DNA of 64,000 nt from a virus (IMGVR_UViG_3300035670_010691:32001-96000), one strand, 5' to 3'; shown: positions 1 to 64,000, counted from the first letter of the stretch. Notes: a model not told the origin generated them from the letters alone. Numbers and translations: made by a program.

Positions 1-2
1 AA

Positions 3-797
3 ATTAGATTAGACAAGGAATTATCGTCTATAATAAACAAAGTATTTCAATTGGAAGTACAACAAGATAAGTTAAAAACAGAAATTCAAAAAACTGATGA
101 ATTAATACAAGATTACCATCAGAATGAAATACAAATTGAAAAAAATAATTCAATCCGTCAAGAAATAAAAGTTGTAAGGGATGAACTTGAATCAGTAAAA
201 TCTAATTCTAAAAAAACAAATTCAAAATTATTGTCTTTGAATGGTGAAGTTAGCACTCTTAAGTCAAACAAACAACAGATTGAAGAAAGAATACAAGAAG
301 TAAGGGATTTAGAAGAACAAAATAGACTATACGATTATTACTTAAATGCACTTGGTAAAGATGGAATACCATATGAGTTGATTGAGAAAGCACTTCCTAT
401 GATTGAGGGTGAGGTCAATAATATCTTGGGACAAATCGTAGAATTTGGTATGATGTTGGAGATGGACGGCAAGAACATTAATGCATATCTCGTATACGGA
501 GACCAACGGTGGTCTTTGGAAATGTGTAGTGGTATGGAAAGATTTATATCAGGTCTTGCAATCCGAGTAGCCCTTATAAACGTATGTAATTTACCACGAC
601 CAAACTTCTTGGTAATTGATGAAGGTTTCGGTACATTGGATAGTGAAAACTTACAATCACTATTTATGTTATTTACTTACCTTAAAACTCAATTTGATTT
701 TGTAATGATTATCTCACACATAGACAGCATGAGAGATGTGGTTGATGAGTTAATTGAAATTAAAAAGATAAATGGAAGGTCATTTGTAAAAAATTAG
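3..797 (+). CDS. Rad50/SbcC-type SMC ATPase, T4 gp46-like recombination endonuclease subunit (5'-truncated)
   Basis: Coiled coil followed by ABC signature variant CSGMERF, Walker B/D-loop LVIDEGFGTLD and H-switch ISH; frame is open back to the window edge. Confidence 0.9.
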   Translation: MRLDKELSSIINKVFQLEVQQDKLKTEIQKTDELIQDYHQNEIQIEKNNSIRQEIKVVRDELESVKSNSKKTNSKLLSLNGEVSTLKSNKQQIEERIQEVRDLEEQNRLYDYYLNALGKDGIPYELIEKALPMIEGEVNNILGQIVEFGMMLEMDGKNINAYLVYGDQRWSLEMCSGMERFISGLAIRVALINVCNLPRPNFLVIDEGFGTLDSENLQSLFMLFTYLKTQFDFVMIISHIDSMRDVVDELIEIKKINGRSFVKN

Positions 798-871
798 TAC
801 GAAGACTATAAACCAAAAAAAAATAATAGAACTCCAAATTATGTTTGAAAGTAAATGATGTTTGTTGTATT

Positions 872-1045
872 TCATTTAGTTTTTAAAACATTAAACGTTT
901 TATTTACTTCAAGTTTTCGGACACTTGCGTATTGATCAATAAGTCTTTCAATTACCTTACTCATTTTTTTATCATTTTCAGTACAAAATTCTTTTAATTT
1001 TAAATGATGTTGTTCTGAAATTTGTATCATTTTATATCGTTTCAT
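872..1045 (-). CDS. small ribbon-helix-helix-like DNA-binding protein
   Basis: YKMIQISEQHHLKLKEFC...MSKVIERLID strand-helix-helix pattern; ATG at 1045 forms an ATGA overlap with the upstream gene. Confidence 0.6.
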   Translation of the reverse strand: MKRYKMIQISEQHHLKLKEFCTENDKKMSKVIERLIDQYASVRKLEVNKTFNVLKTK

Positions 1046-1440
1046 ACCTTTATCCATTTTCTTTCACTATTAAGGGTAAATGAACCAATATGTTCTCTTT
1101 TTTTCCAATATTCAGGTTCTATAAGAGATAAAAACATTTCACCATCGTCACCAACAAAAAGGTGGTATGTATCTCCGATGACTGGTTCAAAATTAAATTT
1201 AGATTTATAAACTAATTCATTCCACTTAAACTCTTCAACAAGTTTTAAATATTCATCTTTTAATTCATTAAATTTTGTTTTTAATTGGTGATTGACTTTA
1301 ATAACACTTTGTTGTTTCCAAGTAACAACATCATCCATTTTGATGGCGGGAGCTCCAACATTTGTCCCATATGGAAGGACATTAGCTATGTATCCCCGTT
1401 CATCATCAAAAACAATTAAATCCGATTTCTTTTTATTCAC
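1042..1440 (-). CDS. DUF2452-like protein
   Basis: LPYGTNVGAPAI and FEPVIGDTYHL...FLSLIEP..W motifs, recognised as typical of a Bacteroidota-associated family. Confidence 0.7.
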   Translation of the reverse strand: MNKKKSDLIVFDDERGYIANVLPYGTNVGAPAIKMDDVVTWKQQSVIKVNHQLKTKFNELKDEYLKLVEEFKWNELVYKSKFNFEPVIGDTYHLFVGDDGEMFLSLIEPEYWKKREHIGSFTLNSERKWIKV

Positions 1441-1442
1441 TT

Positions 1443-1510
1443 TATTTTTCTATAGATTTCTAATATAAATACAGGAATATCCTTAATTTTTTAATATTTA
1501 TAGAAAAATA
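1443..1510. promoter_or_regulatory. divergent control region with back-to-back TATTTATA motifs and a 12-bp inverted repeat
   Basis: TATTTATA on minus strand (1464-1471) and plus strand (1495-1502); inverted repeat TATTTTTCTATA 1443-1454 / TATAGAAAAATA 1499-1510. Confidence 0.55.
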
Positions 1511-1522
1511 TTTTATTGAATA

Positions 1523-4500
1523 ATGCCCATAATCAAATCATTTGCACCAAAATTAAATTTAACAAATTATCAAACTTTTTTAGTTGATGATGATCCTAAT
1601 TCTACATATTTTAGAATTACAGAATTTCAGGAGACATTTACGGGTGGTAAAAATGGTTTTCTAATTGAAGGTTCATCGTTTTTAAAACCGACTACAGAAA
1701 TTAAAATTGAATTGTTAGATGTAGCCGGTAATCCAATATATTTTGAACCAGGGGACGGTATTCCTGAATATTATGAAGGTTTATCAAAATTAATATCAGT
1801 TCATGTTTATGATGATACACCAATTGGACTCGGTAAAATTACAATTTTAGGAGAACTTTCACAATATATTGATAATACTGGTATAATTCGTGATGTTCCA
1901 AGTGAATGGAAGGGTGTTTATAATGTAAAATGGGAAAGAGTTTTTCAAGTAAATAAAAATCTTTCAAACGAAACGATAGTCCGATTTGTTAAAAGACCAG
2001 TAATACAAATTGATGAAATTGTTAAACCTATCTTTACAAAGGATATACCACAAATTACACAAACGGGTACTGCATCAGGTGTTGGTGAAAATCCAGGTGA
2101 GGGAACGAGTTTAACGGGCTACAGAGCAGGTACTCTTTATCGTATTGCAATTACGGATACTTCAAACTTTACTTCTTCTATTGACGAAAATGTAATTAGT
2201 TTTCCAAGTTTAGGATATTCAGCAACAGTAAAAGAAGTCCTTAATAACAAAGAAGTTTTAGTAGATACTCCCTACACAGTTAATAGCATTGTTACCAATT
2301 TTCAAAATCAATCTTACACTTCAACTTACGAATACCCAGCCGGTGCAATAACCGAGGAAAGTGCTCTTACAGGTTCATTTGCAAAAGTAAATATTTCAAA
2401 TTTAAAAACTTTCGTTGGTGACGTAGCAAGAGTAAAAGTTTATAGAAAAAGTAGAAATGAGGTGGGTGATTTTCAATTGGTTCAAGACTCTCGTTTAGAA
2501 TCGGTTGAGTTATTAAGAGATATAACAATTACAAGTGATACCGAACTTAATTATGGAGTTTTACAACCCTCTACTTTCCAAGATTATTGGATAACAAGTT
2601 CAAACCACCCAACAGAGTTTGATGATACTTATTTATTTGCTTCCTTAAAATCAGATTATGATACAGGTACGGGTGGAACCTTTACCCTTCTTACTTCACA
2701 ATCTTTTAATATAAGTGATAATGTAGAATATAATTTATCATTTAAAACAAGATTAAGTGGGTCTGTTTCTCCTACCAAAACCATAAGTGCTTTCCTTACG
2801 GGTTCGTATTCATCATCGGTAAATGGAAATCCTGTTTTGGTACAATACCGACAAAACTTTATCAGCAGAAGTGTTGATAACACATATCTTCAAAGAAAGA
2901 ATATAAGTGAAAATATCATTTCAAATTTTAGTGGAAGTGCAAGACTTGGGTTTGAATTTGTTGGTGATGATTGGTATGTAGCAAATATAAGTTTAAAGAA
3001 TGCTCAGGAAACTTCATTTTCACCTGATGAGTTTACCTTAATACAAGAAGTACCGAGAAAATTACCAAAAGAAACTTTTGATTTTCGTTTTGAATTTTAT
3101 GATATAAATAACAACTTCATACCCGTTGAAGTAACAGCTACAAAAGAATTTACGGGTGGTAATACAAGTGACACTTCTACCCTTACCAAGTTTTTAAATT
3201 TTGAAAGTGATAGAACTGCTTTTCGTTTTACAACGGGGTCACTTGGTAATCCTGAATTTCAACAAATTGCTTTTAAAGTATCAAGTAATTTATTAACAGG
3301 TTCAGTCACTTATACTTCACAGGCATTCGACTTTACTGGTTCTTTACTAACAAGTGAGTCTTATGATGGAGGACAATATCCTGGATTTCTTACAAACGCA
3401 TCAACAGCTGGTGCTACTCTTACAATAGCAAACTTTACGGGTTCAAGAAATGATGTTATTGTTGGTTCTATTGTTTATACTGCATCTCGTGAAGATTTCC
3501 AAGAGTTTGAAACTGTTTATCGTTTTGAAGATGGTGAAAACGCACCAAACCTTTTTGCAACTTCAAATGCAAATCAATTTATTTATGAACCAACTACGAT
3601 TTCTCCAAAACCTTCGGGACAAGAAATACGAATTCAGGTAAAAAGAAAAAACTTAGCATCATTAATAACTCCAATTACTGCAAATTCATCTTCTGATGCC
3701 CCATTGACGGTAGTTGATGATGTAAATGGCATTAAAACATTTTCTATTTCAGCAACACAGTTTTCACAAAGTTTATTTGTCGGACAGAACGGCCCGTACC
3801 AAGATGTAACCTATTCATTTACCGCGAGTGATGAATTTAATAATCCATTTAGTGATGAGATTACTATTTCTCCGGTAATTAACTTTGATGGTATTTCTGT
3901 TGTTTTATCAAATGAAAATACATCATTTAGGGCAAATTCACTTGGAACAGTAACTTCAACAGAATTTGATGAAGGAGACGGGTTTGTCACAGTTAATATA
4001 GGTAATGAGTCTATATCACATAATAATGGATTATCACAAAGAAACACATTTGATATAACATCTGTAACACCTACTGCAAATATAACACCAAATTCATTTA
4101 CACCGAGCACAAATTCTTATGGAATTTCTGCTATGTCAGTTGATAGTGGTTCTATTGATATAAACATAAGTTATAAAGCGGGTGACAACTTTACAACACA
4201 ATCATTTGTTAAAAAAGTTAATTATACCAAAAATAGAATAGCAGCTCCTGTAATTTCAATACAAACAACAAATAAAAATCAAACGGTATCGGCATATTCA
4301 ACGGGAGTTCAAACAGGTACGTTTTCTAATGCGTTTGTTACTGTAAATGAAACTTATTTAGGTAATACTAATTCTAAAACTATTACCTCACTTACCGCGG
4401 TTAGACAAGATACATTAGCAAATCTTACAACGAACCCATCAACGGGAGAAATTACATTATCTGGTCAAACTCTTGCAACAGGGGTAGATAGTACAACTGT

Positions 4501-7500
4501 TTTAGTAACTGCAACAGTAACAGATACGGAAGGTTCATCGAGAACAGTTATTGATAATATAAGTTTATCAAAAGCTAAAAATGCTCCACCAAATGTGGAA
4601 ATAGCGGTAAGACCTTCATCACAAACAATAGAAGCTAATTCAAGGGGAAGTGGATCTGCTGTACCACAATCATTAACTATTACTGCAACGGAAGGTGGGG
4701 TTGATAAGTTTGTTAGTTTAGGAACTCCTTCTTTTACTAATGGCCTTGCAGGTTCAGCATCAACAAATACAATTACTTTTACAAACACCGCATCAGATAT
4801 GACTTCTGATACGGGAACTGTTTCTATTCCTGTAAATTATACCGATAGTGAAGGTACATCTGGTCAAAAAATAACAATAGCTACTGTTTCAAGAGTAAGA
4901 AGAGCACAACCAAGTGTAACTGTAACTGCTACTCCACAGGCACAAAGTGTTAATAGTAAATCAACAGGTGAGGTTATATCAACTCCACAGGACGTTGTTA
5001 TAAAGGCCTATCAAGGTAACACAGAATTGACATATGATGTTACTTTATCTTCTAATTCAACATATAATGTTACGGGTCAGACGTTAGGAAGTAGAATAAA
5101 TAATACAATTAGTATTTCTTCTGCACAAGTTACAAGTGACACGGTGACGGGAACCGTTACCGTTGGTTATAAAGACGAAGAGGGTACTATTGGTAGCAGA
5201 ACGATAGAATATACAGTTTCAAAATCCAAAGCTGCGGTTCCAACTATTCTAATTACTGCTACTCCTCAGGCACAATCAGTATTAGCAGACCAATTTGGAG
5301 TTCAAACTGGAACCTTAAGTAACGTTACAGTTGATGCAATAGAAGGTTCAACATCACAGTTTGACAGTATGTCAATTACAAGTACGTCTGGATTTTCAAC
5401 AGCTCCAACTGTAAGTTCTAATACATTAGTTATGACTTCTGCTGTAATGAATTCGGATGAGGGGTCTGTTACATTAACTGTAAATTATACGGATAGTGAG
5501 GGAACTTCTTCATCAGGAAGTATTACAATAAGAACCACAAAAGTTTCAGTTGGTTTAGATGGTTCAAATGGTGGTGATGGTAATGATGCAAAAGTTGTAA
5601 GTTTAACTGCAAACAGATATGTAATTCCTTACGATGGTGACGGTAATGAAAGTGGTTCAAATAGTATTACACTTACCGCCACCGAACAAAATCACGAAGG
5701 AACGGTTTATTACGAATTTTTACAGGGTGTTACGCAAAAACAGAATACAACGGCGAATACATATGCAGTTGATGAGGCAGAAGAACCTGCACCAGGAACT
5801 TCTGATTTATGGACTGTAAAAACAAGAGAAGGTTCTTCGGGTGGAACTGTTATAGCATTTGATACCATAGACTTATTTGGTGTTAAAGATGGTACAAACG
5901 CAAGGTCAATTAGACTTTCATCCGATTATCAATCTTTCGTTGAAGCAAAAGACGGTACAATAACACCTTCAACCATAACATTTACAGCTTCAAGACAAAA
6001 TATTTCAACAGCAACTACATTTACTCCAACTCCATCAGTAACACTTGGGGGTTCAGGAGATGTAAGAACTCTTTCTTCTACTAATTTCGGAAGTAATACA
6101 TCTGTGACTATAAATGCATCATCCGAGGGATTTGAAGACGAAATAACTATTGTAAGATTAGTAGAAGGTTCAGATGCGGTAAATGTTATAAGTACAAATC
6201 AATCTCATACTGCTCCTTCTGATTTTGATGGAACAAATACAGACCTAACAAATAGTGGAACAACTATAAAGGTATTTGAAGGAACAACAGAACTATCTTA
6301 TGATGGAGTTGGTACAAGTGCGGGTAAATGGACTGTTGCTACCACAGTTTCTCCGGCAGGAAAAATTACAGTTGGTTCAATTACAGATAATGGTGATAAT
6401 ATAACAGTTGGTGACCATTCAAATATGGCTAATGACACCGATGTTGTATTGGTAATTTATGAAATTACAGGTCAAAAACTTAATGGTGACAGTTTTAGTA
6501 TTAACTCTAATCAAACCATAACAAAATCCAAAGCTGGTAAAAATGCAATTACTGCTTTCTTAACAAATGAAGCTCATGTTTTACCAACAACAAATACTGG
6601 TGAAACAAATTATGCAGGTTCGGGAACATCAATTATTGTGTATAAGGGAGCAACTCAACTTGAAGGTATTTTAACTCAGACTCCTACAACAAACCAATTT
6701 AGTGCTTCCGCTGAAGTAACATTAGGTGAAATAACAATTGGTAATGCAACAACTTCAAGTAATGAAATTATATTTGCAACCCACAGTTTAATGAATACTG
6801 ATTTAGCAATTATAAAATATACAATCAATATAGAAAATGAAATTTTCCTTGAAAAATTTCAAACACTTACCAAAGTTAGAGAAGGTTCGGACTCAAAAGT
6901 AGTAACTTTAAGTGCTAACAGATACACAATCCCATATGACGGAGATGGTAATGAAGATGGTGAATTAACGATTGTTTTAACAGCTACACAACAAAATCAC
7001 GTTGGTACGGTTTATTATGAATTTAGAAGAAGTACAGACGGTGGTTCTACTTTTACTCAAGTTCAAAATACAACAACAAACACATACACAATACCCGACG
7101 CATCAGAACCTGGTCCTGGTGAAAACCATGTCTATCAAGTAAGAACACGTGAGGGAAGTGATACTGGAACAGTCGTTACATTTGATAATATAGATGTTTT
7201 TGGTATAAAAGAAGGTTCTGATGCCTTTACCGTATTTTTAACAAATGACTCACATACATTTCCAGGTAATAACGATGGTTCTGTAAATTCAGGTGACTTA
7301 GCTGCAGGAGCTACACAAATTAGAGTATTTAGAGGAACAACTCAATATACGTTTGATGATGGTGGTACTCCAGCGGACAATACATATACAATTGGAACTG
7401 TTTCTCAAAGTGGAATTACGGTGTCTGCATCTACTGTTTTAAACCAAAGACAATTTACACCAACCGCAGTTTCTGCTACAAAAGGTTCGGTGGCATATGA

Positions 7501-10500
7501 AATTATTGATAATGAAACAAGTACTACTTTCAATAAAATTTATACATTTGGAGTTTCAGTAAAAGGAGATACAGGTGAGGACTCACAAACGATAACCTTA
7601 TCAGCAGATGCACAAGCGTTTAGAGTTGCACAAAATGGAAGTATTACACCTGACTCAATTAAATTATCAGTCAATAAACAAAATTTAACTGATACAACAA
7701 ACTGGACAACAAGTCCTTCCGTAACATTATATACTGCTCCAACAGGTGGAAGTACAACAACAACGGGTGACACCGTTTATTTAAGAAAAGGTGATTTTGG
7801 TTCAAATACTTCTGTTTTAGTAACCGCAACTGCTGGAACATTTAGTGACTCTACTACAATTGTTAGATTAGAGGAAGGTTCGGATGCTATAAATGTTATC
7901 AATACAAATCAAGCTCACACACTTCCTGCTGCATCTGATGGTACTGTTTCCTCTTATGATAATAGTGGAACTACTATTAAGGTATTTGAAGGTGATACTG
8001 AATTGGCGTATGATGGTGTTGGTACAAGTAATGGTACATGGACGGTGAGTATATCACAAAACCCAACATCAACAATAACAGTTGGTAGTATTACTGATAA
8101 TGGAAATAACATCACGATTGGTAATCATTCAAATATGGCGATTGGTACTAGTTCTGTTTTAATTACTTATTCAATAAGTGGTAAAAGACAAAATGGTACA
8201 TCATTTTCTATTGATACTACTCAAACTATTACAAAATCAATAGCAGGTACTGATGGTGTTAATGGGTCTAATGGAACCGATGCTAAAACCGTTGCTCTAT
8301 CCGCTTCACCACAATATACAGTTCTTTACGATGGTGATGGTACAAAAACTGCGGTTGCAATTACCCTGACAGCAACTCCTCAAAATTTTACAAATCCTTA
8401 TTATCAATTTACACAAGATGGTACTGAAAGACAAGCTTATTCTACAACAGCTACATACTTAATACCCGATGCACAAGAACCTGCTGCAAATACTTCTGAT
8501 TTATGGCAAGTAAATGTTAAAGAAGGAAACGTTGGGTCTGTTGTTGCTTTTGATAATACTGATATTTTTGGTGTAAAAGCAGGAACCAATGCAATTACGG
8601 CATTTCTTACAAACGAAGCTCATACTTTACCAACAACAAACGCGGGTGTTGTAACTTATACAGGGTCAGGTACATCTGTTGTTGTACTGAAAGGAGCAAC
8701 TGAATTAAATGGTATAACAAGTGGAACTCCAACATTAGGTCAATTTACTGTAACAACTGCTGTTACAACTGGAACCATTACTGTTGGTGCAAAATCGTCA
8801 CCTGGTAATCCTATGGTTTTTGGTGATCACACCAATATGACTACTGATTTGGCGATTATTGAATATACAATAAATGTAGAAAACCTTGTTACTCTTAAAA
8901 AATATCAAACTCTCGCAAAATCAATAGAAGGTGATAAAGGTGATCCAGGAGATACAGGACCCTCTGGTTTAAGAACCACATCTGGTATGGTTCATTATCA
9001 GTTAGTATCAACATCTGCTCCATCAAGTCCAACTGCAACATCATTTAATTTTTCAACAGGAGGATTTACAGGACTTACCGCTAATTGGGGAACAGGTGCC
9101 CCTACTTATGCAAGTGGTAATACAAACAAATATTGGTATGCAACTTATACGGTAGTTGAGTCAAGTGCAGGAAGTGGAGTTGGTACTCCAACATTTGGAA
9201 CAGTTACTCAGGCAATAGGATTTAGTGGTTTAGTTTCATTTACAGCTGCTGAAAATATAACAGATGGTACAAATACTCTTTCATTTGGTGTTTCGGGTGC
9301 AACCCTGATAAATGGTGATAATATTTCTACAGGTAGGATTATTTCTACGAATTACGTAACAGGAAGTGGTAATGGATTTACAAATACAGGCACTGAATTC
9401 AATTTAGATGAAGGTTTAATTGCTTCTAAAAATTTTACAATTAAACCAAATGGTGATGCTGTATTTAATGGTAGTGGTACATTTAGTGGTACTGTAAACG
9501 CATCAGGTGGTTCATTTACCAATACTGTAAGTATAGGATCTGGTGCTACCTCGGGTACACTTACAGTTGGAACAGACACCAATAAAATTACTATAATTGG
9601 AACAAATAGTGAAGATACTACAAAAATATATTCTGGTACGGGTACTTATGGTAATAGTAATACCGGTTTTTATTTAGGTGCTGATGGTCTATTTTCATTA
9701 GGAAATAAACTAACATTTGATGCTAGTAGTAATTTAACCATAAGTGGAAATATAACTGCAACTACCTTGACTGCAACAACCAGTGGTAATATTGGTGGGT
9801 GGAGTATTAATAATGGTTATTTAGAAAAAGATGGTGTAAGATTAAATGCAGGATCAAATAACGGGTATCTTGGAATAGGTCTTACCTCTTATAATTCGGG
9901 TTCGGGTATATGGATAGGTGAAACTTCATCTGCTCTTTACCAAATGAGTATTAAAAACACGACTACTAATAAATATATTTTATGGGATGGTAGTAATTTA
10001 CAAATAAATGCTGGTAATTTTTCATTAAATTCCGATGGTGATATAACAGCATCCAACGTTCAGTTTAATGATGGTACTTTTAGTGGTACAGTTTATGCAA
10101 CAGATGGTATTTTTAGTGGATCAATTACTGCTACTGGCGGCACTATTGGTGGATATACTATTGGAGATAATATTTTAACTTCAACAACTGGTAAAATTGA
10201 AATTGGTAAAAATGAAATACAAATTTATGATAATAATAACTTATTAAAGTTTGACGTAAATACAGAGACATCTCTACCAAATCCAAATCTTAATGATAGT
10301 GGTACAACAAGTGGTAATTCATCAAATGCACTTAGTATACAAAGAACAACTAATGGGGTTACAAGTACGACAGCGACATCAAACATGGGTATATTTACCG
10401 CTGGTGTCACATCAACTTATATAGTATCGTATAGTTTTCCTGGTGGTACTGTGGGCACCAATCATTATGTTAGAGCTGCAGGTAGTGAAACTGTATCAAC

Positions 10501-11536
10501 TCTCGAATTTAGACTAAGAGTAGTAGTTGGTGCATCTACATACACTACGCCATATCATAGTGTCTTTGTTGCGGGTTCATCAACAAAAAGTCCAAGTGAT
10601 CCAAATTTGAGAAGAGCAGTCGAAAACCAAGCTGCTCTGACTGCAAAGGTATTTTCATTGTCTGTTCCTATGACTTCAGGTAATATCGCAACCGTTTATC
10701 TTGATAAAGTTGGAACGATAGAAATTAATAATTATGAAAATTATGAAATTCCTTACACACCAACCGGAAATGTTGATTCAACACTTGATGCTGCTGCATC
10801 TTACACGGGTGGAGCAACATCAACGATTATAAATGGTGGAGGATTTTTAGCAAAAACCGGTGTAAGCAACTGGTTTAGAGTCCGATCTAAACCCACAACA
10901 GGACAGACTGTTGATGTTATTGGTGGTTTAGGAATTGGTGGTGAAAACGTCACGGGTAACATTGGTGAAGACGGTATATTTCTTAAATTTTATGAAAAAA
11001 CAGCAGGTGCAAACCAATGGATTATGCATAATTCGGGTTCATCTAACTGGCTGTTTGGTAATTCAGATTTATTATTTTTTAGTACGGGGACAAAGCCTTC
11101 TACTTCATCCCCACAAGCAGCAATAGATACTGGTGGTAATTTTAGAATTTCAGGAAACACTGCATATAAAAATACAGGAACAACGTGGTCTAACCCTTCT
11201 GATGAAAGAATTAAATCAAATATAATTGAAATAACAGGATCATTAGATAAAATTAATGAACTTCACCCAATTGAATTTACTTGGAAAGAAGATTATGCTC
11301 ATTCACATTCTTTGGATATTAATGAAAAACAATATGGATTTACCGCACAAAATATGGAACAGGTTTTTCCAAATGAAGTGATAACAACAAGTTATAAAAT
11401 TGACGATACTGATGTTGGTATGAAAACAATTAGTTATCATACTTTAAATGTATATTTGGTAAAAGCAGTCCAAGAATTATCAAATGAAATTAACAACCTT
11501 AAAGATGAAATAAATACATTAAAAAATAAAACTTAA
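1523..11536 (+). CDS. giant modular tail fibre/adhesin with C-terminal peptidase S74 intramolecular chaperone
   Basis: 3337 aa, T/S/G-rich beta repeats, short Gly-X-Y stretches, SDERIKSNI...YGFTAQNMEQVFP...LVKAVQEL followed by a coiled coil. Confidence 0.88.
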   Translation: MPIIKSFAPKLNLTNYQTFLVDDDPNSTYFRITEFQETFTGGKNGFLIEGSSFLKPTTEIKIELLDVAGNPIYFEPGDGIPEYYEGLSKLISVHVYDDTPIGLGKITILGELSQYIDNTGIIRDVPSEWKGVYNVKWERVFQVNKNLSNETIVRFVKRPVIQIDEIVKPIFTKDIPQITQTGTASGVGENPGEGTSLTGYRAGTLYRIAITDTSNFTSSIDENVISFPSLGYSATVKEVLNNKEVLVDTPYTVNSIVTNFQNQSYTSTYEYPAGAITEESALTGSFAKVNISNLKTFVGDVARVKVYRKSRNEVGDFQLVQDSRLESVELLRDITITSDTELNYGVLQPSTFQDYWITSSNHPTEFDDTYLFASLKSDYDTGTGGTFTLLTSQSFNISDNVEYNLSFKTRLSGSVSPTKTISAFLTGSYSSSVNGNPVLVQYRQNFISRSVDNTYLQRKNISENIISNFSGSARLGFEFVGDDWYVANISLKNAQETSFSPDEFTLIQEVPRKLPKETFDFRFEFYDINNNFIPVEVTATKEFTGGNTSDTSTLTKFLNFESDRTAFRFTTGSLGNPEFQQIAFKVSSNLLTGSVTYTSQAFDFTGSLLTSESYDGGQYPGFLTNASTAGATLTIANFTGSRNDVIVGSIVYTASREDFQEFETVYRFEDGENAPNLFATSNANQFIYEPTTISPKPSGQEIRIQVKRKNLASLITPITANSSSDAPLTVVDDVNGIKTFSISATQFSQSLFVGQNGPYQDVTYSFTASDEFNNPFSDEITISPVINFDGISVVLSNENTSFRANSLGTVTSTEFDEGDGFVTVNIGNESISHNNGLSQRNTFDITSVTPTANITPNSFTPSTNSYGISAMSVDSGSIDINISYKAGDNFTTQSFVKKVNYTKNRIAAPVISIQTTNKNQTVSAYSTGVQTGTFSNAFVTVNETYLGNTNSKTITSLTAVRQDTLANLTTNPSTGEITLSGQTLATGVDSTTVLVTATVTDTEGSSRTVIDNISLSKAKNAPPNVEIAVRPSSQTIEANSRGSGSAVPQSLTITATEGGVDKFVSLGTPSFTNGLAGSASTNTITFTNTASDMTSDTGTVSIPVNYTDSEGTSGQKITIATVSRVRRAQPSVTVTATPQAQSVNSKSTGEVISTPQDVVIKAYQGNTELTYDVTLSSNSTYNVTGQTLGSRINNTISISSAQVTSDTVTGTVTVGYKDEEGTIGSRTIEYTVSKSKAAVPTILITATPQAQSVLADQFGVQTGTLSNVTVDAIEGSTSQFDSMSITSTSGFSTAPTVSSNTLVMTSAVMNSDEGSVTLTVNYTDSEGTSSSGSITIRTTKVSVGLDGSNGGDGNDAKVVSLTANRYVIPYDGDGNESGSNSITLTATEQNHEGTVYYEFLQGVTQKQNTTANTYAVDEAEEPAPGTSDLWTVKTREGSSGGTVIAFDTIDLFGVKDGTNARSIRLSSDYQSFVEAKDGTITPSTITFTASRQNISTATTFTPTPSVTLGGSGDVRTLSSTNFGSNTSVTINASSEGFEDEITIVRLVEGSDAVNVISTNQSHTAPSDFDGTNTDLTNSGTTIKVFEGTTELSYDGVGTSAGKWTVATTVSPAGKITVGSITDNGDNITVGDHSNMANDTDVVLVIYEITGQKLNGDSFSINSNQTITKSKAGKNAITAFLTNEAHVLPTTNTGETNYAGSGTSIIVYKGATQLEGILTQTPTTNQFSASAEVTLGEITIGNATTSSNEIIFATHSLMNTDLAIIKYTINIENEIFLEKFQTLTKVREGSDSKVVTLSANRYTIPYDGDGNEDGELTIVLTATQQNHVGTVYYEFRRSTDGGSTFTQVQNTTTNTYTIPDASEPGPGENHVYQVRTREGSDTGTVVTFDNIDVFGIKEGSDAFTVFLTNDSHTFPGNNDGSVNSGDLAAGATQIRVFRGTTQYTFDDGGTPADNTYTIGTVSQSGITVSASTVLNQRQFTPTAVSATKGSVAYEIIDNETSTTFNKIYTFGVSVKGDTGEDSQTITLSADAQAFRVAQNGSITPDSIKLSVNKQNLTDTTNWTTSPSVTLYTAPTGGSTTTTGDTVYLRKGDFGSNTSVLVTATAGTFSDSTTIVRLEEGSDAINVINTNQAHTLPAASDGTVSSYDNSGTTIKVFEGDTELAYDGVGTSNGTWTVSISQNPTSTITVGSITDNGNNITIGNHSNMAIGTSSVLITYSISGKRQNGTSFSIDTTQTITKSIAGTDGVNGSNGTDAKTVALSASPQYTVLYDGDGTKTAVAITLTATPQNFTNPYYQFTQDGTERQAYSTTATYLIPDAQEPAANTSDLWQVNVKEGNVGSVVAFDNTDIFGVKAGTNAITAFLTNEAHTLPTTNAGVVTYTGSGTSVVVLKGATELNGITSGTPTLGQFTVTTAVTTGTITVGAKSSPGNPMVFGDHTNMTTDLAIIEYTINVENLVTLKKYQTLAKSIEGDKGDPGDTGPSGLRTTSGMVHYQLVSTSAPSSPTATSFNFSTGGFTGLTANWGTGAPTYASGNTNKYWYATYTVVESSAGSGVGTPTFGTVTQAIGFSGLVSFTAAENITDGTNTLSFGVSGATLINGDNISTGRIISTNYVTGSGNGFTNTGTEFNLDEGLIASKNFTIKPNGDAVFNGSGTFSGTVNASGGSFTNTVSIGSGATSGTLTVGTDTNKITIIGTNSEDTTKIYSGTGTYGNSNTGFYLGADGLFSLGNKLTFDASSNLTISGNITATTLTATTSGNIGGWSINNGYLEKDGVRLNAGSNNGYLGIGLTSYNSGSGIWIGETSSALYQMSIKNTTTNKYILWDGSNLQINAGNFSLNSDGDITASNVQFNDGTFSGTVYATDGIFSGSITATGGTIGGYTIGDNILTSTTGKIEIGKNEIQIYDNNNLLKFDVNTETSLPNPNLNDSGTTSGNSSNALSIQRTTNGVTSTTATSNMGIFTAGVTSTYIVSYSFPGGTVGTNHYVRAAGSETVSTLEFRLRVVVGASTYTTPYHSVFVAGSSTKSPSDPNLRRAVENQAALTAKVFSLSVPMTSGNIATVYLDKVGTIEINNYENYEIPYTPTGNVDSTLDAAASYTGGATSTIINGGGFLAKTGVSNWFRVRSKPTTGQTVDVIGGLGIGGENVTGNIGEDGIFLKFYEKTAGANQWIMHNSGSSNWLFGNSDLLFFSTGTKPSTSSPQAAIDTGGNFRISGNTAYKNTGTTWSNPSDERIKSNIIEITGSLDKINELHPIEFTWKEDYAHSHSLDINEKQYGFTAQNMEQVFPNEVITTSYKIDDTDVGMKTISYHTLNVYLVKAVQELSNEINNLKDEINTLKNKT
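5585..8930 (+). repeat. ten ~100-130-aa Ig-like modules inside the tail fibre, order A-B-C-D-A-E-B-C-A-D
   Basis: A (DAK/DSKVV.L.A..Y...YDGDG) at 5585, 6890, 8279; B at 5897, 7580; C (DA.NVI.TNQ.H) at 6173, 7883; D (NAITAFLTNEAH) at 6542, 8588; E at 7220. Confidence 0.8.
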
Positions 11537-11559
11537 TATATTTAAAATTAATAAAGGTT

Positions 11560-12501
11560 ATGAATAATTTTATTTTACTCTCTCATTGGAACGGAAGATT
11601 TGGAAATAGAATGCATCAATATGCTTATGGTGCTACTTATTCTAAATTAAATGATGTTGATTTTATATTAACATCTGATTGGGAAGGAACGTTTTTATTT
11701 AAACATCAATTTCACCGAGTTTGTGATAATGATGAAGTTCGTTTATACCGAAATCAAAGTGATAATCAATTTCATACTCTTGATATGCAAGAGATGATTT
11801 TAAAGAAAAATTATCCCGATATAAAATTTATTAATCCCGAAAACCCCGAAACAAATTACAAAAAAGTTGATAATCCTGTTTGGTTTGATTCAGTTTGTGC
11901 ATATAACAAATCTATTTTTGAAAAAATGTCAAAAGATTATTTATTGAGAGTTTTTAAATTTTCAGATTTGGTAAAAGAAACTGATGCTTATAAATATTGG
12001 TCTGAAAGACAGGGTACATATGATATTGCTCATTTAAGAAGAGACGATATTTCAAATCCCCAATATAACCAACAAAACGTTCAGGGATATTCCGTAGTTT
12101 CTCAACAATCATATTTTAATGCATTTAAAAAATATGGATATGACCCACAAAATATAATTTGGATTTCAGATGATCATATCAATAAATGGCATAAAGATAG
12201 AAAACCAACTCAATTTTTTGGATGGAGATACCCCGAGGGTTCTGTCTATAAAGATGGGTTTGTGTTTGATTGGTTGGAAGACTTTTTAAAACTTTATTTT
12301 GCACGAACTATTTTTAGAGCAAATTCATCGTTTAGTTGGTGGGCTTCATTTCTTTCTCCTACCGCAAAGGTTTTTTCTCCTGTATTGGATAAACAACTCA
12401 TTTATGGTAGAGATGGTATAGAAGAAGAAATTGAAGTTCAATTTGTAGAAGGAAACCATCCACATTGGTTATATGGAGTTGATGATATTGTTATAAAATG
12501 A
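11560..12501 (+). CDS. GT11 (alpha-1,2-fucosyltransferase)-like glycosyltransferase
   Basis: GRFGNRMHQYA, HLRRDD and NSSFSWWASFL motifs. Confidence 0.75.
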   Translation: MNNFILLSHWNGRFGNRMHQYAYGATYSKLNDVDFILTSDWEGTFLFKHQFHRVCDNDEVRLYRNQSDNQFHTLDMQEMILKKNYPDIKFINPENPETNYKKVDNPVWFDSVCAYNKSIFEKMSKDYLLRVFKFSDLVKETDAYKYWSERQGTYDIAHLRRDDISNPQYNQQNVQGYSVVSQQSYFNAFKKYGYDPQNIIWISDDHINKWHKDRKPTQFFGWRYPEGSVYKDGFVFDWLEDFLKLYFARTIFRANSSFSWWASFLSPTAKVFSPVLDKQLIYGRDGIEEEIEVQFVEGNHPHWLYGVDDIVIK

Positions 12502-13214
12502 AAATACATTTAGTTTGTTTTAATACAAAATCATGTTATGGTATAGTTGATTATTATCAAGAATCATTTCAAAAATTATCTTCTTCTTTTTTAAAAAACG
12601 GAGGAGATGAGATACATCATTTTGTTGAGGAAACTTTACCTTATAAAAGTGATTATGAAAAGTATTTTTTTGAAGATAATAAGGAATCTGCATTTGGATT
12701 TTATGCATTTAAACCTTTGATTATTTCTCATGTAATGGAAGAAATACCTTTTGGTGATGTTATACTTTATCACGATGTTGGTAGACCAGAATACAATTAC
12801 GAAATAAAAAAAGACATAAAAAAGACTGTTGATTTAGTAAAAAAAACTTATATGGGTATAGGGTTGGGTAGAGGCCCTTTTTCACATAACGAATACACAC
12901 GAAATGATTGTTTTGAACTTATGAATTGTGATTTTGAAGAATTAAGACATTCTAAGCAACTTGCTGCAAATTGGGGATTTTATGAAAAAAATCACATGGT
13001 TTTAGAATTTATTTCCAAATGGAAAGAGTGGTGTTTAAATTATGAAGTTGTTAGAAGTCATTATGAGTATGAAATTAATCACCAAGAATTTTCAGCTCAT
13101 AGATGGGATCAATCTATTTTAACCAATTTACATTTTTTATATAATTTGGAAACATTACCAAACTTAAAAGAATATAGTTGGGAAAAAGACATAAATAATT
13201 TTTTACATGAATGA
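12498..13214 (+). CDS. putative GT-A-like glycosyltransferase (HRxDQS family)
   Basis: FYAFKPLII, LYHDVG, HRWDQSILT; glyco-cluster context. Confidence 0.55.
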   Translation: MKIHLVCFNTKSCYGIVDYYQESFQKLSSSFLKNGGDEIHHFVEETLPYKSDYEKYFFEDNKESAFGFYAFKPLIISHVMEEIPFGDVILYHDVGRPEYNYEIKKDIKKTVDLVKKTYMGIGLGRGPFSHNEYTRNDCFELMNCDFEELRHSKQLAANWGFYEKNHMVLEFISKWKEWCLNYEVVRSHYEYEINHQEFSAHRWDQSILTNLHFLYNLETLPNLKEYSWEKDINNFLHE

Positions 13215-13870
13215 TAGTCGTTGCAAGTCATAATAATTTAGATACATTAGGTTGGATTGTAGAAGACTTATATAGAATAGATTTAAATAATCATGAAGTT
13301 TGTATTATTGATACAAATTCAAATAATTTGGAATTTAAAGAAAAATTTCATATATTAAGAAATGAGTATCCTTATTTTAAATTTATTAATTTAAATTATA
13401 CTTGTTGGGATAGTGGAGCTTATATTTGGGCATATAATAATCTAAAATCTGAACGGTATATATTTTTACAAGATTCGTTACGAATATTGGATAAAAATTA
13501 TATCAAGTTAATAGACCAAAATTTAGATTTATACGATGTTGTTGCTCATATAAATTTCAAATATCATTACGAAAATGAGGAACAAAAAAATTGGGTAGAA
13601 GACGGTATATTATTTAATGAATTACCCGAAGATGCAATATTCGGTCCTATTTTTGGTGTAAAAAAAACAACATTAGATAAGATACCTTCTTATTGGTTAA
13701 AACATCCGACAAATAAAAATGAAGGTTGTGGTATGGAAAGACGATGGAGTTTAATGTTTAATCAAATTGGAGCATCAAAGAAATATTTGGAAATTGAAGA
13801 TATTCCAAATGAGGTTACTATATATAATACAAGGAAGTATATACATAAATTATTTTATCACAGATTATGA
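13211..13870 (+). CDS. putative GT2-like glycosyltransferase
   Basis: VCIIDTNS, WDSGAY, YIFLQDS, GMERRW. Confidence 0.5.
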   Translation: MIVVASHNNLDTLGWIVEDLYRIDLNNHEVCIIDTNSNNLEFKEKFHILRNEYPYFKFINLNYTCWDSGAYIWAYNNLKSERYIFLQDSLRILDKNYIKLIDQNLDLYDVVAHINFKYHYENEEQKNWVEDGILFNELPEDAIFGPIFGVKKTTLDKIPSYWLKHPTNKNEGCGMERRWSLMFNQIGASKKYLEIEDIPNEVTIYNTRKYIHKLFYHRL

Positions 13871-14883
13871 AAATAGAAAATAAAAAATTGGCATTAGTTT
13901 TAGGTGGAGGTGGTTTCATAGGAGGTCATCTGGCAAAACGATTAAAAGAACAAGGATATTGGGTAAGGGTAGTTGATATTAAACCTAAGCACGAATATTA
14001 TGAATTAGATGAGTTTTGTCATGAATATATTGAAGGTGATTTGAGAGATTCAAGTTTAGTTTCCCGAATTATGTATTCACCAAATCAAAGAGCAGAGAAT
14101 GATAAAGAAAATTCATTTGATGAAGTTTATCAACTTGCTGCGGACATGGGAGGAGCTGGTTATATCTTTACAGGTGATAATGATGCAAATGTAATGCATA
14201 ATTCAGGTCTAATTAACTTTAATGTTGCATACGAAGCAAGTAAAAAAAGTGTAAAGAAAATTTTATACACTTCATCAGCTTGTATATACCCCGAACATAA
14301 TCAGTTAGACCCTGATAACCCGAAATGTGAAGAGTCATCTGCATATCCCGCAAACCCCGACTCCGAGTATGGTTGGGAAAAATTATTGAGTGAAAGATTG
14401 TATTTATCTTTTCACCGAAATTATGGATTAGATGTAAAGATTGCAAGACTACACAATATATTCGGTCCGTATGGAACGTGGGATGGTGGTAGAGAAAAAG
14501 CACCTGCGGCAATTTGTAGAAAAGTTATTCAAGCACCCGAAGGTGGTGAATTAGAAATTTGGGGTGATGGAAAACAAACCCGGTCTTTTCTTTATATAGA
14601 TGAGTGTTTAGACGGATTAAGAATTTTAATGGACTCAAATGAAAATCAACCTTTTAATATTGGTAGTGAAGAAATGATTTCCATAAACGAATTTACCAAA
14701 ATGATTATCGGTATAAGTGGAAAAAATTTAAGTATAAAAAATATACCAGGTCCAGAAGGAGTCAGGGGTAGAAATTCAGATAATAATTTAGTTTATTCCC
14801 TTTTAGGTTGGAAACCAACAATACCACTTAAAGATGGTATTACAAAAACATACCGATGGATTGAGACACAAGTAAATGAATAA
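13867..14883 (+). CDS. NAD-dependent epimerase, GDP-mannose 3',5'-epimerase-like
   Basis: GGGGFIG, LAADMGGAG, SSACIYP, YGWEK, EKAPAAICRK. Confidence 0.85.
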   Translation: MKIENKKLALVLGGGGFIGGHLAKRLKEQGYWVRVVDIKPKHEYYELDEFCHEYIEGDLRDSSLVSRIMYSPNQRAENDKENSFDEVYQLAADMGGAGYIFTGDNDANVMHNSGLINFNVAYEASKKSVKKILYTSSACIYPEHNQLDPDNPKCEESSAYPANPDSEYGWEKLLSERLYLSFHRNYGLDVKIARLHNIFGPYGTWDGGREKAPAAICRKVIQAPEGGELEIWGDGKQTRSFLYIDECLDGLRILMDSNENQPFNIGSEEMISINEFTKMIIGISGKNLSIKNIPGPEGVRGRNSDNNLVYSLLGWKPTIPLKDGITKTYRWIETQVNE

Positions 14884-15925
14884 AGAGTATTCACCAAAAA
14901 TATTAGTTACAACTGGTGCTGGAAACACAATTAAAGGTGGGGCCGATATTTGGACTAACCATTTTCTAAAATGGGTGTGGCCTACTTTACCTGATAAAAA
15001 AGAGTGGTTTTTACTTATAGACTCAAAAAGACCTGCTCAATTTGAAGAAAGATATTTACCAAAAGGACTTCGATACCACTTTCATGGTGATGATCCAGAA
15101 GTAACAAAAGATTGGTTGAATAGAGCTTCTGTTATACATTTTTTACATTCTCATTATCATAAAAGACCACACATTTGGCATTTTGAAGATAAGTTTGGAA
15201 CTATTTTTGTTCATGCATATCCAAGAGATATGATTTCGGTTATAGATAAAATACCAGAATTAAAATTATTACAATTTAATACAAAAGTAGATGCCGAGTG
15301 GTATGATGATTTTCTTCTTACATTTAATAGAAGAATTTGGATTGGATGTAATCCAAGTCAAATGTTTGATAATTTTCCAAATTATAGCTATAATGTTCCA
15401 AACTTTTATGAATTTCAACTTAATGCACCCCTAACAAATCATGTAAATAATGGAAAAGTTGGATACGCAGCAAGAATAGAAACTCGTAAGGCATTTCACT
15501 GGATGCACGGTGTTGAGGGATTGGCTTTGGTAGAACAAATGGATTTAGAAAATTTAAGAGCAACCACAACTTATACATTTCCTAAATTGGATGTTTATCA
15601 GTATCACCCCGATATTCATCAACATTTTATGAATAAAAATTGGGGTATATTTCATGGAGCTCATTTCCAAGAACCATTTGGATATAACATATTTCAAGCA
15701 GTAGATTATGGTAAATTACCAATAATAAATCATGATTGGTGCCCCGAAGTGGAATACAAATATAGAGCTTCAACTATGAATGATTTTCAAAGGATGATTA
15801 AACAAATTCTAAAAGATTCCCACCAAGAGAGAGAAGAAAATTGGTTGAGATTAAAACAATATATGAAACGATTTGATAATAGGGAAGAGTGGGTTGATAA
15901 AGTCAGAACTGCAATATTAGCATAA
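14876..15925 (+). CDS. GT-B fold (GT4-like) glycosyltransferase
   Basis: GGAD N-terminal motif, ARIETRK, EPFGYNIFQAVDYGKLPI. Confidence 0.7.
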   Translation: MNKEYSPKILVTTGAGNTIKGGADIWTNHFLKWVWPTLPDKKEWFLLIDSKRPAQFEERYLPKGLRYHFHGDDPEVTKDWLNRASVIHFLHSHYHKRPHIWHFEDKFGTIFVHAYPRDMISVIDKIPELKLLQFNTKVDAEWYDDFLLTFNRRIWIGCNPSQMFDNFPNYSYNVPNFYEFQLNAPLTNHVNNGKVGYAARIETRKAFHWMHGVEGLALVEQMDLENLRATTTYTFPKLDVYQYHPDIHQHFMNKNWGIFHGAHFQEPFGYNIFQAVDYGKLPIINHDWCPEVEYKYRASTMNDFQRMIKQILKDSHQEREENWLRLKQYMKRFDNREEWVDKVRTAILA

Positions 15926-15940
15926 TTTTGACTATGTATA

Positions 15941-15948
15941 TTTATATA
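15941..15948 (+). promoter_or_regulatory. putative phage promoter motif TATTTATA
   Basis: In the intergenic gap, 12 nt before ATG 15961; recurs in other gaps. Confidence 0.5.
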
Positions 15949-15960
15949 TAAACCTCTTGG

Positions 15961-16740
15961 ATGCCACTTTTAAATTTACAAAGAATATACGAGTTTATTA
16001 CTCATAATCATTCTTTTAAAAAGGATGTAAAGGGTAAAGAGTATAAAGAATTCCAACCTGTAAAGTATCGTTGGACTCATGGTGCAACGGATTATAATAT
16101 GGGTGACGGTCTTTTAGTATATTCCCTTATTCATCATTTACGGGCAAAAACTTGTGTCTGTCTTGGAAGTGGCGGTGGGTTCATTCCAAGAATAATGACC
16201 GAAGCTCGTTTGGATTTATACGATAGTAAAATATTTGAAGGAGAACGTCTAATAGAATGGGGGGATACTGGAACTACAATTCTTGTTGATGCAAATAATG
16301 GAGTTGGTGGTAATCCTGATTATCTTGATAAATCTTCTTTTTTTAGAGAATATTATCCAATTCGTTTAATAGTAGATACTACTGAAAACGCGTACTACAA
16401 CTTTTTTGTCAAAGAGGATATAAAGATAGATTATTTACATATAGATGCAGGTCACTCTTACGAAGATGTGAAACGAGATTTTGATTTATACACAAAACTC
16501 TTACAACCACACGGAATTGTTTCCATACACGATACAGATTCTTCATATGAAAACGAATATATTGTTACCGAAGATATAAAATCACAAGATTATCATCATG
16601 AATTTAACGGCCCTCAACAGTTGATAAGAGAATTAAAAGACAATCCCGAGTGGGAGATGTTTAATCTTTTCAATCACGGTATCAAAAGAGATAAACCATC
16701 AACAACAGGACTAACAATATTACAGAGATGCAAAAACTAA
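15961..16740 (+). CDS. class I SAM-dependent methyltransferase (Methyltransf_24-like)
   Basis: VCLGSGGG, IDYLHIDAGHSYE, GIVSIHD. Confidence 0.8.
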   Translation: MPLLNLQRIYEFITHNHSFKKDVKGKEYKEFQPVKYRWTHGATDYNMGDGLLVYSLIHHLRAKTCVCLGSGGGFIPRIMTEARLDLYDSKIFEGERLIEWGDTGTTILVDANNGVGGNPDYLDKSSFFREYYPIRLIVDTTENAYYNFFVKEDIKIDYLHIDAGHSYEDVKRDFDLYTKLLQPHGIVSIHDTDSSYENEYIVTEDIKSQDYHHEFNGPQQLIRELKDNPEWEMFNLFNHGIKRDKPSTTGLTILQRCKN

Positions 16741-17570
16741 ATTTAGTTACAGTTGTGGGTCATAACATTACTATGTTACCTCATATGATAAACCATTATA
16801 AAGATACGGTTGATGAGATATATGTTGTTGTTTATAAACAACACAATAATGATGGAATTGAAGAACAAGTCAGAGAATTGGGAATAAATCCTTATTTAGT
16901 AGTTACCGAACCAAAATTTAATTGGGAAAAGGTAACAGAATTATATAATCAAGTAAAACAAACCAAACCTGATGAATGGTGGATAGTGAGTGATGACGAT
17001 GAATTTCATGTTTATCCAAAACCAATCAGAGAAATGATAGAAGAATGTGAGGAAAATGGGTGGGATTTTATTACAGGTGGTTTTTTAGATAGAATAGGAC
17101 CTGATGGAACTTTTCCAGTTATTACTAATGAAAGTAATATATGGGAAGAATTTACAAACTGCGGATTTTTTAGAAATCCAATGAGTGGGGCTTGTCCAAA
17201 TAAAGTATGTGTAATGAAGGGTTCAGTTGATGTAACAGGGGGTCAGCACTATGTGTCTGTAGGTGATAGCGATACTTGGAGAGAAAGAGGATGGAACCAT
17301 CCAAAACGATATCCACCTAAAAAAGGATTTGTTCAAGTTCATCATTTTAAATGGGATAGTTCGGTTTTAAAAAGATTACAAGATGTCGCAAATACCAAAA
17401 CTGACTATTCATATTGGAAAGAATATAAAAAAATGTATAGAAATATTCAATTAAATAATTTTCGTATTGACATTAATAATAAAAATTATTATATTGTACC
17501 TATGTCTAAAAATACATATGATGAGTATCCATATTGGAAAATTATAACTCAAAAAATAATTGAAATATGA
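16728..17570 (+). CDS. GT2/GT92-like glycosyltransferase
   Basis: WWIVSDDDEF DxD motif, GGQH, VHHFKW. Confidence 0.7.
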   Translation: MQKLNLVTVVGHNITMLPHMINHYKDTVDEIYVVVYKQHNNDGIEEQVRELGINPYLVVTEPKFNWEKVTELYNQVKQTKPDEWWIVSDDDEFHVYPKPIREMIEECEENGWDFITGGFLDRIGPDGTFPVITNESNIWEEFTNCGFFRNPMSGACPNKVCVMKGSVDVTGGQHYVSVGDSDTWRERGWNHPKRYPPKKGFVQVHHFKWDSSVLKRLQDVANTKTDYSYWKEYKKMYRNIQLNNFRIDINNKNYYIVPMSKNTYDEYPYWKIITQKIIEI

Positions 17571-19030
17571 AAGATAAGTTAGCTATTATAGTTCCTTATC
17601 GAGATAGAGAAAAACACTTAAATGTGTTTGTACCTCATATTCACAATTTTCTAAAAGACAAGGGAATTGACTATGATATTTTTATCGTTGAGCAAGCAGA
17701 CGATAGGCCATTTAATTATGGTAAGTTGTGTAATGCTGCAGTAAAAGAAGTGGGTGAAGAATATACTTACTTTGCATTTCACGATATTGATATGTTACCT
17801 ATAAGTGATGAATGTGATTATGGTTATCCTGATGTTCCAACTCACTTGGCAACAAACGTAGAAGCACATGATAACAAACTTCCATATCCACAATATTTTG
17901 GTGGAGTGGTTTTAATTAATCGTGAAGATTTTGAAAGAGCAAATGGATATTCAAATGAGTATTGGGGATATGGATTCCAGGATATAGATTTACTTTATAG
18001 ATTACAAAGAAGTGGTGCTTATCTTGAAAAATTTTATGATAAAAATAAAACTTATTCAAACTATGATGAACTTGATATTTTACCGTATAGAATAGAAAAA
18101 GTTGAAATATCAAGAAATAAATTATCACAGAAATTTAAAACAAATATTTTTAATAAAGAAAGTTTTTTATATGGAACACTTAACCCATTAACAAAAAAAC
18201 TTGTAGATGAATCTTTCACAATTTCATTTTGGTTTAATGACAGATTTGAAAGAAGTATTAATAAAAATTTATTTTGTTTTGAAGGATATGACACTGGATT
18301 GTTTTTAAATAATGGTAATCAAATAATAGGACAAATTTGGAACAATAATAACCAACATAATCAAGTTATTTTAAATTATTCAAGAAATGTATGGAATTAT
18401 GTTTTGTTTGAATATGATAAAGAAAATAATGAAATTAATTTAACCCTAAACAATAAAACAGCAAAAGAAAAATTATCTGATAATTTCAAACTTTTTGATT
18501 ATAAAGACAAACATATAAAAATATCTGATAAAAATTCTGATATAGAATTATCTGAAATATTTGTTTTTGATACTATTTTGACTGATGATGCTAAAAAACA
18601 ATTTTATTTTGAAGGTAATTCTTGTCTTAATAAATTAAAAACTCAGCATGGGGTAAGTCCAGTTTTACATTTTAATTATACTAAAACCTATTCAAAAAAT
18701 ATTCTTTTAGATAATGGGTTATTTTTAAATCATATTACTATACAAGGAAATACCGAAACTAATGAAAAAAATATAGAACTTACAGATATTGTATATCTTC
18801 CATTTAGAATTCATGGAAAATATAAATCACTTTCACATGGTAATGATAGAAATATTATTAATAATTATTATACCTATAATCCTGATATAAGTGAAAATGC
18901 CGATATTTTTTTTCATGAAGTATTACAAAATAAATTAGATTTAAAAAGTATTGGGTTATTGAATATAAAATACAAATTGTTAGACAAAATTAAAAGAAAT
19001 GAGTATGAACTTATTAGAATTGTTACATAA
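17567..19030 (+). CDS. GT7 (beta-1,4-galactosyltransferase-like) with inserted LamG/ConA domain; degenerate catalytic motif
   Basis: VPYRDR, FNYGKLCN, FHDID, YFGGV, NGYSNEYWGYGFQDID. Confidence 0.8.
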   Translation: MKDKLAIIVPYRDREKHLNVFVPHIHNFLKDKGIDYDIFIVEQADDRPFNYGKLCNAAVKEVGEEYTYFAFHDIDMLPISDECDYGYPDVPTHLATNVEAHDNKLPYPQYFGGVVLINREDFERANGYSNEYWGYGFQDIDLLYRLQRSGAYLEKFYDKNKTYSNYDELDILPYRIEKVEISRNKLSQKFKTNIFNKESFLYGTLNPLTKKLVDESFTISFWFNDRFERSINKNLFCFEGYDTGLFLNNGNQIIGQIWNNNNQHNQVILNYSRNVWNYVLFEYDKENNEINLTLNNKTAKEKLSDNFKLFDYKDKHIKISDKNSDIELSEIFVFDTILTDDAKKQFYFEGNSCLNKLKTQHGVSPVLHFNYTKTYSKNILLDNGLFLNHITIQGNTETNEKNIELTDIVYLPFRIHGKYKSLSHGNDRNIINNYYTYNPDISENADIFFHEVLQNKLDLKSIGLLNIKYKLLDKIKRNEYELIRIVT

Positions 19031-19508
19031 TGAAAAAGTGGTAAAATCACTTGAAATAATAGACAATCAATTGAAAGATTTAACAGAAAAATCTGAAAAG
19101 GATAATGCTATATTTTTAAAAATTATTTTAATTGTGGAAACTTTGTTACAAAATTTAAATCATAAAAATTCACATATAGGTAAATATTTTAATAGATGGT
19201 ATGAAAAACAGCCATTAATAGATAATATTTCCGAAGAATTAAAAATGAAAGAAGTCAGAAAAAAAGATATTGAATATGAAATAGAAGAACTTCAATCAAG
19301 AATTGAAATTTTAAAATGGGAACCTGACAAAATTCAAAAAGAAATTGATGAAAAAAAATGGGAACCAATAAAATTGAAAGATTGGATTTCTGAAGCATCA
19401 TATCCAATAGATAAAAATAATATTGAAGGTTATATATTTGAAAAATTAAAAGAAGAACTTATTAACAATAAAAAACTAAACTACAACTATGGCAGAGAAG
19501 AAAACTGA
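18999..19508 (+). CDS. hypothetical helical protein, probable paralog of the downstream gene
   Basis: Coupled ORF; VKSLE.I...L.D and YFNRWY resemble the next ORF. Confidence 0.6.
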   Translation: MSMNLLELLHNEKVVKSLEIIDNQLKDLTEKSEKDNAIFLKIILIVETLLQNLNHKNSHIGKYFNRWYEKQPLIDNISEELKMKEVRKKDIEYEIEELQSRIEILKWEPDKIQKEIDEKKWEPIKLKDWISEASYPIDKNNIEGYIFEKLKEELINNKKLNYNYGREEN

Positions 19509-19734
19509 TAATTTGGAAGAACGTGGAGTCAAGGCACTTGAGTCCATTGCAAAATCGTTACAAGATATAAACGATTGGGTATATGATTTAGATGCAGATA
19601 TGTGGCAAGAAAGATTGGAATGGTATCTAAATGAGTTTTACCAAATAGCAAAAGCAAAAACAGTAGGTTCAACAAACAGACCACCTCGAGATGCCGAGAG
19701 AACATCGGAACAAACGGACTCAAACGAAGAGTAA
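19489..19734 (+). CDS. hypothetical small helical protein
   Basis: Coupled ORF with phage-like codon usage. Confidence 0.65.
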   Translation: MAEKKTDNLEERGVKALESIAKSLQDINDWVYDLDADMWQERLEWYLNEFYQIAKAKTVGSTNRPPRDAERTSEQTDSNEE

Positions 19735-21139
19735 TCATAAACTCGGTATAATTGTTCCATATAGAGACAGACCCCAACAATTAAAAAGGTTTGTCAGTCA
19801 CATGGAAGATTATTTAAAAGAGTATGATTATCAGATTTTTGTCATCGAACAAGGTGATGATAAATCGTTTAATCGTGGAAAACTACTAAACGTGGGTTAT
19901 GAAATTGCATCCAAAAATGGGTGTGATTATTTCGTATTCCATGATGTGGATATGTTACCAGAAGATGTAGATTATTCTTATTCTGATAAACCACTTCATC
20001 TTGCAACTCACTTGCAAGAACACGATTATGAAACCACTTATTTTGATTATTTTGGTGGGGTTACTCTTTTTAATAGGGAAGATTTTGAAGCAATAAATGG
20101 GTACTCAAATGAGTATTGGGGGTGGGGTTTTGAAGATGATGACCTTTTAGTCAGATGTTATCAAACAAATTTACCACTTGATTCTGAAATACAAGAAATG
20201 GGAAATGTAAATGAAATTGAGATATTTAACTTTTCAGGAGACAATTCATTTATTAGAGTAACATCAAATGAAAATTCAACCTTAATGGAAGGTGATTTTA
20301 CTATTTCAGCATTAGTAAAGCCAACTAATATACAAATAAATCCTAATTCAGATTATGATGAATATCCAATTGTATCTATTCCTGGATATAATACAGGTTT
20401 ATTTTACAATTCGTTTCGTAGATTTTTTTGTCAGGTATATGATCAAGATAAAAAACCTTATTCTATAACAACTGATATTCTTGGTGAAAGATGGTCTTTA
20501 TTGACAATGGTGTATGAAAATCAAACTTTATCTTTATATCTAAATGCTGAGTTAGTCAATAGTGTTGAATTGGATAGCCCAATAATGAAACTTGATACTC
20601 GTAAGGTCTATGTTGGTACTTCAAGTGAAAGTGAATTTAAAAAATCATTTTTTAATGGAGTAATATCGGGTATTGAAATATACGATATTGCACTTATAAA
20701 AAGTGAAATAAAGTCTATTTATAATAACCCACTTAAAGTTAAAATTAGGAACTTTGAAGATTTTAGGTCAAGTGAATTTTTATACTCGCAGATTTTACCA
20801 AATTTGTGTAATAATGAGTTTGGAGTTGATGTTTCGGGTTTAAATAAAATAGAATTAGAAAATGTAAATATACAAAAAATAAATCAATCATTTTCAACTT
20901 ATTTACCAAAGCCATATAGACGAAATAGTAGATTTAAATCTTTAAAACATAAATCAAATTCATCAGAAGGAAACAGGTGGATACATAAAGAAACAAGACA
21001 AAATCAAATTAAGTATTATAACGAAGTCAGAAGAAATTTTATAGATTTTCATATCGATGGTATTAATACTTTACACTATGATTTATTAGAACAAGAAAAT
21101 ATAACAGACAAAACAACCAAAGTTACAGTAAATTTATGA
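19691..21139 (+). CDS. GT7 glycosyltransferase with inserted LamG/ConA domain
   Basis: VPYRDR, FNRGKLLN, FHDVD, NGYSNEYWGWGFEDDD; LamG-like FNGVISGIEIYD.AL. Confidence 0.85.
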   Translation: MPREHRNKRTQTKSNHKLGIIVPYRDRPQQLKRFVSHMEDYLKEYDYQIFVIEQGDDKSFNRGKLLNVGYEIASKNGCDYFVFHDVDMLPEDVDYSYSDKPLHLATHLQEHDYETTYFDYFGGVTLFNREDFEAINGYSNEYWGWGFEDDDLLVRCYQTNLPLDSEIQEMGNVNEIEIFNFSGDNSFIRVTSNENSTLMEGDFTISALVKPTNIQINPNSDYDEYPIVSIPGYNTGLFYNSFRRFFCQVYDQDKKPYSITTDILGERWSLLTMVYENQTLSLYLNAELVNSVELDSPIMKLDTRKVYVGTSSESEFKKSFFNGVISGIEIYDIALIKSEIKSIYNNPLKVKIRNFEDFRSSEFLYSQILPNLCNNEFGVDVSGLNKIELENVNIQKINQSFSTYLPKPYRRNSRFKSLKHKSNSSEGNRWIHKETRQNQIKYYNEVRRNFIDFHIDGINTLHYDLLEQENITDKTTKVTVNL

Positions 21140-22575
21140 AATTAGGAGTTTGTGTTCCATACAGAAATAGAGAAGCCCACTTAAAGGAATTCGTACCAAC
21201 AGTTGGTAAGTATTTAGAAAGTCAAGGAATTGATTACCAAATATATTTTGGCCATCAAGTTGATGATAAGTTGTTTAATCGTGGTGCAATGAAAAATGTT
21301 GCAGCAGAATGGGCGTTTAAAGAAGGATGTGATTACATTGTATGGCACGACATAGATATGATACCCGAAGAAGGGTGTGATTATTCTTTTCCTGAAAAAT
21401 ACCCCGTTCATATTGCCACTAACATTTCACAAATGAATTACCAATTGAAGTATGAAGAGTACTTTGGTGGTGCGGTCTTATTCTCAAAAGAACAAGTTGA
21501 GAAAACCAACGGGTATTCAAATGACTATTGGGATTGGGGTATGGAAGATGATGACCTTTTTTGGAGGTGTGTGTTAGAGGGATATGTTGATCAAAAATAT
21601 ATGAATTTTACCGATTTACCAAAAGATTATTTATCATTTGACGGGAAGGGTTCATTTGTCAGAATACCATGTACTCGTTCTATTCGTAATTTAACTTCAA
21701 GGTCTCACACAGTTTCCGTACTCGTTCGTGCTCATCAACAAGAGGAAAAAGTACCAATTTGGTTAGTTGGTGATACAGAAAGAAGATTTTGTGAATATCC
21801 TATTTTAAGGAGACCTGGATATGATTATGGTTTGAGTTATAATAATTCCCGTACCTATACATCTCAATTGTGGAATAATCAAAAAGACCATATCTATTCT
21901 TGGATGAAACGATATGAAAACCAATGGTCTTGGGTAACACTTGTTGTTGATGATAACAAAGTTCATTTTTATATGAATGGTAAAGAAAGTGATGCTCGTT
22001 GGGGAACAGGAACTCATTCACCCCAAGAGTTTGAAGGAATGTTAAAACGATATGGCAATGTTGATTACTATTTAGGAACAACAACTTCCGTTGCTGATAA
22101 TGATGTTTCAAAATGGTTTAAAGGTGATATAGCAGATGTTAAATTATATGACAGAGCACTTACCAAATCAGAAGTAGAAGATTTAGCATTATCACCAACA
22201 TCAGATGGGTTAGTTCTTCATTACAATTTTCAAAATGGAGAGGCGTATGATTTATCAGGTAACGAAAATGATGGTGAAGTTTTTGACTGTGAACATCACA
22301 GAGAAACTATACAAGTTCCATATACAACTCTTCCTCACCGAAGACCTGGTAGGTTAAGATGTCTTCCACATAAAGACGAAGGTTTAGTAGAAGAGGGCGG
22401 TGTTAAAAAATGGGCAAAAGGAGAAACCACCGCTCGTAATGAAAGAAGGTTCGTTCATCAAATGCAACAAGGTGAGTGGGATTACAAATCCGATGGAATT
22501 GCTCAATTAAAATATGAATTAGTGGATACCACTATAATTAATGATAGAGTAAAATTAATAAATGTAAAATTATGA
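21136..22575 (+). CDS. GT7 glycosyltransferase with inserted LamG/ConA domain
   Basis: VPYRNR, FNRGAMKN, WHDID, WDWGMEDDD; FKGDIADVKLYDRALT...DLSGNENDG. Confidence 0.85.
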   Translation: MKLGVCVPYRNREAHLKEFVPTVGKYLESQGIDYQIYFGHQVDDKLFNRGAMKNVAAEWAFKEGCDYIVWHDIDMIPEEGCDYSFPEKYPVHIATNISQMNYQLKYEEYFGGAVLFSKEQVEKTNGYSNDYWDWGMEDDDLFWRCVLEGYVDQKYMNFTDLPKDYLSFDGKGSFVRIPCTRSIRNLTSRSHTVSVLVRAHQQEEKVPIWLVGDTERRFCEYPILRRPGYDYGLSYNNSRTYTSQLWNNQKDHIYSWMKRYENQWSWVTLVVDDNKVHFYMNGKESDARWGTGTHSPQEFEGMLKRYGNVDYYLGTTTSVADNDVSKWFKGDIADVKLYDRALTKSEVEDLALSPTSDGLVLHYNFQNGEAYDLSGNENDGEVFDCEHHRETIQVPYTTLPHRRPGRLRCLPHKDEGLVEEGGVKKWAKGETTARNERRFVHQMQQGEWDYKSDGIAQLKYELVDTTIINDRVKLINVKL

Positions 22576-23993
22576 GTGAAGTAATTGGAAATAATTTCCA
22601 TAAAACAAAACAACAATTAGACTCAGTAGGATGTGGATTTTGTCTTGCAAAATGGACACAAGTTACGATGCATCTTCATAATGGAACTACCCATTCATGT
22701 CACCATCCTGCACCACATAAAATTGGACTTAAAGAAATTGAAAAAAATCACACAGCATTACATAATTCTAAACATAAGAAAAAAGTTAGAAAAGAAATGT
22801 TGGAGGGTGGTAGACCAGAAGAATGTAATTATTGTTGGAGAGTAGAAGATAGCTCAGAAGCTTATTCAGACCGAGTATTTAAATCAGAAGAACAATGGTC
22901 TAAACCTCACTTTGAAGAAATTAAAAATATTGATTGGAAAGAAGATTATTTACCAAAATATGTTGAGGTAAGTTTTGCAAACACTTGTAATTTTAAGTGT
23001 GCGTATTGTGGACCTGAATATTCATCAACTTGGGTAGAAGAAGTTAGAAATCATGGTGGATATCCAACGTCTCAAAATTTTAATTCATTAGACCCAATTG
23101 TAGAAAGAAATACACTTTCTATACCACAACGAGAACATAATCCATATATTGAGGCATTTTGGAAATGGTGGCCTCAGTTATACAAAAATATGGATACTTT
23201 TAGAATTACAGGTGGTGAGCCATTATTGTCAAAAGATACTTGGAAAGTATTAGATAATATTATTGAAACTGATGAACCAAATAAAAACTTAAAGTTTTCC
23301 ATTAATTCAAATTTAGGTGTGGATGATAAGTTGATTGAAAAACTTATTGAAAAACTTAAAATTATTGAAACCGAAGGTAGAGTAAAAGAAATGATTATTT
23401 ACACATCGGTTGATGCATATGGACAACAAGCTGACTATGTTAGATATGGTTTGGATTTTGAAAAACTTTTTAAAAATATTGATAGAATTTTATCGGAACT
23501 TCAAAAAGTAACAGTTGTTGTTATGTCAACATTTAATATTTTTAGTATTTTTTCTTATGAGAAATTGTTAAAAAAGGTATATGAATTTAAACTAAAACAT
23601 TTTAATACAGAGAGATATTGGAATTCTGCTTTAATTATAGATACTTCTTATTTAAGACATCCAGAATTTTTAAGTTTTAGATTATTAAAAGACTATTTAG
23701 ACGAAGAATACTTTGAAAGATGTATAAAATTCATGAAATTTCATTCTACTTATAGGTCTTTAAATTCGTTTCAACCTAAGCATATTTCAGATGTTGGATT
23801 TACTTTAAAAGAAATAGAAAAAGTATCAAGAATTAGAGATATTTTTGTTAAAGATAGTTTAATAGATGATACAAATTTTGATTTACAAAAGAAAGATTTT
23901 TTAAAATTTATAGAAGAGTATGAAGTAAGAAGACACTTAAAATGTCAAGATTATTTCCCTGAATTAACTAATTTCATAAATAATATAAAATGA
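22572..23993 (+). CDS. radical SAM protein with N-terminal twitch/SPASM-like domain
   Basis: CLAKW...SCHH...ECNYCW; CNFKCAYC; ITGGEP. Confidence 0.85.
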   Translation: MSEVIGNNFHKTKQQLDSVGCGFCLAKWTQVTMHLHNGTTHSCHHPAPHKIGLKEIEKNHTALHNSKHKKKVRKEMLEGGRPEECNYCWRVEDSSEAYSDRVFKSEEQWSKPHFEEIKNIDWKEDYLPKYVEVSFANTCNFKCAYCGPEYSSTWVEEVRNHGGYPTSQNFNSLDPIVERNTLSIPQREHNPYIEAFWKWWPQLYKNMDTFRITGGEPLLSKDTWKVLDNIIETDEPNKNLKFSINSNLGVDDKLIEKLIEKLKIIETEGRVKEMIIYTSVDAYGQQADYVRYGLDFEKLFKNIDRILSELQKVTVVVMSTFNIFSIFSYEKLLKKVYEFKLKHFNTERYWNSALIIDTSYLRHPEFLSFRLLKDYLDEEYFERCIKFMKFHSTYRSLNSFQPKHISDVGFTLKEIEKVSRIRDIFVKDSLIDDTNFDLQKKDFLKFIEEYEVRRHLKCQDYFPELTNFINNIK

Positions 23994-24736
23994 ATATATT
24001 ATATAAACAACCGTATTGGATAAAATATAAATGGGATTTGTCATATCACGATGATAATCAATATGTTACTCCATTCAATAAAGAACAAAACTTGGAATTA
24101 AATAATTGTTTTCATCAAAAAAAATGGACATTGAATGTATTTTTTAAATTAATACCAAATTCATTTACTGATAAAATATTTTGTATCATAGGAAAGCCGG
24201 GCAAAAATATGGGAATCACATTTAATACTGAAAGTGAATCTCTTGCTTTTGAATTTTGGACGAAGGTTCCAAAAAAAGATGACCAATTTAATTGGGTTGG
24301 ATTTTATGGAATTACTAAAAGTGATTTAGAAAATTTGGATTTAGTCCTTTCAGTTGTTAGAGAAAATAATAAAATATTACTTTATAAAAATTATGATTTA
24401 ATAAACGAACAGGAATTTGAAGGTGAATTAATAGACGATTATAAGGAAGAAGGTATTATAATCGGGGCAGGTAATCCTGGTACATTTGTTGAAGAACACA
24501 GATATTTTGGTCAATTTGATATTAAGCACTTATCGTTTATTAAAAACAAAACAGATATTAATTTTGCACTTGAGACATTTACAACACCAGTTGAAAAACT
24601 GTTGAACAAATCTCATTATAACGATATTCTTTTCTTATTTGATTTTAAACATAAAAATAATTTTAACATCATTTTAGATGAATCAAAAAACAATAACTTT
24701 ATGGAAAAACTTCCACTTGAATTTTTAACTAATTAA
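23990..24736 (+). CDS. stand-alone LamG/ConA-like protein
   Basis: Beta-rich; C-terminal LFDF...ILDESKNNN matches the ends of the LamG inserts. Confidence 0.5.
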   Translation: MNILYKQPYWIKYKWDLSYHDDNQYVTPFNKEQNLELNNCFHQKKWTLNVFFKLIPNSFTDKIFCIIGKPGKNMGITFNTESESLAFEFWTKVPKKDDQFNWVGFYGITKSDLENLDLVLSVVRENNKILLYKNYDLINEQEFEGELIDDYKEEGIIIGAGNPGTFVEEHRYFGQFDIKHLSFIKNKTDINFALETFTTPVEKLLNKSHYNDILFLFDFKHKNNFNIILDESKNNNFMEKLPLEFLTN

Positions 24737-24738
24737 TT

Positions 24739-26187
24739 ATGTCAGATACAAACGAATTACGAGATTGGCGAAACAAAAATCTTAACTCTATATCACCAAG
24801 CTTTTGTGCAGCTAAATGGTATAATGCTTCTTTACATTTGGGTCATGGATTTACCAACTCCTGTCACTTACCACTTCCCCATCCTGTTGATTTAGAGGAA
24901 ATTAAAACTAATCCGGGAGCACTTCATAATACGAAGTTAAAGAAAGAAGCACGTAAAATGATGTTGGATGGTAGAAGACCAGCTGAATGTTCTTATTGTT
25001 GGAAAGTGGAGGATATTGGTAGAGATCACATTGCAGATCGTGTTTATAAGTCACGTATTTACAAAGAAGAAGATATTTCTAAATTAAGAGATTTACCTTG
25101 GGATGTGGATGTGTTATTAAAAACAGTAGAGGTTTCATTCGATAGAACTTGTAATTTTGCTTGCTCATATTGCAATTCAGGTTATTCCACGACATGGGGT
25201 AAAGAAATCAAAAAATTTGGACCTTATCAAAAGTTTAAAACAGTATCCGCGGGCGCTTATTACGCTGACGGAAGTTGGGCTGATAAATTTGGAAAACAAA
25301 ATGATGATAATCCATATGTTCAAGCATTTATTAGATGGTGGCCAGATCTTGTAAAAGAATTAGAAGAAATTAGAATCACAGGTGGAGAACCAACCATGTC
25401 TCATAATTTTTGGAGTTTCTTGGATGTCGTTAAGAGATATCCATCCAACAAATTAAGACTTGCTGTTAATTCTAATTTAGGTGGTACTTTTGATAGAATA
25501 CAAAGACTAATTGACGCTACTCACGAATTACCAATTAAAGAATTTGATTTATATACGTCTAACGAATCTTTTGGTAAGCATGCCGAATATATTAGAGATG
25601 GTTTAATTTATCCCGAGTGGAGATCAAATATGGTTAAGTTTATTGAAAGAGCAGAATTTAGGTCACTAACCGTGATGATGACGATAAATTCTCTTTGTCT
25701 TTTCAGTATTACCGAATTTTTGGACGATATGATTACTCTAAAAGAAAAATATGGTCCAAACAGACCAAATGTCGATTTTAACATTTTAAGATGGCCAGCA
25801 TTCATGTCTCCACTCGTATTACCAAATTCTGTAAAAAATGACTTACACCGTAAGTTTAAAACTTGGTATGACGAAAGAAGAAAAAATGAATGGTTTGATG
25901 AATTGTTTTCAGTAGGTGAAAAGGCACAGATTGAAAGATTAATTGACTATATTGAAGTAGTTGAAACAGGTCACGTAACAACAGAAAGAGAAAATGAATT
26001 ACATTTTCATGACTTTAAATCATTTTATTCTCAATATGATGAAAGACGTGGTAAGAGTTTTGTTGAAACTTTTCCTGAATTAAAAGATTGGTATGAATCA
26101 ATTGAAGTTGATAAAACCATACCTGATGTTGAATTGAGAAGTGGTGAAATTACTCACTTTGAAGACGGTGAATATAATCCAAATTAA
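24739..26187 (+). CDS. radical SAM protein with N-terminal twitch/SPASM-like domain
   Basis: CAAKW...SCH...ECSYCW; CNFACSYC; ITGGEP; paralog of 22572..23993. Confidence 0.85.
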   Translation: MSDTNELRDWRNKNLNSISPSFCAAKWYNASLHLGHGFTNSCHLPLPHPVDLEEIKTNPGALHNTKLKKEARKMMLDGRRPAECSYCWKVEDIGRDHIADRVYKSRIYKEEDISKLRDLPWDVDVLLKTVEVSFDRTCNFACSYCNSGYSTTWGKEIKKFGPYQKFKTVSAGAYYADGSWADKFGKQNDDNPYVQAFIRWWPDLVKELEEIRITGGEPTMSHNFWSFLDVVKRYPSNKLRLAVNSNLGGTFDRIQRLIDATHELPIKEFDLYTSNESFGKHAEYIRDGLIYPEWRSNMVKFIERAEFRSLTVMMTINSLCLFSITEFLDDMITLKEKYGPNRPNVDFNILRWPAFMSPLVLPNSVKNDLHRKFKTWYDERRKNEWFDELFSVGEKAQIERLIDYIEVVETGHVTTERENELHFHDFKSFYSQYDERRGKSFVETFPELKDWYESIEVDKTIPDVELRSGEITHFEDGEYNPN

Positions 26188-26190
26188 ATC

Positions 26191-27333
26191 ATGTATGGGT
26201 TAGATTATACATTAAGATGGCAAGAACCATTTGGTGGTTGGGGAAATCATAGTGACTTTTATAAAAGCAAATACCAAAAAATTTTAGATAATAACGATAC
26301 TGGGTTATGTAATAGAATTTTTCATTGGGAAATTGCATACGATTTAAATAAAAGACATGATTTCAAATACACAATTCTTTTACCATATCGGTTTTGGCCA
26401 GAAATAGAATTGATAAACTTACCTTATACAAAACCTGTTTTTTACGGAGAATACGAATTTGGTAGCAATTATATCGTTGAATATGAAAGTCTTAATTTTA
26501 AAACCGTCTTTGATATAGAAAGCGATGATGTATATAAAGCAACTCAAATTGATAGAGATTATATACAACAACTTTATTTAGATGAAACTAAAAAATTGAA
26601 AGATAATCACTATTATTCTGATTTTAGTTATTATAGTTTACGTGAATTGGTTGAACTAAAAAATCCACAATTTTTATACCATTTACCCGATGTTTCACTA
26701 AAATACAGACCCCTTTCGTCTATAAAATTAAAACATAAATTTATGGATGATGTTATAACAAATTTTACAAAAAACGCCATAGGATTTCATATTAGAAGAA
26801 ATAATGGAGTTAGTTTTAATGAAGATTCAATTTACAAAAACAATCCACAGTTAAAAAAAGAATTTTTGTCTATTAGAAAAACATCTCATATTCAAAATCC
26901 ATTATACCAATTCGTTGATGATGAAAAATATTTTAAAATAATTGATAAAATTTTAAAAATACTTCCTGATCATGATATTTTTATAAGCATGGATTTACCA
27001 AAACAATTTTTGGAACCTTATTATAAAAATTTTGGAAATATGATATTTTCAAGTCATGATATATTACCAGAAATAAAAAATTATTTATTAGAATCAAAAA
27101 TAAATGTTGAAAGATTAGAAAATTATGCAAATGCTATTTTAAATGTAACTGATTTATTTTGTTTATCTAATTGTAATTATTTAGTGTGTAGTTATCCATC
27201 AACTTATAGTGAATTTGCATATGAATATAAAAATACACCATATTCGAGTATAAAGTTGGAAGTAGATGATATTGTATCAGATTTTCTAAAACACAAAAAT
27301 GTTAAATTTAACAAAAATAAAAAATTATTTTAA
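26191..27333 (+). CDS. O-fucosyltransferase/GT11/GT23-like glycosyltransferase
   Basis: GLCNRIF, GFHIRR, DLFCLS...STYSE. Confidence 0.6.
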   Translation: MYGLDYTLRWQEPFGGWGNHSDFYKSKYQKILDNNDTGLCNRIFHWEIAYDLNKRHDFKYTILLPYRFWPEIELINLPYTKPVFYGEYEFGSNYIVEYESLNFKTVFDIESDDVYKATQIDRDYIQQLYLDETKKLKDNHYYSDFSYYSLRELVELKNPQFLYHLPDVSLKYRPLSSIKLKHKFMDDVITNFTKNAIGFHIRRNNGVSFNEDSIYKNNPQLKKEFLSIRKTSHIQNPLYQFVDDEKYFKIIDKILKILPDHDIFISMDLPKQFLEPYYKNFGNMIFSSHDILPEIKNYLLESKINVERLENYANAILNVTDLFCLSNCNYLVCSYPSTYSEFAYEYKNTPYSSIKLEVDDIVSDFLKHKNVKFNKNKKLF

Positions 27334-28004
27334 TGTTTCAAGAATGGCCAATTGGTAGACCACCAAAAGAATTACAAAGACCTGAATTATCACAATTAGA
27401 TTTTGAATGGTCTAACCCGCAAGAAGTTATAGATTACTTTGAGAAAAAAGTGGCAAAGTTTGCAGGTTCAAAGTACGGAGTTGCGGTTGACTGTTGTACC
27501 AATGCTATTTTTCTCACTCTTAAGTACTTAAACCAACCACAAGAAATTACAATACCCACCCACACTTACATTTCCGTTCCAAACTATATTAAATTAGCGG
27601 GTTACGATGTAAAGTTTGAAGAAAGAGAATGGAGTGGAGTGTATCAACTCAACCCTCTTGATGTATGGGACGGTGCTGGTAGATGGATTGAAGGTATGTT
27701 TCAAGGTGAGTTTATGTGTTTGTCCTTTCAGTTTAAAAAAAGATTACCAATTGGTAGAGGTGGTATGATACTTACCGACAACGAAGATGCGTATAAGTGG
27801 TTGAAGAAAGCACGGTATGATGGTAGAGACCTCACCAAATCACAAGACGAAGATGATATTGATATGGTGGGATATCATATGTATATGACTCCCGAAGACG
27901 CCGCTCGTGGTATTTTACTTATGGATAAAATTTCGAGTGTTAATAATGACACTCATTCAAATAACTCATACAAAAATATTTTAGAAAATAATGTTAAGTT
28001 TTGA
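27333..28004 (+). CDS. short DegT/DnrJ/EryC1/StrS family PLP-dependent aminotransferase
   Basis: FE..VAKFAG..YGVAVDCCTNA, SFQFKKRLPIGRGGMILTD; only 223 aa. Confidence 0.8.
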   Translation: MFQEWPIGRPPKELQRPELSQLDFEWSNPQEVIDYFEKKVAKFAGSKYGVAVDCCTNAIFLTLKYLNQPQEITIPTHTYISVPNYIKLAGYDVKFEEREWSGVYQLNPLDVWDGAGRWIEGMFQGEFMCLSFQFKKRLPIGRGGMILTDNEDAYKWLKKARYDGRDLTKSQDEDDIDMVGYHMYMTPEDAARGILLMDKISSVNNDTHSNNSYKNILENNVKF

Positions 28005-28812
28005 TAAAAATACAAAATTATTTATAGACAAAAGATATAAAGATAGACATATAAATTTTTATCAAACTGATTTAGAAGATACCTATTTTCAAAATAAAAA
28101 TAAAATGGGGGAATCTTGGTACTATTTTGATAATCCAATAGATTATAAATTTAACAAATTAGGTTTTAGATTTAAAGAAATAGAAGAAGTGGATGATAAT
28201 TTTCTACTATCATTTGGATGTTCTTACACAGAAGGAGTCGGATTGCATTATGAAGATTTGTGGGTTACAAAACTTGCAAATAGTTTAAATTTAGATTTTA
28301 TGAATTTTGCAAAATCAAGTTCTTCTGTTGATAACATTATTTGGCAAACAATATTTATTTCAAATTATTTAAAAAAAAATAATAAAATTCCTAAATTTGT
28401 TATTTATCAAATACCTTTTTACACTAGAACACAGTTTGTTGATATTTGGGGTGACGAAATTGATATTGTTTCCCAAAACTTGGAGATGAATTATAAAAAT
28501 TTAAGTTTTATTGATGAATATTATAAATATTTTTTTATAGAAACTCAAATTCAACCAAAAATTAATATACTTTTTTTAACTAATATGGCAAGTATTATTT
28601 GGGAATCGATGGGTTCGAAAGTTATATATTTTTCATTGGAACCTGATTCTGAATCAAAAGAAATTAACTCATTTTTAAATAATGAAGTAATTAATATATA
28701 TGATTACACAGTACATGAAAAAAATAAATTAGCAAGAGACTTATCCCATAATGGGAGATTTGGTCATGATATAATTGTAGAAGAATTACAAAAAATAATT
28801 AAAAATGGTTAA
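27991..28812 (+). CDS. SGNH/GDSL-like hydrolase or acyltransferase
   Basis: FGCSYTEG block I, RDLSHNG..GH block V. Confidence 0.6.
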   Translation: MLSFDKNTKLFIDKRYKDRHINFYQTDLEDTYFQNKNKMGESWYYFDNPIDYKFNKLGFRFKEIEEVDDNFLLSFGCSYTEGVGLHYEDLWVTKLANSLNLDFMNFAKSSSSVDNIIWQTIFISNYLKKNNKIPKFVIYQIPFYTRTQFVDIWGDEIDIVSQNLEMNYKNLSFIDEYYKYFFIETQIQPKINILFLTNMASIIWESMGSKVIYFSLEPDSESKEINSFLNNEVINIYDYTVHEKNKLARDLSHNGRFGHDIIVEELQKIIKNG

Positions 28813-29818
28813 TGTTAATAATGAATGGGAACCTCTTAAAGAAGTAATACTTGGTACGGTTACTAACGCAAACATGCCCACACATGGGAAAGATTTACAT
28901 TGTATAAATTACGCAGACCAAGATAGTATTCCAATTGACGAAGACGGATTTTGGAATAGTAAAGTTTATTTTGAAACAAATGAAGATTTAGAAAATTTAA
29001 AAAATACGTTAGAATCAGCTGGTGTAAAAGTTCATAGACCCTCTCCAATTCAAACCAGAAATGTTATTTCAAATGGTTATTGGAAAACAAATCAATACTA
29101 TACATTTTGCCCAAGAGATACTGTAACTGTTATTGGTGATACTATTCTTGAGTCACCGATGTCCCTCCGTTCCCGTCAATATGAAACCGATTGTTTTAAA
29201 GATATTTTTATACAAAAAATGAAAGAAGGTGCAAATTGGGTATCTGCTCCAAAACCACGTTTAACAGATGATAGTTACCAAAGAGAAGACTTATCCCAAC
29301 TCACTTTACGAGATATAGAACCTGTTTTTGATGCCGCTAATATTCTTCGTTGTAATGATGATATTCTGTATCTAAATTCCAACACAGGAAACAAGTTGGG
29401 AGCACAATGGTTACAGAACTTTTTGGGTTCGAAATATCGGGTACACGTCCTTGAAAACATTTATTCATACATTCACATAGACTCAACTATTGCACTCCTT
29501 AGAGAGGGATTATGTCTTCTAAATCCCGAACGAGTAAACGAAGACAATATGCCTGAATTATTAAAAAGTTGGGATAAAATTTGGTGCCCTCCAATGGTTG
29601 ATATTGGATATCATAAAACTAATAGAGCATCGGTATGGATAGGAGTAAATCTACTTTCCATAGATGAAAACACAGTAGTGGTTGATAATAGACAAACTGA
29701 ATTGATAAAAGAACTTAAAAAGTATGGTATTGACACACTTGATGCACAAATTCGTCACTCACGAACTCTTGGTGGTTCTATGCATTGCGTAACAACAGAT
29801 TTATGGAGGGGAAAGTGA
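28805..29818 (+). CDS. amidinotransferase (StrB1/glycine amidinotransferase family)
   Basis: NEWEPLKEVILG, CPRD, FDAAN, HIDSTI, GGSMHCVT (Asp-His-Cys triad motifs). Confidence 0.88.
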   Translation: MVNVNNEWEPLKEVILGTVTNANMPTHGKDLHCINYADQDSIPIDEDGFWNSKVYFETNEDLENLKNTLESAGVKVHRPSPIQTRNVISNGYWKTNQYYTFCPRDTVTVIGDTILESPMSLRSRQYETDCFKDIFIQKMKEGANWVSAPKPRLTDDSYQREDLSQLTLRDIEPVFDAANILRCNDDILYLNSNTGNKLGAQWLQNFLGSKYRVHVLENIYSYIHIDSTIALLREGLCLLNPERVNEDNMPELLKSWDKIWCPPMVDIGYHKTNRASVWIGVNLLSIDENTVVVDNRQTELIKELKKYGIDTLDAQIRHSRTLGGSMHCVTTDLWRGK

Positions 29819-31956
29819 AATTACTTATAATTGGTGGTGCTGGGTATTTAGGAACGGAATTATGTAAAAGAGCTCTCATAGATGAGCGTGATGTTACTGT
29901 TATTGATAATTTTACATATAATCAAACTAAATTAAAAAATGTAAAATATATTAATGATGATGTAAAAAATATTTGGAAGTACAAAAAAATAGTCGAACAG
30001 TTTGACAAAATTTATTATTTAGCATCACCAAGACTTAATGAACTTAACGATAGGAAGTTAATTGACGAACATCTTTTATATTTAGAAAATACAATTAAGA
30101 TGGTTCCTGAAAACTGTGATTTTTATTTTATTAGTAGTTGTAGTGTTTATGGAAAATCAAAAGAAATAGTAAATGAAAATTCACCTGTTCAGATTACTTC
30201 CTTATATTCTGAACTAAAAATTAGAAGTGAAGAATTAATAAAAAATTTACCAAATAATTTTAAAATATTTAGATTGGCAACTTTGTATGGTGTTGGTCAA
30301 AATCAAAGAAATGATATTTTAATTAATGAATTGGTTACAGATGTTATTAATAATAAAACTTTACAGATATATGATCCAGATTCTAATAGACCCCATTTAA
30401 ATGTAAGGGATTGTGCTTTAATATTAAATAACTTGATGTTTTCGGGGTTTGAAGATAAAATTTTAAATATTGGTTTTGATTTTCAAAACATTTCAAAAAG
30501 ACAAATAGTAAATTTAATTGAAGATATATTAGAAAGAAATTTATATGTTACTTTTAATGAAACAAATGACAGTAGAGATTACAAAGTTGATTTTTCTCTT
30601 TTAAAAAAAATAATTGATATTAAAGATGAGGATATATTATCATTTAGAGATGGGATTTATGAGTTATATGTTGGAAAAATTAATTTTGCAGTTGAGGATT
30701 GGGATAGTATAATTGATTATTATAGACCTAATGGTAGTTCAAAAACTTGGTATATGGAAGAGGAAGGAAAGTTAGATTATCCAAAAATGTGGGGATTTTG
30801 GAATATTTTTGATACTCACGATTCTCAACATAAAATGTTTTCTATTGAAAATTTTAATTCACTTTCAATTCCATCATTTAGAGACGAACATCATAATTTG
30901 TTAAAAGTAAATGAGGATTCAAATGAAAATTATGTTTATTTTATAAACATTTTTGATCCATCATATTTTAAAAGAAATGAAAAAATTGGATTTTCTACAA
31001 TTCATAAGAAGTATTTGGATGATTGTAGAAGAGGTAAATGTAAAATTATTTTAGGTCTTACGTTAGAAGGATATTCTGGTATAGAAAGTAACAGAGATTT
31101 AGAAATTTTAAAAAAATGGGTGATTTGGCAAAAATTACCAAAAAGTGGAGTTCTTTACATTTCAGGTAATATTAATATTGATAAACTTCAAGAAATCAGA
31201 AATTTAAATTTTGAAGTAGTTGGATTATCTCATTTTGAAATTTGGTTAAATTTTAAGACAATATCAGATAATCCAATTAAATTTAAAAAAGACACCACTT
31301 CAAAATTATTTTTAATGCATGCCAGAAACACACGTGATCATAGAGTTAAATTTGTTTGTGACCTTATTGAAAAAAATTTATTTGAACGTGGAATGATAAG
31401 TATGGAGGCATTTACCGCAGACGATGTTTTTGTAGAACATAAGTCACTAAATTCTCTTATTGAAAAATTACCTTTGGTTATCAATGATAATTTAAATCAA
31501 AATTTATGTAATGATGTAAATTTTAATGATTATGAAAAAACATTTGTTTCCGTAATATCCGAAACTTTAATTGAAAAGGAAACATTGTTTATAACTGAAA
31601 AGACGTGGAAAGCTTTATTTGTTGGGCATCCTTTTATAATGTTTGGAAATCCATTTACTTTAAAAAAATTAAAAGAATGGGGATTTAAAACTTTTGAAAA
31701 TTGGTGGGATGAATCATATGATGAAGAAATAGATTTAGATTTAAGAATTGAAAAGATACAGAAAATTTTATTAGATTTATCTAAAAAAACAGATGAAGAA
31801 TTGATAAAGATACGGGAAGAAATGATTCCTGTTTTAAAACATAATATGAATCATTATTATTTATTTTGTGAAAAAAAATATTGTTTAGACCACAATTCTA
31901 TATACCCAAATAAACCCCTACTAAAGATAATAAAAGATTTTTTAATAAAAAAATAA
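29815..31956 (+). CDS. fusion of an NAD-dependent epimerase/dehydratase and a GT10-like 'TEK' domain
   Basis: GGAGYLG, SSCSVYG, YSELK; C-terminal VSVISET...FITEKTWK...HPF...DESYD; GTG start in GTGA overlap. Confidence 0.7.
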   Translation: MKLLIIGGAGYLGTELCKRALIDERDVTVIDNFTYNQTKLKNVKYINDDVKNIWKYKKIVEQFDKIYYLASPRLNELNDRKLIDEHLLYLENTIKMVPENCDFYFISSCSVYGKSKEIVNENSPVQITSLYSELKIRSEELIKNLPNNFKIFRLATLYGVGQNQRNDILINELVTDVINNKTLQIYDPDSNRPHLNVRDCALILNNLMFSGFEDKILNIGFDFQNISKRQIVNLIEDILERNLYVTFNETNDSRDYKVDFSLLKKIIDIKDEDILSFRDGIYELYVGKINFAVEDWDSIIDYYRPNGSSKTWYMEEEGKLDYPKMWGFWNIFDTHDSQHKMFSIENFNSLSIPSFRDEHHNLLKVNEDSNENYVYFINIFDPSYFKRNEKIGFSTIHKKYLDDCRRGKCKIILGLTLEGYSGIESNRDLEILKKWVIWQKLPKSGVLYISGNINIDKLQEIRNLNFEVVGLSHFEIWLNFKTISDNPIKFKKDTTSKLFLMHARNTRDHRVKFVCDLIEKNLFERGMISMEAFTADDVFVEHKSLNSLIEKLPLVINDNLNQNLCNDVNFNDYEKTFVSVISETLIEKETLFITEKTWKALFVGHPFIMFGNPFTLKKLKEWGFKTFENWWDESYDEEIDLDLRIEKIQKILLDLSKKTDEELIKIREEMIPVLKHNMNHYYLFCEKKYCLDHNSIYPNKPLLKIIKDFLIKK

Positions 31957-31960
31957 AAAC

Positions 31961-33124
31961 ATGAAAATAGGTTTTATAGGAGTAGGAAAATTAGGAAAAG
32001 ATGCAGCCGAAGTTATGGCTGAAAAACACGAAGTTATTGGGTACGATATAAACCAAGTCCAACCTCAAAACTTCCAAATGGTCGGTACGATTGAAGAAGT
32101 CGTACAAGACAGGGAACTCATCTTCATTGCAGTCCCAACCCCACACCATCCAGATTACGATGGCAGAGAACCAACATCACACTTACCAAATAAAGACTTT
32201 GATTACTCTATTGTAAAGTCGGTATTACAAGAAGTAGATAAATACACAACCAAAGAACAACTTGTAGTTCTTATATCAACCGTATTACCTGGTACAATTC
32301 GTAGAGAGTTTATTCAGTACTGTAATAACTTTCGTTTCATATACAACCCTTATCTTATTGCTATGGGTACGGTAAAGTGGGATATGATAAATCCCGAAAT
32401 GATAATTATCGGAACAGAAGATGGAAGTATGACCGGTGATGCCAAACTTCTACTTGATTTCTATAACACCTTCATTACCGAAGGAACAAGATACGAAGTC
32501 GGTACTTGGGATGAAGCAGAAGCAATCAAAATATTTTACAATACTTTCATATCCACCAAAGTTGCTCTCGTAAATATGATACAAGATGTAGCGGAAAAAC
32601 AAGGTAATATGAATGTAGATGTGGTTACGGGTGCACTTGAAAGATCCACCAAAAGAATTATATCAGGAATGTATATGAAAGCAGGTATGGGTGATGGTGG
32701 TGGTTGTCACCCAAGAGATAATATTGCACTTCGGTATATGGCAGAAAAATTAGAGTTGGGTTATGATATATTTGACTCCATTATGACCGCAAGAGAAAAA
32801 CAGGCAGAAAATCTTGCTAATAGACTAAAAGAATTATCACAAGAACACAATCTACCAGTTGTTATTTTAGGTAAATCATATAAACCTGATGTAGAGTATT
32901 TAGAAGGTTCAACTTCAATTCTTACAGGTTGTTTTTTAGATAAACACAACATAGAAGTAGATTATGATTGTGAGCCAAAACAAGCAGTCTATTTATTAGG
33001 TCACAGAGGAAAGTTTTATGATTATCCATTTCCTGATGGAAGTATAATACTCGATGTATGGAGGGAGTTTAAAACGGATAATCCAAGTTTAAACGTAATT
33101 CAATATGGAAACACAAGAAAATAA
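31961..33124 (+). CDS. ugd: UDP-glucose/GDP-mannose 6-dehydrogenase family protein
   Basis: GVGKLG, IAVPTP, STVLPGT, GGGCHPRD, GKSYKPD. Confidence 0.85.
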   Translation: MKIGFIGVGKLGKDAAEVMAEKHEVIGYDINQVQPQNFQMVGTIEEVVQDRELIFIAVPTPHHPDYDGREPTSHLPNKDFDYSIVKSVLQEVDKYTTKEQLVVLISTVLPGTIRREFIQYCNNFRFIYNPYLIAMGTVKWDMINPEMIIIGTEDGSMTGDAKLLLDFYNTFITEGTRYEVGTWDEAEAIKIFYNTFISTKVALVNMIQDVAEKQGNMNVDVVTGALERSTKRIISGMYMKAGMGDGGGCHPRDNIALRYMAEKLELGYDIFDSIMTAREKQAENLANRLKELSQEHNLPVVILGKSYKPDVEYLEGSTSILTGCFLDKHNIEVDYDCEPKQAVYLLGHRGKFYDYPFPDGSIILDVWREFKTDNPSLNVIQYGNTRK

Positions 33125-34409
33125 ATATATTCACCTTGTTTATGAAAAATGGGATGATGAAAATAATCAATATTTTCCAAATATTTTTCCCTTAACAGGG
33201 GAATATGAGTTTGGATATGAACCTGGTTTTTTAGATTTTTATCAAAGATTTTATAGAGCTCAATTAAATTACAATAAAGATGCCCTTCCATTCAAATCAA
33301 TTCATATTGACAATGTTAATGATGATGGTAAAAAATATTATTATTTTCTCAAAACAAGTAGAGATATAGGTTCAATATTTGAAAATTTAGAATTATCTGA
33401 AAGAGTAAAATATTTAATAAACAACAATAATAATTTCTTTATAGTATTATTAAGAGAACACGAAGCAGATTGGTATAATTCGTTTTTAACATTATATAAA
33501 TACGTAAATAAAAATAATCTTAAAGCTGATAAATTTATTATTATTTCAAATAATGCAGCAGTAGAAAAATATAATTTTAATTTTAAACATTATAAATTAA
33601 ATTTAATAAGTATGACTGCTTCTTCTATTTTTAATGAACTTGTTTCAAATTTTGTTGTTGATAAAAAAGGTAAATTTTTCTTATGTCATAATAGGACAGG
33701 AAAACTTCATAGATATTCACTTTTATCTTCACTCGAAATAGAAAATATAATAGAAGATGTTAATTGGTCATTAAATCCTACAACAAATATTATAACAGGT
33801 AAGAATAATTTAATAGAAATATTTGACAAAGATTATATAAGTAAATATGAACATATTTTTGATAAATTTTTTTCAATAAAAATTAAAGAAAGTGATTTTG
33901 AAAAAAATAAAAATTTTTACAAAGAAACAGGTGAAATAGATTTATCAAGTATAAATACAAAATTAGGTGGAGCTGGTGGTGAATCAGGAGGATTGATGAT
34001 TCCTGAATTAAATGAAACATATGAAAACTCATTTTTTAATTTAGTAACGGAATCCCATTTTCAGGATTTTTTTAAAACAATTCATATAACAGAAAAATCT
34101 TTAAGACCTTTTTACTTCTATCAATTTCCTTTGATTTTATCAACTCATGGTCATATAAAATACATGAGAAAAGAATTTAAATTAGATTTTTTTGATGATA
34201 TTATAAATCACAGCTATGATGAGGAATTCGATCAAAAAATAAGATTTAATAAATTTATAGAAGAAGTAAAAAGAATTAATTCAAATAAAGATTTTTATAA
34301 AGATTTTTATATAAAAAATTTTGATAGGTTTGAGGCTAATAAAAAGATAATTCAAAATTTGCCTAATGACACCCGAGATTTTAATTTTTTAAGAAGTTTG
34401 ATGAGTTAA
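33105..34409 (+). CDS. GT10-like 'TEK' family protein
   Basis: FLCHNR..K.HR, SFFNLVTES...ITEKSLRPF...HSYD. Confidence 0.55.
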   Translation: METQENKYIHLVYEKWDDENNQYFPNIFPLTGEYEFGYEPGFLDFYQRFYRAQLNYNKDALPFKSIHIDNVNDDGKKYYYFLKTSRDIGSIFENLELSERVKYLINNNNNFFIVLLREHEADWYNSFLTLYKYVNKNNLKADKFIIISNNAAVEKYNFNFKHYKLNLISMTASSIFNELVSNFVVDKKGKFFLCHNRTGKLHRYSLLSSLEIENIIEDVNWSLNPTTNIITGKNNLIEIFDKDYISKYEHIFDKFFSIKIKESDFEKNKNFYKETGEIDLSSINTKLGGAGGESGGLMIPELNETYENSFFNLVTESHFQDFFKTIHITEKSLRPFYFYQFPLILSTHGHIKYMRKEFKLDFFDDIINHSYDEEFDQKIRFNKFIEEVKRINSNKDFYKDFYIKNFDRFEANKKIIQNLPNDTRDFNFLRSLMS

Positions 34410-35035
34410 TGAGACTGATATGTTTTGGAGATAGTTGGACAGCCGGACACGGGTTGGAAGAAGACATTCGTTTCAAACATGAAACAAATCCAAATGACTT
34501 TGTAGTTAATTATAGAAATAACAATTCTTATCCAAGATGGTTATCTGATATACTTGGAGTTGAGTTTGTAAATATGGGGGTGGCTGGTTTTGGTAATTTA
34601 GATATTTTAGAAAGAATAAAAGAAGTAAAAGATCAAAGTCTATTTAAAAAAAATGATATAATTATAGTTCAATTTTCATATCCACACAGATATAGAACAA
34701 AAAAACCAAATAATAATCCACTCTATATTTTTCCACAAATTGAGTCTTTATTAACTCCATATAATCATTTTTATTTTAATGGGTTTTACCCTTTATTTAA
34801 AGATGAGGAATTTGATATATCCTCTTTGCCAAATTATTTTATAAATGCAAATGAAACATTAGCAGATTTCTTAAGAGATTATGAAATACAACATAATATC
34901 GGAGTGTGGGAATATGGAAGTCGTAGTGTATGGAATGATGAACGAGGTTTTTGGGAAGGCGATTATCATCCAAATTTGAGAGGATATAAATTGATTGCAA
35001 GTCATATCTATGAAAATATTGCGAGTTTTTTATGA
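34409..35035 (+). CDS. SGNH/GDSL hydrolase family protein
   Basis: FGDSWTAG, NMGVAG, DYHPN..GY. Confidence 0.75.
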   Translation: MRLICFGDSWTAGHGLEEDIRFKHETNPNDFVVNYRNNNSYPRWLSDILGVEFVNMGVAGFGNLDILERIKEVKDQSLFKKNDIIIVQFSYPHRYRTKKPNNNPLYIFPQIESLLTPYNHFYFNGFYPLFKDEEFDISSLPNYFINANETLADFLRDYEIQHNIGVWEYGSRSVWNDERGFWEGDYHPNLRGYKLIASHIYENIASFL

Positions 35036-35766
35036 AACAAAGTGAAGACCATGTATTAATTTGGAATAATCATATTGATAAATTAAAAGACATTTTTTCT
35101 GATTATATACCAAAAATATATGAAGACTCAGATTATCAGGCAATTATAATAGAAACAAGAAATCATTCGAATTTGGAGACTGTAATTAAAAATGTGATGT
35201 ATTTTTTAAATGAAACAAACTCAAATATAAAATGGAGTCTTCGTGTGTTTCATGGAAATAATAATCAAAAATTTATAAAAGAACTAACAAAAAAATGGAG
35301 AGGTGTTAGATTAACAAATTTATACTGTAATAATTTTACAATAAACGATTATAATGATTTAATGCTTTCAAAAAATTTTTGGGAAGAAATTAAAAATAAT
35401 GTCCTTATTTTTCAAACTGATTCTATTTTATTACGAGACGGTATTGACGAGTTTTTAGAATGGGAATATATTGGTGCTCCATGGGTAAAACCAAAGGAGG
35501 GTAAGTTAGTCGGTAACGGTGGGTTATCATTCCGTAAAACACAAAAAATGATTGATATTATTAATAAAAATGTATATTCTGACTTTATTAATGAAGATAT
35601 ATATTTTTGTAAATTTTTAGAGGATTTACCACCGCTTTCAGTTGCCAAACGATTTTCTGTAGAAGATATATATTATAGTAATCCTTTGGGTATTCATCAA
35701 CCAAAAATAGATCCACAAAAATTAAAAGAATTATTGGATAAAAGTTTAGAAAGAATAAAGTTATGA
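35032..35766 (+). CDS. DUF5672-like putative glycosyltransferase
   Basis: LIFQTDS, YIGAPW, GNGGLSFRK, NEDIYF. Confidence 0.7.
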   Translation: MKQSEDHVLIWNNHIDKLKDIFSDYIPKIYEDSDYQAIIIETRNHSNLETVIKNVMYFLNETNSNIKWSLRVFHGNNNQKFIKELTKKWRGVRLTNLYCNNFTINDYNDLMLSKNFWEEIKNNVLIFQTDSILLRDGIDEFLEWEYIGAPWVKPKEGKLVGNGGLSFRKTQKMIDIINKNVYSDFINEDIYFCKFLEDLPPLSVAKRFSVEDIYYSNPLGIHQPKIDPQKLKELLDKSLERIKL

Positions 35767-36731
35767 AAGTTCAAAATAGTAAAGTCCTTGTAACGGGTGG
35801 AAATGGAATGATTGGTCGTTCTCTTGTAGAACTTCTTCTTCAACAAAATAATGAAGTCACAATTGCAGATTTATTTATACCCGAAAACAAAATAGAAGGC
35901 GTGACTTATATTCAAGGTGATTTGAGATATTTTGATTTTACACAAAAAATATGTGAAGGTCAGGACTATGTGTTTCATTTAGCAGGAGTTAAAGGTTCAC
36001 CCAAAATGTCTTCAGAAAATCCAGCATCATTTATGGTTCCGATGTTACAATTCAATACCAATATGATGGAGTCTGCAAGATTGGCAGGTGTAAAGTGGTA
36101 TCTATACACAAGTTCAGTTGGAGTGTATCATCCAGCAGAAGTATTTTATGAAGATGATGTATGGAAAACATTTCCCTCACCACACGACAAGTTTCCCGGT
36201 TGGGCAAAGAGAATGGGTGAATTACAATCAGAAGCATATGACATTCAATATGGAATGAAAAATATATCCATAGTTAGACCTGCAAATGTTTATGGTCCGT
36301 ATGATAATTTTAATCCCGAAACTGCAATGGTTATTCCGTCCTTTATTCGTAAAGTAATGGAAAATGATGAAATTGAAGCTTGGGGAGACGGTTCAAACAT
36401 ACGAGATTTTATTTATTCAGAAGACGTTGCAAGAGGTATGTTATTCGTGGTAGAAAACGAAATCACAGAACCCGTTAATTTAGGTTCGGGTGAAGGATAT
36501 ACTATAAAAGAAATTATGGATACAATTATCCAACTATCAGGAAAAGAAGTAAAGGTAAATTGGTTAGTAGATAAACCTTCGGGTGACATAAAGAGATTAT
36601 TTGATATATCACGAATTTCATCAAAAGGGTTTGAGTTAAAATACGACTTACAAAATGGACTTAAAAATACAATTTCGTATTACTTGAATAATATTGAAAT
36701 TATTGATAATAGAACCCAATATTTTAAATGA
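35763..36731 (+). CDS. extended SDR sugar epimerase/reductase (Fcl-like) lacking the catalytic Tyr
   Basis: TGGNGMIG, RPANVYGP.DNF, WGDG..IRDFIY; PGWAK in place of YxxxK. Confidence 0.8.
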   Translation: MKVQNSKVLVTGGNGMIGRSLVELLLQQNNEVTIADLFIPENKIEGVTYIQGDLRYFDFTQKICEGQDYVFHLAGVKGSPKMSSENPASFMVPMLQFNTNMMESARLAGVKWYLYTSSVGVYHPAEVFYEDDVWKTFPSPHDKFPGWAKRMGELQSEAYDIQYGMKNISIVRPANVYGPYDNFNPETAMVIPSFIRKVMENDEIEAWGDGSNIRDFIYSEDVARGMLFVVENEITEPVNLGSGEGYTIKEIMDTIIQLSGKEVKVNWLVDKPSGDIKRLFDISRISSKGFELKYDLQNGLKNTISYYLNNIEIIDNRTQYFK

Positions 36732-37747
36732 GTAATAAATTATTTTTTGATTATGTTCAGTTTATAAATAATTCAGAGGGTGAAAATTTATCTGAAAAAA
36801 TTGAGTCATTTATTAAGAACACTAATATTTGTGATTCAGAAATTTTTATTGTGGGTTTATTGGAACCCTTTACTTGGTATGATATAGATTTTAAAAAGTT
36901 GGACAATTTTTTAGAAAGCAAAAAAGTTAAATTTTATTTATTTTTTGCTAATAAAATCTTTATAAGTGAAAAATTTGAAAATTTAGTTTTTCTTCATTCT
37001 CCTTCTTCATTATTGTTATTTTCAAAATATTGTTTAGAAAAAAATATAGGTAAGAAAATAGACGATATAGAAATTAATTCAAATTTTGAAAAACTGTTTT
37101 TACTTTTAATAAATAATCCCAAACCACACCGATGTTTATTATTAGACGGATTATGTAAATCTAATTTGTTAGATGCGGGAAACTATTCATTTAATTATGG
37201 ATTATATGAACATCCTTACATATTTGAATGTTATGATGGTAAAAATAAATCTTTTGATTTGCATACGAAAAAAGATATTAATGGTTTTTCTTATCTGAAT
37301 GATGAAATTGTAAAATCCAAATCATTTGTAAATTTAGTTGTTGAAACTTTTTTTCATGATAAAAGATTTGAATTTTTATCTGAAAAAACATTTTATAATT
37401 TTCTTGTAAAACAACCGTTTTTATCATTAGGAATAATTGGACAAAATCATTTAGTTAAAAAATTCGGATTTGAATTAAATGATGAGATATTTGATTATGA
37501 ATTTGATTTTTGTATTGATATCAATGACAGAGTAGATGGTGTAATAAATAACTTAAAAAAAATTCAAGGATTAAATTATAATCTTTTGTATAAAAAAATA
37601 GAAAACAAATTAGATTATAACAAAAACAGAGCAATTGATATAATTAAAAGAAGGGAATATTGTTCTGAAATGATAGATACTCTATATTTTGAAAATAAAA
37701 ATTATATAAACAACTTAAACGAATTTCAGTTTTATGACAAACACTAA
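36728..37747 (+). CDS. GT10-like 'TEK' family protein
   Basis: NNPKPHR, SFVNLVVET...FLSEKTF...QPF. Confidence 0.5.
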   Translation: MSNKLFFDYVQFINNSEGENLSEKIESFIKNTNICDSEIFIVGLLEPFTWYDIDFKKLDNFLESKKVKFYLFFANKIFISEKFENLVFLHSPSSLLLFSKYCLEKNIGKKIDDIEINSNFEKLFLLLINNPKPHRCLLLDGLCKSNLLDAGNYSFNYGLYEHPYIFECYDGKNKSFDLHTKKDINGFSYLNDEIVKSKSFVNLVVETFFHDKRFEFLSEKTFYNFLVKQPFLSLGIIGQNHLVKKFGFELNDEIFDYEFDFCIDINDRVDGVINNLKKIQGLNYNLLYKKIENKLDYNKNRAIDIIKRREYCSEMIDTLYFENKNYINNLNEFQFYDKH

Positions 37748-38705
37748 TAATTTCTATGAAAACAAAAGGATATTGGTAACAGGTGGTTCTGGTTTTTTAG
37801 CAACACATTATATAAATGAACTTGTTAAACGTGGTGCAAAAGTAAGAACAACAACACATATTAATCCTTTACAAGTTTCTTCGGATGTATTAAATCAAAT
37901 AGAAATATATCACAATGCAAATTTAAATAATCCATATGAGTGTTATACTGCAACAAAAGATATTGATTACGTAATTCACTCAGCAGGTACGATACTCCAC
38001 CCTGCAACAGTAAGAACTGATGTGCAAGTAACACTTTCACAAATTAATCTTATTTCAAATATACTTGAAGCATCTTATAAAAACGGAGTAAAAAAGTTTT
38101 TAGATCTTAACTCATCAACTGGTTATCCTGACCGACCATATCCTGTTAAAGAGGAAGAATTTTGGGATGACGAACCTTATATTGCATACTATGGATACGG
38201 GTGGATGAGAAGATATAGAGAAAAGATAATGGAACATATTTCTCATATTTCAGATATGGAAATAATCATTGCACGTGGTTCTGCTATCTTCGGCCCACAC
38301 GACAATTTTGATTTAAAAACCTGTCATGTTGTTCCTGCTCTCATAAAACGAGTATTAAGTGGTGAAGACCCGTTTGTAGTTTGGGGAAGTCCTGATGTGG
38401 TTAGAGATTTTATGTATGTAAAAGATGTCGTAAATGCAAACCTTCTTCTTTTAGAAAAAGGAGAGTCTATGTCACCCGTAAATGTGGGATATGGTGAAGC
38501 AATTACAATCGGTGGAATTGTAGATACAATATTAAAAGTTACAGGATTATCACCAAAAGTTGAATGGGATAATTCAAAACCAACTACAATACCATTCAGA
38601 ATGGTAGATACAACAAAATTAAAAAATCTTGGATTTACTCCTCAATATACTTTTGAAGATGGAATACGAGAAACAGTAGAATGGTTTAAAGAAAATGGAA
38701 AATAA
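37734..38705 (+). CDS. extended SDR sugar epimerase/reductase (Fcl-like)
   Basis: TGGSGFLA, FGPHDNF...HVVPALIKR, RDFMYV; YGWMR in place of YxxxK. Confidence 0.8.
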   Translation: MTNTNNFYENKRILVTGGSGFLATHYINELVKRGAKVRTTTHINPLQVSSDVLNQIEIYHNANLNNPYECYTATKDIDYVIHSAGTILHPATVRTDVQVTLSQINLISNILEASYKNGVKKFLDLNSSTGYPDRPYPVKEEEFWDDEPYIAYYGYGWMRRYREKIMEHISHISDMEIIIARGSAIFGPHDNFDLKTCHVVPALIKRVLSGEDPFVVWGSPDVVRDFMYVKDVVNANLLLLEKGESMSPVNVGYGEAITIGGIVDTILKVTGLSPKVEWDNSKPTTIPFRMVDTTKLKNLGFTPQYTFEDGIRETVEWFKENGK

Positions 38706-39357
38706 AAACAAGGTTTGGTTTTTTGGAGATTCATTTACTCAAAATTTAGCCGTCAAATCAGATGGTAATTACCAAAGATACAAACAAAAAAAAATGAAAA
38801 CATGGACAGAAAGTGTTTCTCATTTTTTAAATATGGATGAAATAATTGTAGCAAAAGGTGGTGAATCTTCACAATCTATTTATTTTTCTGTTATAAACAA
38901 TTTCAATAATTTTAAAAGTGGAGATTGGGTTATAGCAACAAATTCCCCTTATGTAAGAACAGTTGGTGTGGATTTTGAAAAAAAAATAATTTCAACATTT
39001 AATAATGAACAAATAGTAAATGTTATAAATACTGATAAGGGTTCTGATATAACTTGTGGGTTACCTATTGATGAAAAAAATATAAAAACTCTTATTGATT
39101 ATGTTTATACATTTATTTTACCATATGAGGATGTTTGGAATGATTATTGGGTACAAAATTTTAATAATTTAAAATTTATTTTAAAAGAAAAAAATGTTAA
39201 TTATATATTTTGGGATTATAAATTGTGGTCTGAATTTTCATCAATAACAGAAGAAACGGATGGAAAAGTAATCGATGACCATTGGGGTGAGGATGGAAAT
39301 AGAGATTTTTCAGAATACATAATTAATAGAATAAAAAACATGGTTGAAAATGAATAA
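38695..39357 (+). CDS. SGNH/GDSL-like protein
   Basis: FGDSFT ... DDHWG..GN. Confidence 0.65.
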   Translation: MENKNKVWFFGDSFTQNLAVKSDGNYQRYKQKKMKTWTESVSHFLNMDEIIVAKGGESSQSIYFSVINNFNNFKSGDWVIATNSPYVRTVGVDFEKKIISTFNNEQIVNVINTDKGSDITCGLPIDEKNIKTLIDYVYTFILPYEDVWNDYWVQNFNNLKFILKEKNVNYIFWDYKLWSEFSSITEETDGKVIDDHWGEDGNRDFSEYIINRIKNMVENE

Positions 39358-40363
39358 TAAAAGATGTTTGATAACTGGTGTAACTGGTATGGTTGGTTCT
39401 CATTTAGTAGATTTTCTCATACAAAACACGAATTGGGAGATATATGGATTTCTTCGTTGGTATGATAGGTTGGATAATTTAGAACACCATTTTCAAAAAA
39501 TTAATAATAAAGATAGAATTCATTTAATTTATGGTGATTTGAATGATTATCCTTCCTTACAAAATGCAATTCAAATTTCTAAACCTGATTACGTATTTCA
39601 CTTAGCCGCTCAATCTTACCCACAAACAAGTTTTGATGCTCCAATTGAAACTTTACAAACTAACATAATCGGTACGGCTAATCTACTTGAGTCTTTACGA
39701 AAGTCAGAGTATAAAAACTCAATCATTCATGTTTGTGCAAGTTCAGAAGTGTTCGGTAGAGTTACAAAAGAAGAATTACCTATTAGTGAAGATTGTCGTT
39801 TTCACCCAGCATCTCCATATGCAATATCCAAAGTAGGAACTGACTTGGTTGGTAGGTATTATGCAGAAGCATATGATATGACGATTATGACTACCCGTAT
39901 GTTTACCCACACCGGTCCTCGTAGAGGTGATGTATTTGCAGAGTCCACATTTGCTAAACAAATAGCAATGATAGAAGCAGGTCAACAAGAACCCACAATC
40001 TATGTTGGTAACTTGGACTCTTTACGAACATTTGCTGATGTTAGAGACGCAGTACGAGCGTATTATTTGTTAGTTACTCACAATCCAATTAAAGGTGAGT
40101 ATTATAATATTGGTGGTAACCATACTTGTTCGATTGGTGAAATGTTAGAGTTTTTAATTTCACAATCTACGGTAGAAGATATAAACGTGGTAGTTGACCA
40201 AGAAAGATTAAGACCAATAGATGCAAACTTACAAATACCCGATACAACAAAATTCAAAAAACATACAGGGTGGGAACCTCAAATACCATTTGAGAAGACT
40301 ATGACTGACTTATTAAATTATTGGAGAGATAAAGTTAAACTAAAATCGTATTTAAAAAGATGA
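39344..40363 (+). CDS. gmd: GDP-mannose 4,6-dehydratase family protein
   Basis: TGVTGMVG, HLAAQS, ASSEVFG, SPYAISK, GNLDSLR, RLRPID. Confidence 0.8.
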   Translation: MKMNNKRCLITGVTGMVGSHLVDFLIQNTNWEIYGFLRWYDRLDNLEHHFQKINNKDRIHLIYGDLNDYPSLQNAIQISKPDYVFHLAAQSYPQTSFDAPIETLQTNIIGTANLLESLRKSEYKNSIIHVCASSEVFGRVTKEELPISEDCRFHPASPYAISKVGTDLVGRYYAEAYDMTIMTTRMFTHTGPRRGDVFAESTFAKQIAMIEAGQQEPTIYVGNLDSLRTFADVRDAVRAYYLLVTHNPIKGEYYNIGGNHTCSIGEMLEFLISQSTVEDINVVVDQERLRPIDANLQIPDTTKFKKHTGWEPQIPFEKTMTDLLNYWRDKVKLKSYLKR

Positions 40364-41541
40364 AAAAAATAAATTTTATATATGAAGGTAATTTAGAAAG
40401 ATATAAACATTTAATTGAATGCTATAAAATACAAAATTATAATTTTATAAATATAGATTCGGATTTTTCAATTGATACGCAACAAAATTATTTTCATTTT
40501 ATATTTGATGGGTGGCCTGTTTTACAATTTAAACATAATGAATTTTCAATTAGTGAAAAACTAAAAAATTTATTAGTATCAAATAAAAATATGTTTTTAT
40601 GTTTTATAACTGAACATGAAACTGATTCACCATATAGTTTAACTTATCTTTCGGAATTTTGTCAGTTAAATAGTATTAAAGAAAATCAAATTTTTGTTAT
40701 TAATGGTAATGAATTTTTACCAATATTGAAAGAAAATCAAAAAAGTAATATAAACGTTTATGTAGTAAATAGATTACAAAAGGTATCTACACATAACATG
40801 GATTTATTTAATTTTGAAACATTAGATGACCGTCTTTTTTTATTTCAATCTTACAATAACAGATTTAAAAAACACAGAATAGCGATAATTTCAAAATTAA
40901 TTGGAAGTGGTTTGATAGACTCGGTTGATTGGAGTTTGAATTATTTAGATGAATCCATAATATCAGATAAAAATATAGATGTTGAATTTTTAAGAAATGA
41001 AATTGATATTGATAAAGACATATTAAATGGTTTAAAATTTATTGCAAAAAACGGAATTAGAAAAAGTGAAATGGAAAGTTATGATATTCATGCACAAGGA
41101 AGCGATGGGGTCGATTTTAACATTCCTTACAGAGAAAATCCTTATAAACATTCATATATAAACATAGTAACTGAATCACAATTTGAAACAAACGATTTAA
41201 TTCACATTACAGAAAAATCTTTAATACCATTTTTTTATCATCAAATTCCAATTATAATTTCAACTCCAAATTTAATCAAATTTATGAAAAATAAATACAA
41301 CCTTGATTTTTATGAAGATATAATAGATCATTCATATGATGGTGAGTATAATTCTAAAAAGAGATTTAAAATGATATTTGATGAAATAAGAAGATTATCT
41401 GACAAAAAAGATGAAATAAAAGAATACTATTTAAAAAACAAACAAAGATTTGAATCTAACCAAAATATAATTAGAAATATTAAAGACGAGATTCAAGACG
41501 AAGTTTTTTTTAATTCATTAATTGATTTTTATGTTGAATGA
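40360..41541 (+). CDS. GT10-like 'TEK' family protein
   Basis: NNRFKKHR, SYINIVTESQF...ITEKSLIPF...IDHSYD. Confidence 0.55.
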   Translation: MKKINFIYEGNLERYKHLIECYKIQNYNFINIDSDFSIDTQQNYFHFIFDGWPVLQFKHNEFSISEKLKNLLVSNKNMFLCFITEHETDSPYSLTYLSEFCQLNSIKENQIFVINGNEFLPILKENQKSNINVYVVNRLQKVSTHNMDLFNFETLDDRLFLFQSYNNRFKKHRIAIISKLIGSGLIDSVDWSLNYLDESIISDKNIDVEFLRNEIDIDKDILNGLKFIAKNGIRKSEMESYDIHAQGSDGVDFNIPYRENPYKHSYINIVTESQFETNDLIHITEKSLIPFFYHQIPIIISTPNLIKFMKNKYNLDFYEDIIDHSYDGEYNSKKRFKMIFDEIRRLSDKKDEIKEYYLKNKQRFESNQNIIRNIKDEIQDEVFFNSLIDFYVE

Positions 41542-42715
41542 TGAGCAAAGGTTTGAAGTAAATTTAATATGTGATGGATTAGAAAAATTTAATTTTTTTG
41601 ACAAAAATAACATAATTGATTCTATAAATTATATTACTAGAAATCGATGCAATTTTACCTTTCATTCATATGACAATTTAGATGAAAATAAATTGTATTA
41701 TTTTGTTTTAAATTTTAATTATTATCCTTTTGACAATTTTTTAAATGATTTAAATGAAAACAAAGAATATAAAAAAATAATTGATATAATAAATCGCAAA
41801 AACGTTAAAACAATTTTTGTAATATATCATGAATCATCTCCAATAGAACATATAAAATTGTTTAATAAGGTTATCAGAAATAAAAATATTAAAGAAGATA
41901 ATATTTTTTACATATCAAATGATTTAAATATTTTTAATATATTAAATGAGAATGATATAAAAATTAAATCATATAAATCAAATCACTTAGCTCATTCTTT
42001 TCCAAATTTATTTCCAAATTCTGAAATAAAAAATACAAGAAAGTATTTATTTTTAACTAAAAATAATAATCCAAAAATTCATAGATTTTTATTACTTTGT
42101 TATTTAAAAAAATTAAATTTATTAAATGAAACAAATTACTCTTTTTTAAGTAAAATTGATTATACTGGTATTCAAAAAATTTTAAAAAAAAAGGAAATAG
42201 AAAATTTAGATTTTAAATATTTTGAAAATATATTTCCAAAAATGACTGAATTTGAATCAATTAAATTTAAAAATTCATTTATTGATATTCAAAATTTTGC
42301 TGGAACTTTTGAACAAAATGATTATGAAAGTGCATATATAAATATAACAACAGAAAGTCAATTTTTTGGAAAATGTATTCATATAACAGAAAAGTCATTT
42401 AAACCATTTTATTTTTATCAAATTCCAATTTTTTTAGCCACACATAATCATGTTAAGTCATTAAAAGAATTTTATGGTTTTGATTTGTTTGATGATATAA
42501 TAGACCATAGTTATGATTTAGAAGTTGATGATAGAAAAAGATTTTTTATGGTAATCGAGGAAATACAAAGAATTTCATCTATAAAATCCAAATTAGAGGA
42601 AACTTTTATAAACATAAAAAATAGATTGGATAACAATAAAAAAATATGTCAATCGTTAAATAAGGATGAATTAGATTTAAAAAATTTTATTGAAATTTAT
42701 AATACAAAAATATGA
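41531..42715 (+). CDS. GT10-like 'TEK' family protein
   Basis: NNNPKIHR, AYINITTESQF...ITEKSFKPF...IDHSYD; tandem paralog of the previous gene. Confidence 0.55.
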   Translation: MLNDEQRFEVNLICDGLEKFNFFDKNNIIDSINYITRNRCNFTFHSYDNLDENKLYYFVLNFNYYPFDNFLNDLNENKEYKKIIDIINRKNVKTIFVIYHESSPIEHIKLFNKVIRNKNIKEDNIFYISNDLNIFNILNENDIKIKSYKSNHLAHSFPNLFPNSEIKNTRKYLFLTKNNNPKIHRFLLLCYLKKLNLLNETNYSFLSKIDYTGIQKILKKKEIENLDFKYFENIFPKMTEFESIKFKNSFIDIQNFAGTFEQNDYESAYINITTESQFFGKCIHITEKSFKPFYFYQIPIFLATHNHVKSLKEFYGFDLFDDIIDHSYDLEVDDRKRFFMVIEEIQRISSIKSKLEETFINIKNRLDNNKKICQSLNKDELDLKNFIEIYNTKI

Positions 42716-43113
42716 GAAAATATTTACCAACACTTGGTGAGTTGATTGATAGATTAACCATCTGTCAGTTAAAGGAAGTTAAAATACCACAACACAAAGA
42801 AGAATATCAACAAGAGATTAAAGATATTATACACGATATTAACGAAATTCTTTCTGAATCTGAAGATTTAACTATTGATGGGGATTTTATAAGAGCAATA
42901 GTTGTTTTATCTCAAATGAATACTCATATATGGGTAAATGAAGACAATGCCCGTAGTGGTGATAAAAATGGAAATCAACTTCTTCTTACACACGGTTTAA
43001 ATGGAATTCGAAATACTGCAAAAAACAAAATACAGGAAAAGGTAGGTGGTAGAAAAGATTATAAAATAGACTGTATAGCTTCTGAATTTAAAGATTGGGA
43101 AATCAGTTGGTAA
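42712..43113 (+). CDS. conserved helical protein (DUF4254/DUF6165-like)
   Basis: TLGELIDRLTI.QLK...N..IW..ED..R...N..R..AKNKI. Confidence 0.55.
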   Translation: MRKYLPTLGELIDRLTICQLKEVKIPQHKEEYQQEIKDIIHDINEILSESEDLTIDGDFIRAIVVLSQMNTHIWVNEDNARSGDKNGNQLLLTHGLNGIRNTAKNKIQEKVGGRKDYKIDCIASEFKDWEISW

Positions 43114-43848
43114 ATGAAAATAGCAATTTTGTTATATGGAGAATTAAGAACTTTTGAAAGTGCTGTTAAAACATGGAATGTTTTAAACCTTCCAAATGTT
43201 GATTGTTATATCCATAGTCAAAATCAAAGTTATAGTAAATTTTATAAAACAGTCACCGATATAAAAAAAGAACAACTATTTAATAATCTCAATATTAAAA
43301 AAATTGTTTTAGAAGATAGACTTGAATTTCAAAAAAATAATCCAAGTAAAGATTTGCATTTAAATCATCGTTCATGGCGATTTTTAAATAATATGATTGA
43401 AGGAGAATATGATATTGTAATTATTAATAGATTAGATACCACGATGTATATAGATAATTTGGAAAGTCTACTTAACAATTTTGATAATAATAATTTATAT
43501 ACAAGACATGAAGTATATTCAGATTTTATAGAAGACCATTTTTTTATGGGTTCTTTTAATGTTATTAAATATTTTTTGAATAATTTACCAAAACCCGATA
43601 AACTTATAAATTCTCATAAAGATATTTTGAAATATATTAAAAGTTTACCTTTTACATATAATACTCATAAAGAGATTGTTGCATTTCATTTGAGAGAAAA
43701 TATGAATAGTTATATTGAAGATTACTTTCATGAAAATCCTAATAAAGTAAAATTAGATGATAAAAAATTTTACGAATATATTTGCAAATTTAATTGGAAT
43801 ACATTTTCAATTCTTGAAGACGAATATCTTAAAATAGCAAAAAAATGA
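43114..43848 (+). CDS. putative glycosyltransferase-like protein
   Basis: KIAILLYGELRT N-terminus, YDIVIINRLD, DHFFMG. Confidence 0.5.
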   Translation: MKIAILLYGELRTFESAVKTWNVLNLPNVDCYIHSQNQSYSKFYKTVTDIKKEQLFNNLNIKKIVLEDRLEFQKNNPSKDLHLNHRSWRFLNNMIEGEYDIVIINRLDTTMYIDNLESLLNNFDNNNLYTRHEVYSDFIEDHFFMGSFNVIKYFLNNLPKPDKLINSHKDILKYIKSLPFTYNTHKEIVAFHLRENMNSYIEDYFHENPNKVKLDDKKFYEYICKFNWNTFSILEDEYLKIAKK

Positions 43849-44606
43849 ATTTTAAAATTTTAATTATTGGTGAAATTTGTCAAGATGTTTTTATTTATGG
43901 TGATGTAAATAGAATTTCACCCGAAGCTCCAATACCAATTTTAGAACCAAGGTTTTCAAATACCACAGATGGTATGGCAGGAAACGTTCAAAATAATTTG
44001 ATAAAGTTGGGTGTAGATACAAAACTAATAACAAATGATGAGATTATTAAAAAAATCAGATATGTTGATGAGTCTTATAATTATATTCTTTTACGTGTAG
44101 ATGAGCAAGTTGAAATAAAAAAAATTAATTTAGAAAATCTATTAAATGAAAATTTTGATGGAATAGTAATATCAGATTATAATAAAGGGTTTCTAACCGA
44201 AGAAGATATTCAATTTATTTCAAAAAAATATGAAATTCCTGTATTTTTAGATACAAAAAAGAAGTTAGGAGATTGGGCAAGGGGGGTAACCTTTTTGAAA
44301 ATTAACCATCAAGAATACCTAAATAACCAACAATTTTTTAAAAATAACCCCGATGTCTTAAATAAAACTATAATTACAAGAGGAAAATATGGATGTGAAT
44401 TTCAAGGAAATGTCTATCCAACAAAAGAGGTAGAAGTTAAAGATGTTGTTGGTGCTGGGGATACTTTTTTGGCCGGATTAGTATTTAAATATATACAGAC
44501 AAAAAATATAGAAACATCAATTCTCTTTGCAAACAAATGTTCCACAAATGTTGTTCAAAAAAGAGGAGTTGCTGTTGTAAATTTAAGTGAAATAAAAGAT
44601 GATTGA
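43845..44606 (+). CDS. PfkB kinase, RfaE/HldA (heptose-7-phosphate kinase)-like
   Basis: RISPEAPIP, ISDYNKG, DVVGAGDTF. Confidence 0.85.
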   Translation: MNFKILIIGEICQDVFIYGDVNRISPEAPIPILEPRFSNTTDGMAGNVQNNLIKLGVDTKLITNDEIIKKIRYVDESYNYILLRVDEQVEIKKINLENLLNENFDGIVISDYNKGFLTEEDIQFISKKYEIPVFLDTKKKLGDWARGVTFLKINHQEYLNNQQFFKNNPDVLNKTIITRGKYGCEFQGNVYPTKEVEVKDVVGAGDTFLAGLVFKYIQTKNIETSILFANKCSTNVVQKRGVAVVNLSEIKDD

Positions 44607-45186
44607 AAATAGAAAAAGTTTGTTTTACAAAGAAAGAAAATGGAATGATTTTCATTATTATAATGGAACTGTTCTTCCTGATTTAAAAATAATTCAACCC
44701 TCAGTGTATTATGAATATAGAGGTGAAATATCAACTACTTATCATTCTGAATATTATGATAGATTGTTACCTGTTTCAGAAAGAAACGAGGGGTTGTCGT
44801 TTAAGCATGACAGATATTCAAAATCTAAAATAGGAGTTCTTCGTGGTCTTCATTATGATGATAAAACTTGGAAATTAATAAGTTGTCTTCATGGTAAAAT
44901 ATACTTGGTGGTATTAGATGTAAGACCAAAATCCACCACATACGGAAAGTGGGAGTCATTTATCATTTCACCTCATACTCAAACACAAGTATTAGTTCCA
45001 CCAAACTTTGCAAACGGTCATTTTATTATGGAAGATGATTCTATTTTCTTTTATAAATTGGCGTACCAAGGTGAGTATAATGATGAAACAAAACAAAAGA
45101 CCATATTATTTAATGACAGAAGATTTAATATAGACTGGCCAGTTCAAAATCCAATATTATCACAAAGAGACAAAAATGGAAATTAA
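44599..45186 (+). CDS. rmlC: RmlC-like NDP-4-keto-6-deoxysugar 3,5-epimerase
   Basis: GVLRGLHY, KLISC..G.I..VVLDVR, IDWP....ILS.RD. Confidence 0.8.
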   Translation: MIENRKSLFYKERKWNDFHYYNGTVLPDLKIIQPSVYYEYRGEISTTYHSEYYDRLLPVSERNEGLSFKHDRYSKSKIGVLRGLHYDDKTWKLISCLHGKIYLVVLDVRPKSTTYGKWESFIISPHTQTQVLVPPNFANGHFIMEDDSIFFYKLAYQGEYNDETKQKTILFNDRRFNIDWPVQNPILSQRDKNGN

Positions 45187-45814
45187 AAATTTAGAACATT
45201 ATCCAAACCGATGGGAAGGTTCATCTCTCACCATAGATGATTTAATAAAATTTGAAGACGATGTAGTCCAAAAATGGGAAAGTGGAAAGATACGAGGTCC
45301 AGTTCACTTATCAAATGGAAACGAAGAACAACTTATCCAAATCTTTAAAAAAATCGGTATAAACGATTGGGTATTTTCTACTTGGAGGTCTCATTATCAC
45401 GCTCTCCTTCATGGTATTGATAAGAGAGAATTGATGGATATGATAACCGAGGGTAGATCAATCACAATAGTGGATAAAAAATCAAAGTTTTATTCATCAG
45501 CTATTGTCACGGGAACTCTTCCAATAGCACTTGGAGTTGCACAATCAATCAAATTAAGTGGTGATGATGAAAAGGTATGGGTATTTGTTGGTGATATGGC
45601 GTTTGAAAGTGGTATATTTTACGAAGTTCACAAATACGCAAGAAACTATGATTTACCAATTCACTTTATAGTAGAAGATAACGGTGTCTCTACTAACACC
45701 CCAACGTTAGAAACTTGGAATGGAATACAAAGAGAAATACCCGAAGATGTAATCTATTACAAATATAAATCAAAATATCCACACTATGGGACGGGAAAAT
45801 GGGTAGTATTTTAA
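45176..45814 (+). CDS. ThDP-dependent enzyme, E1-alpha-like (PP-binding) subunit
   Basis: GPVHLSNGNE, STWRSHYH, GDMA...EDN ThDP/Mg motif. Confidence 0.8.
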   Translation: MEIKNLEHYPNRWEGSSLTIDDLIKFEDDVVQKWESGKIRGPVHLSNGNEEQLIQIFKKIGINDWVFSTWRSHYHALLHGIDKRELMDMITEGRSITIVDKKSKFYSSAIVTGTLPIALGVAQSIKLSGDDEKVWVFVGDMAFESGIFYEVHKYARNYDLPIHFIVEDNGVSTNTPTLETWNGIQREIPEDVIYYKYKSKYPHYGTGKWVVF

Positions 45815-46710
45815 CACACAATATTAATAATATAGAATTTAAAACCTGCGGTGCAATGATATTTGCAGGTTGTTCTTTTACTTGGGGGCAGGGACTTTGG
45901 AGTTATTATCCAACAAAATGGTATGTTCCAAAATGTTGGGAATATACAGCTGAAGGTGCCCCCATTCCACCAGCAGCTGAAGAATTCAAAGAAGATAATA
46001 GATATCCAGGATTGGTATCAAAAGAGTTTCATGCAAAACAAATAGTTAAAAAAACAAATGGTGGAACTGATGATGAATCGTTGAGATTTATAGAACAAGT
46101 TAGGACTAATGTAGTTGATAAACATAATATGTTAGTGACAAACACCGATTGGGAGGAAATTCATACTATTATAATTCAAACAACAGATAGTTACAGAAGT
46201 CCTTTTTTATTTGAATATAAAAATCAAAAATATGAAATTTATTCAAGTCCTGGATATCAATTTTTAACCAGCTTAGTAAAAGTAAAATTTGAAGATAATG
46301 TATTGATTCATGAAGAACAACCAAACTTTGATATTTTTATTGATTGGTTAATTGATAATAATTTAACTGTTGATGATTTTCAACGAATTCATGTAAAAAA
46401 AATGATGGATAGGATAGAAGAAGCGTTTAAAAATTTAGAAAAAGAAGGAAAAAAAGTTTTACTATTATCATGGACTAATTGTTATTTGGAAGAGATTAAA
46501 AAAAGAAATTACTTTGATGATAAATTTGTAAAATTAAATTATCTTGATCAGGAGTTTGATTCTATTCATGATTTAATGCAAAAATACAAATATTTTATAA
46601 TTGATTATGATGATGAGGTAATACACGATAGTGGTGGTGATGCTCATCCATCATTATTTTGTCATCAAATTATAGCAAATTCAATAATTTCTAAAATAAA
46701 ATACGGATGA
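45799..46710 (+). CDS. SGNH-like protein
   Basis: AGCSFTWGQG, NGGTD, GGDAHPS..CH. Confidence 0.6.
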   Translation: MGSILTHNINNIEFKTCGAMIFAGCSFTWGQGLWSYYPTKWYVPKCWEYTAEGAPIPPAAEEFKEDNRYPGLVSKEFHAKQIVKKTNGGTDDESLRFIEQVRTNVVDKHNMLVTNTDWEEIHTIIIQTTDSYRSPFLFEYKNQKYEIYSSPGYQFLTSLVKVKFEDNVLIHEEQPNFDIFIDWLIDNNLTVDDFQRIHVKKMMDRIEEAFKNLEKEGKKVLLLSWTNCYLEEIKKRNYFDDKFVKLNYLDQEFDSIHDLMQKYKYFIIDYDDEVIHDSGGDAHPSLFCHQIIANSIISKIKYG

Positions 46711-47606
46711 GTAATTACATTTTATTTGGAGGTTGTTCATTTACATGGGGACAGGGGTTATGGTCATATACACCAAAATATCTTTGTCATCCTGATTTAC
46801 ATATTCCAACTGTTGATGAATACATCGAAAAAGAATTTGCGATACCCAAACCCGCTTTTGAATTTAAAAATCATAATAGATTTGCTAAATTAGTAAGTGG
46901 TCATTTTAATTCAGTTCCAATAGTAAAAAGAAGAAATGGTGGTTCTGATGAGGAAACGATAAGATTTTTGTATGAAGCTAAACAAAATTATGTAACAGAC
47001 GAAAGTCTTCTTGAAAGAAATTTAGAATTTGAACGAGTAAAATTAATTGTATTTCAAACTACTCAAATATTTAGAAGTCCATTTACCTTTTTTTATAAAA
47101 ATGAAGAATATCAAATTAAATCAAATCCCGAAGAAAGAAATTTTAATCTAATTTTAAAAATTAATAGAAAATCATATAATCTAAATGAATATACAGAAGA
47201 AAAGATAGAAAAATTTGATGTATTTTATAATTGGTTATACGATAATAATTTAAACATAGATGATTTTGAAAAAATTCATATTTCTCACATTGTTGATATA
47301 ATAGAAAAATGTTTATTAGATTTTCAAAATATGGGAATACCATCAATTATATTACCTTGGACAACAGAACATCTTACAGAAATGAATAAACGAAACTTTT
47401 TTCAAAATAAGATTATAAAATTAAATTATAAAAATGTTGAATATTCTTCAATTAAACAAATGATGGATGAAAACCATGAATTAATTATAAGATTTGATAA
47501 AAAAGTAATTCACCCTTCAGGAGGTGATGACCACCCTTCTTTGGAATGTCATAAAATATTAGCACAAAATATAATAACTTTTGTAGAGAAAAATAAAATA
47601 TTATGA
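46707..47606 (+). CDS. SGNH-like protein, tandem paralog of the previous gene
   Basis: GGCSFTWGQG, NGGSD, GGDDHPS..CH. Confidence 0.6.
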   Translation: MSNYILFGGCSFTWGQGLWSYTPKYLCHPDLHIPTVDEYIEKEFAIPKPAFEFKNHNRFAKLVSGHFNSVPIVKRRNGGSDEETIRFLYEAKQNYVTDESLLERNLEFERVKLIVFQTTQIFRSPFTFFYKNEEYQIKSNPEERNFNLILKINRKSYNLNEYTEEKIEKFDVFYNWLYDNNLNIDDFEKIHISHIVDIIEKCLLDFQNMGIPSIILPWTTEHLTEMNKRNFFQNKIIKLNYKNVEYSSIKQMMDENHELIIRFDKKVIHPSGGDDHPSLECHKILAQNIITFVEKNKIL

Positions 47607-48832
47607 AAAAATTATTGTATATTGAATTTTCTCACAATTCTTTATTTATCATACATTTTTTTAAACATTATTTTGAAGAAATAAATAATGATGTGGAAAC
47701 TTGGCATCCATTAAAACCTGCCGATCGTTCACAAATTCAAAAAATGACATTTTCATTTTATTTTGAAGGGGATGAGGTTGATATATGGGTAAAGGATTTA
47801 TCTTATTTAAAATCAAATTATTCATTTATTTCAAAAAACTATGATAAAGTAATTTTAATTTCACAACGTTTTTTTCTTGACAAAAATATTAAATTTTTTG
47901 AACATTTTTCAATTCCAAAATCTGTTAAAAAAGTTTATTTAAATATTGAAGAATCTTTTCAAATAAAATACGACCAAAAAGAATTTGATGAACATTCTGT
48001 AAAATTTATTTCCAATTCTTTAAATAAAGAAAATATTAATTACATTTCTAATGATGATTCAAAGGATTTTAGTTATGAGGTATTTAAAGAAAAAATATTA
48101 TTAATACCATTTTTGTCGTTTTATCATTTTTGGTATTTTCATGCTTTGTCATTTTTTGATTTTAGTTGTATTCAAAACAAAAAGGAAAATTTATTTGGAG
48201 TATATTACACAGAGGGATACAAATCACAACGAGATGATATTTTTTCACATATAAAAACTAATATTGATAAAAATAATTTGTTAAATAATTTTAAAATATA
48301 TCACTCAACTATACCATCTAATATCGTTGATAAAATGTATTCATACCATTTTAATGTTTGGGAACGAAATCATATCACTGGTTTTTCCGATTATCAAAGA
48401 AGTATTGTAAATTTTGTATTTGAAAGTGAAATATTATCAAATATTGATAATATATTTTTTACCGAAAAAGTATTAAAGGCGTTATTATTTTCAAATCAAA
48501 ATATAATTTTTATACCTGTAATGTCAATAGGCAACTACATAAAATTAAAAGAAATGGGTTATTGGTTTTTAAATTTTGACTTTTTCGATTTTGAAAATGT
48601 TGATAAAGATAATGTTGATAATAACCTTAAAATAATGATAAATTCAGTCACCAAGTCAATTGATTACATTTCTAATTTATATAAAGAACATGGTGAAAAT
48701 TTGGAAAATTTAAATAATTACTTAAAAGAAGTTTATGGTGAAAAAATGAAAAGAAATTATGAACTAATTATTAATGAATTTAAAAATTCAATAGAAACTG
48801 AAAAGATAGTAAATTTTATATTAAAAGACTAA
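47603..48832 (+). CDS. divergent GT10-like 'TEK' family protein
   Basis: SIVNFVFES...FFTEKVLKAL. Confidence 0.45.
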   Translation: MKKLLYIEFSHNSLFIIHFFKHYFEEINNDVETWHPLKPADRSQIQKMTFSFYFEGDEVDIWVKDLSYLKSNYSFISKNYDKVILISQRFFLDKNIKFFEHFSIPKSVKKVYLNIEESFQIKYDQKEFDEHSVKFISNSLNKENINYISNDDSKDFSYEVFKEKILLIPFLSFYHFWYFHALSFFDFSCIQNKKENLFGVYYTEGYKSQRDDIFSHIKTNIDKNNLLNNFKIYHSTIPSNIVDKMYSYHFNVWERNHITGFSDYQRSIVNFVFESEILSNIDNIFFTEKVLKALLFSNQNIIFIPVMSIGNYIKLKEMGYWFLNFDFFDFENVDKDNVDNNLKIMINSVTKSIDYISNLYKEHGENLENLNNYLKEVYGEKMKRNYELIINEFKNSIETEKIVNFILKD

Positions 48833-48834
48833 AT

Positions 48835-49380
48835 ATGACAAAACCAGAATTCACACCTTATGTAGATGCACTAACTCACTCCATGAAACTTTGTATGGAT
48901 GATCCAACCACGGTATTCATCGGACAACAAATTCGGTGGTATGGAAATCCTATGTCTAAAACTATAGAAGGTCTTCCAAAAGAAAGAATGATAGAAACAC
49001 CGGTAATGGAAGAAACACAGATGGGAATGTCTATGGGTTTGGCCATGAGAGGACATACCGTAGTAACTTTTTATCCTCGTTGGGATTTTCTCATTCTTGC
49101 GGCAAATCAATTAGTAAATCATCTTGACAAGTTAGATGCAATGTCTGATGGGCAATGGAAACCAAAAGTAATAATTAGAGTTGGTAAAGGTAGTGACAAA
49201 CCACTTGATCCAGGTCATCAACACAAAGCTGATTATTCAGATGCATTTAATCAAATACTAAAATATATTCCTATAGTAAAATTAGATAGTTATAATAAAA
49301 TAATTCCAGCATATGAAGATGCACTTCAACGAAATGGTTCTACTATATTGGTGGAATATCCTGAGTTATATTATGTTTAA
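48835..49380 (+). CDS. ThDP-dependent enzyme, E1-beta/transketolase pyrimidine-binding subunit
   Basis: VFIGQ, ETPVMEETQMGMSMGLA, DFLILAANQLVN, GHQH. Confidence 0.8.
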   Translation: MTKPEFTPYVDALTHSMKLCMDDPTTVFIGQQIRWYGNPMSKTIEGLPKERMIETPVMEETQMGMSMGLAMRGHTVVTFYPRWDFLILAANQLVNHLDKLDAMSDGQWKPKVIIRVGKGSDKPLDPGHQHKADYSDAFNQILKYIPIVKLDSYNKIIPAYEDALQRNGSTILVEYPELYYV

Positions 49381-49396
49381 ACAATAAAAATAAATT

Positions 49397-49513
49397 ATGA
49401 ATATTATACAAAAAATAAAAGATTATTTTAAAAGAAAAAAATTACACAAAGAATACAAAAAGAAATTAGAAGAACTTCGTAAAAGAGATCCTTTCGTATA
49501 TAAGAATATGTAA
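49397..49513 (+). CDS. 38-aa basic microprotein (absent from the ORF track)
   Basis: MNIIQKIKDYFKRKKLHKEYKKKLEELRKRDPFVYKNM; fills the gap between two genes on the coding strand. Confidence 0.65.
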   Translation: MNIIQKIKDYFKRKKLHKEYKKKLEELRKRDPFVYKNM

Positions 49514-49526
49514 TTCTTTTACCTTA

Positions 49527-49534
49527 TACTTATA
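49527..49534 (+). promoter_or_regulatory. putative promoter motif variant TACTTATA
   Basis: One mismatch to TATTTATA, 18 nt before ATG 49553. Confidence 0.45.
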
Positions 49535-49552
49535 TAGAGTAAAAGTATATTC

Positions 49553-52500
49553 ATGAATAGTTTATCTAATTTTCTTGTTGAACAAATCCTTTTAGAAGAC
49601 AAATCACCAATAAAGGATGTAGTAGTCGTTTATGTGGGTAGGTTTCAACCTATGCACAAAGGACATTATGCCGTCTATGAACACCTAACAAAAAAGTTTG
49701 GTAAAAATAATGTGTTCGTAGGAACATCCGACAAGGTTGAAAAAGATAGGTCTCCATTCTCATTCAAAGAAAAACAAGAAATTATGTATACGATGTTTGG
49801 TATTCCAAAAAATCGTATTGTAAATGTAAAAAACCCTTACGCACCCACCGAAGTTCTTAAAAAGTATAATGAGAAAACCACCGCGTTTGTCACCGTAGTT
49901 GGTGAGAAAGACAAATCCCGTCTTGGTGGAAAATACTTTCAAAAGTGGGATGGTGAACCAACAGAAGGATATGATGTTAGGGGATATGTGTATGTCGCAC
50001 CTTCTTTCGGTGGTGGTATAAGTGGAACTGAAACTCGTAATGGACTTTCACTTGGGTCAGACGAACAGAAAAAAGACTTCTTTAAAAATCGGGTATATGG
50101 AAAATATAATGAAAAGATTTTCCGTATGATTACCGACAAATTAAATGAAAGTTTCGTCATCAGAAAAGAAACCATAGAGGAATGGTTAATTAAAGAACAT
50201 AATCATATCAACGGAACACTTGGGTTTTCTGACACAGGTGATATGGAAGTTGATGATGGCCCAAACTCATTCTTGCCAAACTTTGAAGTATTCAACAAAA
50301 TTAATGTAGAAAGAGCAGTTAGAATTGGATACGATGTCTTACAGAAAATTACCATGGATGTGATTGAAGATTATCCAATTTATCCTGATGGGCCTGTTGA
50401 TGCAGTTTCATTTTATCCAGCAGGTGTGATTGGTAAATTAACGACAACAAACCAAGTCGATTATTATAATAATGACGCGTATGATGAGTGGTATAAACAC
50501 GCAACCCGAGTTGCAGGACAAGCAGGGTATCAATTAGTTCAAACCGAATTAGAAAAAATACACGGTAAAGAAGTCGAAGACCAATCAGAAAAAGATGCAA
50601 TTAACCTTAAAAAATATATTGAAGAAAATATCAATATACCTGTAAAAGTTGGAGATACTATTTTAACAGGAAGATTTAAGAATAAAAAGGTAGTTGTAAA
50701 AAATATCGGTAAAGATGATCATGGAATGCCCACTATAAACGGTAAAAAAGTAGTCAACTTCAGATTAGTTAAAGAAGGATTTATAGCTGAATTGGTTGGT
50801 TCAACCGTTGATTGTCAAAAATGTGACCATACTTGGGAAATTAGACCTGAAGATAAAACACCATATTTATGCCATTTGTGTGGATATGATAATCAAAAGA
50901 TGGAATTTGATTATGATGAGTGGAATAAGTGGAAAGAAAAAGAAGAAATTAATGAAGTTTCATCCAACGGTGGATATCGAGCAGACGCAGGTGAACCCGA
51001 TCCAGTTTTTGTCACAAATGGAAATATAAGAAAAATAAACTCAAACAAAGGTAGACCTGAATATTGGTTTGAAAACGGAGGGTATACACAACTTCATTTT
51101 CCAAAGGGAGATTTCCCGTTTGGTAAAGGTAAAGGAAAAGATACGGAGTCACAACAAAGAGTAGTAAAATACAAAGTTAAGAATGTAGTGAAGTCCACAT
51201 TACCACCACCAAAATCTAATGATGTAAATGTGGAAAAAATATACGAAACCATTAAAAAAGTAAATGGTAAATATGTTGTATATCCAAAAGGAGGTGGAGA
51301 CAGGTTAGGAACTCACGATACCCTTTCTGCAGCCAAAAAACAATTAGCAGCCATAGAAATTTCCAAACACAAACATGAAAGTCTTTTTGGTGGCGATGGT
51401 GGTATGAAACCTTACGAAAAACTTCTTATGGGTGGATTGGTTAAATTCATGCAAAACACACTTGGATTTTCAGGTAAAGTAGTAGTAAAGAAAAAGTCAT
51501 CAAACTCTCTATTCGGTGATTTAAGTTTAAGTGATGCTGCAATGAGAGGTAAAATCACACTTCACTACAATCCTAACTCTTCTTATGAGATAATGTTGAA
51601 GTCTCTTATACACGAACTCATACACGCTAAACAAGTTGCCAAAGGTGAACTAAAACCTTCATCTGATTACAAGTCATTAGTATGGAAGGGAAACCCTTTT
51701 ATTTCGGTAAAAGATTATAATAATTTTCAAAGAAAAGACATTAACCAATACAAAAAACTTCCTTGGGAGAAAGAAGCGTATGCTGGTATGGACAAATACT
51801 ACCGTATGTTCTTAAACTCAAAAGAATTCAAAGAGTTAGTTGGTAAAGACCCTAATTTAGATTATATCTTATCAAATTTAAACGAAGTCGGTATAGGAAC
51901 AGGTCAAAGTGGTCTTCGTATGGGATACCCCGATAAAGACCAATTAAAGAAGAGAATGAAGGATGTTGAAAACCAAAGAAAACAAACTGATAGTAATAAA
52001 GAGTTTCAGTATGAACCGATAAATGAAGGTCAGTTAGAAGATTTAGGTATTACAGACTTCAAATCCCTTTTCCAAAAAATGCCTTCTGACTTACAAAAAC
52101 GAGTATACAACCTCAAAAATATTGAGCAAAGAAAAGACACACACCCCGAGGGTAATGTCCTTAAACACACCATTACAGTCGTTAATCGTTCACTTAAAGA
52201 TGATGATATAGACATCGCAATTGCAGCAATGTTTCATGATATTGGTAAAGACGAAACGATGGGTATTCATCCAACAAAAGGACACATTACTCACTTCGGT
52301 CACGAAAAAGTATCTGCAAATTTAGTAAGTAAATACAAAAACTGGATACAAAGTGTTGGTGCTAATCCTGCAAATGTTTTATACATCGTCAAAAATCATA
52401 TGAGATATAAAGAACTATCTAATATGAGACCAAAAAAACAGGAAAAACTTAAATCATTTAGAGCATTTGATAAATTAGATAAGTTTTCTAAACACGATAG

Positions 52501-54493
52501 AGGTGGTTTAGGTGAAGGTATTGATTATGTTGTTTGTCGGGAATGTGGTGAGAAGATGAAACAAGTTCAATACAGACATCTCCAATATAAACACAACATG
52601 ACGTTGGAAGAATACAGAAAAAAACATCCAAGTGCACAACTTGTCTGTGAAACTGCAAAAAGTATTGGTGATAAAAATCCAATGAAAAACACAGAGGTTA
52701 GAAAAAAACATCAAAAATCTGTATCATCTATTGAGTATAAACAAATGATGAGTGAACGGATGACAGGTGTGAACAAAGGAAATAAACGACCTGATTTAGA
52801 AAAACTAAACAAAGATCCTAATTTTAGAAGAAAAATAAGTGAAGGTGTAAAACGTTCATATCAAAACAACCCAAGTCTTTTAGAAAACAGAACTAATTCG
52901 GGTAAAAAATATGGATTTGGAAATCAAAAAACAAAAGAAAAAATAGCAAAGATAAAAGGTCACGTTAGTCCACAAGATAAAGACCCATTTTTATTCTATA
53001 CCGAATTGGTTAGAAATAAAACAAATGAAAACTATCAAAAACATTTTGATAAAATAGAAAATGCTAAAAAACGAAGTAGAGATTTTCATTTAGATCACAA
53101 ATACAGTATAAAAGAAGGATTTGATAATAATATTCCTGTTGAAGTGATTGCACATTATAAAAATCTACGAATACTTGATGGTAGATTGAATGAGAGTAAA
53201 GGATCGAAATCTTCAATAAAACTAAATGAACTCATTGTAGATATACAAAATTCAAATGATCCACTTGATAATAGAATACTTTTATTATGCGGTGGGGCGT
53301 ACGGCCACATGGCTCATCCGTTTGATACAGAGATAAACTTAACTTTCGGTGACCTTAAAGATATTGCTAATCGTGCATTAGATGGAACACTTGAACTAAC
53401 CACCGAGAAAACAGACGGACAAGCACTTGCAATTTCTTGGAGAGATGATAGAGGTTTAATTGCTGCAAGAAACAAAGGACACCTTAAAAATCGTGGTGAA
53501 AGTGCATTGGATATAAATGGTGTATCTGCTAAATTCCAAGGTCGTGGTGGTCTTTCAGACGCTTACAATTTTGCTATGAAAGACCTAACTAAAGCAATAA
53601 AAACTTTATCTCCAAAACAAAGAGAAAAGATTTTCCAAAATGGTAGTTCATTTATGAATTTAGAAGTCATTTACCCAACTTCGGTAAATGTTATTCCTTA
53701 CGGTCAACCACTTCTTATTTTCCACGGAACAATGCAATATGACGAAAATGGAATTGCTGTTGGTGAAAATAAAGAAGCAGCAAGAATACTTGCAGGTATG
53801 ATTAAACAAGTCAACCAAGATGTTCAAGACAATTATACTATTCAAGGTCCACCCTTTATTCAATTACCAAAATCACAAACACTTTCTTCTAAAAAAGGAA
53901 AGTATTTAGGTCAAATTCAAAAATTACAAAGTGAGTTTGGTTTAAAAGATACAGATGGAGTTGCAGAATATCATCAGGCCTGGTGGTCTAATTGGGTAGA
54001 TAAAAACTCACCTGTCACATTAGACAATAAAACCAAAATGGGATTGGTTAAGAGATGGGCTTTTGGTGATAAATCTTTTAGTTTAAATAAAAACAATATA
54101 CCTGACCAAAAATTATTAGAGTGGGCACAAAAACACGAAAAAGACAACCATCAAAAAATTTCAAAAGATAATTTAATGAAATTTGAAAATATATTCTTGG
54201 GTCTTGGTGCAGAAGTATTAGAATTTACTTCATCTGCCCTAACTGTAAATCCTGATAAAGCAATTAGGGATATGAAACAAAGATTAGACCAAACTGCTAA
54301 GGATGTTCGCAAATCAGGTGACCCTAAAAAAATAGCAAAACTTAAATTAGAATTGGAAAGATTAAACTCTATTGGTGGTCCATCTAAAATCGTTCCAATC
54401 GAAGGGATAGTTTTTCAATATAAAGGAAAAACGATGAAACTTACTGGTTCATTTGCTTCTCTCAACCAAATCTTGGGTATTTTTTACGGATGA
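49553..54493 (+). CDS. multi-module putative virion polyprotein: HxGH nucleotidyltransferase, KOW-like, Zn ribbon, HExxH peptidase, HD phosphoesterase, HNH endonuclease, KxDG ligase-like domain
   Basis: GRFQPMHKGH/ISGT; CQKC..CHLC; HELIH; HPEG..LKHT...FHDIGK; CREC..H...H and HLDH...N...N; EKTDG...EGIVF...MKLTG. Confidence 0.75.
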   Translation: MNSLSNFLVEQILLEDKSPIKDVVVVYVGRFQPMHKGHYAVYEHLTKKFGKNNVFVGTSDKVEKDRSPFSFKEKQEIMYTMFGIPKNRIVNVKNPYAPTEVLKKYNEKTTAFVTVVGEKDKSRLGGKYFQKWDGEPTEGYDVRGYVYVAPSFGGGISGTETRNGLSLGSDEQKKDFFKNRVYGKYNEKIFRMITDKLNESFVIRKETIEEWLIKEHNHINGTLGFSDTGDMEVDDGPNSFLPNFEVFNKINVERAVRIGYDVLQKITMDVIEDYPIYPDGPVDAVSFYPAGVIGKLTTTNQVDYYNNDAYDEWYKHATRVAGQAGYQLVQTELEKIHGKEVEDQSEKDAINLKKYIEENINIPVKVGDTILTGRFKNKKVVVKNIGKDDHGMPTINGKKVVNFRLVKEGFIAELVGSTVDCQKCDHTWEIRPEDKTPYLCHLCGYDNQKMEFDYDEWNKWKEKEEINEVSSNGGYRADAGEPDPVFVTNGNIRKINSNKGRPEYWFENGGYTQLHFPKGDFPFGKGKGKDTESQQRVVKYKVKNVVKSTLPPPKSNDVNVEKIYETIKKVNGKYVVYPKGGGDRLGTHDTLSAAKKQLAAIEISKHKHESLFGGDGGMKPYEKLLMGGLVKFMQNTLGFSGKVVVKKKSSNSLFGDLSLSDAAMRGKITLHYNPNSSYEIMLKSLIHELIHAKQVAKGELKPSSDYKSLVWKGNPFISVKDYNNFQRKDINQYKKLPWEKEAYAGMDKYYRMFLNSKEFKELVGKDPNLDYILSNLNEVGIGTGQSGLRMGYPDKDQLKKRMKDVENQRKQTDSNKEFQYEPINEGQLEDLGITDFKSLFQKMPSDLQKRVYNLKNIEQRKDTHPEGNVLKHTITVVNRSLKDDDIDIAIAAMFHDIGKDETMGIHPTKGHITHFGHEKVSANLVSKYKNWIQSVGANPANVLYIVKNHMRYKELSNMRPKKQEKLKSFRAFDKLDKFSKHDRGGLGEGIDYVVCRECGEKMKQVQYRHLQYKHNMTLEEYRKKHPSAQLVCETAKSIGDKNPMKNTEVRKKHQKSVSSIEYKQMMSERMTGVNKGNKRPDLEKLNKDPNFRRKISEGVKRSYQNNPSLLENRTNSGKKYGFGNQKTKEKIAKIKGHVSPQDKDPFLFYTELVRNKTNENYQKHFDKIENAKKRSRDFHLDHKYSIKEGFDNNIPVEVIAHYKNLRILDGRLNESKGSKSSIKLNELIVDIQNSNDPLDNRILLLCGGAYGHMAHPFDTEINLTFGDLKDIANRALDGTLELTTEKTDGQALAISWRDDRGLIAARNKGHLKNRGESALDINGVSAKFQGRGGLSDAYNFAMKDLTKAIKTLSPKQREKIFQNGSSFMNLEVIYPTSVNVIPYGQPLLIFHGTMQYDENGIAVGENKEAARILAGMIKQVNQDVQDNYTIQGPPFIQLPKSQTLSSKKGKYLGQIQKLQSEFGLKDTDGVAEYHQAWWSNWVDKNSPVTLDNKTKMGLVKRWAFGDKSFSLNKNNIPDQKLLEWAQKHEKDNHQKISKDNLMKFENIFLGLGAEVLEFTSSALTVNPDKAIRDMKQRLDQTAKDVRKSGDPKKIAKLKLELERLNSIGGPSKIVPIEGIVFQYKGKTMKLTGSFASLNQILGIFYG
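52520..53270 (+). mobile_element. in-frame homing-endonuclease-like module (Zn finger, NUMOD3-like repeats, HNH)
   Basis: CRECG..RHLQYKH, GDKNPM, RKISEG basic repeats, FHLDHKYS...NLRILDGRLNESKG. Confidence 0.6.
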
Positions 54494-54494
54494 T

Positions 54495-55316
54495 ATGCAA
54501 ATAAAAGATGTTATTTTAAATATTAAAAATGAATATTTAGAAACTTGTAAACTTTCATCTCCATCAATTAATCATAATCTTAATGAAAAACAAAGATTAT
54601 GGTCTAATATATCAAAAAAAATATATGTAATTGGTGATAAACTTGAACATTTTGAAGACCAAGCAAATAAAGTTGGATTGAATGACATTTATTATAAACT
54701 AACTTTTCTTGATATCAGTAAAAACGAAAGTTTAAAAGAATATCGACATCTTTATGAAGAATATGTAGAAAAAATAGACGAAAATTGGCGTCTTTATTTT
54801 TACTATTTTGGTTGTCATTTATCTCATTATTTTGTTTTAAATGATTTTTTAAAATCAAACGAAACTCATGCAATAGTTTTTGAAAATGATTGTACTTTTA
54901 ATTTTGAAATTGAAAATTCATTATTGATAGAACTAAAAAAATTATTAGATAATAGAAAAGATATTGGTTATCTTAATTTGGGATTTGGTGATTTGAAAGA
55001 AGATTTTAAATCTGATATTAAAATTGGAAATTTTTATATACAAGAATTACGTTCTTCTTCCATGACTCATTCTTATATTATAAATCGAGATGAAGCTTTA
55101 AATTTTTGTAATACACTTAATTTTAATATCCCTATGCGACCTCCTAAAGAATGGTGCATTTTTGGAAGAAATAATCAACATTTGGAAATTGGATATAGAA
55201 CACAAATAGATGATTATTTTAGTACATTTGTTAGAAATTTTGGTATTTATTTTCCTCTTACATACCAAGAAAATATTAATATAGCCAGTCAAAAAGGATT
55301 TAAATATTTAGATTAA
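54495..55316 (+). CDS. GT25-like glycosyltransferase
   Basis: GCHLSHY, AIVFENDC, MTHSYII, QIDDYF; ATG 1 nt after the upstream stop. Confidence 0.6.
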   Translation: MQIKDVILNIKNEYLETCKLSSPSINHNLNEKQRLWSNISKKIYVIGDKLEHFEDQANKVGLNDIYYKLTFLDISKNESLKEYRHLYEEYVEKIDENWRLYFYYFGCHLSHYFVLNDFLKSNETHAIVFENDCTFNFEIENSLLIELKKLLDNRKDIGYLNLGFGDLKEDFKSDIKIGNFYIQELRSSSMTHSYIINRDEALNFCNTLNFNIPMRPPKEWCIFGRNNQHLEIGYRTQIDDYFSTFVRNFGIYFPLTYQENINIASQKGFKYLD

Positions 55317-55319
55317 TTA

Positions 55320-55327
55320 TATTTATA
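55320..55327 (+). promoter_or_regulatory. putative phage promoter motif TATTTATA
   Basis: Intergenic, 26 nt before ATG 55354. Confidence 0.5.
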
Positions 55328-55353
55328 TTAAAATAACCACCTAATGTGTAAAA

Positions 55354-56028
55354 ATGGGAAAAGAACAAAAAGAATTTAGAAAATCATATATGCACCCAAC
55401 TCGTAGAAAACTTGTGGATATGGTTTTGACGGGTGAATACGATAAAGATATAAAAGTAGGATACACTTCCGATATTGATAAAAAACAAATTATTAGAAAA
55501 GTCGGTGAAAAATGGGAAGATGATAAGTACATCTACGAACAGAAAGATGGATATGTAACCAAAGCGGGTAAAAACACCGAAGTATTTACAGATTTAAGAA
55601 AGTGGTTACAAGAACAAACCAAATGTAAAAACACCGAATGTAAATCTAAAAAGAGTACGCAAAAAGATAAAAAACTTATCATAAAAACAGGATATTGTAT
55701 AAACTGTTTAGCAGAAATTGAAACCGAAGTTCGTCACAAAGGAGTTTGGCAAGAATATCAAAACTACCGCATTTGGACAAAAATGATTTTAGAAGGTAAA
55801 AAAAAATTAGAAGATTTAAAAGAAGCACATGATAATTTAAAACAGGAATATGAATATATTAATTCAGATGGTCGACCAGAAAAATGGTCTCTTGATAAAC
55901 CTGTTGAAGAAGTCAAAAAAGAAATGTGGGATTTTATTGAAAAAGGTAATGAAGAAATACTTGTTTTAGAAAATAAAAAAAATGAAGCGTTTGAAATTTT
56001 AAAACAAAAAGGTTTCGATATATTTTAA
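55354..56028 (+). CDS. hypothetical phage protein with Cys pairs (possible Zn binding)
   Basis: CKNTEC and CINC; lies upstream of the terminase. Confidence 0.7.
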   Translation: MGKEQKEFRKSYMHPTRRKLVDMVLTGEYDKDIKVGYTSDIDKKQIIRKVGEKWEDDKYIYEQKDGYVTKAGKNTEVFTDLRKWLQEQTKCKNTECKSKKSTQKDKKLIIKTGYCINCLAEIETEVRHKGVWQEYQNYRIWTKMILEGKKKLEDLKEAHDNLKQEYEYINSDGRPEKWSLDKPVEEVKKEMWDFIEKGNEEILVLENKKNEAFEILKQKGFDIF

Positions 56029-56032
56029 TTAT

Positions 56033-56884
56033 ATGGATGAAATTCAAATAAATGCACTGAATAAGATAATTCATTTTTTGAAAACAAATACATTAGTAAA
56101 AGAAAAAAAATATTTTCCAAAAAATCCAAATAAAAAACTATCATTATGGAAAGAAATAACATCAAGTTTATATGTTGTTGGATTTCAAGATTTGGAACAT
56201 TTTTTTATTGATGAAGCAAACAAACAGGGTTTTTCTATTTTATTAAATCATGTTAATCCAACCCACGTTTCAGAGTTGGATAATTTTTTAGAAGAAGAAA
56301 AAAATATTATTTTGGATTTATTTGAAAAAAATGATGTTGGACATGAACCTTTGATGGCAATTGGATGTCACACTTCTCATCTTGTAGCTTTGGAACATTT
56401 TTTGAAAAATACAAATGATGATTTTGCATTTATTTTTGAAGAAGATTGTAAATTCAATTTTATTTTGAGTGATGAATATTTAATAGAATTAGGAAATTTG
56501 TTAAAAAGTGATTTGGGTAAAGATATAAATTTTTTACACTTAGGATATGAACATAGTCATAAAAATAATCTTTTTAATACAAAAAACTTTTCAATAAATT
56601 TACTAACTGACAATAATATGACTCATTCGTATTTGATAAGTAGGGAACAAGCTAAAAAATTTTGTGATACTCATGATTTTACAAAACCAATCACCAAATT
56701 AAATGATTGGGTATTTGAAAATTCAGAAACGTATGATAAAGTTAAAAATAAACAAGATATTATTTATAGAACACAGTGTGATGATTATTTTTCATACTTT
56801 TGTAAATGTCATGGTTTTAAAAAATCTGTTACTTTTCAGCAAAATATAGGAGAAAATTCAGAGAAAGGATTTAAGTATGTTTAA
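56033..56884 (+). CDS. GT25-like glycosyltransferase, paralog of 54495..55316
   Basis: GCHTSHL, FIFEEDC, MTHSYLI, YRTQCDDYFS, shared C-terminal KGFKY. Confidence 0.6.
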   Translation: MDEIQINALNKIIHFLKTNTLVKEKKYFPKNPNKKLSLWKEITSSLYVVGFQDLEHFFIDEANKQGFSILLNHVNPTHVSELDNFLEEEKNIILDLFEKNDVGHEPLMAIGCHTSHLVALEHFLKNTNDDFAFIFEEDCKFNFILSDEYLIELGNLLKSDLGKDINFLHLGYEHSHKNNLFNTKNFSINLLTDNNMTHSYLISREQAKKFCDTHDFTKPITKLNDWVFENSETYDKVKNKQDIIYRTQCDDYFSYFCKCHGFKKSVTFQQNIGENSEKGFKYV

Positions 56885-57560
56885 ATTTATTAAAAAAAAT
56901 ATAAAAAATATAATAATCATTGCATTAGCAATTAATTTAATTTATTTAAGTGGTATTTTCAGTAAAAAAGGAGATATAGAAACTATAAGAGTTGATGGTA
57001 AAGAATATGAATTACTATCACAAAAAATAGATACCGTTGTTGTAGAAAAAGAAGTTAAAGTTACAGAGTATGTTCCAAAAACAGTTTTTAGAACAGATAC
57101 AGTAAGAGTTGCAATACCGGCTGATGTAGATACAACAGCTATATTAGAAGATTACTTTGCATCTTACACAGTTGTAGATACACTCAAATTAGATTATGAT
57201 TTTCCTGATGGGGTAACAACTGAAAGTGGAGCAAAACCATCAACACTTGGTTATGGTGTTTTAACTGATATACTTTCACAAAATAAAATTCAGTCCCGTA
57301 AAGTAGATTGGACGTTTCAAATACCAACCATTTATAACACCACAATCGTAAAAGAATTACCAAAAAATGAATTTTATTTTGGTGGTGGATTGGGATATAG
57401 TAAAGAAAACTTTTTACAAACCGCAAGTGGTGGTCTTTTATGGAAAACAAAAGGACAAAGAGTAATCGGTTTACAGTTGGGTATAAACAACTCAACTGTT
57501 GGTGAAGTAACAGAATTTACTCCATTTATTGAAGGATCTTACTTTATAAAAATAAAATAA
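56877..57560 (+). CDS. N-terminally membrane-anchored protein with C-terminal amphipathic beta-strands
   Basis: Basic N-terminus plus hydrophobic IIIIALAINLIYL; FYFGGGLGY...GSYFIKIK. Confidence 0.65.
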   Translation: MFKFIKKNIKNIIIIALAINLIYLSGIFSKKGDIETIRVDGKEYELLSQKIDTVVVEKEVKVTEYVPKTVFRTDTVRVAIPADVDTTAILEDYFASYTVVDTLKLDYDFPDGVTTESGAKPSTLGYGVLTDILSQNKIQSRKVDWTFQIPTIYNTTIVKELPKNEFYFGGGLGYSKENFLQTASGGLLWKTKGQRVIGLQLGINNSTVGEVTEFTPFIEGSYFIKIK

Positions 57561-57562
57561 AA

Positions 57563-59152
57563 ATGAGTACTCAAAAATTAAGTTTAAAAGATATTATTAA
57601 AATTGAGTATCAGAAATGTGCAGGAGATCCTGTATATTTTATGAAAAAATACTGTATGATACAACATCCAGTTCGTGGTAAAATTCCTTTTCACTTATAT
57701 CCCTTTCAAGACCGAGTATTAGAACAATTTAAAGATAACCGATATAACATTGTTTTAAAGTCAAGACAGACGGGTATATCGACACTTGTGGCTGGTTTCT
57801 CACTTTGGAAGATGTTGTTTAACTCAGACTTTAATGTATTGGTTATTGCTACCAAACAAGAAGTTGCAAAAAACTTGGTAACCAAAGTTCGTTACATGAA
57901 TGATAATTTACCTACTTGGTTAAAACAAACAACAGTCGAAGATAACAAACTTTCACTTCGTTACTCAAATGGGTCACAGATAAAGGCTACTTCTGCTGCA
58001 GGAGACGCAGGTCGTTCCGAAGCACTATCCTTATTGGTATTTGATGAAGCGGCATTTATTGATAAAATTGAAGAAATTTGGATATCTGCACAATCTACAC
58101 TTTCAACAGGGGGTAGTGCAATTATTCTTTCAACTCCAAATGGTGTTGGTAATTTCTTTCACAAAACTTGGGTAGACGCCGAAGAAGAACTTAATGGATT
58201 TAATACCATTAGACTTCACTGGTCAGTTCATCCCGAAAGAGATCAAAGTTGGAGAGATGAACAAGAAAGACTTTTGGGAACAAAAGGAGCTGCACAAGAA
58301 TGTGATTGTGATTTTGTTAGTTCAGGTGATACTGTGATTGACCCACAACTTCTAATGTTTTATAAAGAAACATTTTGTCAAGAACCAAAAGAAAAGGGTG
58401 GTTTTGATGGAAACTTGTGGAAATGGGAATATCCTGATTATAGTAAATCATATATGGTAGTAGCTGACGTTGCTCGTGGAGATGGTGCCGACTATTCTGC
58501 TTGTCAGGTAATTGAAATAGACAGTGCAACACAAGTAGCTGAATACAAAGGTAAATTAGACACCAAGGACTTTGGAAACTTTTTGGTAGCACTTTCAACA
58601 GAGTATAATGAAGCACTTTTGGTAATTGAAAATGCAAACATCGGTTGGGCAACAATACAACAGGTTATAGACAGAGGATACAGAAACCTCTTTTACATGA
58701 GTAAAGACTTACAGTATGTAGATGTTGAAAATCAACTTACCAATAGGTATAGAGCAATGGATAGAAATTTAGTAGCAGGGTTTTCAACTACAAATAAGAG
58801 TAGACCATTAATTATATCTAAATTAGATGAATATTTTAGAGATAAATCAGTAACCATTAGGTCTAATAGAACAATTGAAGAATTATTTACGTTTATTTGG
58901 AAAAATCAAAGAGCAGAAGCTATGCAAGGATACAATGATGACCTAACTATGGCTCTTGCAATTGGACTTTGGGTTAGAGATACTGCACTTCGTTTAAGAC
59001 AAGAAGGGCAAGATTTGACAAAGAGTATGTTAGATAGAATAGGACAATCATCACTTGATTTAGGTGGGTTTTCAGGAAACTCACATTTTGATGAAGACCC
59101 TTGGAGTATGAAAGTTGGTAAAGATGATTTTGATTTGAGAGGATTGTTATAA
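57563..59152 (+). CDS. terL: terminase large subunit (T4 gp17-like)
   Basis: LYPFQ, KSRQTGIST, LLVFDEAAF, STPNG, ADVARGDGADYS, NDDLTMA. Confidence 0.95.
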   Translation: MSTQKLSLKDIIKIEYQKCAGDPVYFMKKYCMIQHPVRGKIPFHLYPFQDRVLEQFKDNRYNIVLKSRQTGISTLVAGFSLWKMLFNSDFNVLVIATKQEVAKNLVTKVRYMNDNLPTWLKQTTVEDNKLSLRYSNGSQIKATSAAGDAGRSEALSLLVFDEAAFIDKIEEIWISAQSTLSTGGSAIILSTPNGVGNFFHKTWVDAEEELNGFNTIRLHWSVHPERDQSWRDEQERLLGTKGAAQECDCDFVSSGDTVIDPQLLMFYKETFCQEPKEKGGFDGNLWKWEYPDYSKSYMVVADVARGDGADYSACQVIEIDSATQVAEYKGKLDTKDFGNFLVALSTEYNEALLVIENANIGWATIQQVIDRGYRNLFYMSKDLQYVDVENQLTNRYRAMDRNLVAGFSTTNKSRPLIISKLDEYFRDKSVTIRSNRTIEELFTFIWKNQRAEAMQGYNDDLTMALAIGLWVRDTALRLRQEGQDLTKSMLDRIGQSSLDLGGFSGNSHFDEDPWSMKVGKDDFDLRGLL

Positions 59153-59153
59153 T

Positions 59154-60023
59154 ATGTCATATGATTTAATTGAGTTATTGAGTATTGGTGTTTTCAACAC
59201 AATTATATTAGACGAAAAAAGAAAAATAATTATATTTGGACATCCAAAGATAGGTAGTAGATTTTTAACTTCTTTTGCTGATGAAAACGATTTAGTATAT
59301 CTTTACAATTCATCATCAGAGTTTTTTGATTTAGAATCGAAATTAAATCCCCATGATGGTAGAATAACAAGTAAACAAGCAAGAATTTTGGTTGAAAATC
59401 TCAAACAAGATAAAGATACAAAAATTTATATTTTTGTCAGGAATGCAAAAGATAGATTTGCATCGGGATTTATACAAGCAATTAATTCACAAAGAGTTTT
59501 TGATTTATTATCTATGAATTCATTAAATTTAGATATTTTATCAATTGATTATTATCTAAATAAATTTATTAAAAATTTAGATTTTGAAATAGAAGAAAGG
59601 ATAAAATTAGGATCTATTTTTAATTTTATTGTCGAAAATTATTCCGATAAATTATTAGAGGATGTTCATATTGATAGTTATCACCAAAATTTATTTTCAT
59701 TTCTTAAAATTATAGAAAAAAATAAAGTTTTTGAAAAACAAAATATCAAAGTAAATGATATTTCGAAAATGACAAATGTATTAACTAAAATTTATAATTA
59801 TAAAAGAACAAATCAAATAGAAAAAAATTCACATGGTTTGAATGATTACTCAATTTTTTATAATTTGCTAAATCAATCTATGGAAACAGAATATAAATTT
59901 TTTGGAACATATAAAAATTATAAAAGTAAATTAAATCTTTTTTTACATCATATCGAATATTTAATTCAGGTTGAACAACGGTATTATGATTTAATTTTAG
60001 AAGAATATGGAGAAAAAGAATAA
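59154..60023 (+). CDS. sulfotransferase family 2-like protein
   Basis: HPKIGSR (5'-PSB-like), FVRNAKDRFASGF (3'-PB-like), DVH. Confidence 0.55.
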   Translation: MSYDLIELLSIGVFNTIILDEKRKIIIFGHPKIGSRFLTSFADENDLVYLYNSSSEFFDLESKLNPHDGRITSKQARILVENLKQDKDTKIYIFVRNAKDRFASGFIQAINSQRVFDLLSMNSLNLDILSIDYYLNKFIKNLDFEIEERIKLGSIFNFIVENYSDKLLEDVHIDSYHQNLFSFLKIIEKNKVFEKQNIKVNDISKMTNVLTKIYNYKRTNQIEKNSHGLNDYSIFYNLLNQSMETEYKFFGTYKNYKSKLNLFLHHIEYLIQVEQRYYDLILEEYGEKE

Positions 60024-60027
60024 TTTA

Positions 60028-60035
60028 TATTTATA
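60028..60035 (+). promoter_or_regulatory. putative phage promoter motif TATTTATA
   Basis: Intergenic, immediately before ATG 60039/60042. Confidence 0.45.
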
Positions 60036-60038
60036 TAA

Positions 60039-60632
60039 ATGATGAATACTATAAAAGAAACCCAAGAACTTTACGAAGAATATAGAAAACAATTTACTGA
60101 AAGGTCGGTAATAACGGAAGCAATACAACTTCACCAAGAAACCAAACTTCCTTTTATTGAGAATATTTTTCGTATGTATTCCAAAAATTATTTTAAAACG
60201 ATAAACGAAGCTCGTAAACTTTACAACGAAGGAAAACTCAAAAATATCCACGAATGGGACAAAGAGTTATTCAAAACAGACATAGGTAAAGTTGGAGTTT
60301 ATGAAGGAAAGAAAGTTCCACTTGATATACCTTTAATGGAAGCGGAGTATCAAGGTAAAGATGTAGACTTAAACCAACCTAAACGAGGTGGTTCCAAAAA
60401 GTTTTATGTATATGTGAAAGACGGTGATAAAGTAAAGAAAGTTTCTTTTGGTGCACAAGGTGGAGGTGGTTCTCTTGCAGTTAAACTAAAAGATCCTGAA
60501 GCCAAAAAGGCATTTAAAGACAGACACAACTGTGAACAGAAAAACGATAAGACCAAAGCAGGATATTGGGCTTGTAGACTTCCTCGTTACGCAAAGTCAT
60601 TAGGACTTTCTGGTGGAGGTCAGTGGTGGTAA
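60039..60632 (+). CDS. conserved T4-like phage protein (DUF6321-like C-terminal domain)
   Basis: KKFYVYVK...KKVSFG...F..RHNC...KTKAGYWAC. Confidence 0.7.
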   Translation: MMNTIKETQELYEEYRKQFTERSVITEAIQLHQETKLPFIENIFRMYSKNYFKTINEARKLYNEGKLKNIHEWDKELFKTDIGKVGVYEGKKVPLDIPLMEAEYQGKDVDLNQPKRGGSKKFYVYVKDGDKVKKVSFGAQGGGGSLAVKLKDPEAKKAFKDRHNCEQKNDKTKAGYWACRLPRYAKSLGLSGGGQWW

Positions 60633-60633
60633 T

Positions 60634-60894
60634 ATGAAACCATACAAAGAAAATATAAAAGGAAATATCAAAGAAAGAGTGTTTACTGAAAATGTAGATA
60701 CTCACGAATTGGTATGGCATAGAGATAGAAATGATAGAGAAGTTACAATAGTAGAGGGAAACGGTTGGATGTTTCAAATGGATAATGAACTTCCTGTAGT
60801 ACTAAACGAAGGAGATGTCTTATACATCCCGAAAAACACTTATCACAGAATACTTCGTGGTAATGGTAATTTAAAACTCAAAATTAAAGAATAA
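60634..60894 (+). CDS. small cupin-domain protein
   Basis: WHRD..DR...VEG.GW...GDVLYIPKNTYHR. Confidence 0.7.
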   Translation: MKPYKENIKGNIKERVFTENVDTHELVWHRDRNDREVTIVEGNGWMFQMDNELPVVLNEGDVLYIPKNTYHRILRGNGNLKLKIKE

Positions 60895-60897
60895 GTA

Positions 60898-62613
60898 ATG
60901 GCAGATACAACATTTTTTGGTAGGTTAAAAAAACTATTTAACTCTCAAGCAATTGTAACCGTAGACAAGGACGGGAAACGAAAAGTTTTTGATGCAAATG
61001 AAAATCAACAAACAAATTTATCTAATTTAAGAGATAGATATACTAAAATTCAGAAGTCTTTCTATGAAATGGCGGGCGGTGCTCAATCAATGGCATACCA
61101 ACAAGTTCGTAGAGAAGTTTTCCGTGATTATGATGCAATGGATCAAGACCCGATTATTGCTTCTGCTCTTGATATTTACGCAGACGAGTCCACTCTTAAA
61201 AACGAATTCGGTGATACACTCACTATTGTTTCAGATAATGAAAGAGTTCAAGAAATTCTTCAAAATCTTTTCTATGATATTCTTAACATAGAGTTTAACC
61301 TATGGCCTTGGACACGTAATATGTGTAAGTATGGTGATTTCTTCTTAGGTCTTGAAATTGCGGAAGGTAAAGGTATAGTAAATGTTATGCCTCATTCTGT
61401 TTACAATACCGAAAGAATGGAGATGATTGACCCTTCCAATCCTCATGTGGTAAAGTTCAAAATTATGGAAGACCCAAACGGAAAACAAGAGTATGAGGAT
61501 TTTGAAATCGCTCACTTCCGTCTTCTTTCAGATACTAACTGGTTACCATACGGTAAATCTATGATTGAAAATGGTAGAAGATTGTGGAAACAACTTTCAC
61601 TTATGGAAGATGCGATGTTAATCCATAGAATTATGAGAGCACCTGAAAAGAGAGTGTTTAAAATTGATATTGGAACCATACCACCAAATGAAGTTGATAA
61701 TTATATGCAAAGAATTATCAATAAAATGAAAAAGGTTCCATTTCTTGATAAGAACACAGGTGATTACAACTTAAAATATAATATGCAAAATCTTACCGAA
61801 GATTTCTACCTACCCGTTCGTGGTGGTGATAGTGGAACTTCTATTGATAATATCGGTGGGTTAGAATACACAAGTATTGAAGATATTGATTATCTAAAAG
61901 GTAAATTATTCTCAGCTCTTAAAATTCCAAAAGCATACTTGGGATATGAAGAAAACATTAACGGTAAAGCAACACTCGCAGCAGAAGATGTTAGGTTTGC
62001 AAGAACAATTGAAAGAATTCAAAAAACACTTGTATCTGAATTAACTAAAATTGCAGTTATTCACCTTTACGCACAAGGTATACAAGATAGTGAGATGTTA
62101 AACTTTGAATTAGCACTTGTTAATCCATCTACCATCTACGAACAAGAAAAAGTAAACCTTTGGTCTGAAAAAGTTCGTTTGGCACAGGATATAGCTGGTC
62201 TGAATATGTTATCAAAAGATTGGGTATATGATAATATCTTTAAAATACCTACAAGTGAAAAAGAAGAACAACAGATTAAAGTAATTAATGACCTAAAAGA
62301 CCGTTTCCGTTATAATTCTATTGAAAATGAAGGAAACGACCCTGCACAGGAAGACCAACAACCTACAGACATCGAAGAGGAATTGGAAACACTTAAAACT
62401 GAATTAAAAGATAAAGGTGGAAGACCGAGAGAAGGTAATACTTATAGTAAAGACAAACACCCTTATGGAAGAGATCCATTGGGTGATGACGAAAGAACAA
62501 GACCTCGTAGTAGGACATCCGAGGAAAAAATCCGTAAATATTTAAACGGCGTTTCATCAAAAAGAACTTATTTACATGAAAATGATACTTTATTAAACAA
62601 AAATAAAGTATGA
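60898..62613 (+). CDS. portal protein (T4 gp20-like)
   Basis: ALDIYADE, MEDAMLIHRIMRAPEKRVFKIDIG, EDFYLPVRGG, ALKIPKAYL, EDVRFAR.IERIQ. Confidence 0.93.
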   Translation: MADTTFFGRLKKLFNSQAIVTVDKDGKRKVFDANENQQTNLSNLRDRYTKIQKSFYEMAGGAQSMAYQQVRREVFRDYDAMDQDPIIASALDIYADESTLKNEFGDTLTIVSDNERVQEILQNLFYDILNIEFNLWPWTRNMCKYGDFFLGLEIAEGKGIVNVMPHSVYNTERMEMIDPSNPHVVKFKIMEDPNGKQEYEDFEIAHFRLLSDTNWLPYGKSMIENGRRLWKQLSLMEDAMLIHRIMRAPEKRVFKIDIGTIPPNEVDNYMQRIINKMKKVPFLDKNTGDYNLKYNMQNLTEDFYLPVRGGDSGTSIDNIGGLEYTSIEDIDYLKGKLFSALKIPKAYLGYEENINGKATLAAEDVRFARTIERIQKTLVSELTKIAVIHLYAQGIQDSEMLNFELALVNPSTIYEQEKVNLWSEKVRLAQDIAGLNMLSKDWVYDNIFKIPTSEKEEQQIKVINDLKDRFRYNSIENEGNDPAQEDQQPTDIEEELETLKTELKDKGGRPREGNTYSKDKHPYGRDPLGDDERTRPRSRTSEEKIRKYLNGVSSKRTYLHENDTLLNKNKV

Positions 62614-62649
62614 TAATTAATTAAATTAAGGTAATCTTTAATAAAATTA

Positions 62650-62657
62650 TATTTATA
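62650..62657 (+). promoter_or_regulatory. putative phage promoter motif TATTTATA
   Basis: Intergenic, 41 nt before ATG 62699. Confidence 0.45.
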
Positions 62658-62698
62658 ATAGATATTTTTAGTATATCAAAAAGAAATTATTAGAAAGA

Positions 62699-63559
62699 AT
62701 GAAACGAATCAAACACAGCAAATTTAAAAATACAGGTTTTTTATTTGAACTTTTAACAAGACAAGTGACTCTTGAGATTCTTAATGGTTCAGATGAAAAG
62801 TCTAAATTTATCGTTAAAGAATTTTTTAATGGTAAAACAGAATTATCAAAAGAATTACGTTTATTTAATTTACTTTTGAATGAAAAACAGGTAAATGAAA
62901 ATAAATCAGAAAAATTTATTGACTTGATAATTCAAGCACACTCTCACATTAACATTGAAAAACTAAATGAAGAAAAGTATAATTTAGTTAAGAAAATTAA
63001 AGAAAACTTTAATGTTGAGAACTTTTTTGCTTCTCCTATAACAAATTATAAAGTTTTAGCATCTATACACAAATTATTTGAAGCAAAAAAATTAGATGTT
63101 AAAAATGTTAAGGATGTTTTTGATTCTCGTCAAACTTTGGTAGAACACATTTCCAAAGAAAAAGTTAATAAACAAAAAAATACAGATAAATTAGTTGAAA
63201 CTTACAAAAAACAAGAAGAAGATGTAAGATTATTAACTTATAAAATTCTTGTTGAAACTTTTAACAAAAAGTATTCAAAGTTAAATGAAAATCAAAAAGG
63301 ACTTTTAAAGAATTATATTAATAATGTTAATAATTCATCAAAGTTTAAAGATTATTACAAAAAACAATTAAAAGAAGTTATAGTAATAATGACCGAATTA
63401 TTTAACCAAATGAATGATAAAGTCACCAAAATTAAATTAAAAGAAACCATCAACGTATTAAAAAACCAAAAAATATTGAGGGAGGTGAGTGATAATCAAG
63501 TATCAGCGTTGATGATGGCTTTTGAGTTAGTAAAAGAGATAAAAAATGTTAGAAAGTGA
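62699..63559 (+). CDS. helical head-module protein downstream of the portal
   Basis: KHSKFKNTG.LFELL.RQ N-terminus; position in the head module. Confidence 0.7.
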   Translation: MKRIKHSKFKNTGFLFELLTRQVTLEILNGSDEKSKFIVKEFFNGKTELSKELRLFNLLLNEKQVNENKSEKFIDLIIQAHSHINIEKLNEEKYNLVKKIKENFNVENFFASPITNYKVLASIHKLFEAKKLDVKNVKDVFDSRQTLVEHISKEKVNKQKNTDKLVETYKKQEEDVRLLTYKILVETFNKKYSKLNENQKGLLKNYINNVNNSSKFKDYYKKQLKEVIVIMTELFNQMNDKVTKIKLKETINVLKNQKILREVSDNQVSALMMAFELVKEIKNVRK

Positions 63560-63737
63560 ATTAAAGGAGTATATACGAGAACTTGTCAGAGAGATTCAGA
63601 TGGAGTTAGACGAAACTACTACTACTGCTTCTGTTGACGGGTATCAAACTCCCTTCGCTTTTTCAGGTGGTAGAACCAAAGATAAAAAAAAGAAAAAGGA
63701 TATAATAGACGCTTCAGGTTATGAAGAAGTTAAATAG
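63546..63737 (+). CDS. small prohead/internal-type protein
   Basis: LKEYIRELVRE...LDE leader followed by TTASVDGYQTPFAF. Confidence 0.6.
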   Translation: MLESELKEYIRELVREIQMELDETTTTASVDGYQTPFAFSGGRTKDKKKKKDIIDASGYEEVK

Positions 63738-63746
63738 GGACTAATT

Positions 63747-64000
63747 ATGAAAATTTCAAAAAACAGATTAAGAGAGATTGTTAAAGAAGTTATTAAAGAA
63801 GAGTCAGAATACCAAGAGTTCTTCAAAAGAGCATTAGAAAAAACAGGTAAATCAATACCACAAATGTCTGATGAAGAGAAAAAGGCTTTCTTTGATAAAA
63901 TTGAAGCTGCATGGAAAGGTAAAGGTGAGAAAAATGAAGGTAACGCATTTGGTGCTGCTGTTTCTCAAGCAAAAGAAGAAGGTGATGACTCGTTTGAGGT
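63747..64000 (+). CDS. prohead/internal-type protein (3'-truncated; absent from the ORF track)
   Basis: MKISKNRLREIVKEVIKEESEYQEFFKRAL...EKKAFFDKIEAAW; open to the window end. Confidence 0.7.
   Translation, partial: MKISKNRLREIVKEVIKEESEYQEFFKRALEKTGKSIPQMSDEEKKAFFDKIEAAWKGKGEKNEGNAFGAAVSQAKEEGDDSFE

Follow-up and report, generated by a model that had tools for sequence, protein, structure and literature searches.

Directly behind the gene for a giant tail fibre, a T4-like phage carries an island of 40 open reading frames (ORFs) that we read as a phage-autonomous, cytoplasmic glycan factory. Its product would be borne by a phage-made protein, probably the fibre and perhaps other virion proteins, a tentative assignment to which we give close to an even chance. 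All in silico tests run fit cytoplasmic glycosylation of a putative phage-made acceptor. The island combines divergent NDP-sugar enzymes, ~13–14 glycosyltransferase-like proteins and tailoring enzymes, and contains a conserved core, newly recognised here, of a GT4-like transferase, a methyltransferase, a GT2, three GT7-LamG proteins, an 81-aa protein and N-terminal-twitch (N-twitch) radical SAM proteins. Positions are those of the window, the whole 64,000-nucleotide stretch of DNA analysed, and all features lie on the + strand. The source is an uncultured aquatic phage.

Layout and gene content of the island

In the ORF map of the window, 40 co-oriented ORFs occupy positions 11560–49380. Among their 39 junctions, 33 overlap, one abuts and four leave gaps of 2–4 nt, bearing out an earlier claim, made from the sequence alone, of about 40 tightly coupled genes. 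The sole larger gap (35 nt, 15926–15960) contains a copy of the motif ATATTTATA. The claimed location between tail and head genes also holds, with a 3,337-aa fibre (1523..11536) upstream and a polyprotein, terminase and portal downstream. The polyprotein (49553..54493; 1,646 aa, with cytidylyltransferase-like, HD and Ros/MucR modules) marks the downstream boundary and is conserved ahead of the terminase in 55 loci. The large terminase (57563) and portal (60898; context 57563..62613) were recognised by phrog_2 and phrog_213. TerL is 55% identical to that of Flavobacterium phage immuto, and TerL and the major capsid protein (MCP) are nearest to those of immuto, Mel-JY01 and RM378, with ~30–33% identity to cyanomyophages.

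The sequence-only reading had named GMD-, Fcl-, RmlC-, UGD- and RfaE-like donor-synthesis genes, which we confirm at family level only, all NCBIfam scores being under the curated cut-offs. An Fcl-like SDR epimerase/reductase (13867..14883) scores 135 bits against PF01370 and 106 bits, under the cut-off, against the GDP-L-fucose synthase model; two more Fcl-like SDRs lie at 35763 and 37734. Further family-level matches are a GMD-like NDP-hexose 4,6-dehydratase (39344), a nucleotide-sugar dehydrogenase (31961), an RfaE domain I-like kinase (43845) and an RmlC-like protein (44599). A split PDH-E1-like TPP enzyme is encoded by an alpha-like (45176) and a beta-like (48835) gene, and an SDR is fused to a transferase-like (GT10-like) domain in a 723-aa protein (29785). 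The tailoring enzymes are equally in place: a Methyltransf_24 methyltransferase, a short DegT aminotransferase (27333), a GDSL/SGNH protein (34409) and a strongly matching StrB1-type amidinotransferase (28805; PDB 1BWD, E = 1.4e-99, full length), an accessory gene with homologues in only 3 of 80 related loci. Elsewhere in the genome, a NodU-like carbamoyltransferase gene precedes the baseplate block and a Sulfotransfer_2 gene lies downstream of a motif copy. Unknown ORFs start at 27991, 38695, 42712 and 43114, and at 45799 and 46707, the last two paralogous to each other.

The putative glycosyltransferases range from firm profile matches to leads. A GT-B protein of GT4-like type (14876..15925) is assigned by its predicted structure (AF2 pLDDT 89.7), for which Foldseek returned PimA (1.3e-10), BshA and GtfC; viral GT1-type proteins were matched in addition. 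The adjacent GT2-type transferase (16728–17570) matches PF13704 above the cut-off (32.3 bits). Three beta4GalT-like paralogues with an inserted LamG domain (17567, 19691 and 21136; PF13733, PF02709 and PF13385) exceed the Pfam cut-offs for Glyco_transf_7N (61–82 bits) and 7C (63–70 bits) and have the motifs HDxDM, YFGG and WGxG[F/M]EDDD and a post-insert His, with QDID in copy a. By profile and motifs they belong to CAZy GT7, their activity being predicted.

A GT10-like GT-B protein (33105) has two paralogues (40360 and 41522; 32–33% identical to it) and part-length paralogues within 29785 and 36728; none of these proteins has a Pfam GT10 match. Their alignment contains an invariant TE...EK within a consensus block ..HITEKS.., which may correspond to a YxTEK-like nucleotide-sugar motif. 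VIA-align matched the model (AF2 pLDDT 67) to FUT9 (Z 10.1), FUT11 (Z 10.0) and H. pylori FucT (Z 9.7), scores level with those of other GT-B chains. Leads only are an O-FucT/FUT8-like protein (26191; E = 0.007–0.009), a DUF5672 protein (35032) and a possible GT-B protein (47603). At the island's start, three contig-unique ORFs (11560..13870), with homologues absent from 163 related loci, comprise a putative glycosyltransferase (11560; 313 aa, phrog_2644, E = 2.9e-4), a 238-aa ORF with no glycosyltransferase lead and a 219-aa ORF (13211) with a GT2 lead below the cut-off (Glycos_transf_2, E = 0.008). Two GT25 paralogues (54453 and 56033; span 54453..56884), also unique to this contig, lie beyond the island's end and flank a conserved 224-aa gene (55354). 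The figure of at least 15 transferases proposed from the sequence is thus roughly right only if these two outside genes and the weak calls are counted; the island itself holds ~13–14, and the GT11-like type named in that reading is not among the calls made here.

The conserved core and the tail fibre

The GT4-like 14876, whose counterpart is the first gene behind the fibre in many relatives, has homologues in 48 of 80 related loci. The methyltransferase (15961–16740; PF13578, 44.6 bits) and the GT2 follow, present in 75/80 loci, and GT7-LamG is found in all 80. Amid the GT7 paralogues lie a 169-aa core ORF (18999) and a conserved 81-aa helical protein (19489–19734; 68/80 loci) with a variable acidic, Ser/Thr-containing tail. 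Two N-twitch radical SAM paralogues (22572 and 24739; span 22572..26187), 33% identical and separated by an unknown 248-aa ORF (23990), score 316.8 and 294.5 bits against NF033640 (curated cut-off 170). This family occurs in 75/80 loci, with up to 6–7 copies in L006 and L010.

Outside the core, gene content differs greatly from one related phage to the next: the 163 related loci lack any counterpart of at least eight genes, and others are found in 1–27 loci, leaving only the core in common. A complete relative of 289 kb, G002, has an island of 18 genes against the 40 here. In the ESM-Atlas, the 30 clusters nearest to the GT7-LamG protein all belong to Uroviricota. A search of one genome per species across 185,579 species gave two matches, both on metagenome-assembled contigs with the same phage cassette, and none of 50,697 GenBank phage records, P-SSM2 included, holds a homologue. 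The GT7-LamG type and the conserved core hence look phage-restricted; this, with conservation in 75–80 of 80 loci for methyltransferase, GT2, GT7 and radical SAM, supports a virion protein as the target.

The fibre ends in an S74 intramolecular chaperone domain (PF13884, 54.2 bits, residues 3226–3286) and has no PHROG match; its N-terminal 170 aa and S74 end are conserved among the core-adjacent fibres of relatives. In 49 of the 53 loci with sufficient upstream sequence, the core is preceded, at a distance of no more than 4.5 kb, by the end of a large Ser/Thr-rich frame; the smallest gap is 13–16 nt. Forty-three of these 49 frames are homologous to this fibre, and the fibre-then-core order is also kept in G002. 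Such linkage favours glycosylation of the virion, although the adjacency may be inherited T4-type synteny and not functional. Against the fibre as acceptor, homologues of several island genes also form a second cluster in G002, at 249–272 kb, distant from any fibre. The same locus in island-less relatives is a plastic region holding unrelated genes, which argues against a virion target. The Ser/Thr richness stressed in the sequence-only reading is real (26% Ser+Thr throughout the fibre) but generic, since the tailspike of the island-less phage immuto reaches 28%; no dedicated acceptor tract was found, nor any acceptor site or signature of an initiating protein-O-transferase.

Within the 108.9-kb contig, each of the 12 + strand copies of ATATTTATA falls between genes, upstream of a start. 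One (1494..1502) lies 21 nt upstream of the fibre start, another (15938..15946) lies in the island's only sizeable gap, ahead of the conserved core, and one-mismatch copies lie at 11537–11546 and 49525. The motif precedes fibre, core, baseplate and head genes, and in G002 37 of 48 + strand copies are intergenic, against 4 on the other strand, again in keeping with a virion target. It is not confined to virion genes: in G002 its enrichment in the structural block is only ~1.5-fold, and copies also stand before non-structural genes, one of them 130 nt ahead of SSB. Sharing of the motif, a real feature, therefore does not establish late timing, and four copies that end 3–4 nt short of an ATG weaken its reading as a late promoter.

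Possible acceptors of the glycan

No recognisable export or priming machinery occurs in the island, in 80 related loci or in the complete G002. Not one of the 40 island proteins reaches a Kyte–Doolittle value of 1.6 in any 19-residue window, our threshold for a TM-like segment, and no Pfam match in the island indicates a priming phosphoglycosyl transferase, flippase/ABC permease, polymerase or ligase, upholding the claim that the proteins look soluble. Around the cores in the 80 related contigs, none of 1,373 ORFs has four or more TM-like segments. G002 encodes one 5-TM-like protein; its family is conserved in phages, and the relatives listed for it carry no Pfam domain of Wzx, Wzy or transporter type. 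The missing export route supports a virion acceptor, less strongly than first proposed, because lipid A-core (LOS-type) or ABC-transporter routes could use host proteins.

From the observed gene content and layout, we infer each step of the following course. The variable part of the island would make unusual NDP-sugars; candidates are 6-deoxyhexoses (4,6-dehydratase, Fcl-like and RmlC-like enzymes), uronic acids, heptose, amino or guanidino sugars (DegT and StrB1-like amidinotransferase) and two-carbon-branched sugars (split E1-like TPP enzyme). The core GT4-like, GT2 and three GT7 enzymes would begin and lengthen the chain on a folded or folding protein, the LamG insert keeping the GT7 enzyme on a polymer already glycosylated. 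The methyltransferase, N-twitch radical SAMs and SGNH protein, plus carbamoyl- and sulfotransferases encoded elsewhere, would edit the glycan, which would differ by strain because accessory genes turn over. The sugar-tailoring genes amid the virion modules (NodU-like, Sulfotransfer_2 and GT25 by the terminase) and the precedents of mycobacteriophage virion glycosylation and giant-virus autonomous glycosylation support this course. The cytoplasmic, lipid-independent glycosylation of virion proteins first put forward thus retains its basis in the lack of export machinery, the phage-restricted core, the placement behind the fibre and the shared motif, while three of its supports are weaker.

The main rival, host-envelope remodelling, we consider possible though rather unlikely. 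Soluble transferases working at the cytoplasmic membrane face would add sugars to host lipid A-core or to undecaprenyl-linked chains, host MsbA, ABC transporters or Wzx would export the product, and the altered surface would block adsorption of other phages or of released progeny. This is the published reading of analogous pelagimyophage and cyanomyophage islands (PMC7029224) and of the 24 'LPS genes' of P-SSM2 (PMC1079782), and GT25, RfaE-like, UGD-like, RmlC-like and GMD-like families are typical of LPS, LOS and O-antigen loci. Core-oligosaccharide transferases are themselves soluble or peripheral, so that the absence of TM proteins is compatible with this route. Against it, the ~40 genes and the 1,373 ORFs of relatives include no initiating phosphoglycosyl transferase, ligase, flippase or polymerase, and the core looks phage-restricted, not host-derived, sits in the fibre operon and has its motif in common with virion genes. 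Late surface conversion would, moreover, be of little benefit to a strictly lytic T4-like phage.

An improbable alternative is a product outside the virion: a glycoside that is free or a small molecule, such as a guanidino compound resembling aminoglycosides, or else a glycosylated non-structural phage or host protein. The 81-aa core protein with its Ser/Thr-containing acidic tail is a candidate acceptor, and the StrB1-type amidinotransferase by DegT and twitch radical SAMs is reminiscent of aminocyclitol pathways. The amidinotransferase is accessory (3/80 loci), however, genes for resistance or efflux are absent, as is any evident RiPP-type precursor, and at least 12 or so transferases with LamG-bearing GT7 suggest a polymeric acceptor.

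DNA hypermodification, with sugars on modified bases of the phage genome for restriction evasion, is very improbable: T-even phages do glucosylate hmC with GT-B enzymes, viral DNA glycans are described as diverse (Pyle 2024, as cited in PMC12619734; PMC13326640), the 14876 model resembles T4 alpha- and beta-glucosyltransferases too, as would any GT-B fold, and tblastn with six 7-deazaguanine genes of immuto (DpdA, QueC–F and FolE) found nothing in G002 at E ≤ 1e-6, but ~40 genes with branched, heptose and uronic sugars and lectin-bearing transferases go far beyond any known DNA glycan, and the island lies in the virion region, away from nucleotide metabolism genes. The only thymidylate-synthase (TS) homologue in the contig, which is 45% complete, has the canonical dUMP-type Asn (PFN) and PCH of ThyA and is therefore not a dCMP hydroxymethylase; in G002 the TS family gives two matches, one of them strong and the other below threshold.

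Comparison with known systems

Similar hypervariable islands are on record from other marine T4-like phages, where they have been interpreted as serving to modify the host surface (PMC7029224, PMC1079782). The host recognition cluster (HRC) of pelagimyophages and cyanomyophages, averaging 44.6 kb in pelagimyophages, lies within the structural region and combines tail fibres with numerous glycosyltransferases, genes of rfaE and UDP-glucose-dehydrogenase type, and radical SAM cassettes; GT8 is its commonest family, and host O-chain modification was proposed (Zaragoza-Solas et al. 2020, PMC7029224). Our island resembles it as a variable region adjoining a fibre, with glycosyltransferases, LPS-type sugar genes, radical SAMs and gene content that turns over between relatives. 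It differs in position (fibre to polyprotein/terminase, as against VrlC–gp14), in its immuto/RM378-like capsid and terminase, neither pelagimyophage nor cyanomyophage, and in a GT4-like/methyltransferase/GT2/GT7-LamG/N-twitch radical SAM core absent from the HRC description in that paper. In P-SSM2 the 24 'LPS genes' form clusters (Sullivan et al. 2005, PMC1079782) that are smaller than the present island, which moreover directly adjoins its fibre gene and has GT7-LamG. Unlike Wzx/Wzy- or ABC-dependent O-antigen and capsule loci, it lacks the hallmark multi-pass membrane proteins, and although 28805 aligns with StrB1 inosamine-phosphate amidinotransferase (PDB 1BWD) over its full length, it is surrounded by the genes of a phage glycan island and not by those of a streptomycin cluster.

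Moraphages, aquatic jumbo phages of up to 307 kb with predicted Bacteroidota hosts, are reported as outside T4 groups and have four glycosyltransferases among their core orthogroups, target undecided (Perez-Hernandez et al. 2025, PMC12619734). Unlike them, the complete relative G002 is without HSP70 and glutamine synthetase. The mycobacteriophage system reportedly has few genes, draws its donors from the host and modifies capsid and tail-tube subunits at their C-terminal tails. In contrast, ~40 genes here include their own donor synthesis, and no such C-terminal tails were identified. Both have phage-encoded soluble transferases by structural genes, and those of mycobacteriophages, as presented in the citing paper, act on virion proteins while these are in the cytoplasm (Freeman et al. 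2023, Cell Host Microbe, as cited in PMC12619734).

Our island is also larger than the glycosylation clusters of chloroviruses and mimiviruses, eukaryotic giant viruses in which these clusters have roughly 6–12 genes. Their autonomous glycosylation relies on clade-specific gene clusters with donor synthesis, soluble transferases and a methyltransferase, and proceeds independently of ER and lipid on capsid or fibrils (Piacente et al. 2015, PMC4691112). Sequence kinship with them is limited to shared superfamilies; the likeness lies in virus-encoded donor synthesis, soluble transferases and a methyltransferase, as predicted for the phage.

Organization and enzyme content of the island

The sequence-only reading had described about 40 tightly coupled genes, and the layout agrees: 40 ORFs pack positions 11560–49380, with 39 junctions comprising 33 overlaps, one abutting pair, four gaps of 2–4 nt and a single gap of 35 nt. 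Its placement of the island between tail and head genes holds on the upstream side, where the fibre gene lies; directly downstream is a gene for a 1646-aa multidomain polyprotein (49553), not head genes proper. Beyond the polyprotein come two GT25 genes with a conserved gene between them, then terminase and portal. The two GT25 paralogues (within 54453–56884; 37% identical) are inserted on either side of the conserved 224-aa pre-terminase gene, and neither has a homologue among 163 related loci.

Annotation drew on Pfam, NCBIfam and PDB sequence searches, internal BLAST and two AlphaFold models. Donor-synthesis genes proposed earlier keep their ‘-like’ assignments, and we take the naming no further because all score under NCBI curated cut-offs. 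Where at least 15 transferases had been estimated, we count about 13–14 transferase-like proteins in the island, several of which are weak assignments, plus the two GT25 proteins just downstream. Profile searches with two alignments (A1 and A2) against PDB sequences returned nothing, so fold models were used instead. Searching the PDB with phmmer gave nothing useful for ORFs 11560, 45799 and 26191 or for the radical SAM protein, and PHROGs assigned no function to the fibre or to six unknown proteins.

The strongest single assignment in the island, judged by sequence match, is ORF 28805–29818, a predicted StrB1-type (streptomycin pathway) amidinotransferase that matches PDB 1BWD over its full length (E = 1.4e-99). 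It adjoins genes for a short DegT aminotransferase and twitch radical SAM proteins, a neighbourhood that suggests a guanidino sugar or cyclitol. Of 80 related loci, 3 have a homologue of the amidinotransferase, and another lies at 249.7 kb in G002, a complete relative that carries the island. A PDH-E1-like TPP enzyme is split into alpha (45176–45814, 212 aa) and beta (48835–49380, 181 aa) genes with three genes between them, and may generate a two-carbon branched sugar.

The conserved core and its distribution

Related loci were collected using one GT7 paralogue as query, which retrieved 89 viral contigs, and by a terminase search, which found at least 600 relatives at ≥80% identity in IMG/VR, marking an abundant clade. 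Scoring all window proteins against related loci by tblastn revealed a core of fixed order: a GT4-like gene (14876), Methyltransf_24, GT2, GT7-LamG a, (a 169-aa ORF), an 81-aa protein, GT7-LamG b, GT7-LamG c and N-twitch radical SAM paralogues (one to seven). Core members are present in 68–80 of 80 loci, and the GT4-like gene in 48. The remaining genes vary, with an RmlC-like and E1-alpha-like pair found in 21–27 loci and at least eight island genes found in none. G002 keeps the gene order of the window phage with an island of 18 genes; in the cultured relatives immuto and Mel-JY01 the locus is occupied by small, unrelated genes.

The three GT7 paralogues retain HDxDM, YFGG, WGxG[F/M]EDDD and a His following the LamG insert, except that in copy a (17567–19030) QDID replaces the EDDD of the beta4GalT catalytic loop. 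The LamG match of this copy is also weak (19 bits), and it may be diverged or regulatory. The 81-aa helical protein within the core (19489–19734; also L028:1788–2261 and L034:9551–9996) has invariant residues including E49, K55 and R64-P65 in a conserved RPxRDSER-type block, followed by a variable, acidic tail with Ser/Thr; its gene is tandemly duplicated in some relatives. N-twitch radical SAM genes number six to seven tandem paralogues in the related loci L010 (1611–8067 and 14947–15759) and L006 (8782–16919), compared with two in the window.

GT7-LamG has no homologue at E ≤ 1e-5 in 50,697 GenBank phage records. A scan of one genome from each of 185,579 prokaryotic species, which detects close relatives only, gave just two matches, both MAG contigs bearing the same core cassette: VHCC01000006.1 (L169) in a Pelagibacterales bin and CAYPEJ010000017.1 (L170) in an ‘Anaeromicropila’ bin. 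Mis-binning of phage contigs into cellular MAGs probably explains both. In the ESM-Atlas, all 30 of the 30 nearest clusters are Uroviricota with an identical three-domain architecture. The core radical SAM proteins fall in NF033640, and metagenomes yield over 7,000 clusters of them at 90% identity; their only cultured-phage homologue is in the Ralstonia jumbo phage RsoM2USA, which we rejected as a core carrier since it has only the radical SAM gene in common. A literature search on N-twitch radical SAM function returned only RiPP and BtrN-type precedents.

Phage lineage and the shared upstream motif

The window spans bases 32001–96000 of an IMG/VR viral contig of 108,914 bp, rated 45% complete by CheckV, with a GC content of ~0.29 and all genes but one on the + strand. 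The sole − strand ORF of ≥80 aa outside + strand ORFs (1042–1440) lies between an SbcC-like gene and the fibre promoter region. The phage has a T4-type terminase and portal, with 55% (TerL) and 52–56% (major capsid protein) identity to Flavobacterium phage immuto, Microcystis phage Mel-JY01 and an uncultured 484-kb phage. Next-nearest by these proteins is Rhodothermus phage RM378, and cyanomyophages reach only ~30–33%. G002, rated 100% complete at 288,673 bp and bearing direct terminal repeats, has a TerL 81% identical to that of the window phage and shows that the clade extends to jumbo size; the absence of HSP70 and glutamine synthetase from it argues against identity with the moraphages, jumbo phages described previously (PMC12619734). 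Both the cultured relatives and an absence of Shine-Dalgarno-like sequences point to a Bacteroidota host. No tRNA or Rfam family was found in the window, and megablast of 10 kb of the island found no match among GenBank phages.

On the + strand, the contig has 12 copies of the motif ATATTTATA, every one (12/12) upstream of a start and in the intergenic 3.3% of the sequence. Eleven copies begin 12–50 nt upstream, leaving 3–41 nt between motif end and ATG, and four end 3–4 nt before the ATG; the remaining copy immediately precedes a 60-aa ORF, the next ATG ORF being 408 nt away. By contrast, all five − strand copies fall within ORFs. Genes with a + strand copy upstream are those of the baseplate region, two giant structural genes, the fibre gene, the island core (15961) and head genes; copies with one mismatch lie upstream of the first island gene and the polyprotein. 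On the contig, none precedes primase, DenV, SbcC, ThyA or the carbamoyltransferase.

In G002 the motif has 48 copies on the + strand, 37 of them intergenic, versus four on the − strand. It precedes the orthologous fibre, GT4-like and polyprotein genes and, with a copy of its own, the 81-aa gene. A 101-kb structural block holds 20 of the 37 intergenic copies, and one copy lies 130 nt before SSB. The sharing of a promoter-like motif between island and virion genes proposed from sequence thus stands for fibre, core, baseplate and head; the G002 mapping rules the motif out as a marker of virion genes only. Its placement argues that it is a real regulatory signal common to both gene sets, with a putative role as a late promoter. 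The T4 late promoter TATAAATA was rejected as a candidate, its 10 + strand copies, all inside ORFs save the site at 1464, being at chance level against nine on the − strand. A sigma-70 scan found 78 sites where 76 were expected.

The target of the sugars

The gene upstream of the island (1523–11536) encodes 3337 aa, with 26% Ser+Thr and a C-terminal S74 chaperone domain; this domain, the size and the position make it a tail fibre, one that PHROGs does not recognize. We discarded Ser/Thr richness as evidence of glycosylation, since the immuto tailspike reaches 28% without an island. Upstream sequence of at least 4.5 kb is available for 53 loci; in 49 a large Ser/Thr-rich frame ends within 4.5 kb of the core, and in 43 of those the frame is homologous to the window fibre. 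The distance from fibre stop to first core gene is 13–16 nt in several loci.

Tailoring genes also lie elsewhere. Outside the window, the contig encodes a cytidylyltransferase-like protein, a full-length carbamoyltransferase of the NodU/CmcH type whose gene immediately precedes the baseplate block (contig 5576–7288; L171:5576–7288) and, behind a copy of ATATTTATA, a 191-aa Sulfotransfer_2 protein with a GTG start and a PKTAGTT motif (contig 27148–27723; L172:7148–7723), the latter two upstream of the window. Directly after the sulfotransferase gene comes one for a SegE-like GIY-YIG endonuclease. G002 has a second sugar cluster (C1:249686–272439) with homologues of the amidinotransferase, RfaE-like kinase, short DegT protein and ORF 42712, all of whose equivalents sit within the single island of the window phage; sugar genes are therefore not always beside the fibre.

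The island proteins look soluble, as suggested, none having a 19-residue window with a mean Kyte-Doolittle value of ≥1.6. Around the core in 80 loci, 1373 non-overlapping ORFs include none with four or more TM-like segments and a single 69-aa ORF with two. The whole G002 genome encodes two proteins with five or six such segments (398 aa and 801 aa), both distant from the island and neither matching the PDB; the smaller one is a member of a large conserved phage family, with no flippase, polymerase or transporter Pfam among the relatives listed.

The best reading, which we hold tentatively, is that the island would glycosylate a phage protein autonomously in the cytoplasm, the fibre being the most probable acceptor. 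It fits the clade-wide lack of export and priming genes, the conserved and apparently phage-restricted core, the operon-like fibre link, the lectin-bearing transferases and the scattering of tailoring genes among virion modules. Confidence is limited by conserved synteny, by the generic fibre composition and by the non-exclusive motif. The main rival, which we consider less likely, is that island enzymes would remodel lipid-linked host glycans for export by host machinery; this is the published view of the analogous host recognition cluster of pelagimyophages and cyanomyophages (PMC7029224) and of the P-SSM2 clusters (PMC1079782), and would mean large-scale surface conversion by lytic phages. 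Sugar-modified DNA is unlikely, with nothing in its support on a contig rated 45% complete; the contig thymidylate-synthase homologue has dUMP-type PFN and PCH motifs. A tblastn search of complete G002 found no homologue of DpdA, QueC–F or FolE, the 7-deazaguanine DNA-modification set of immuto (L194, 18607–36971).

If the virion is the target, marine phage particles would bear variable glycan coats, with bearing on host recognition, decoy binding, grazing and stickiness. Fibre sequence alone would then be insufficient for host-range prediction, and the island would offer new soluble glyco-enzymes (lectin-inserted GT7, glycan-editing radical SAM and StrB1-like amidinotransferase). It is conceivable, and we propose with greater reserve than cytoplasmic glycosylation itself, that a very abundant clade of uncultured aquatic T4-like/jumbo phages autonomously builds a complex, strain-variable heteroglycan on the giant tail fibre using phage-exclusive enzymes, namely GT7 proteins carrying a LamG lectin insert together with N-twitch radical SAM proteins. 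Such a glycan would be methylated, and it might in addition undergo sulfation, carbamoylation, guanidinylation and radical SAM editing.

The sugar-gene clusters of lytic marine T4-like phages have had no demonstrated function since 2005, and such a heteroglycan, if true, would explain the purpose of their ‘LPS genes’. Hypervariable sugar islands beside their tail fibres are already published (PMC7029224, PMC1079782), and virion glycosylation is established in giant viruses (PMC4691112) and, as cited in the moraphage paper (PMC12619734), in mycobacteriophages, so this island would be a further case of that kind. Unlike the published islands, it comes from a different, immuto-like lineage and is unusually large; new here is the conserved core, of which we found no description in the literature. 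A fibre heteroglycan, if real, would give bacterial viruses a counterpart to the fibril glycosylation of giant viruses.
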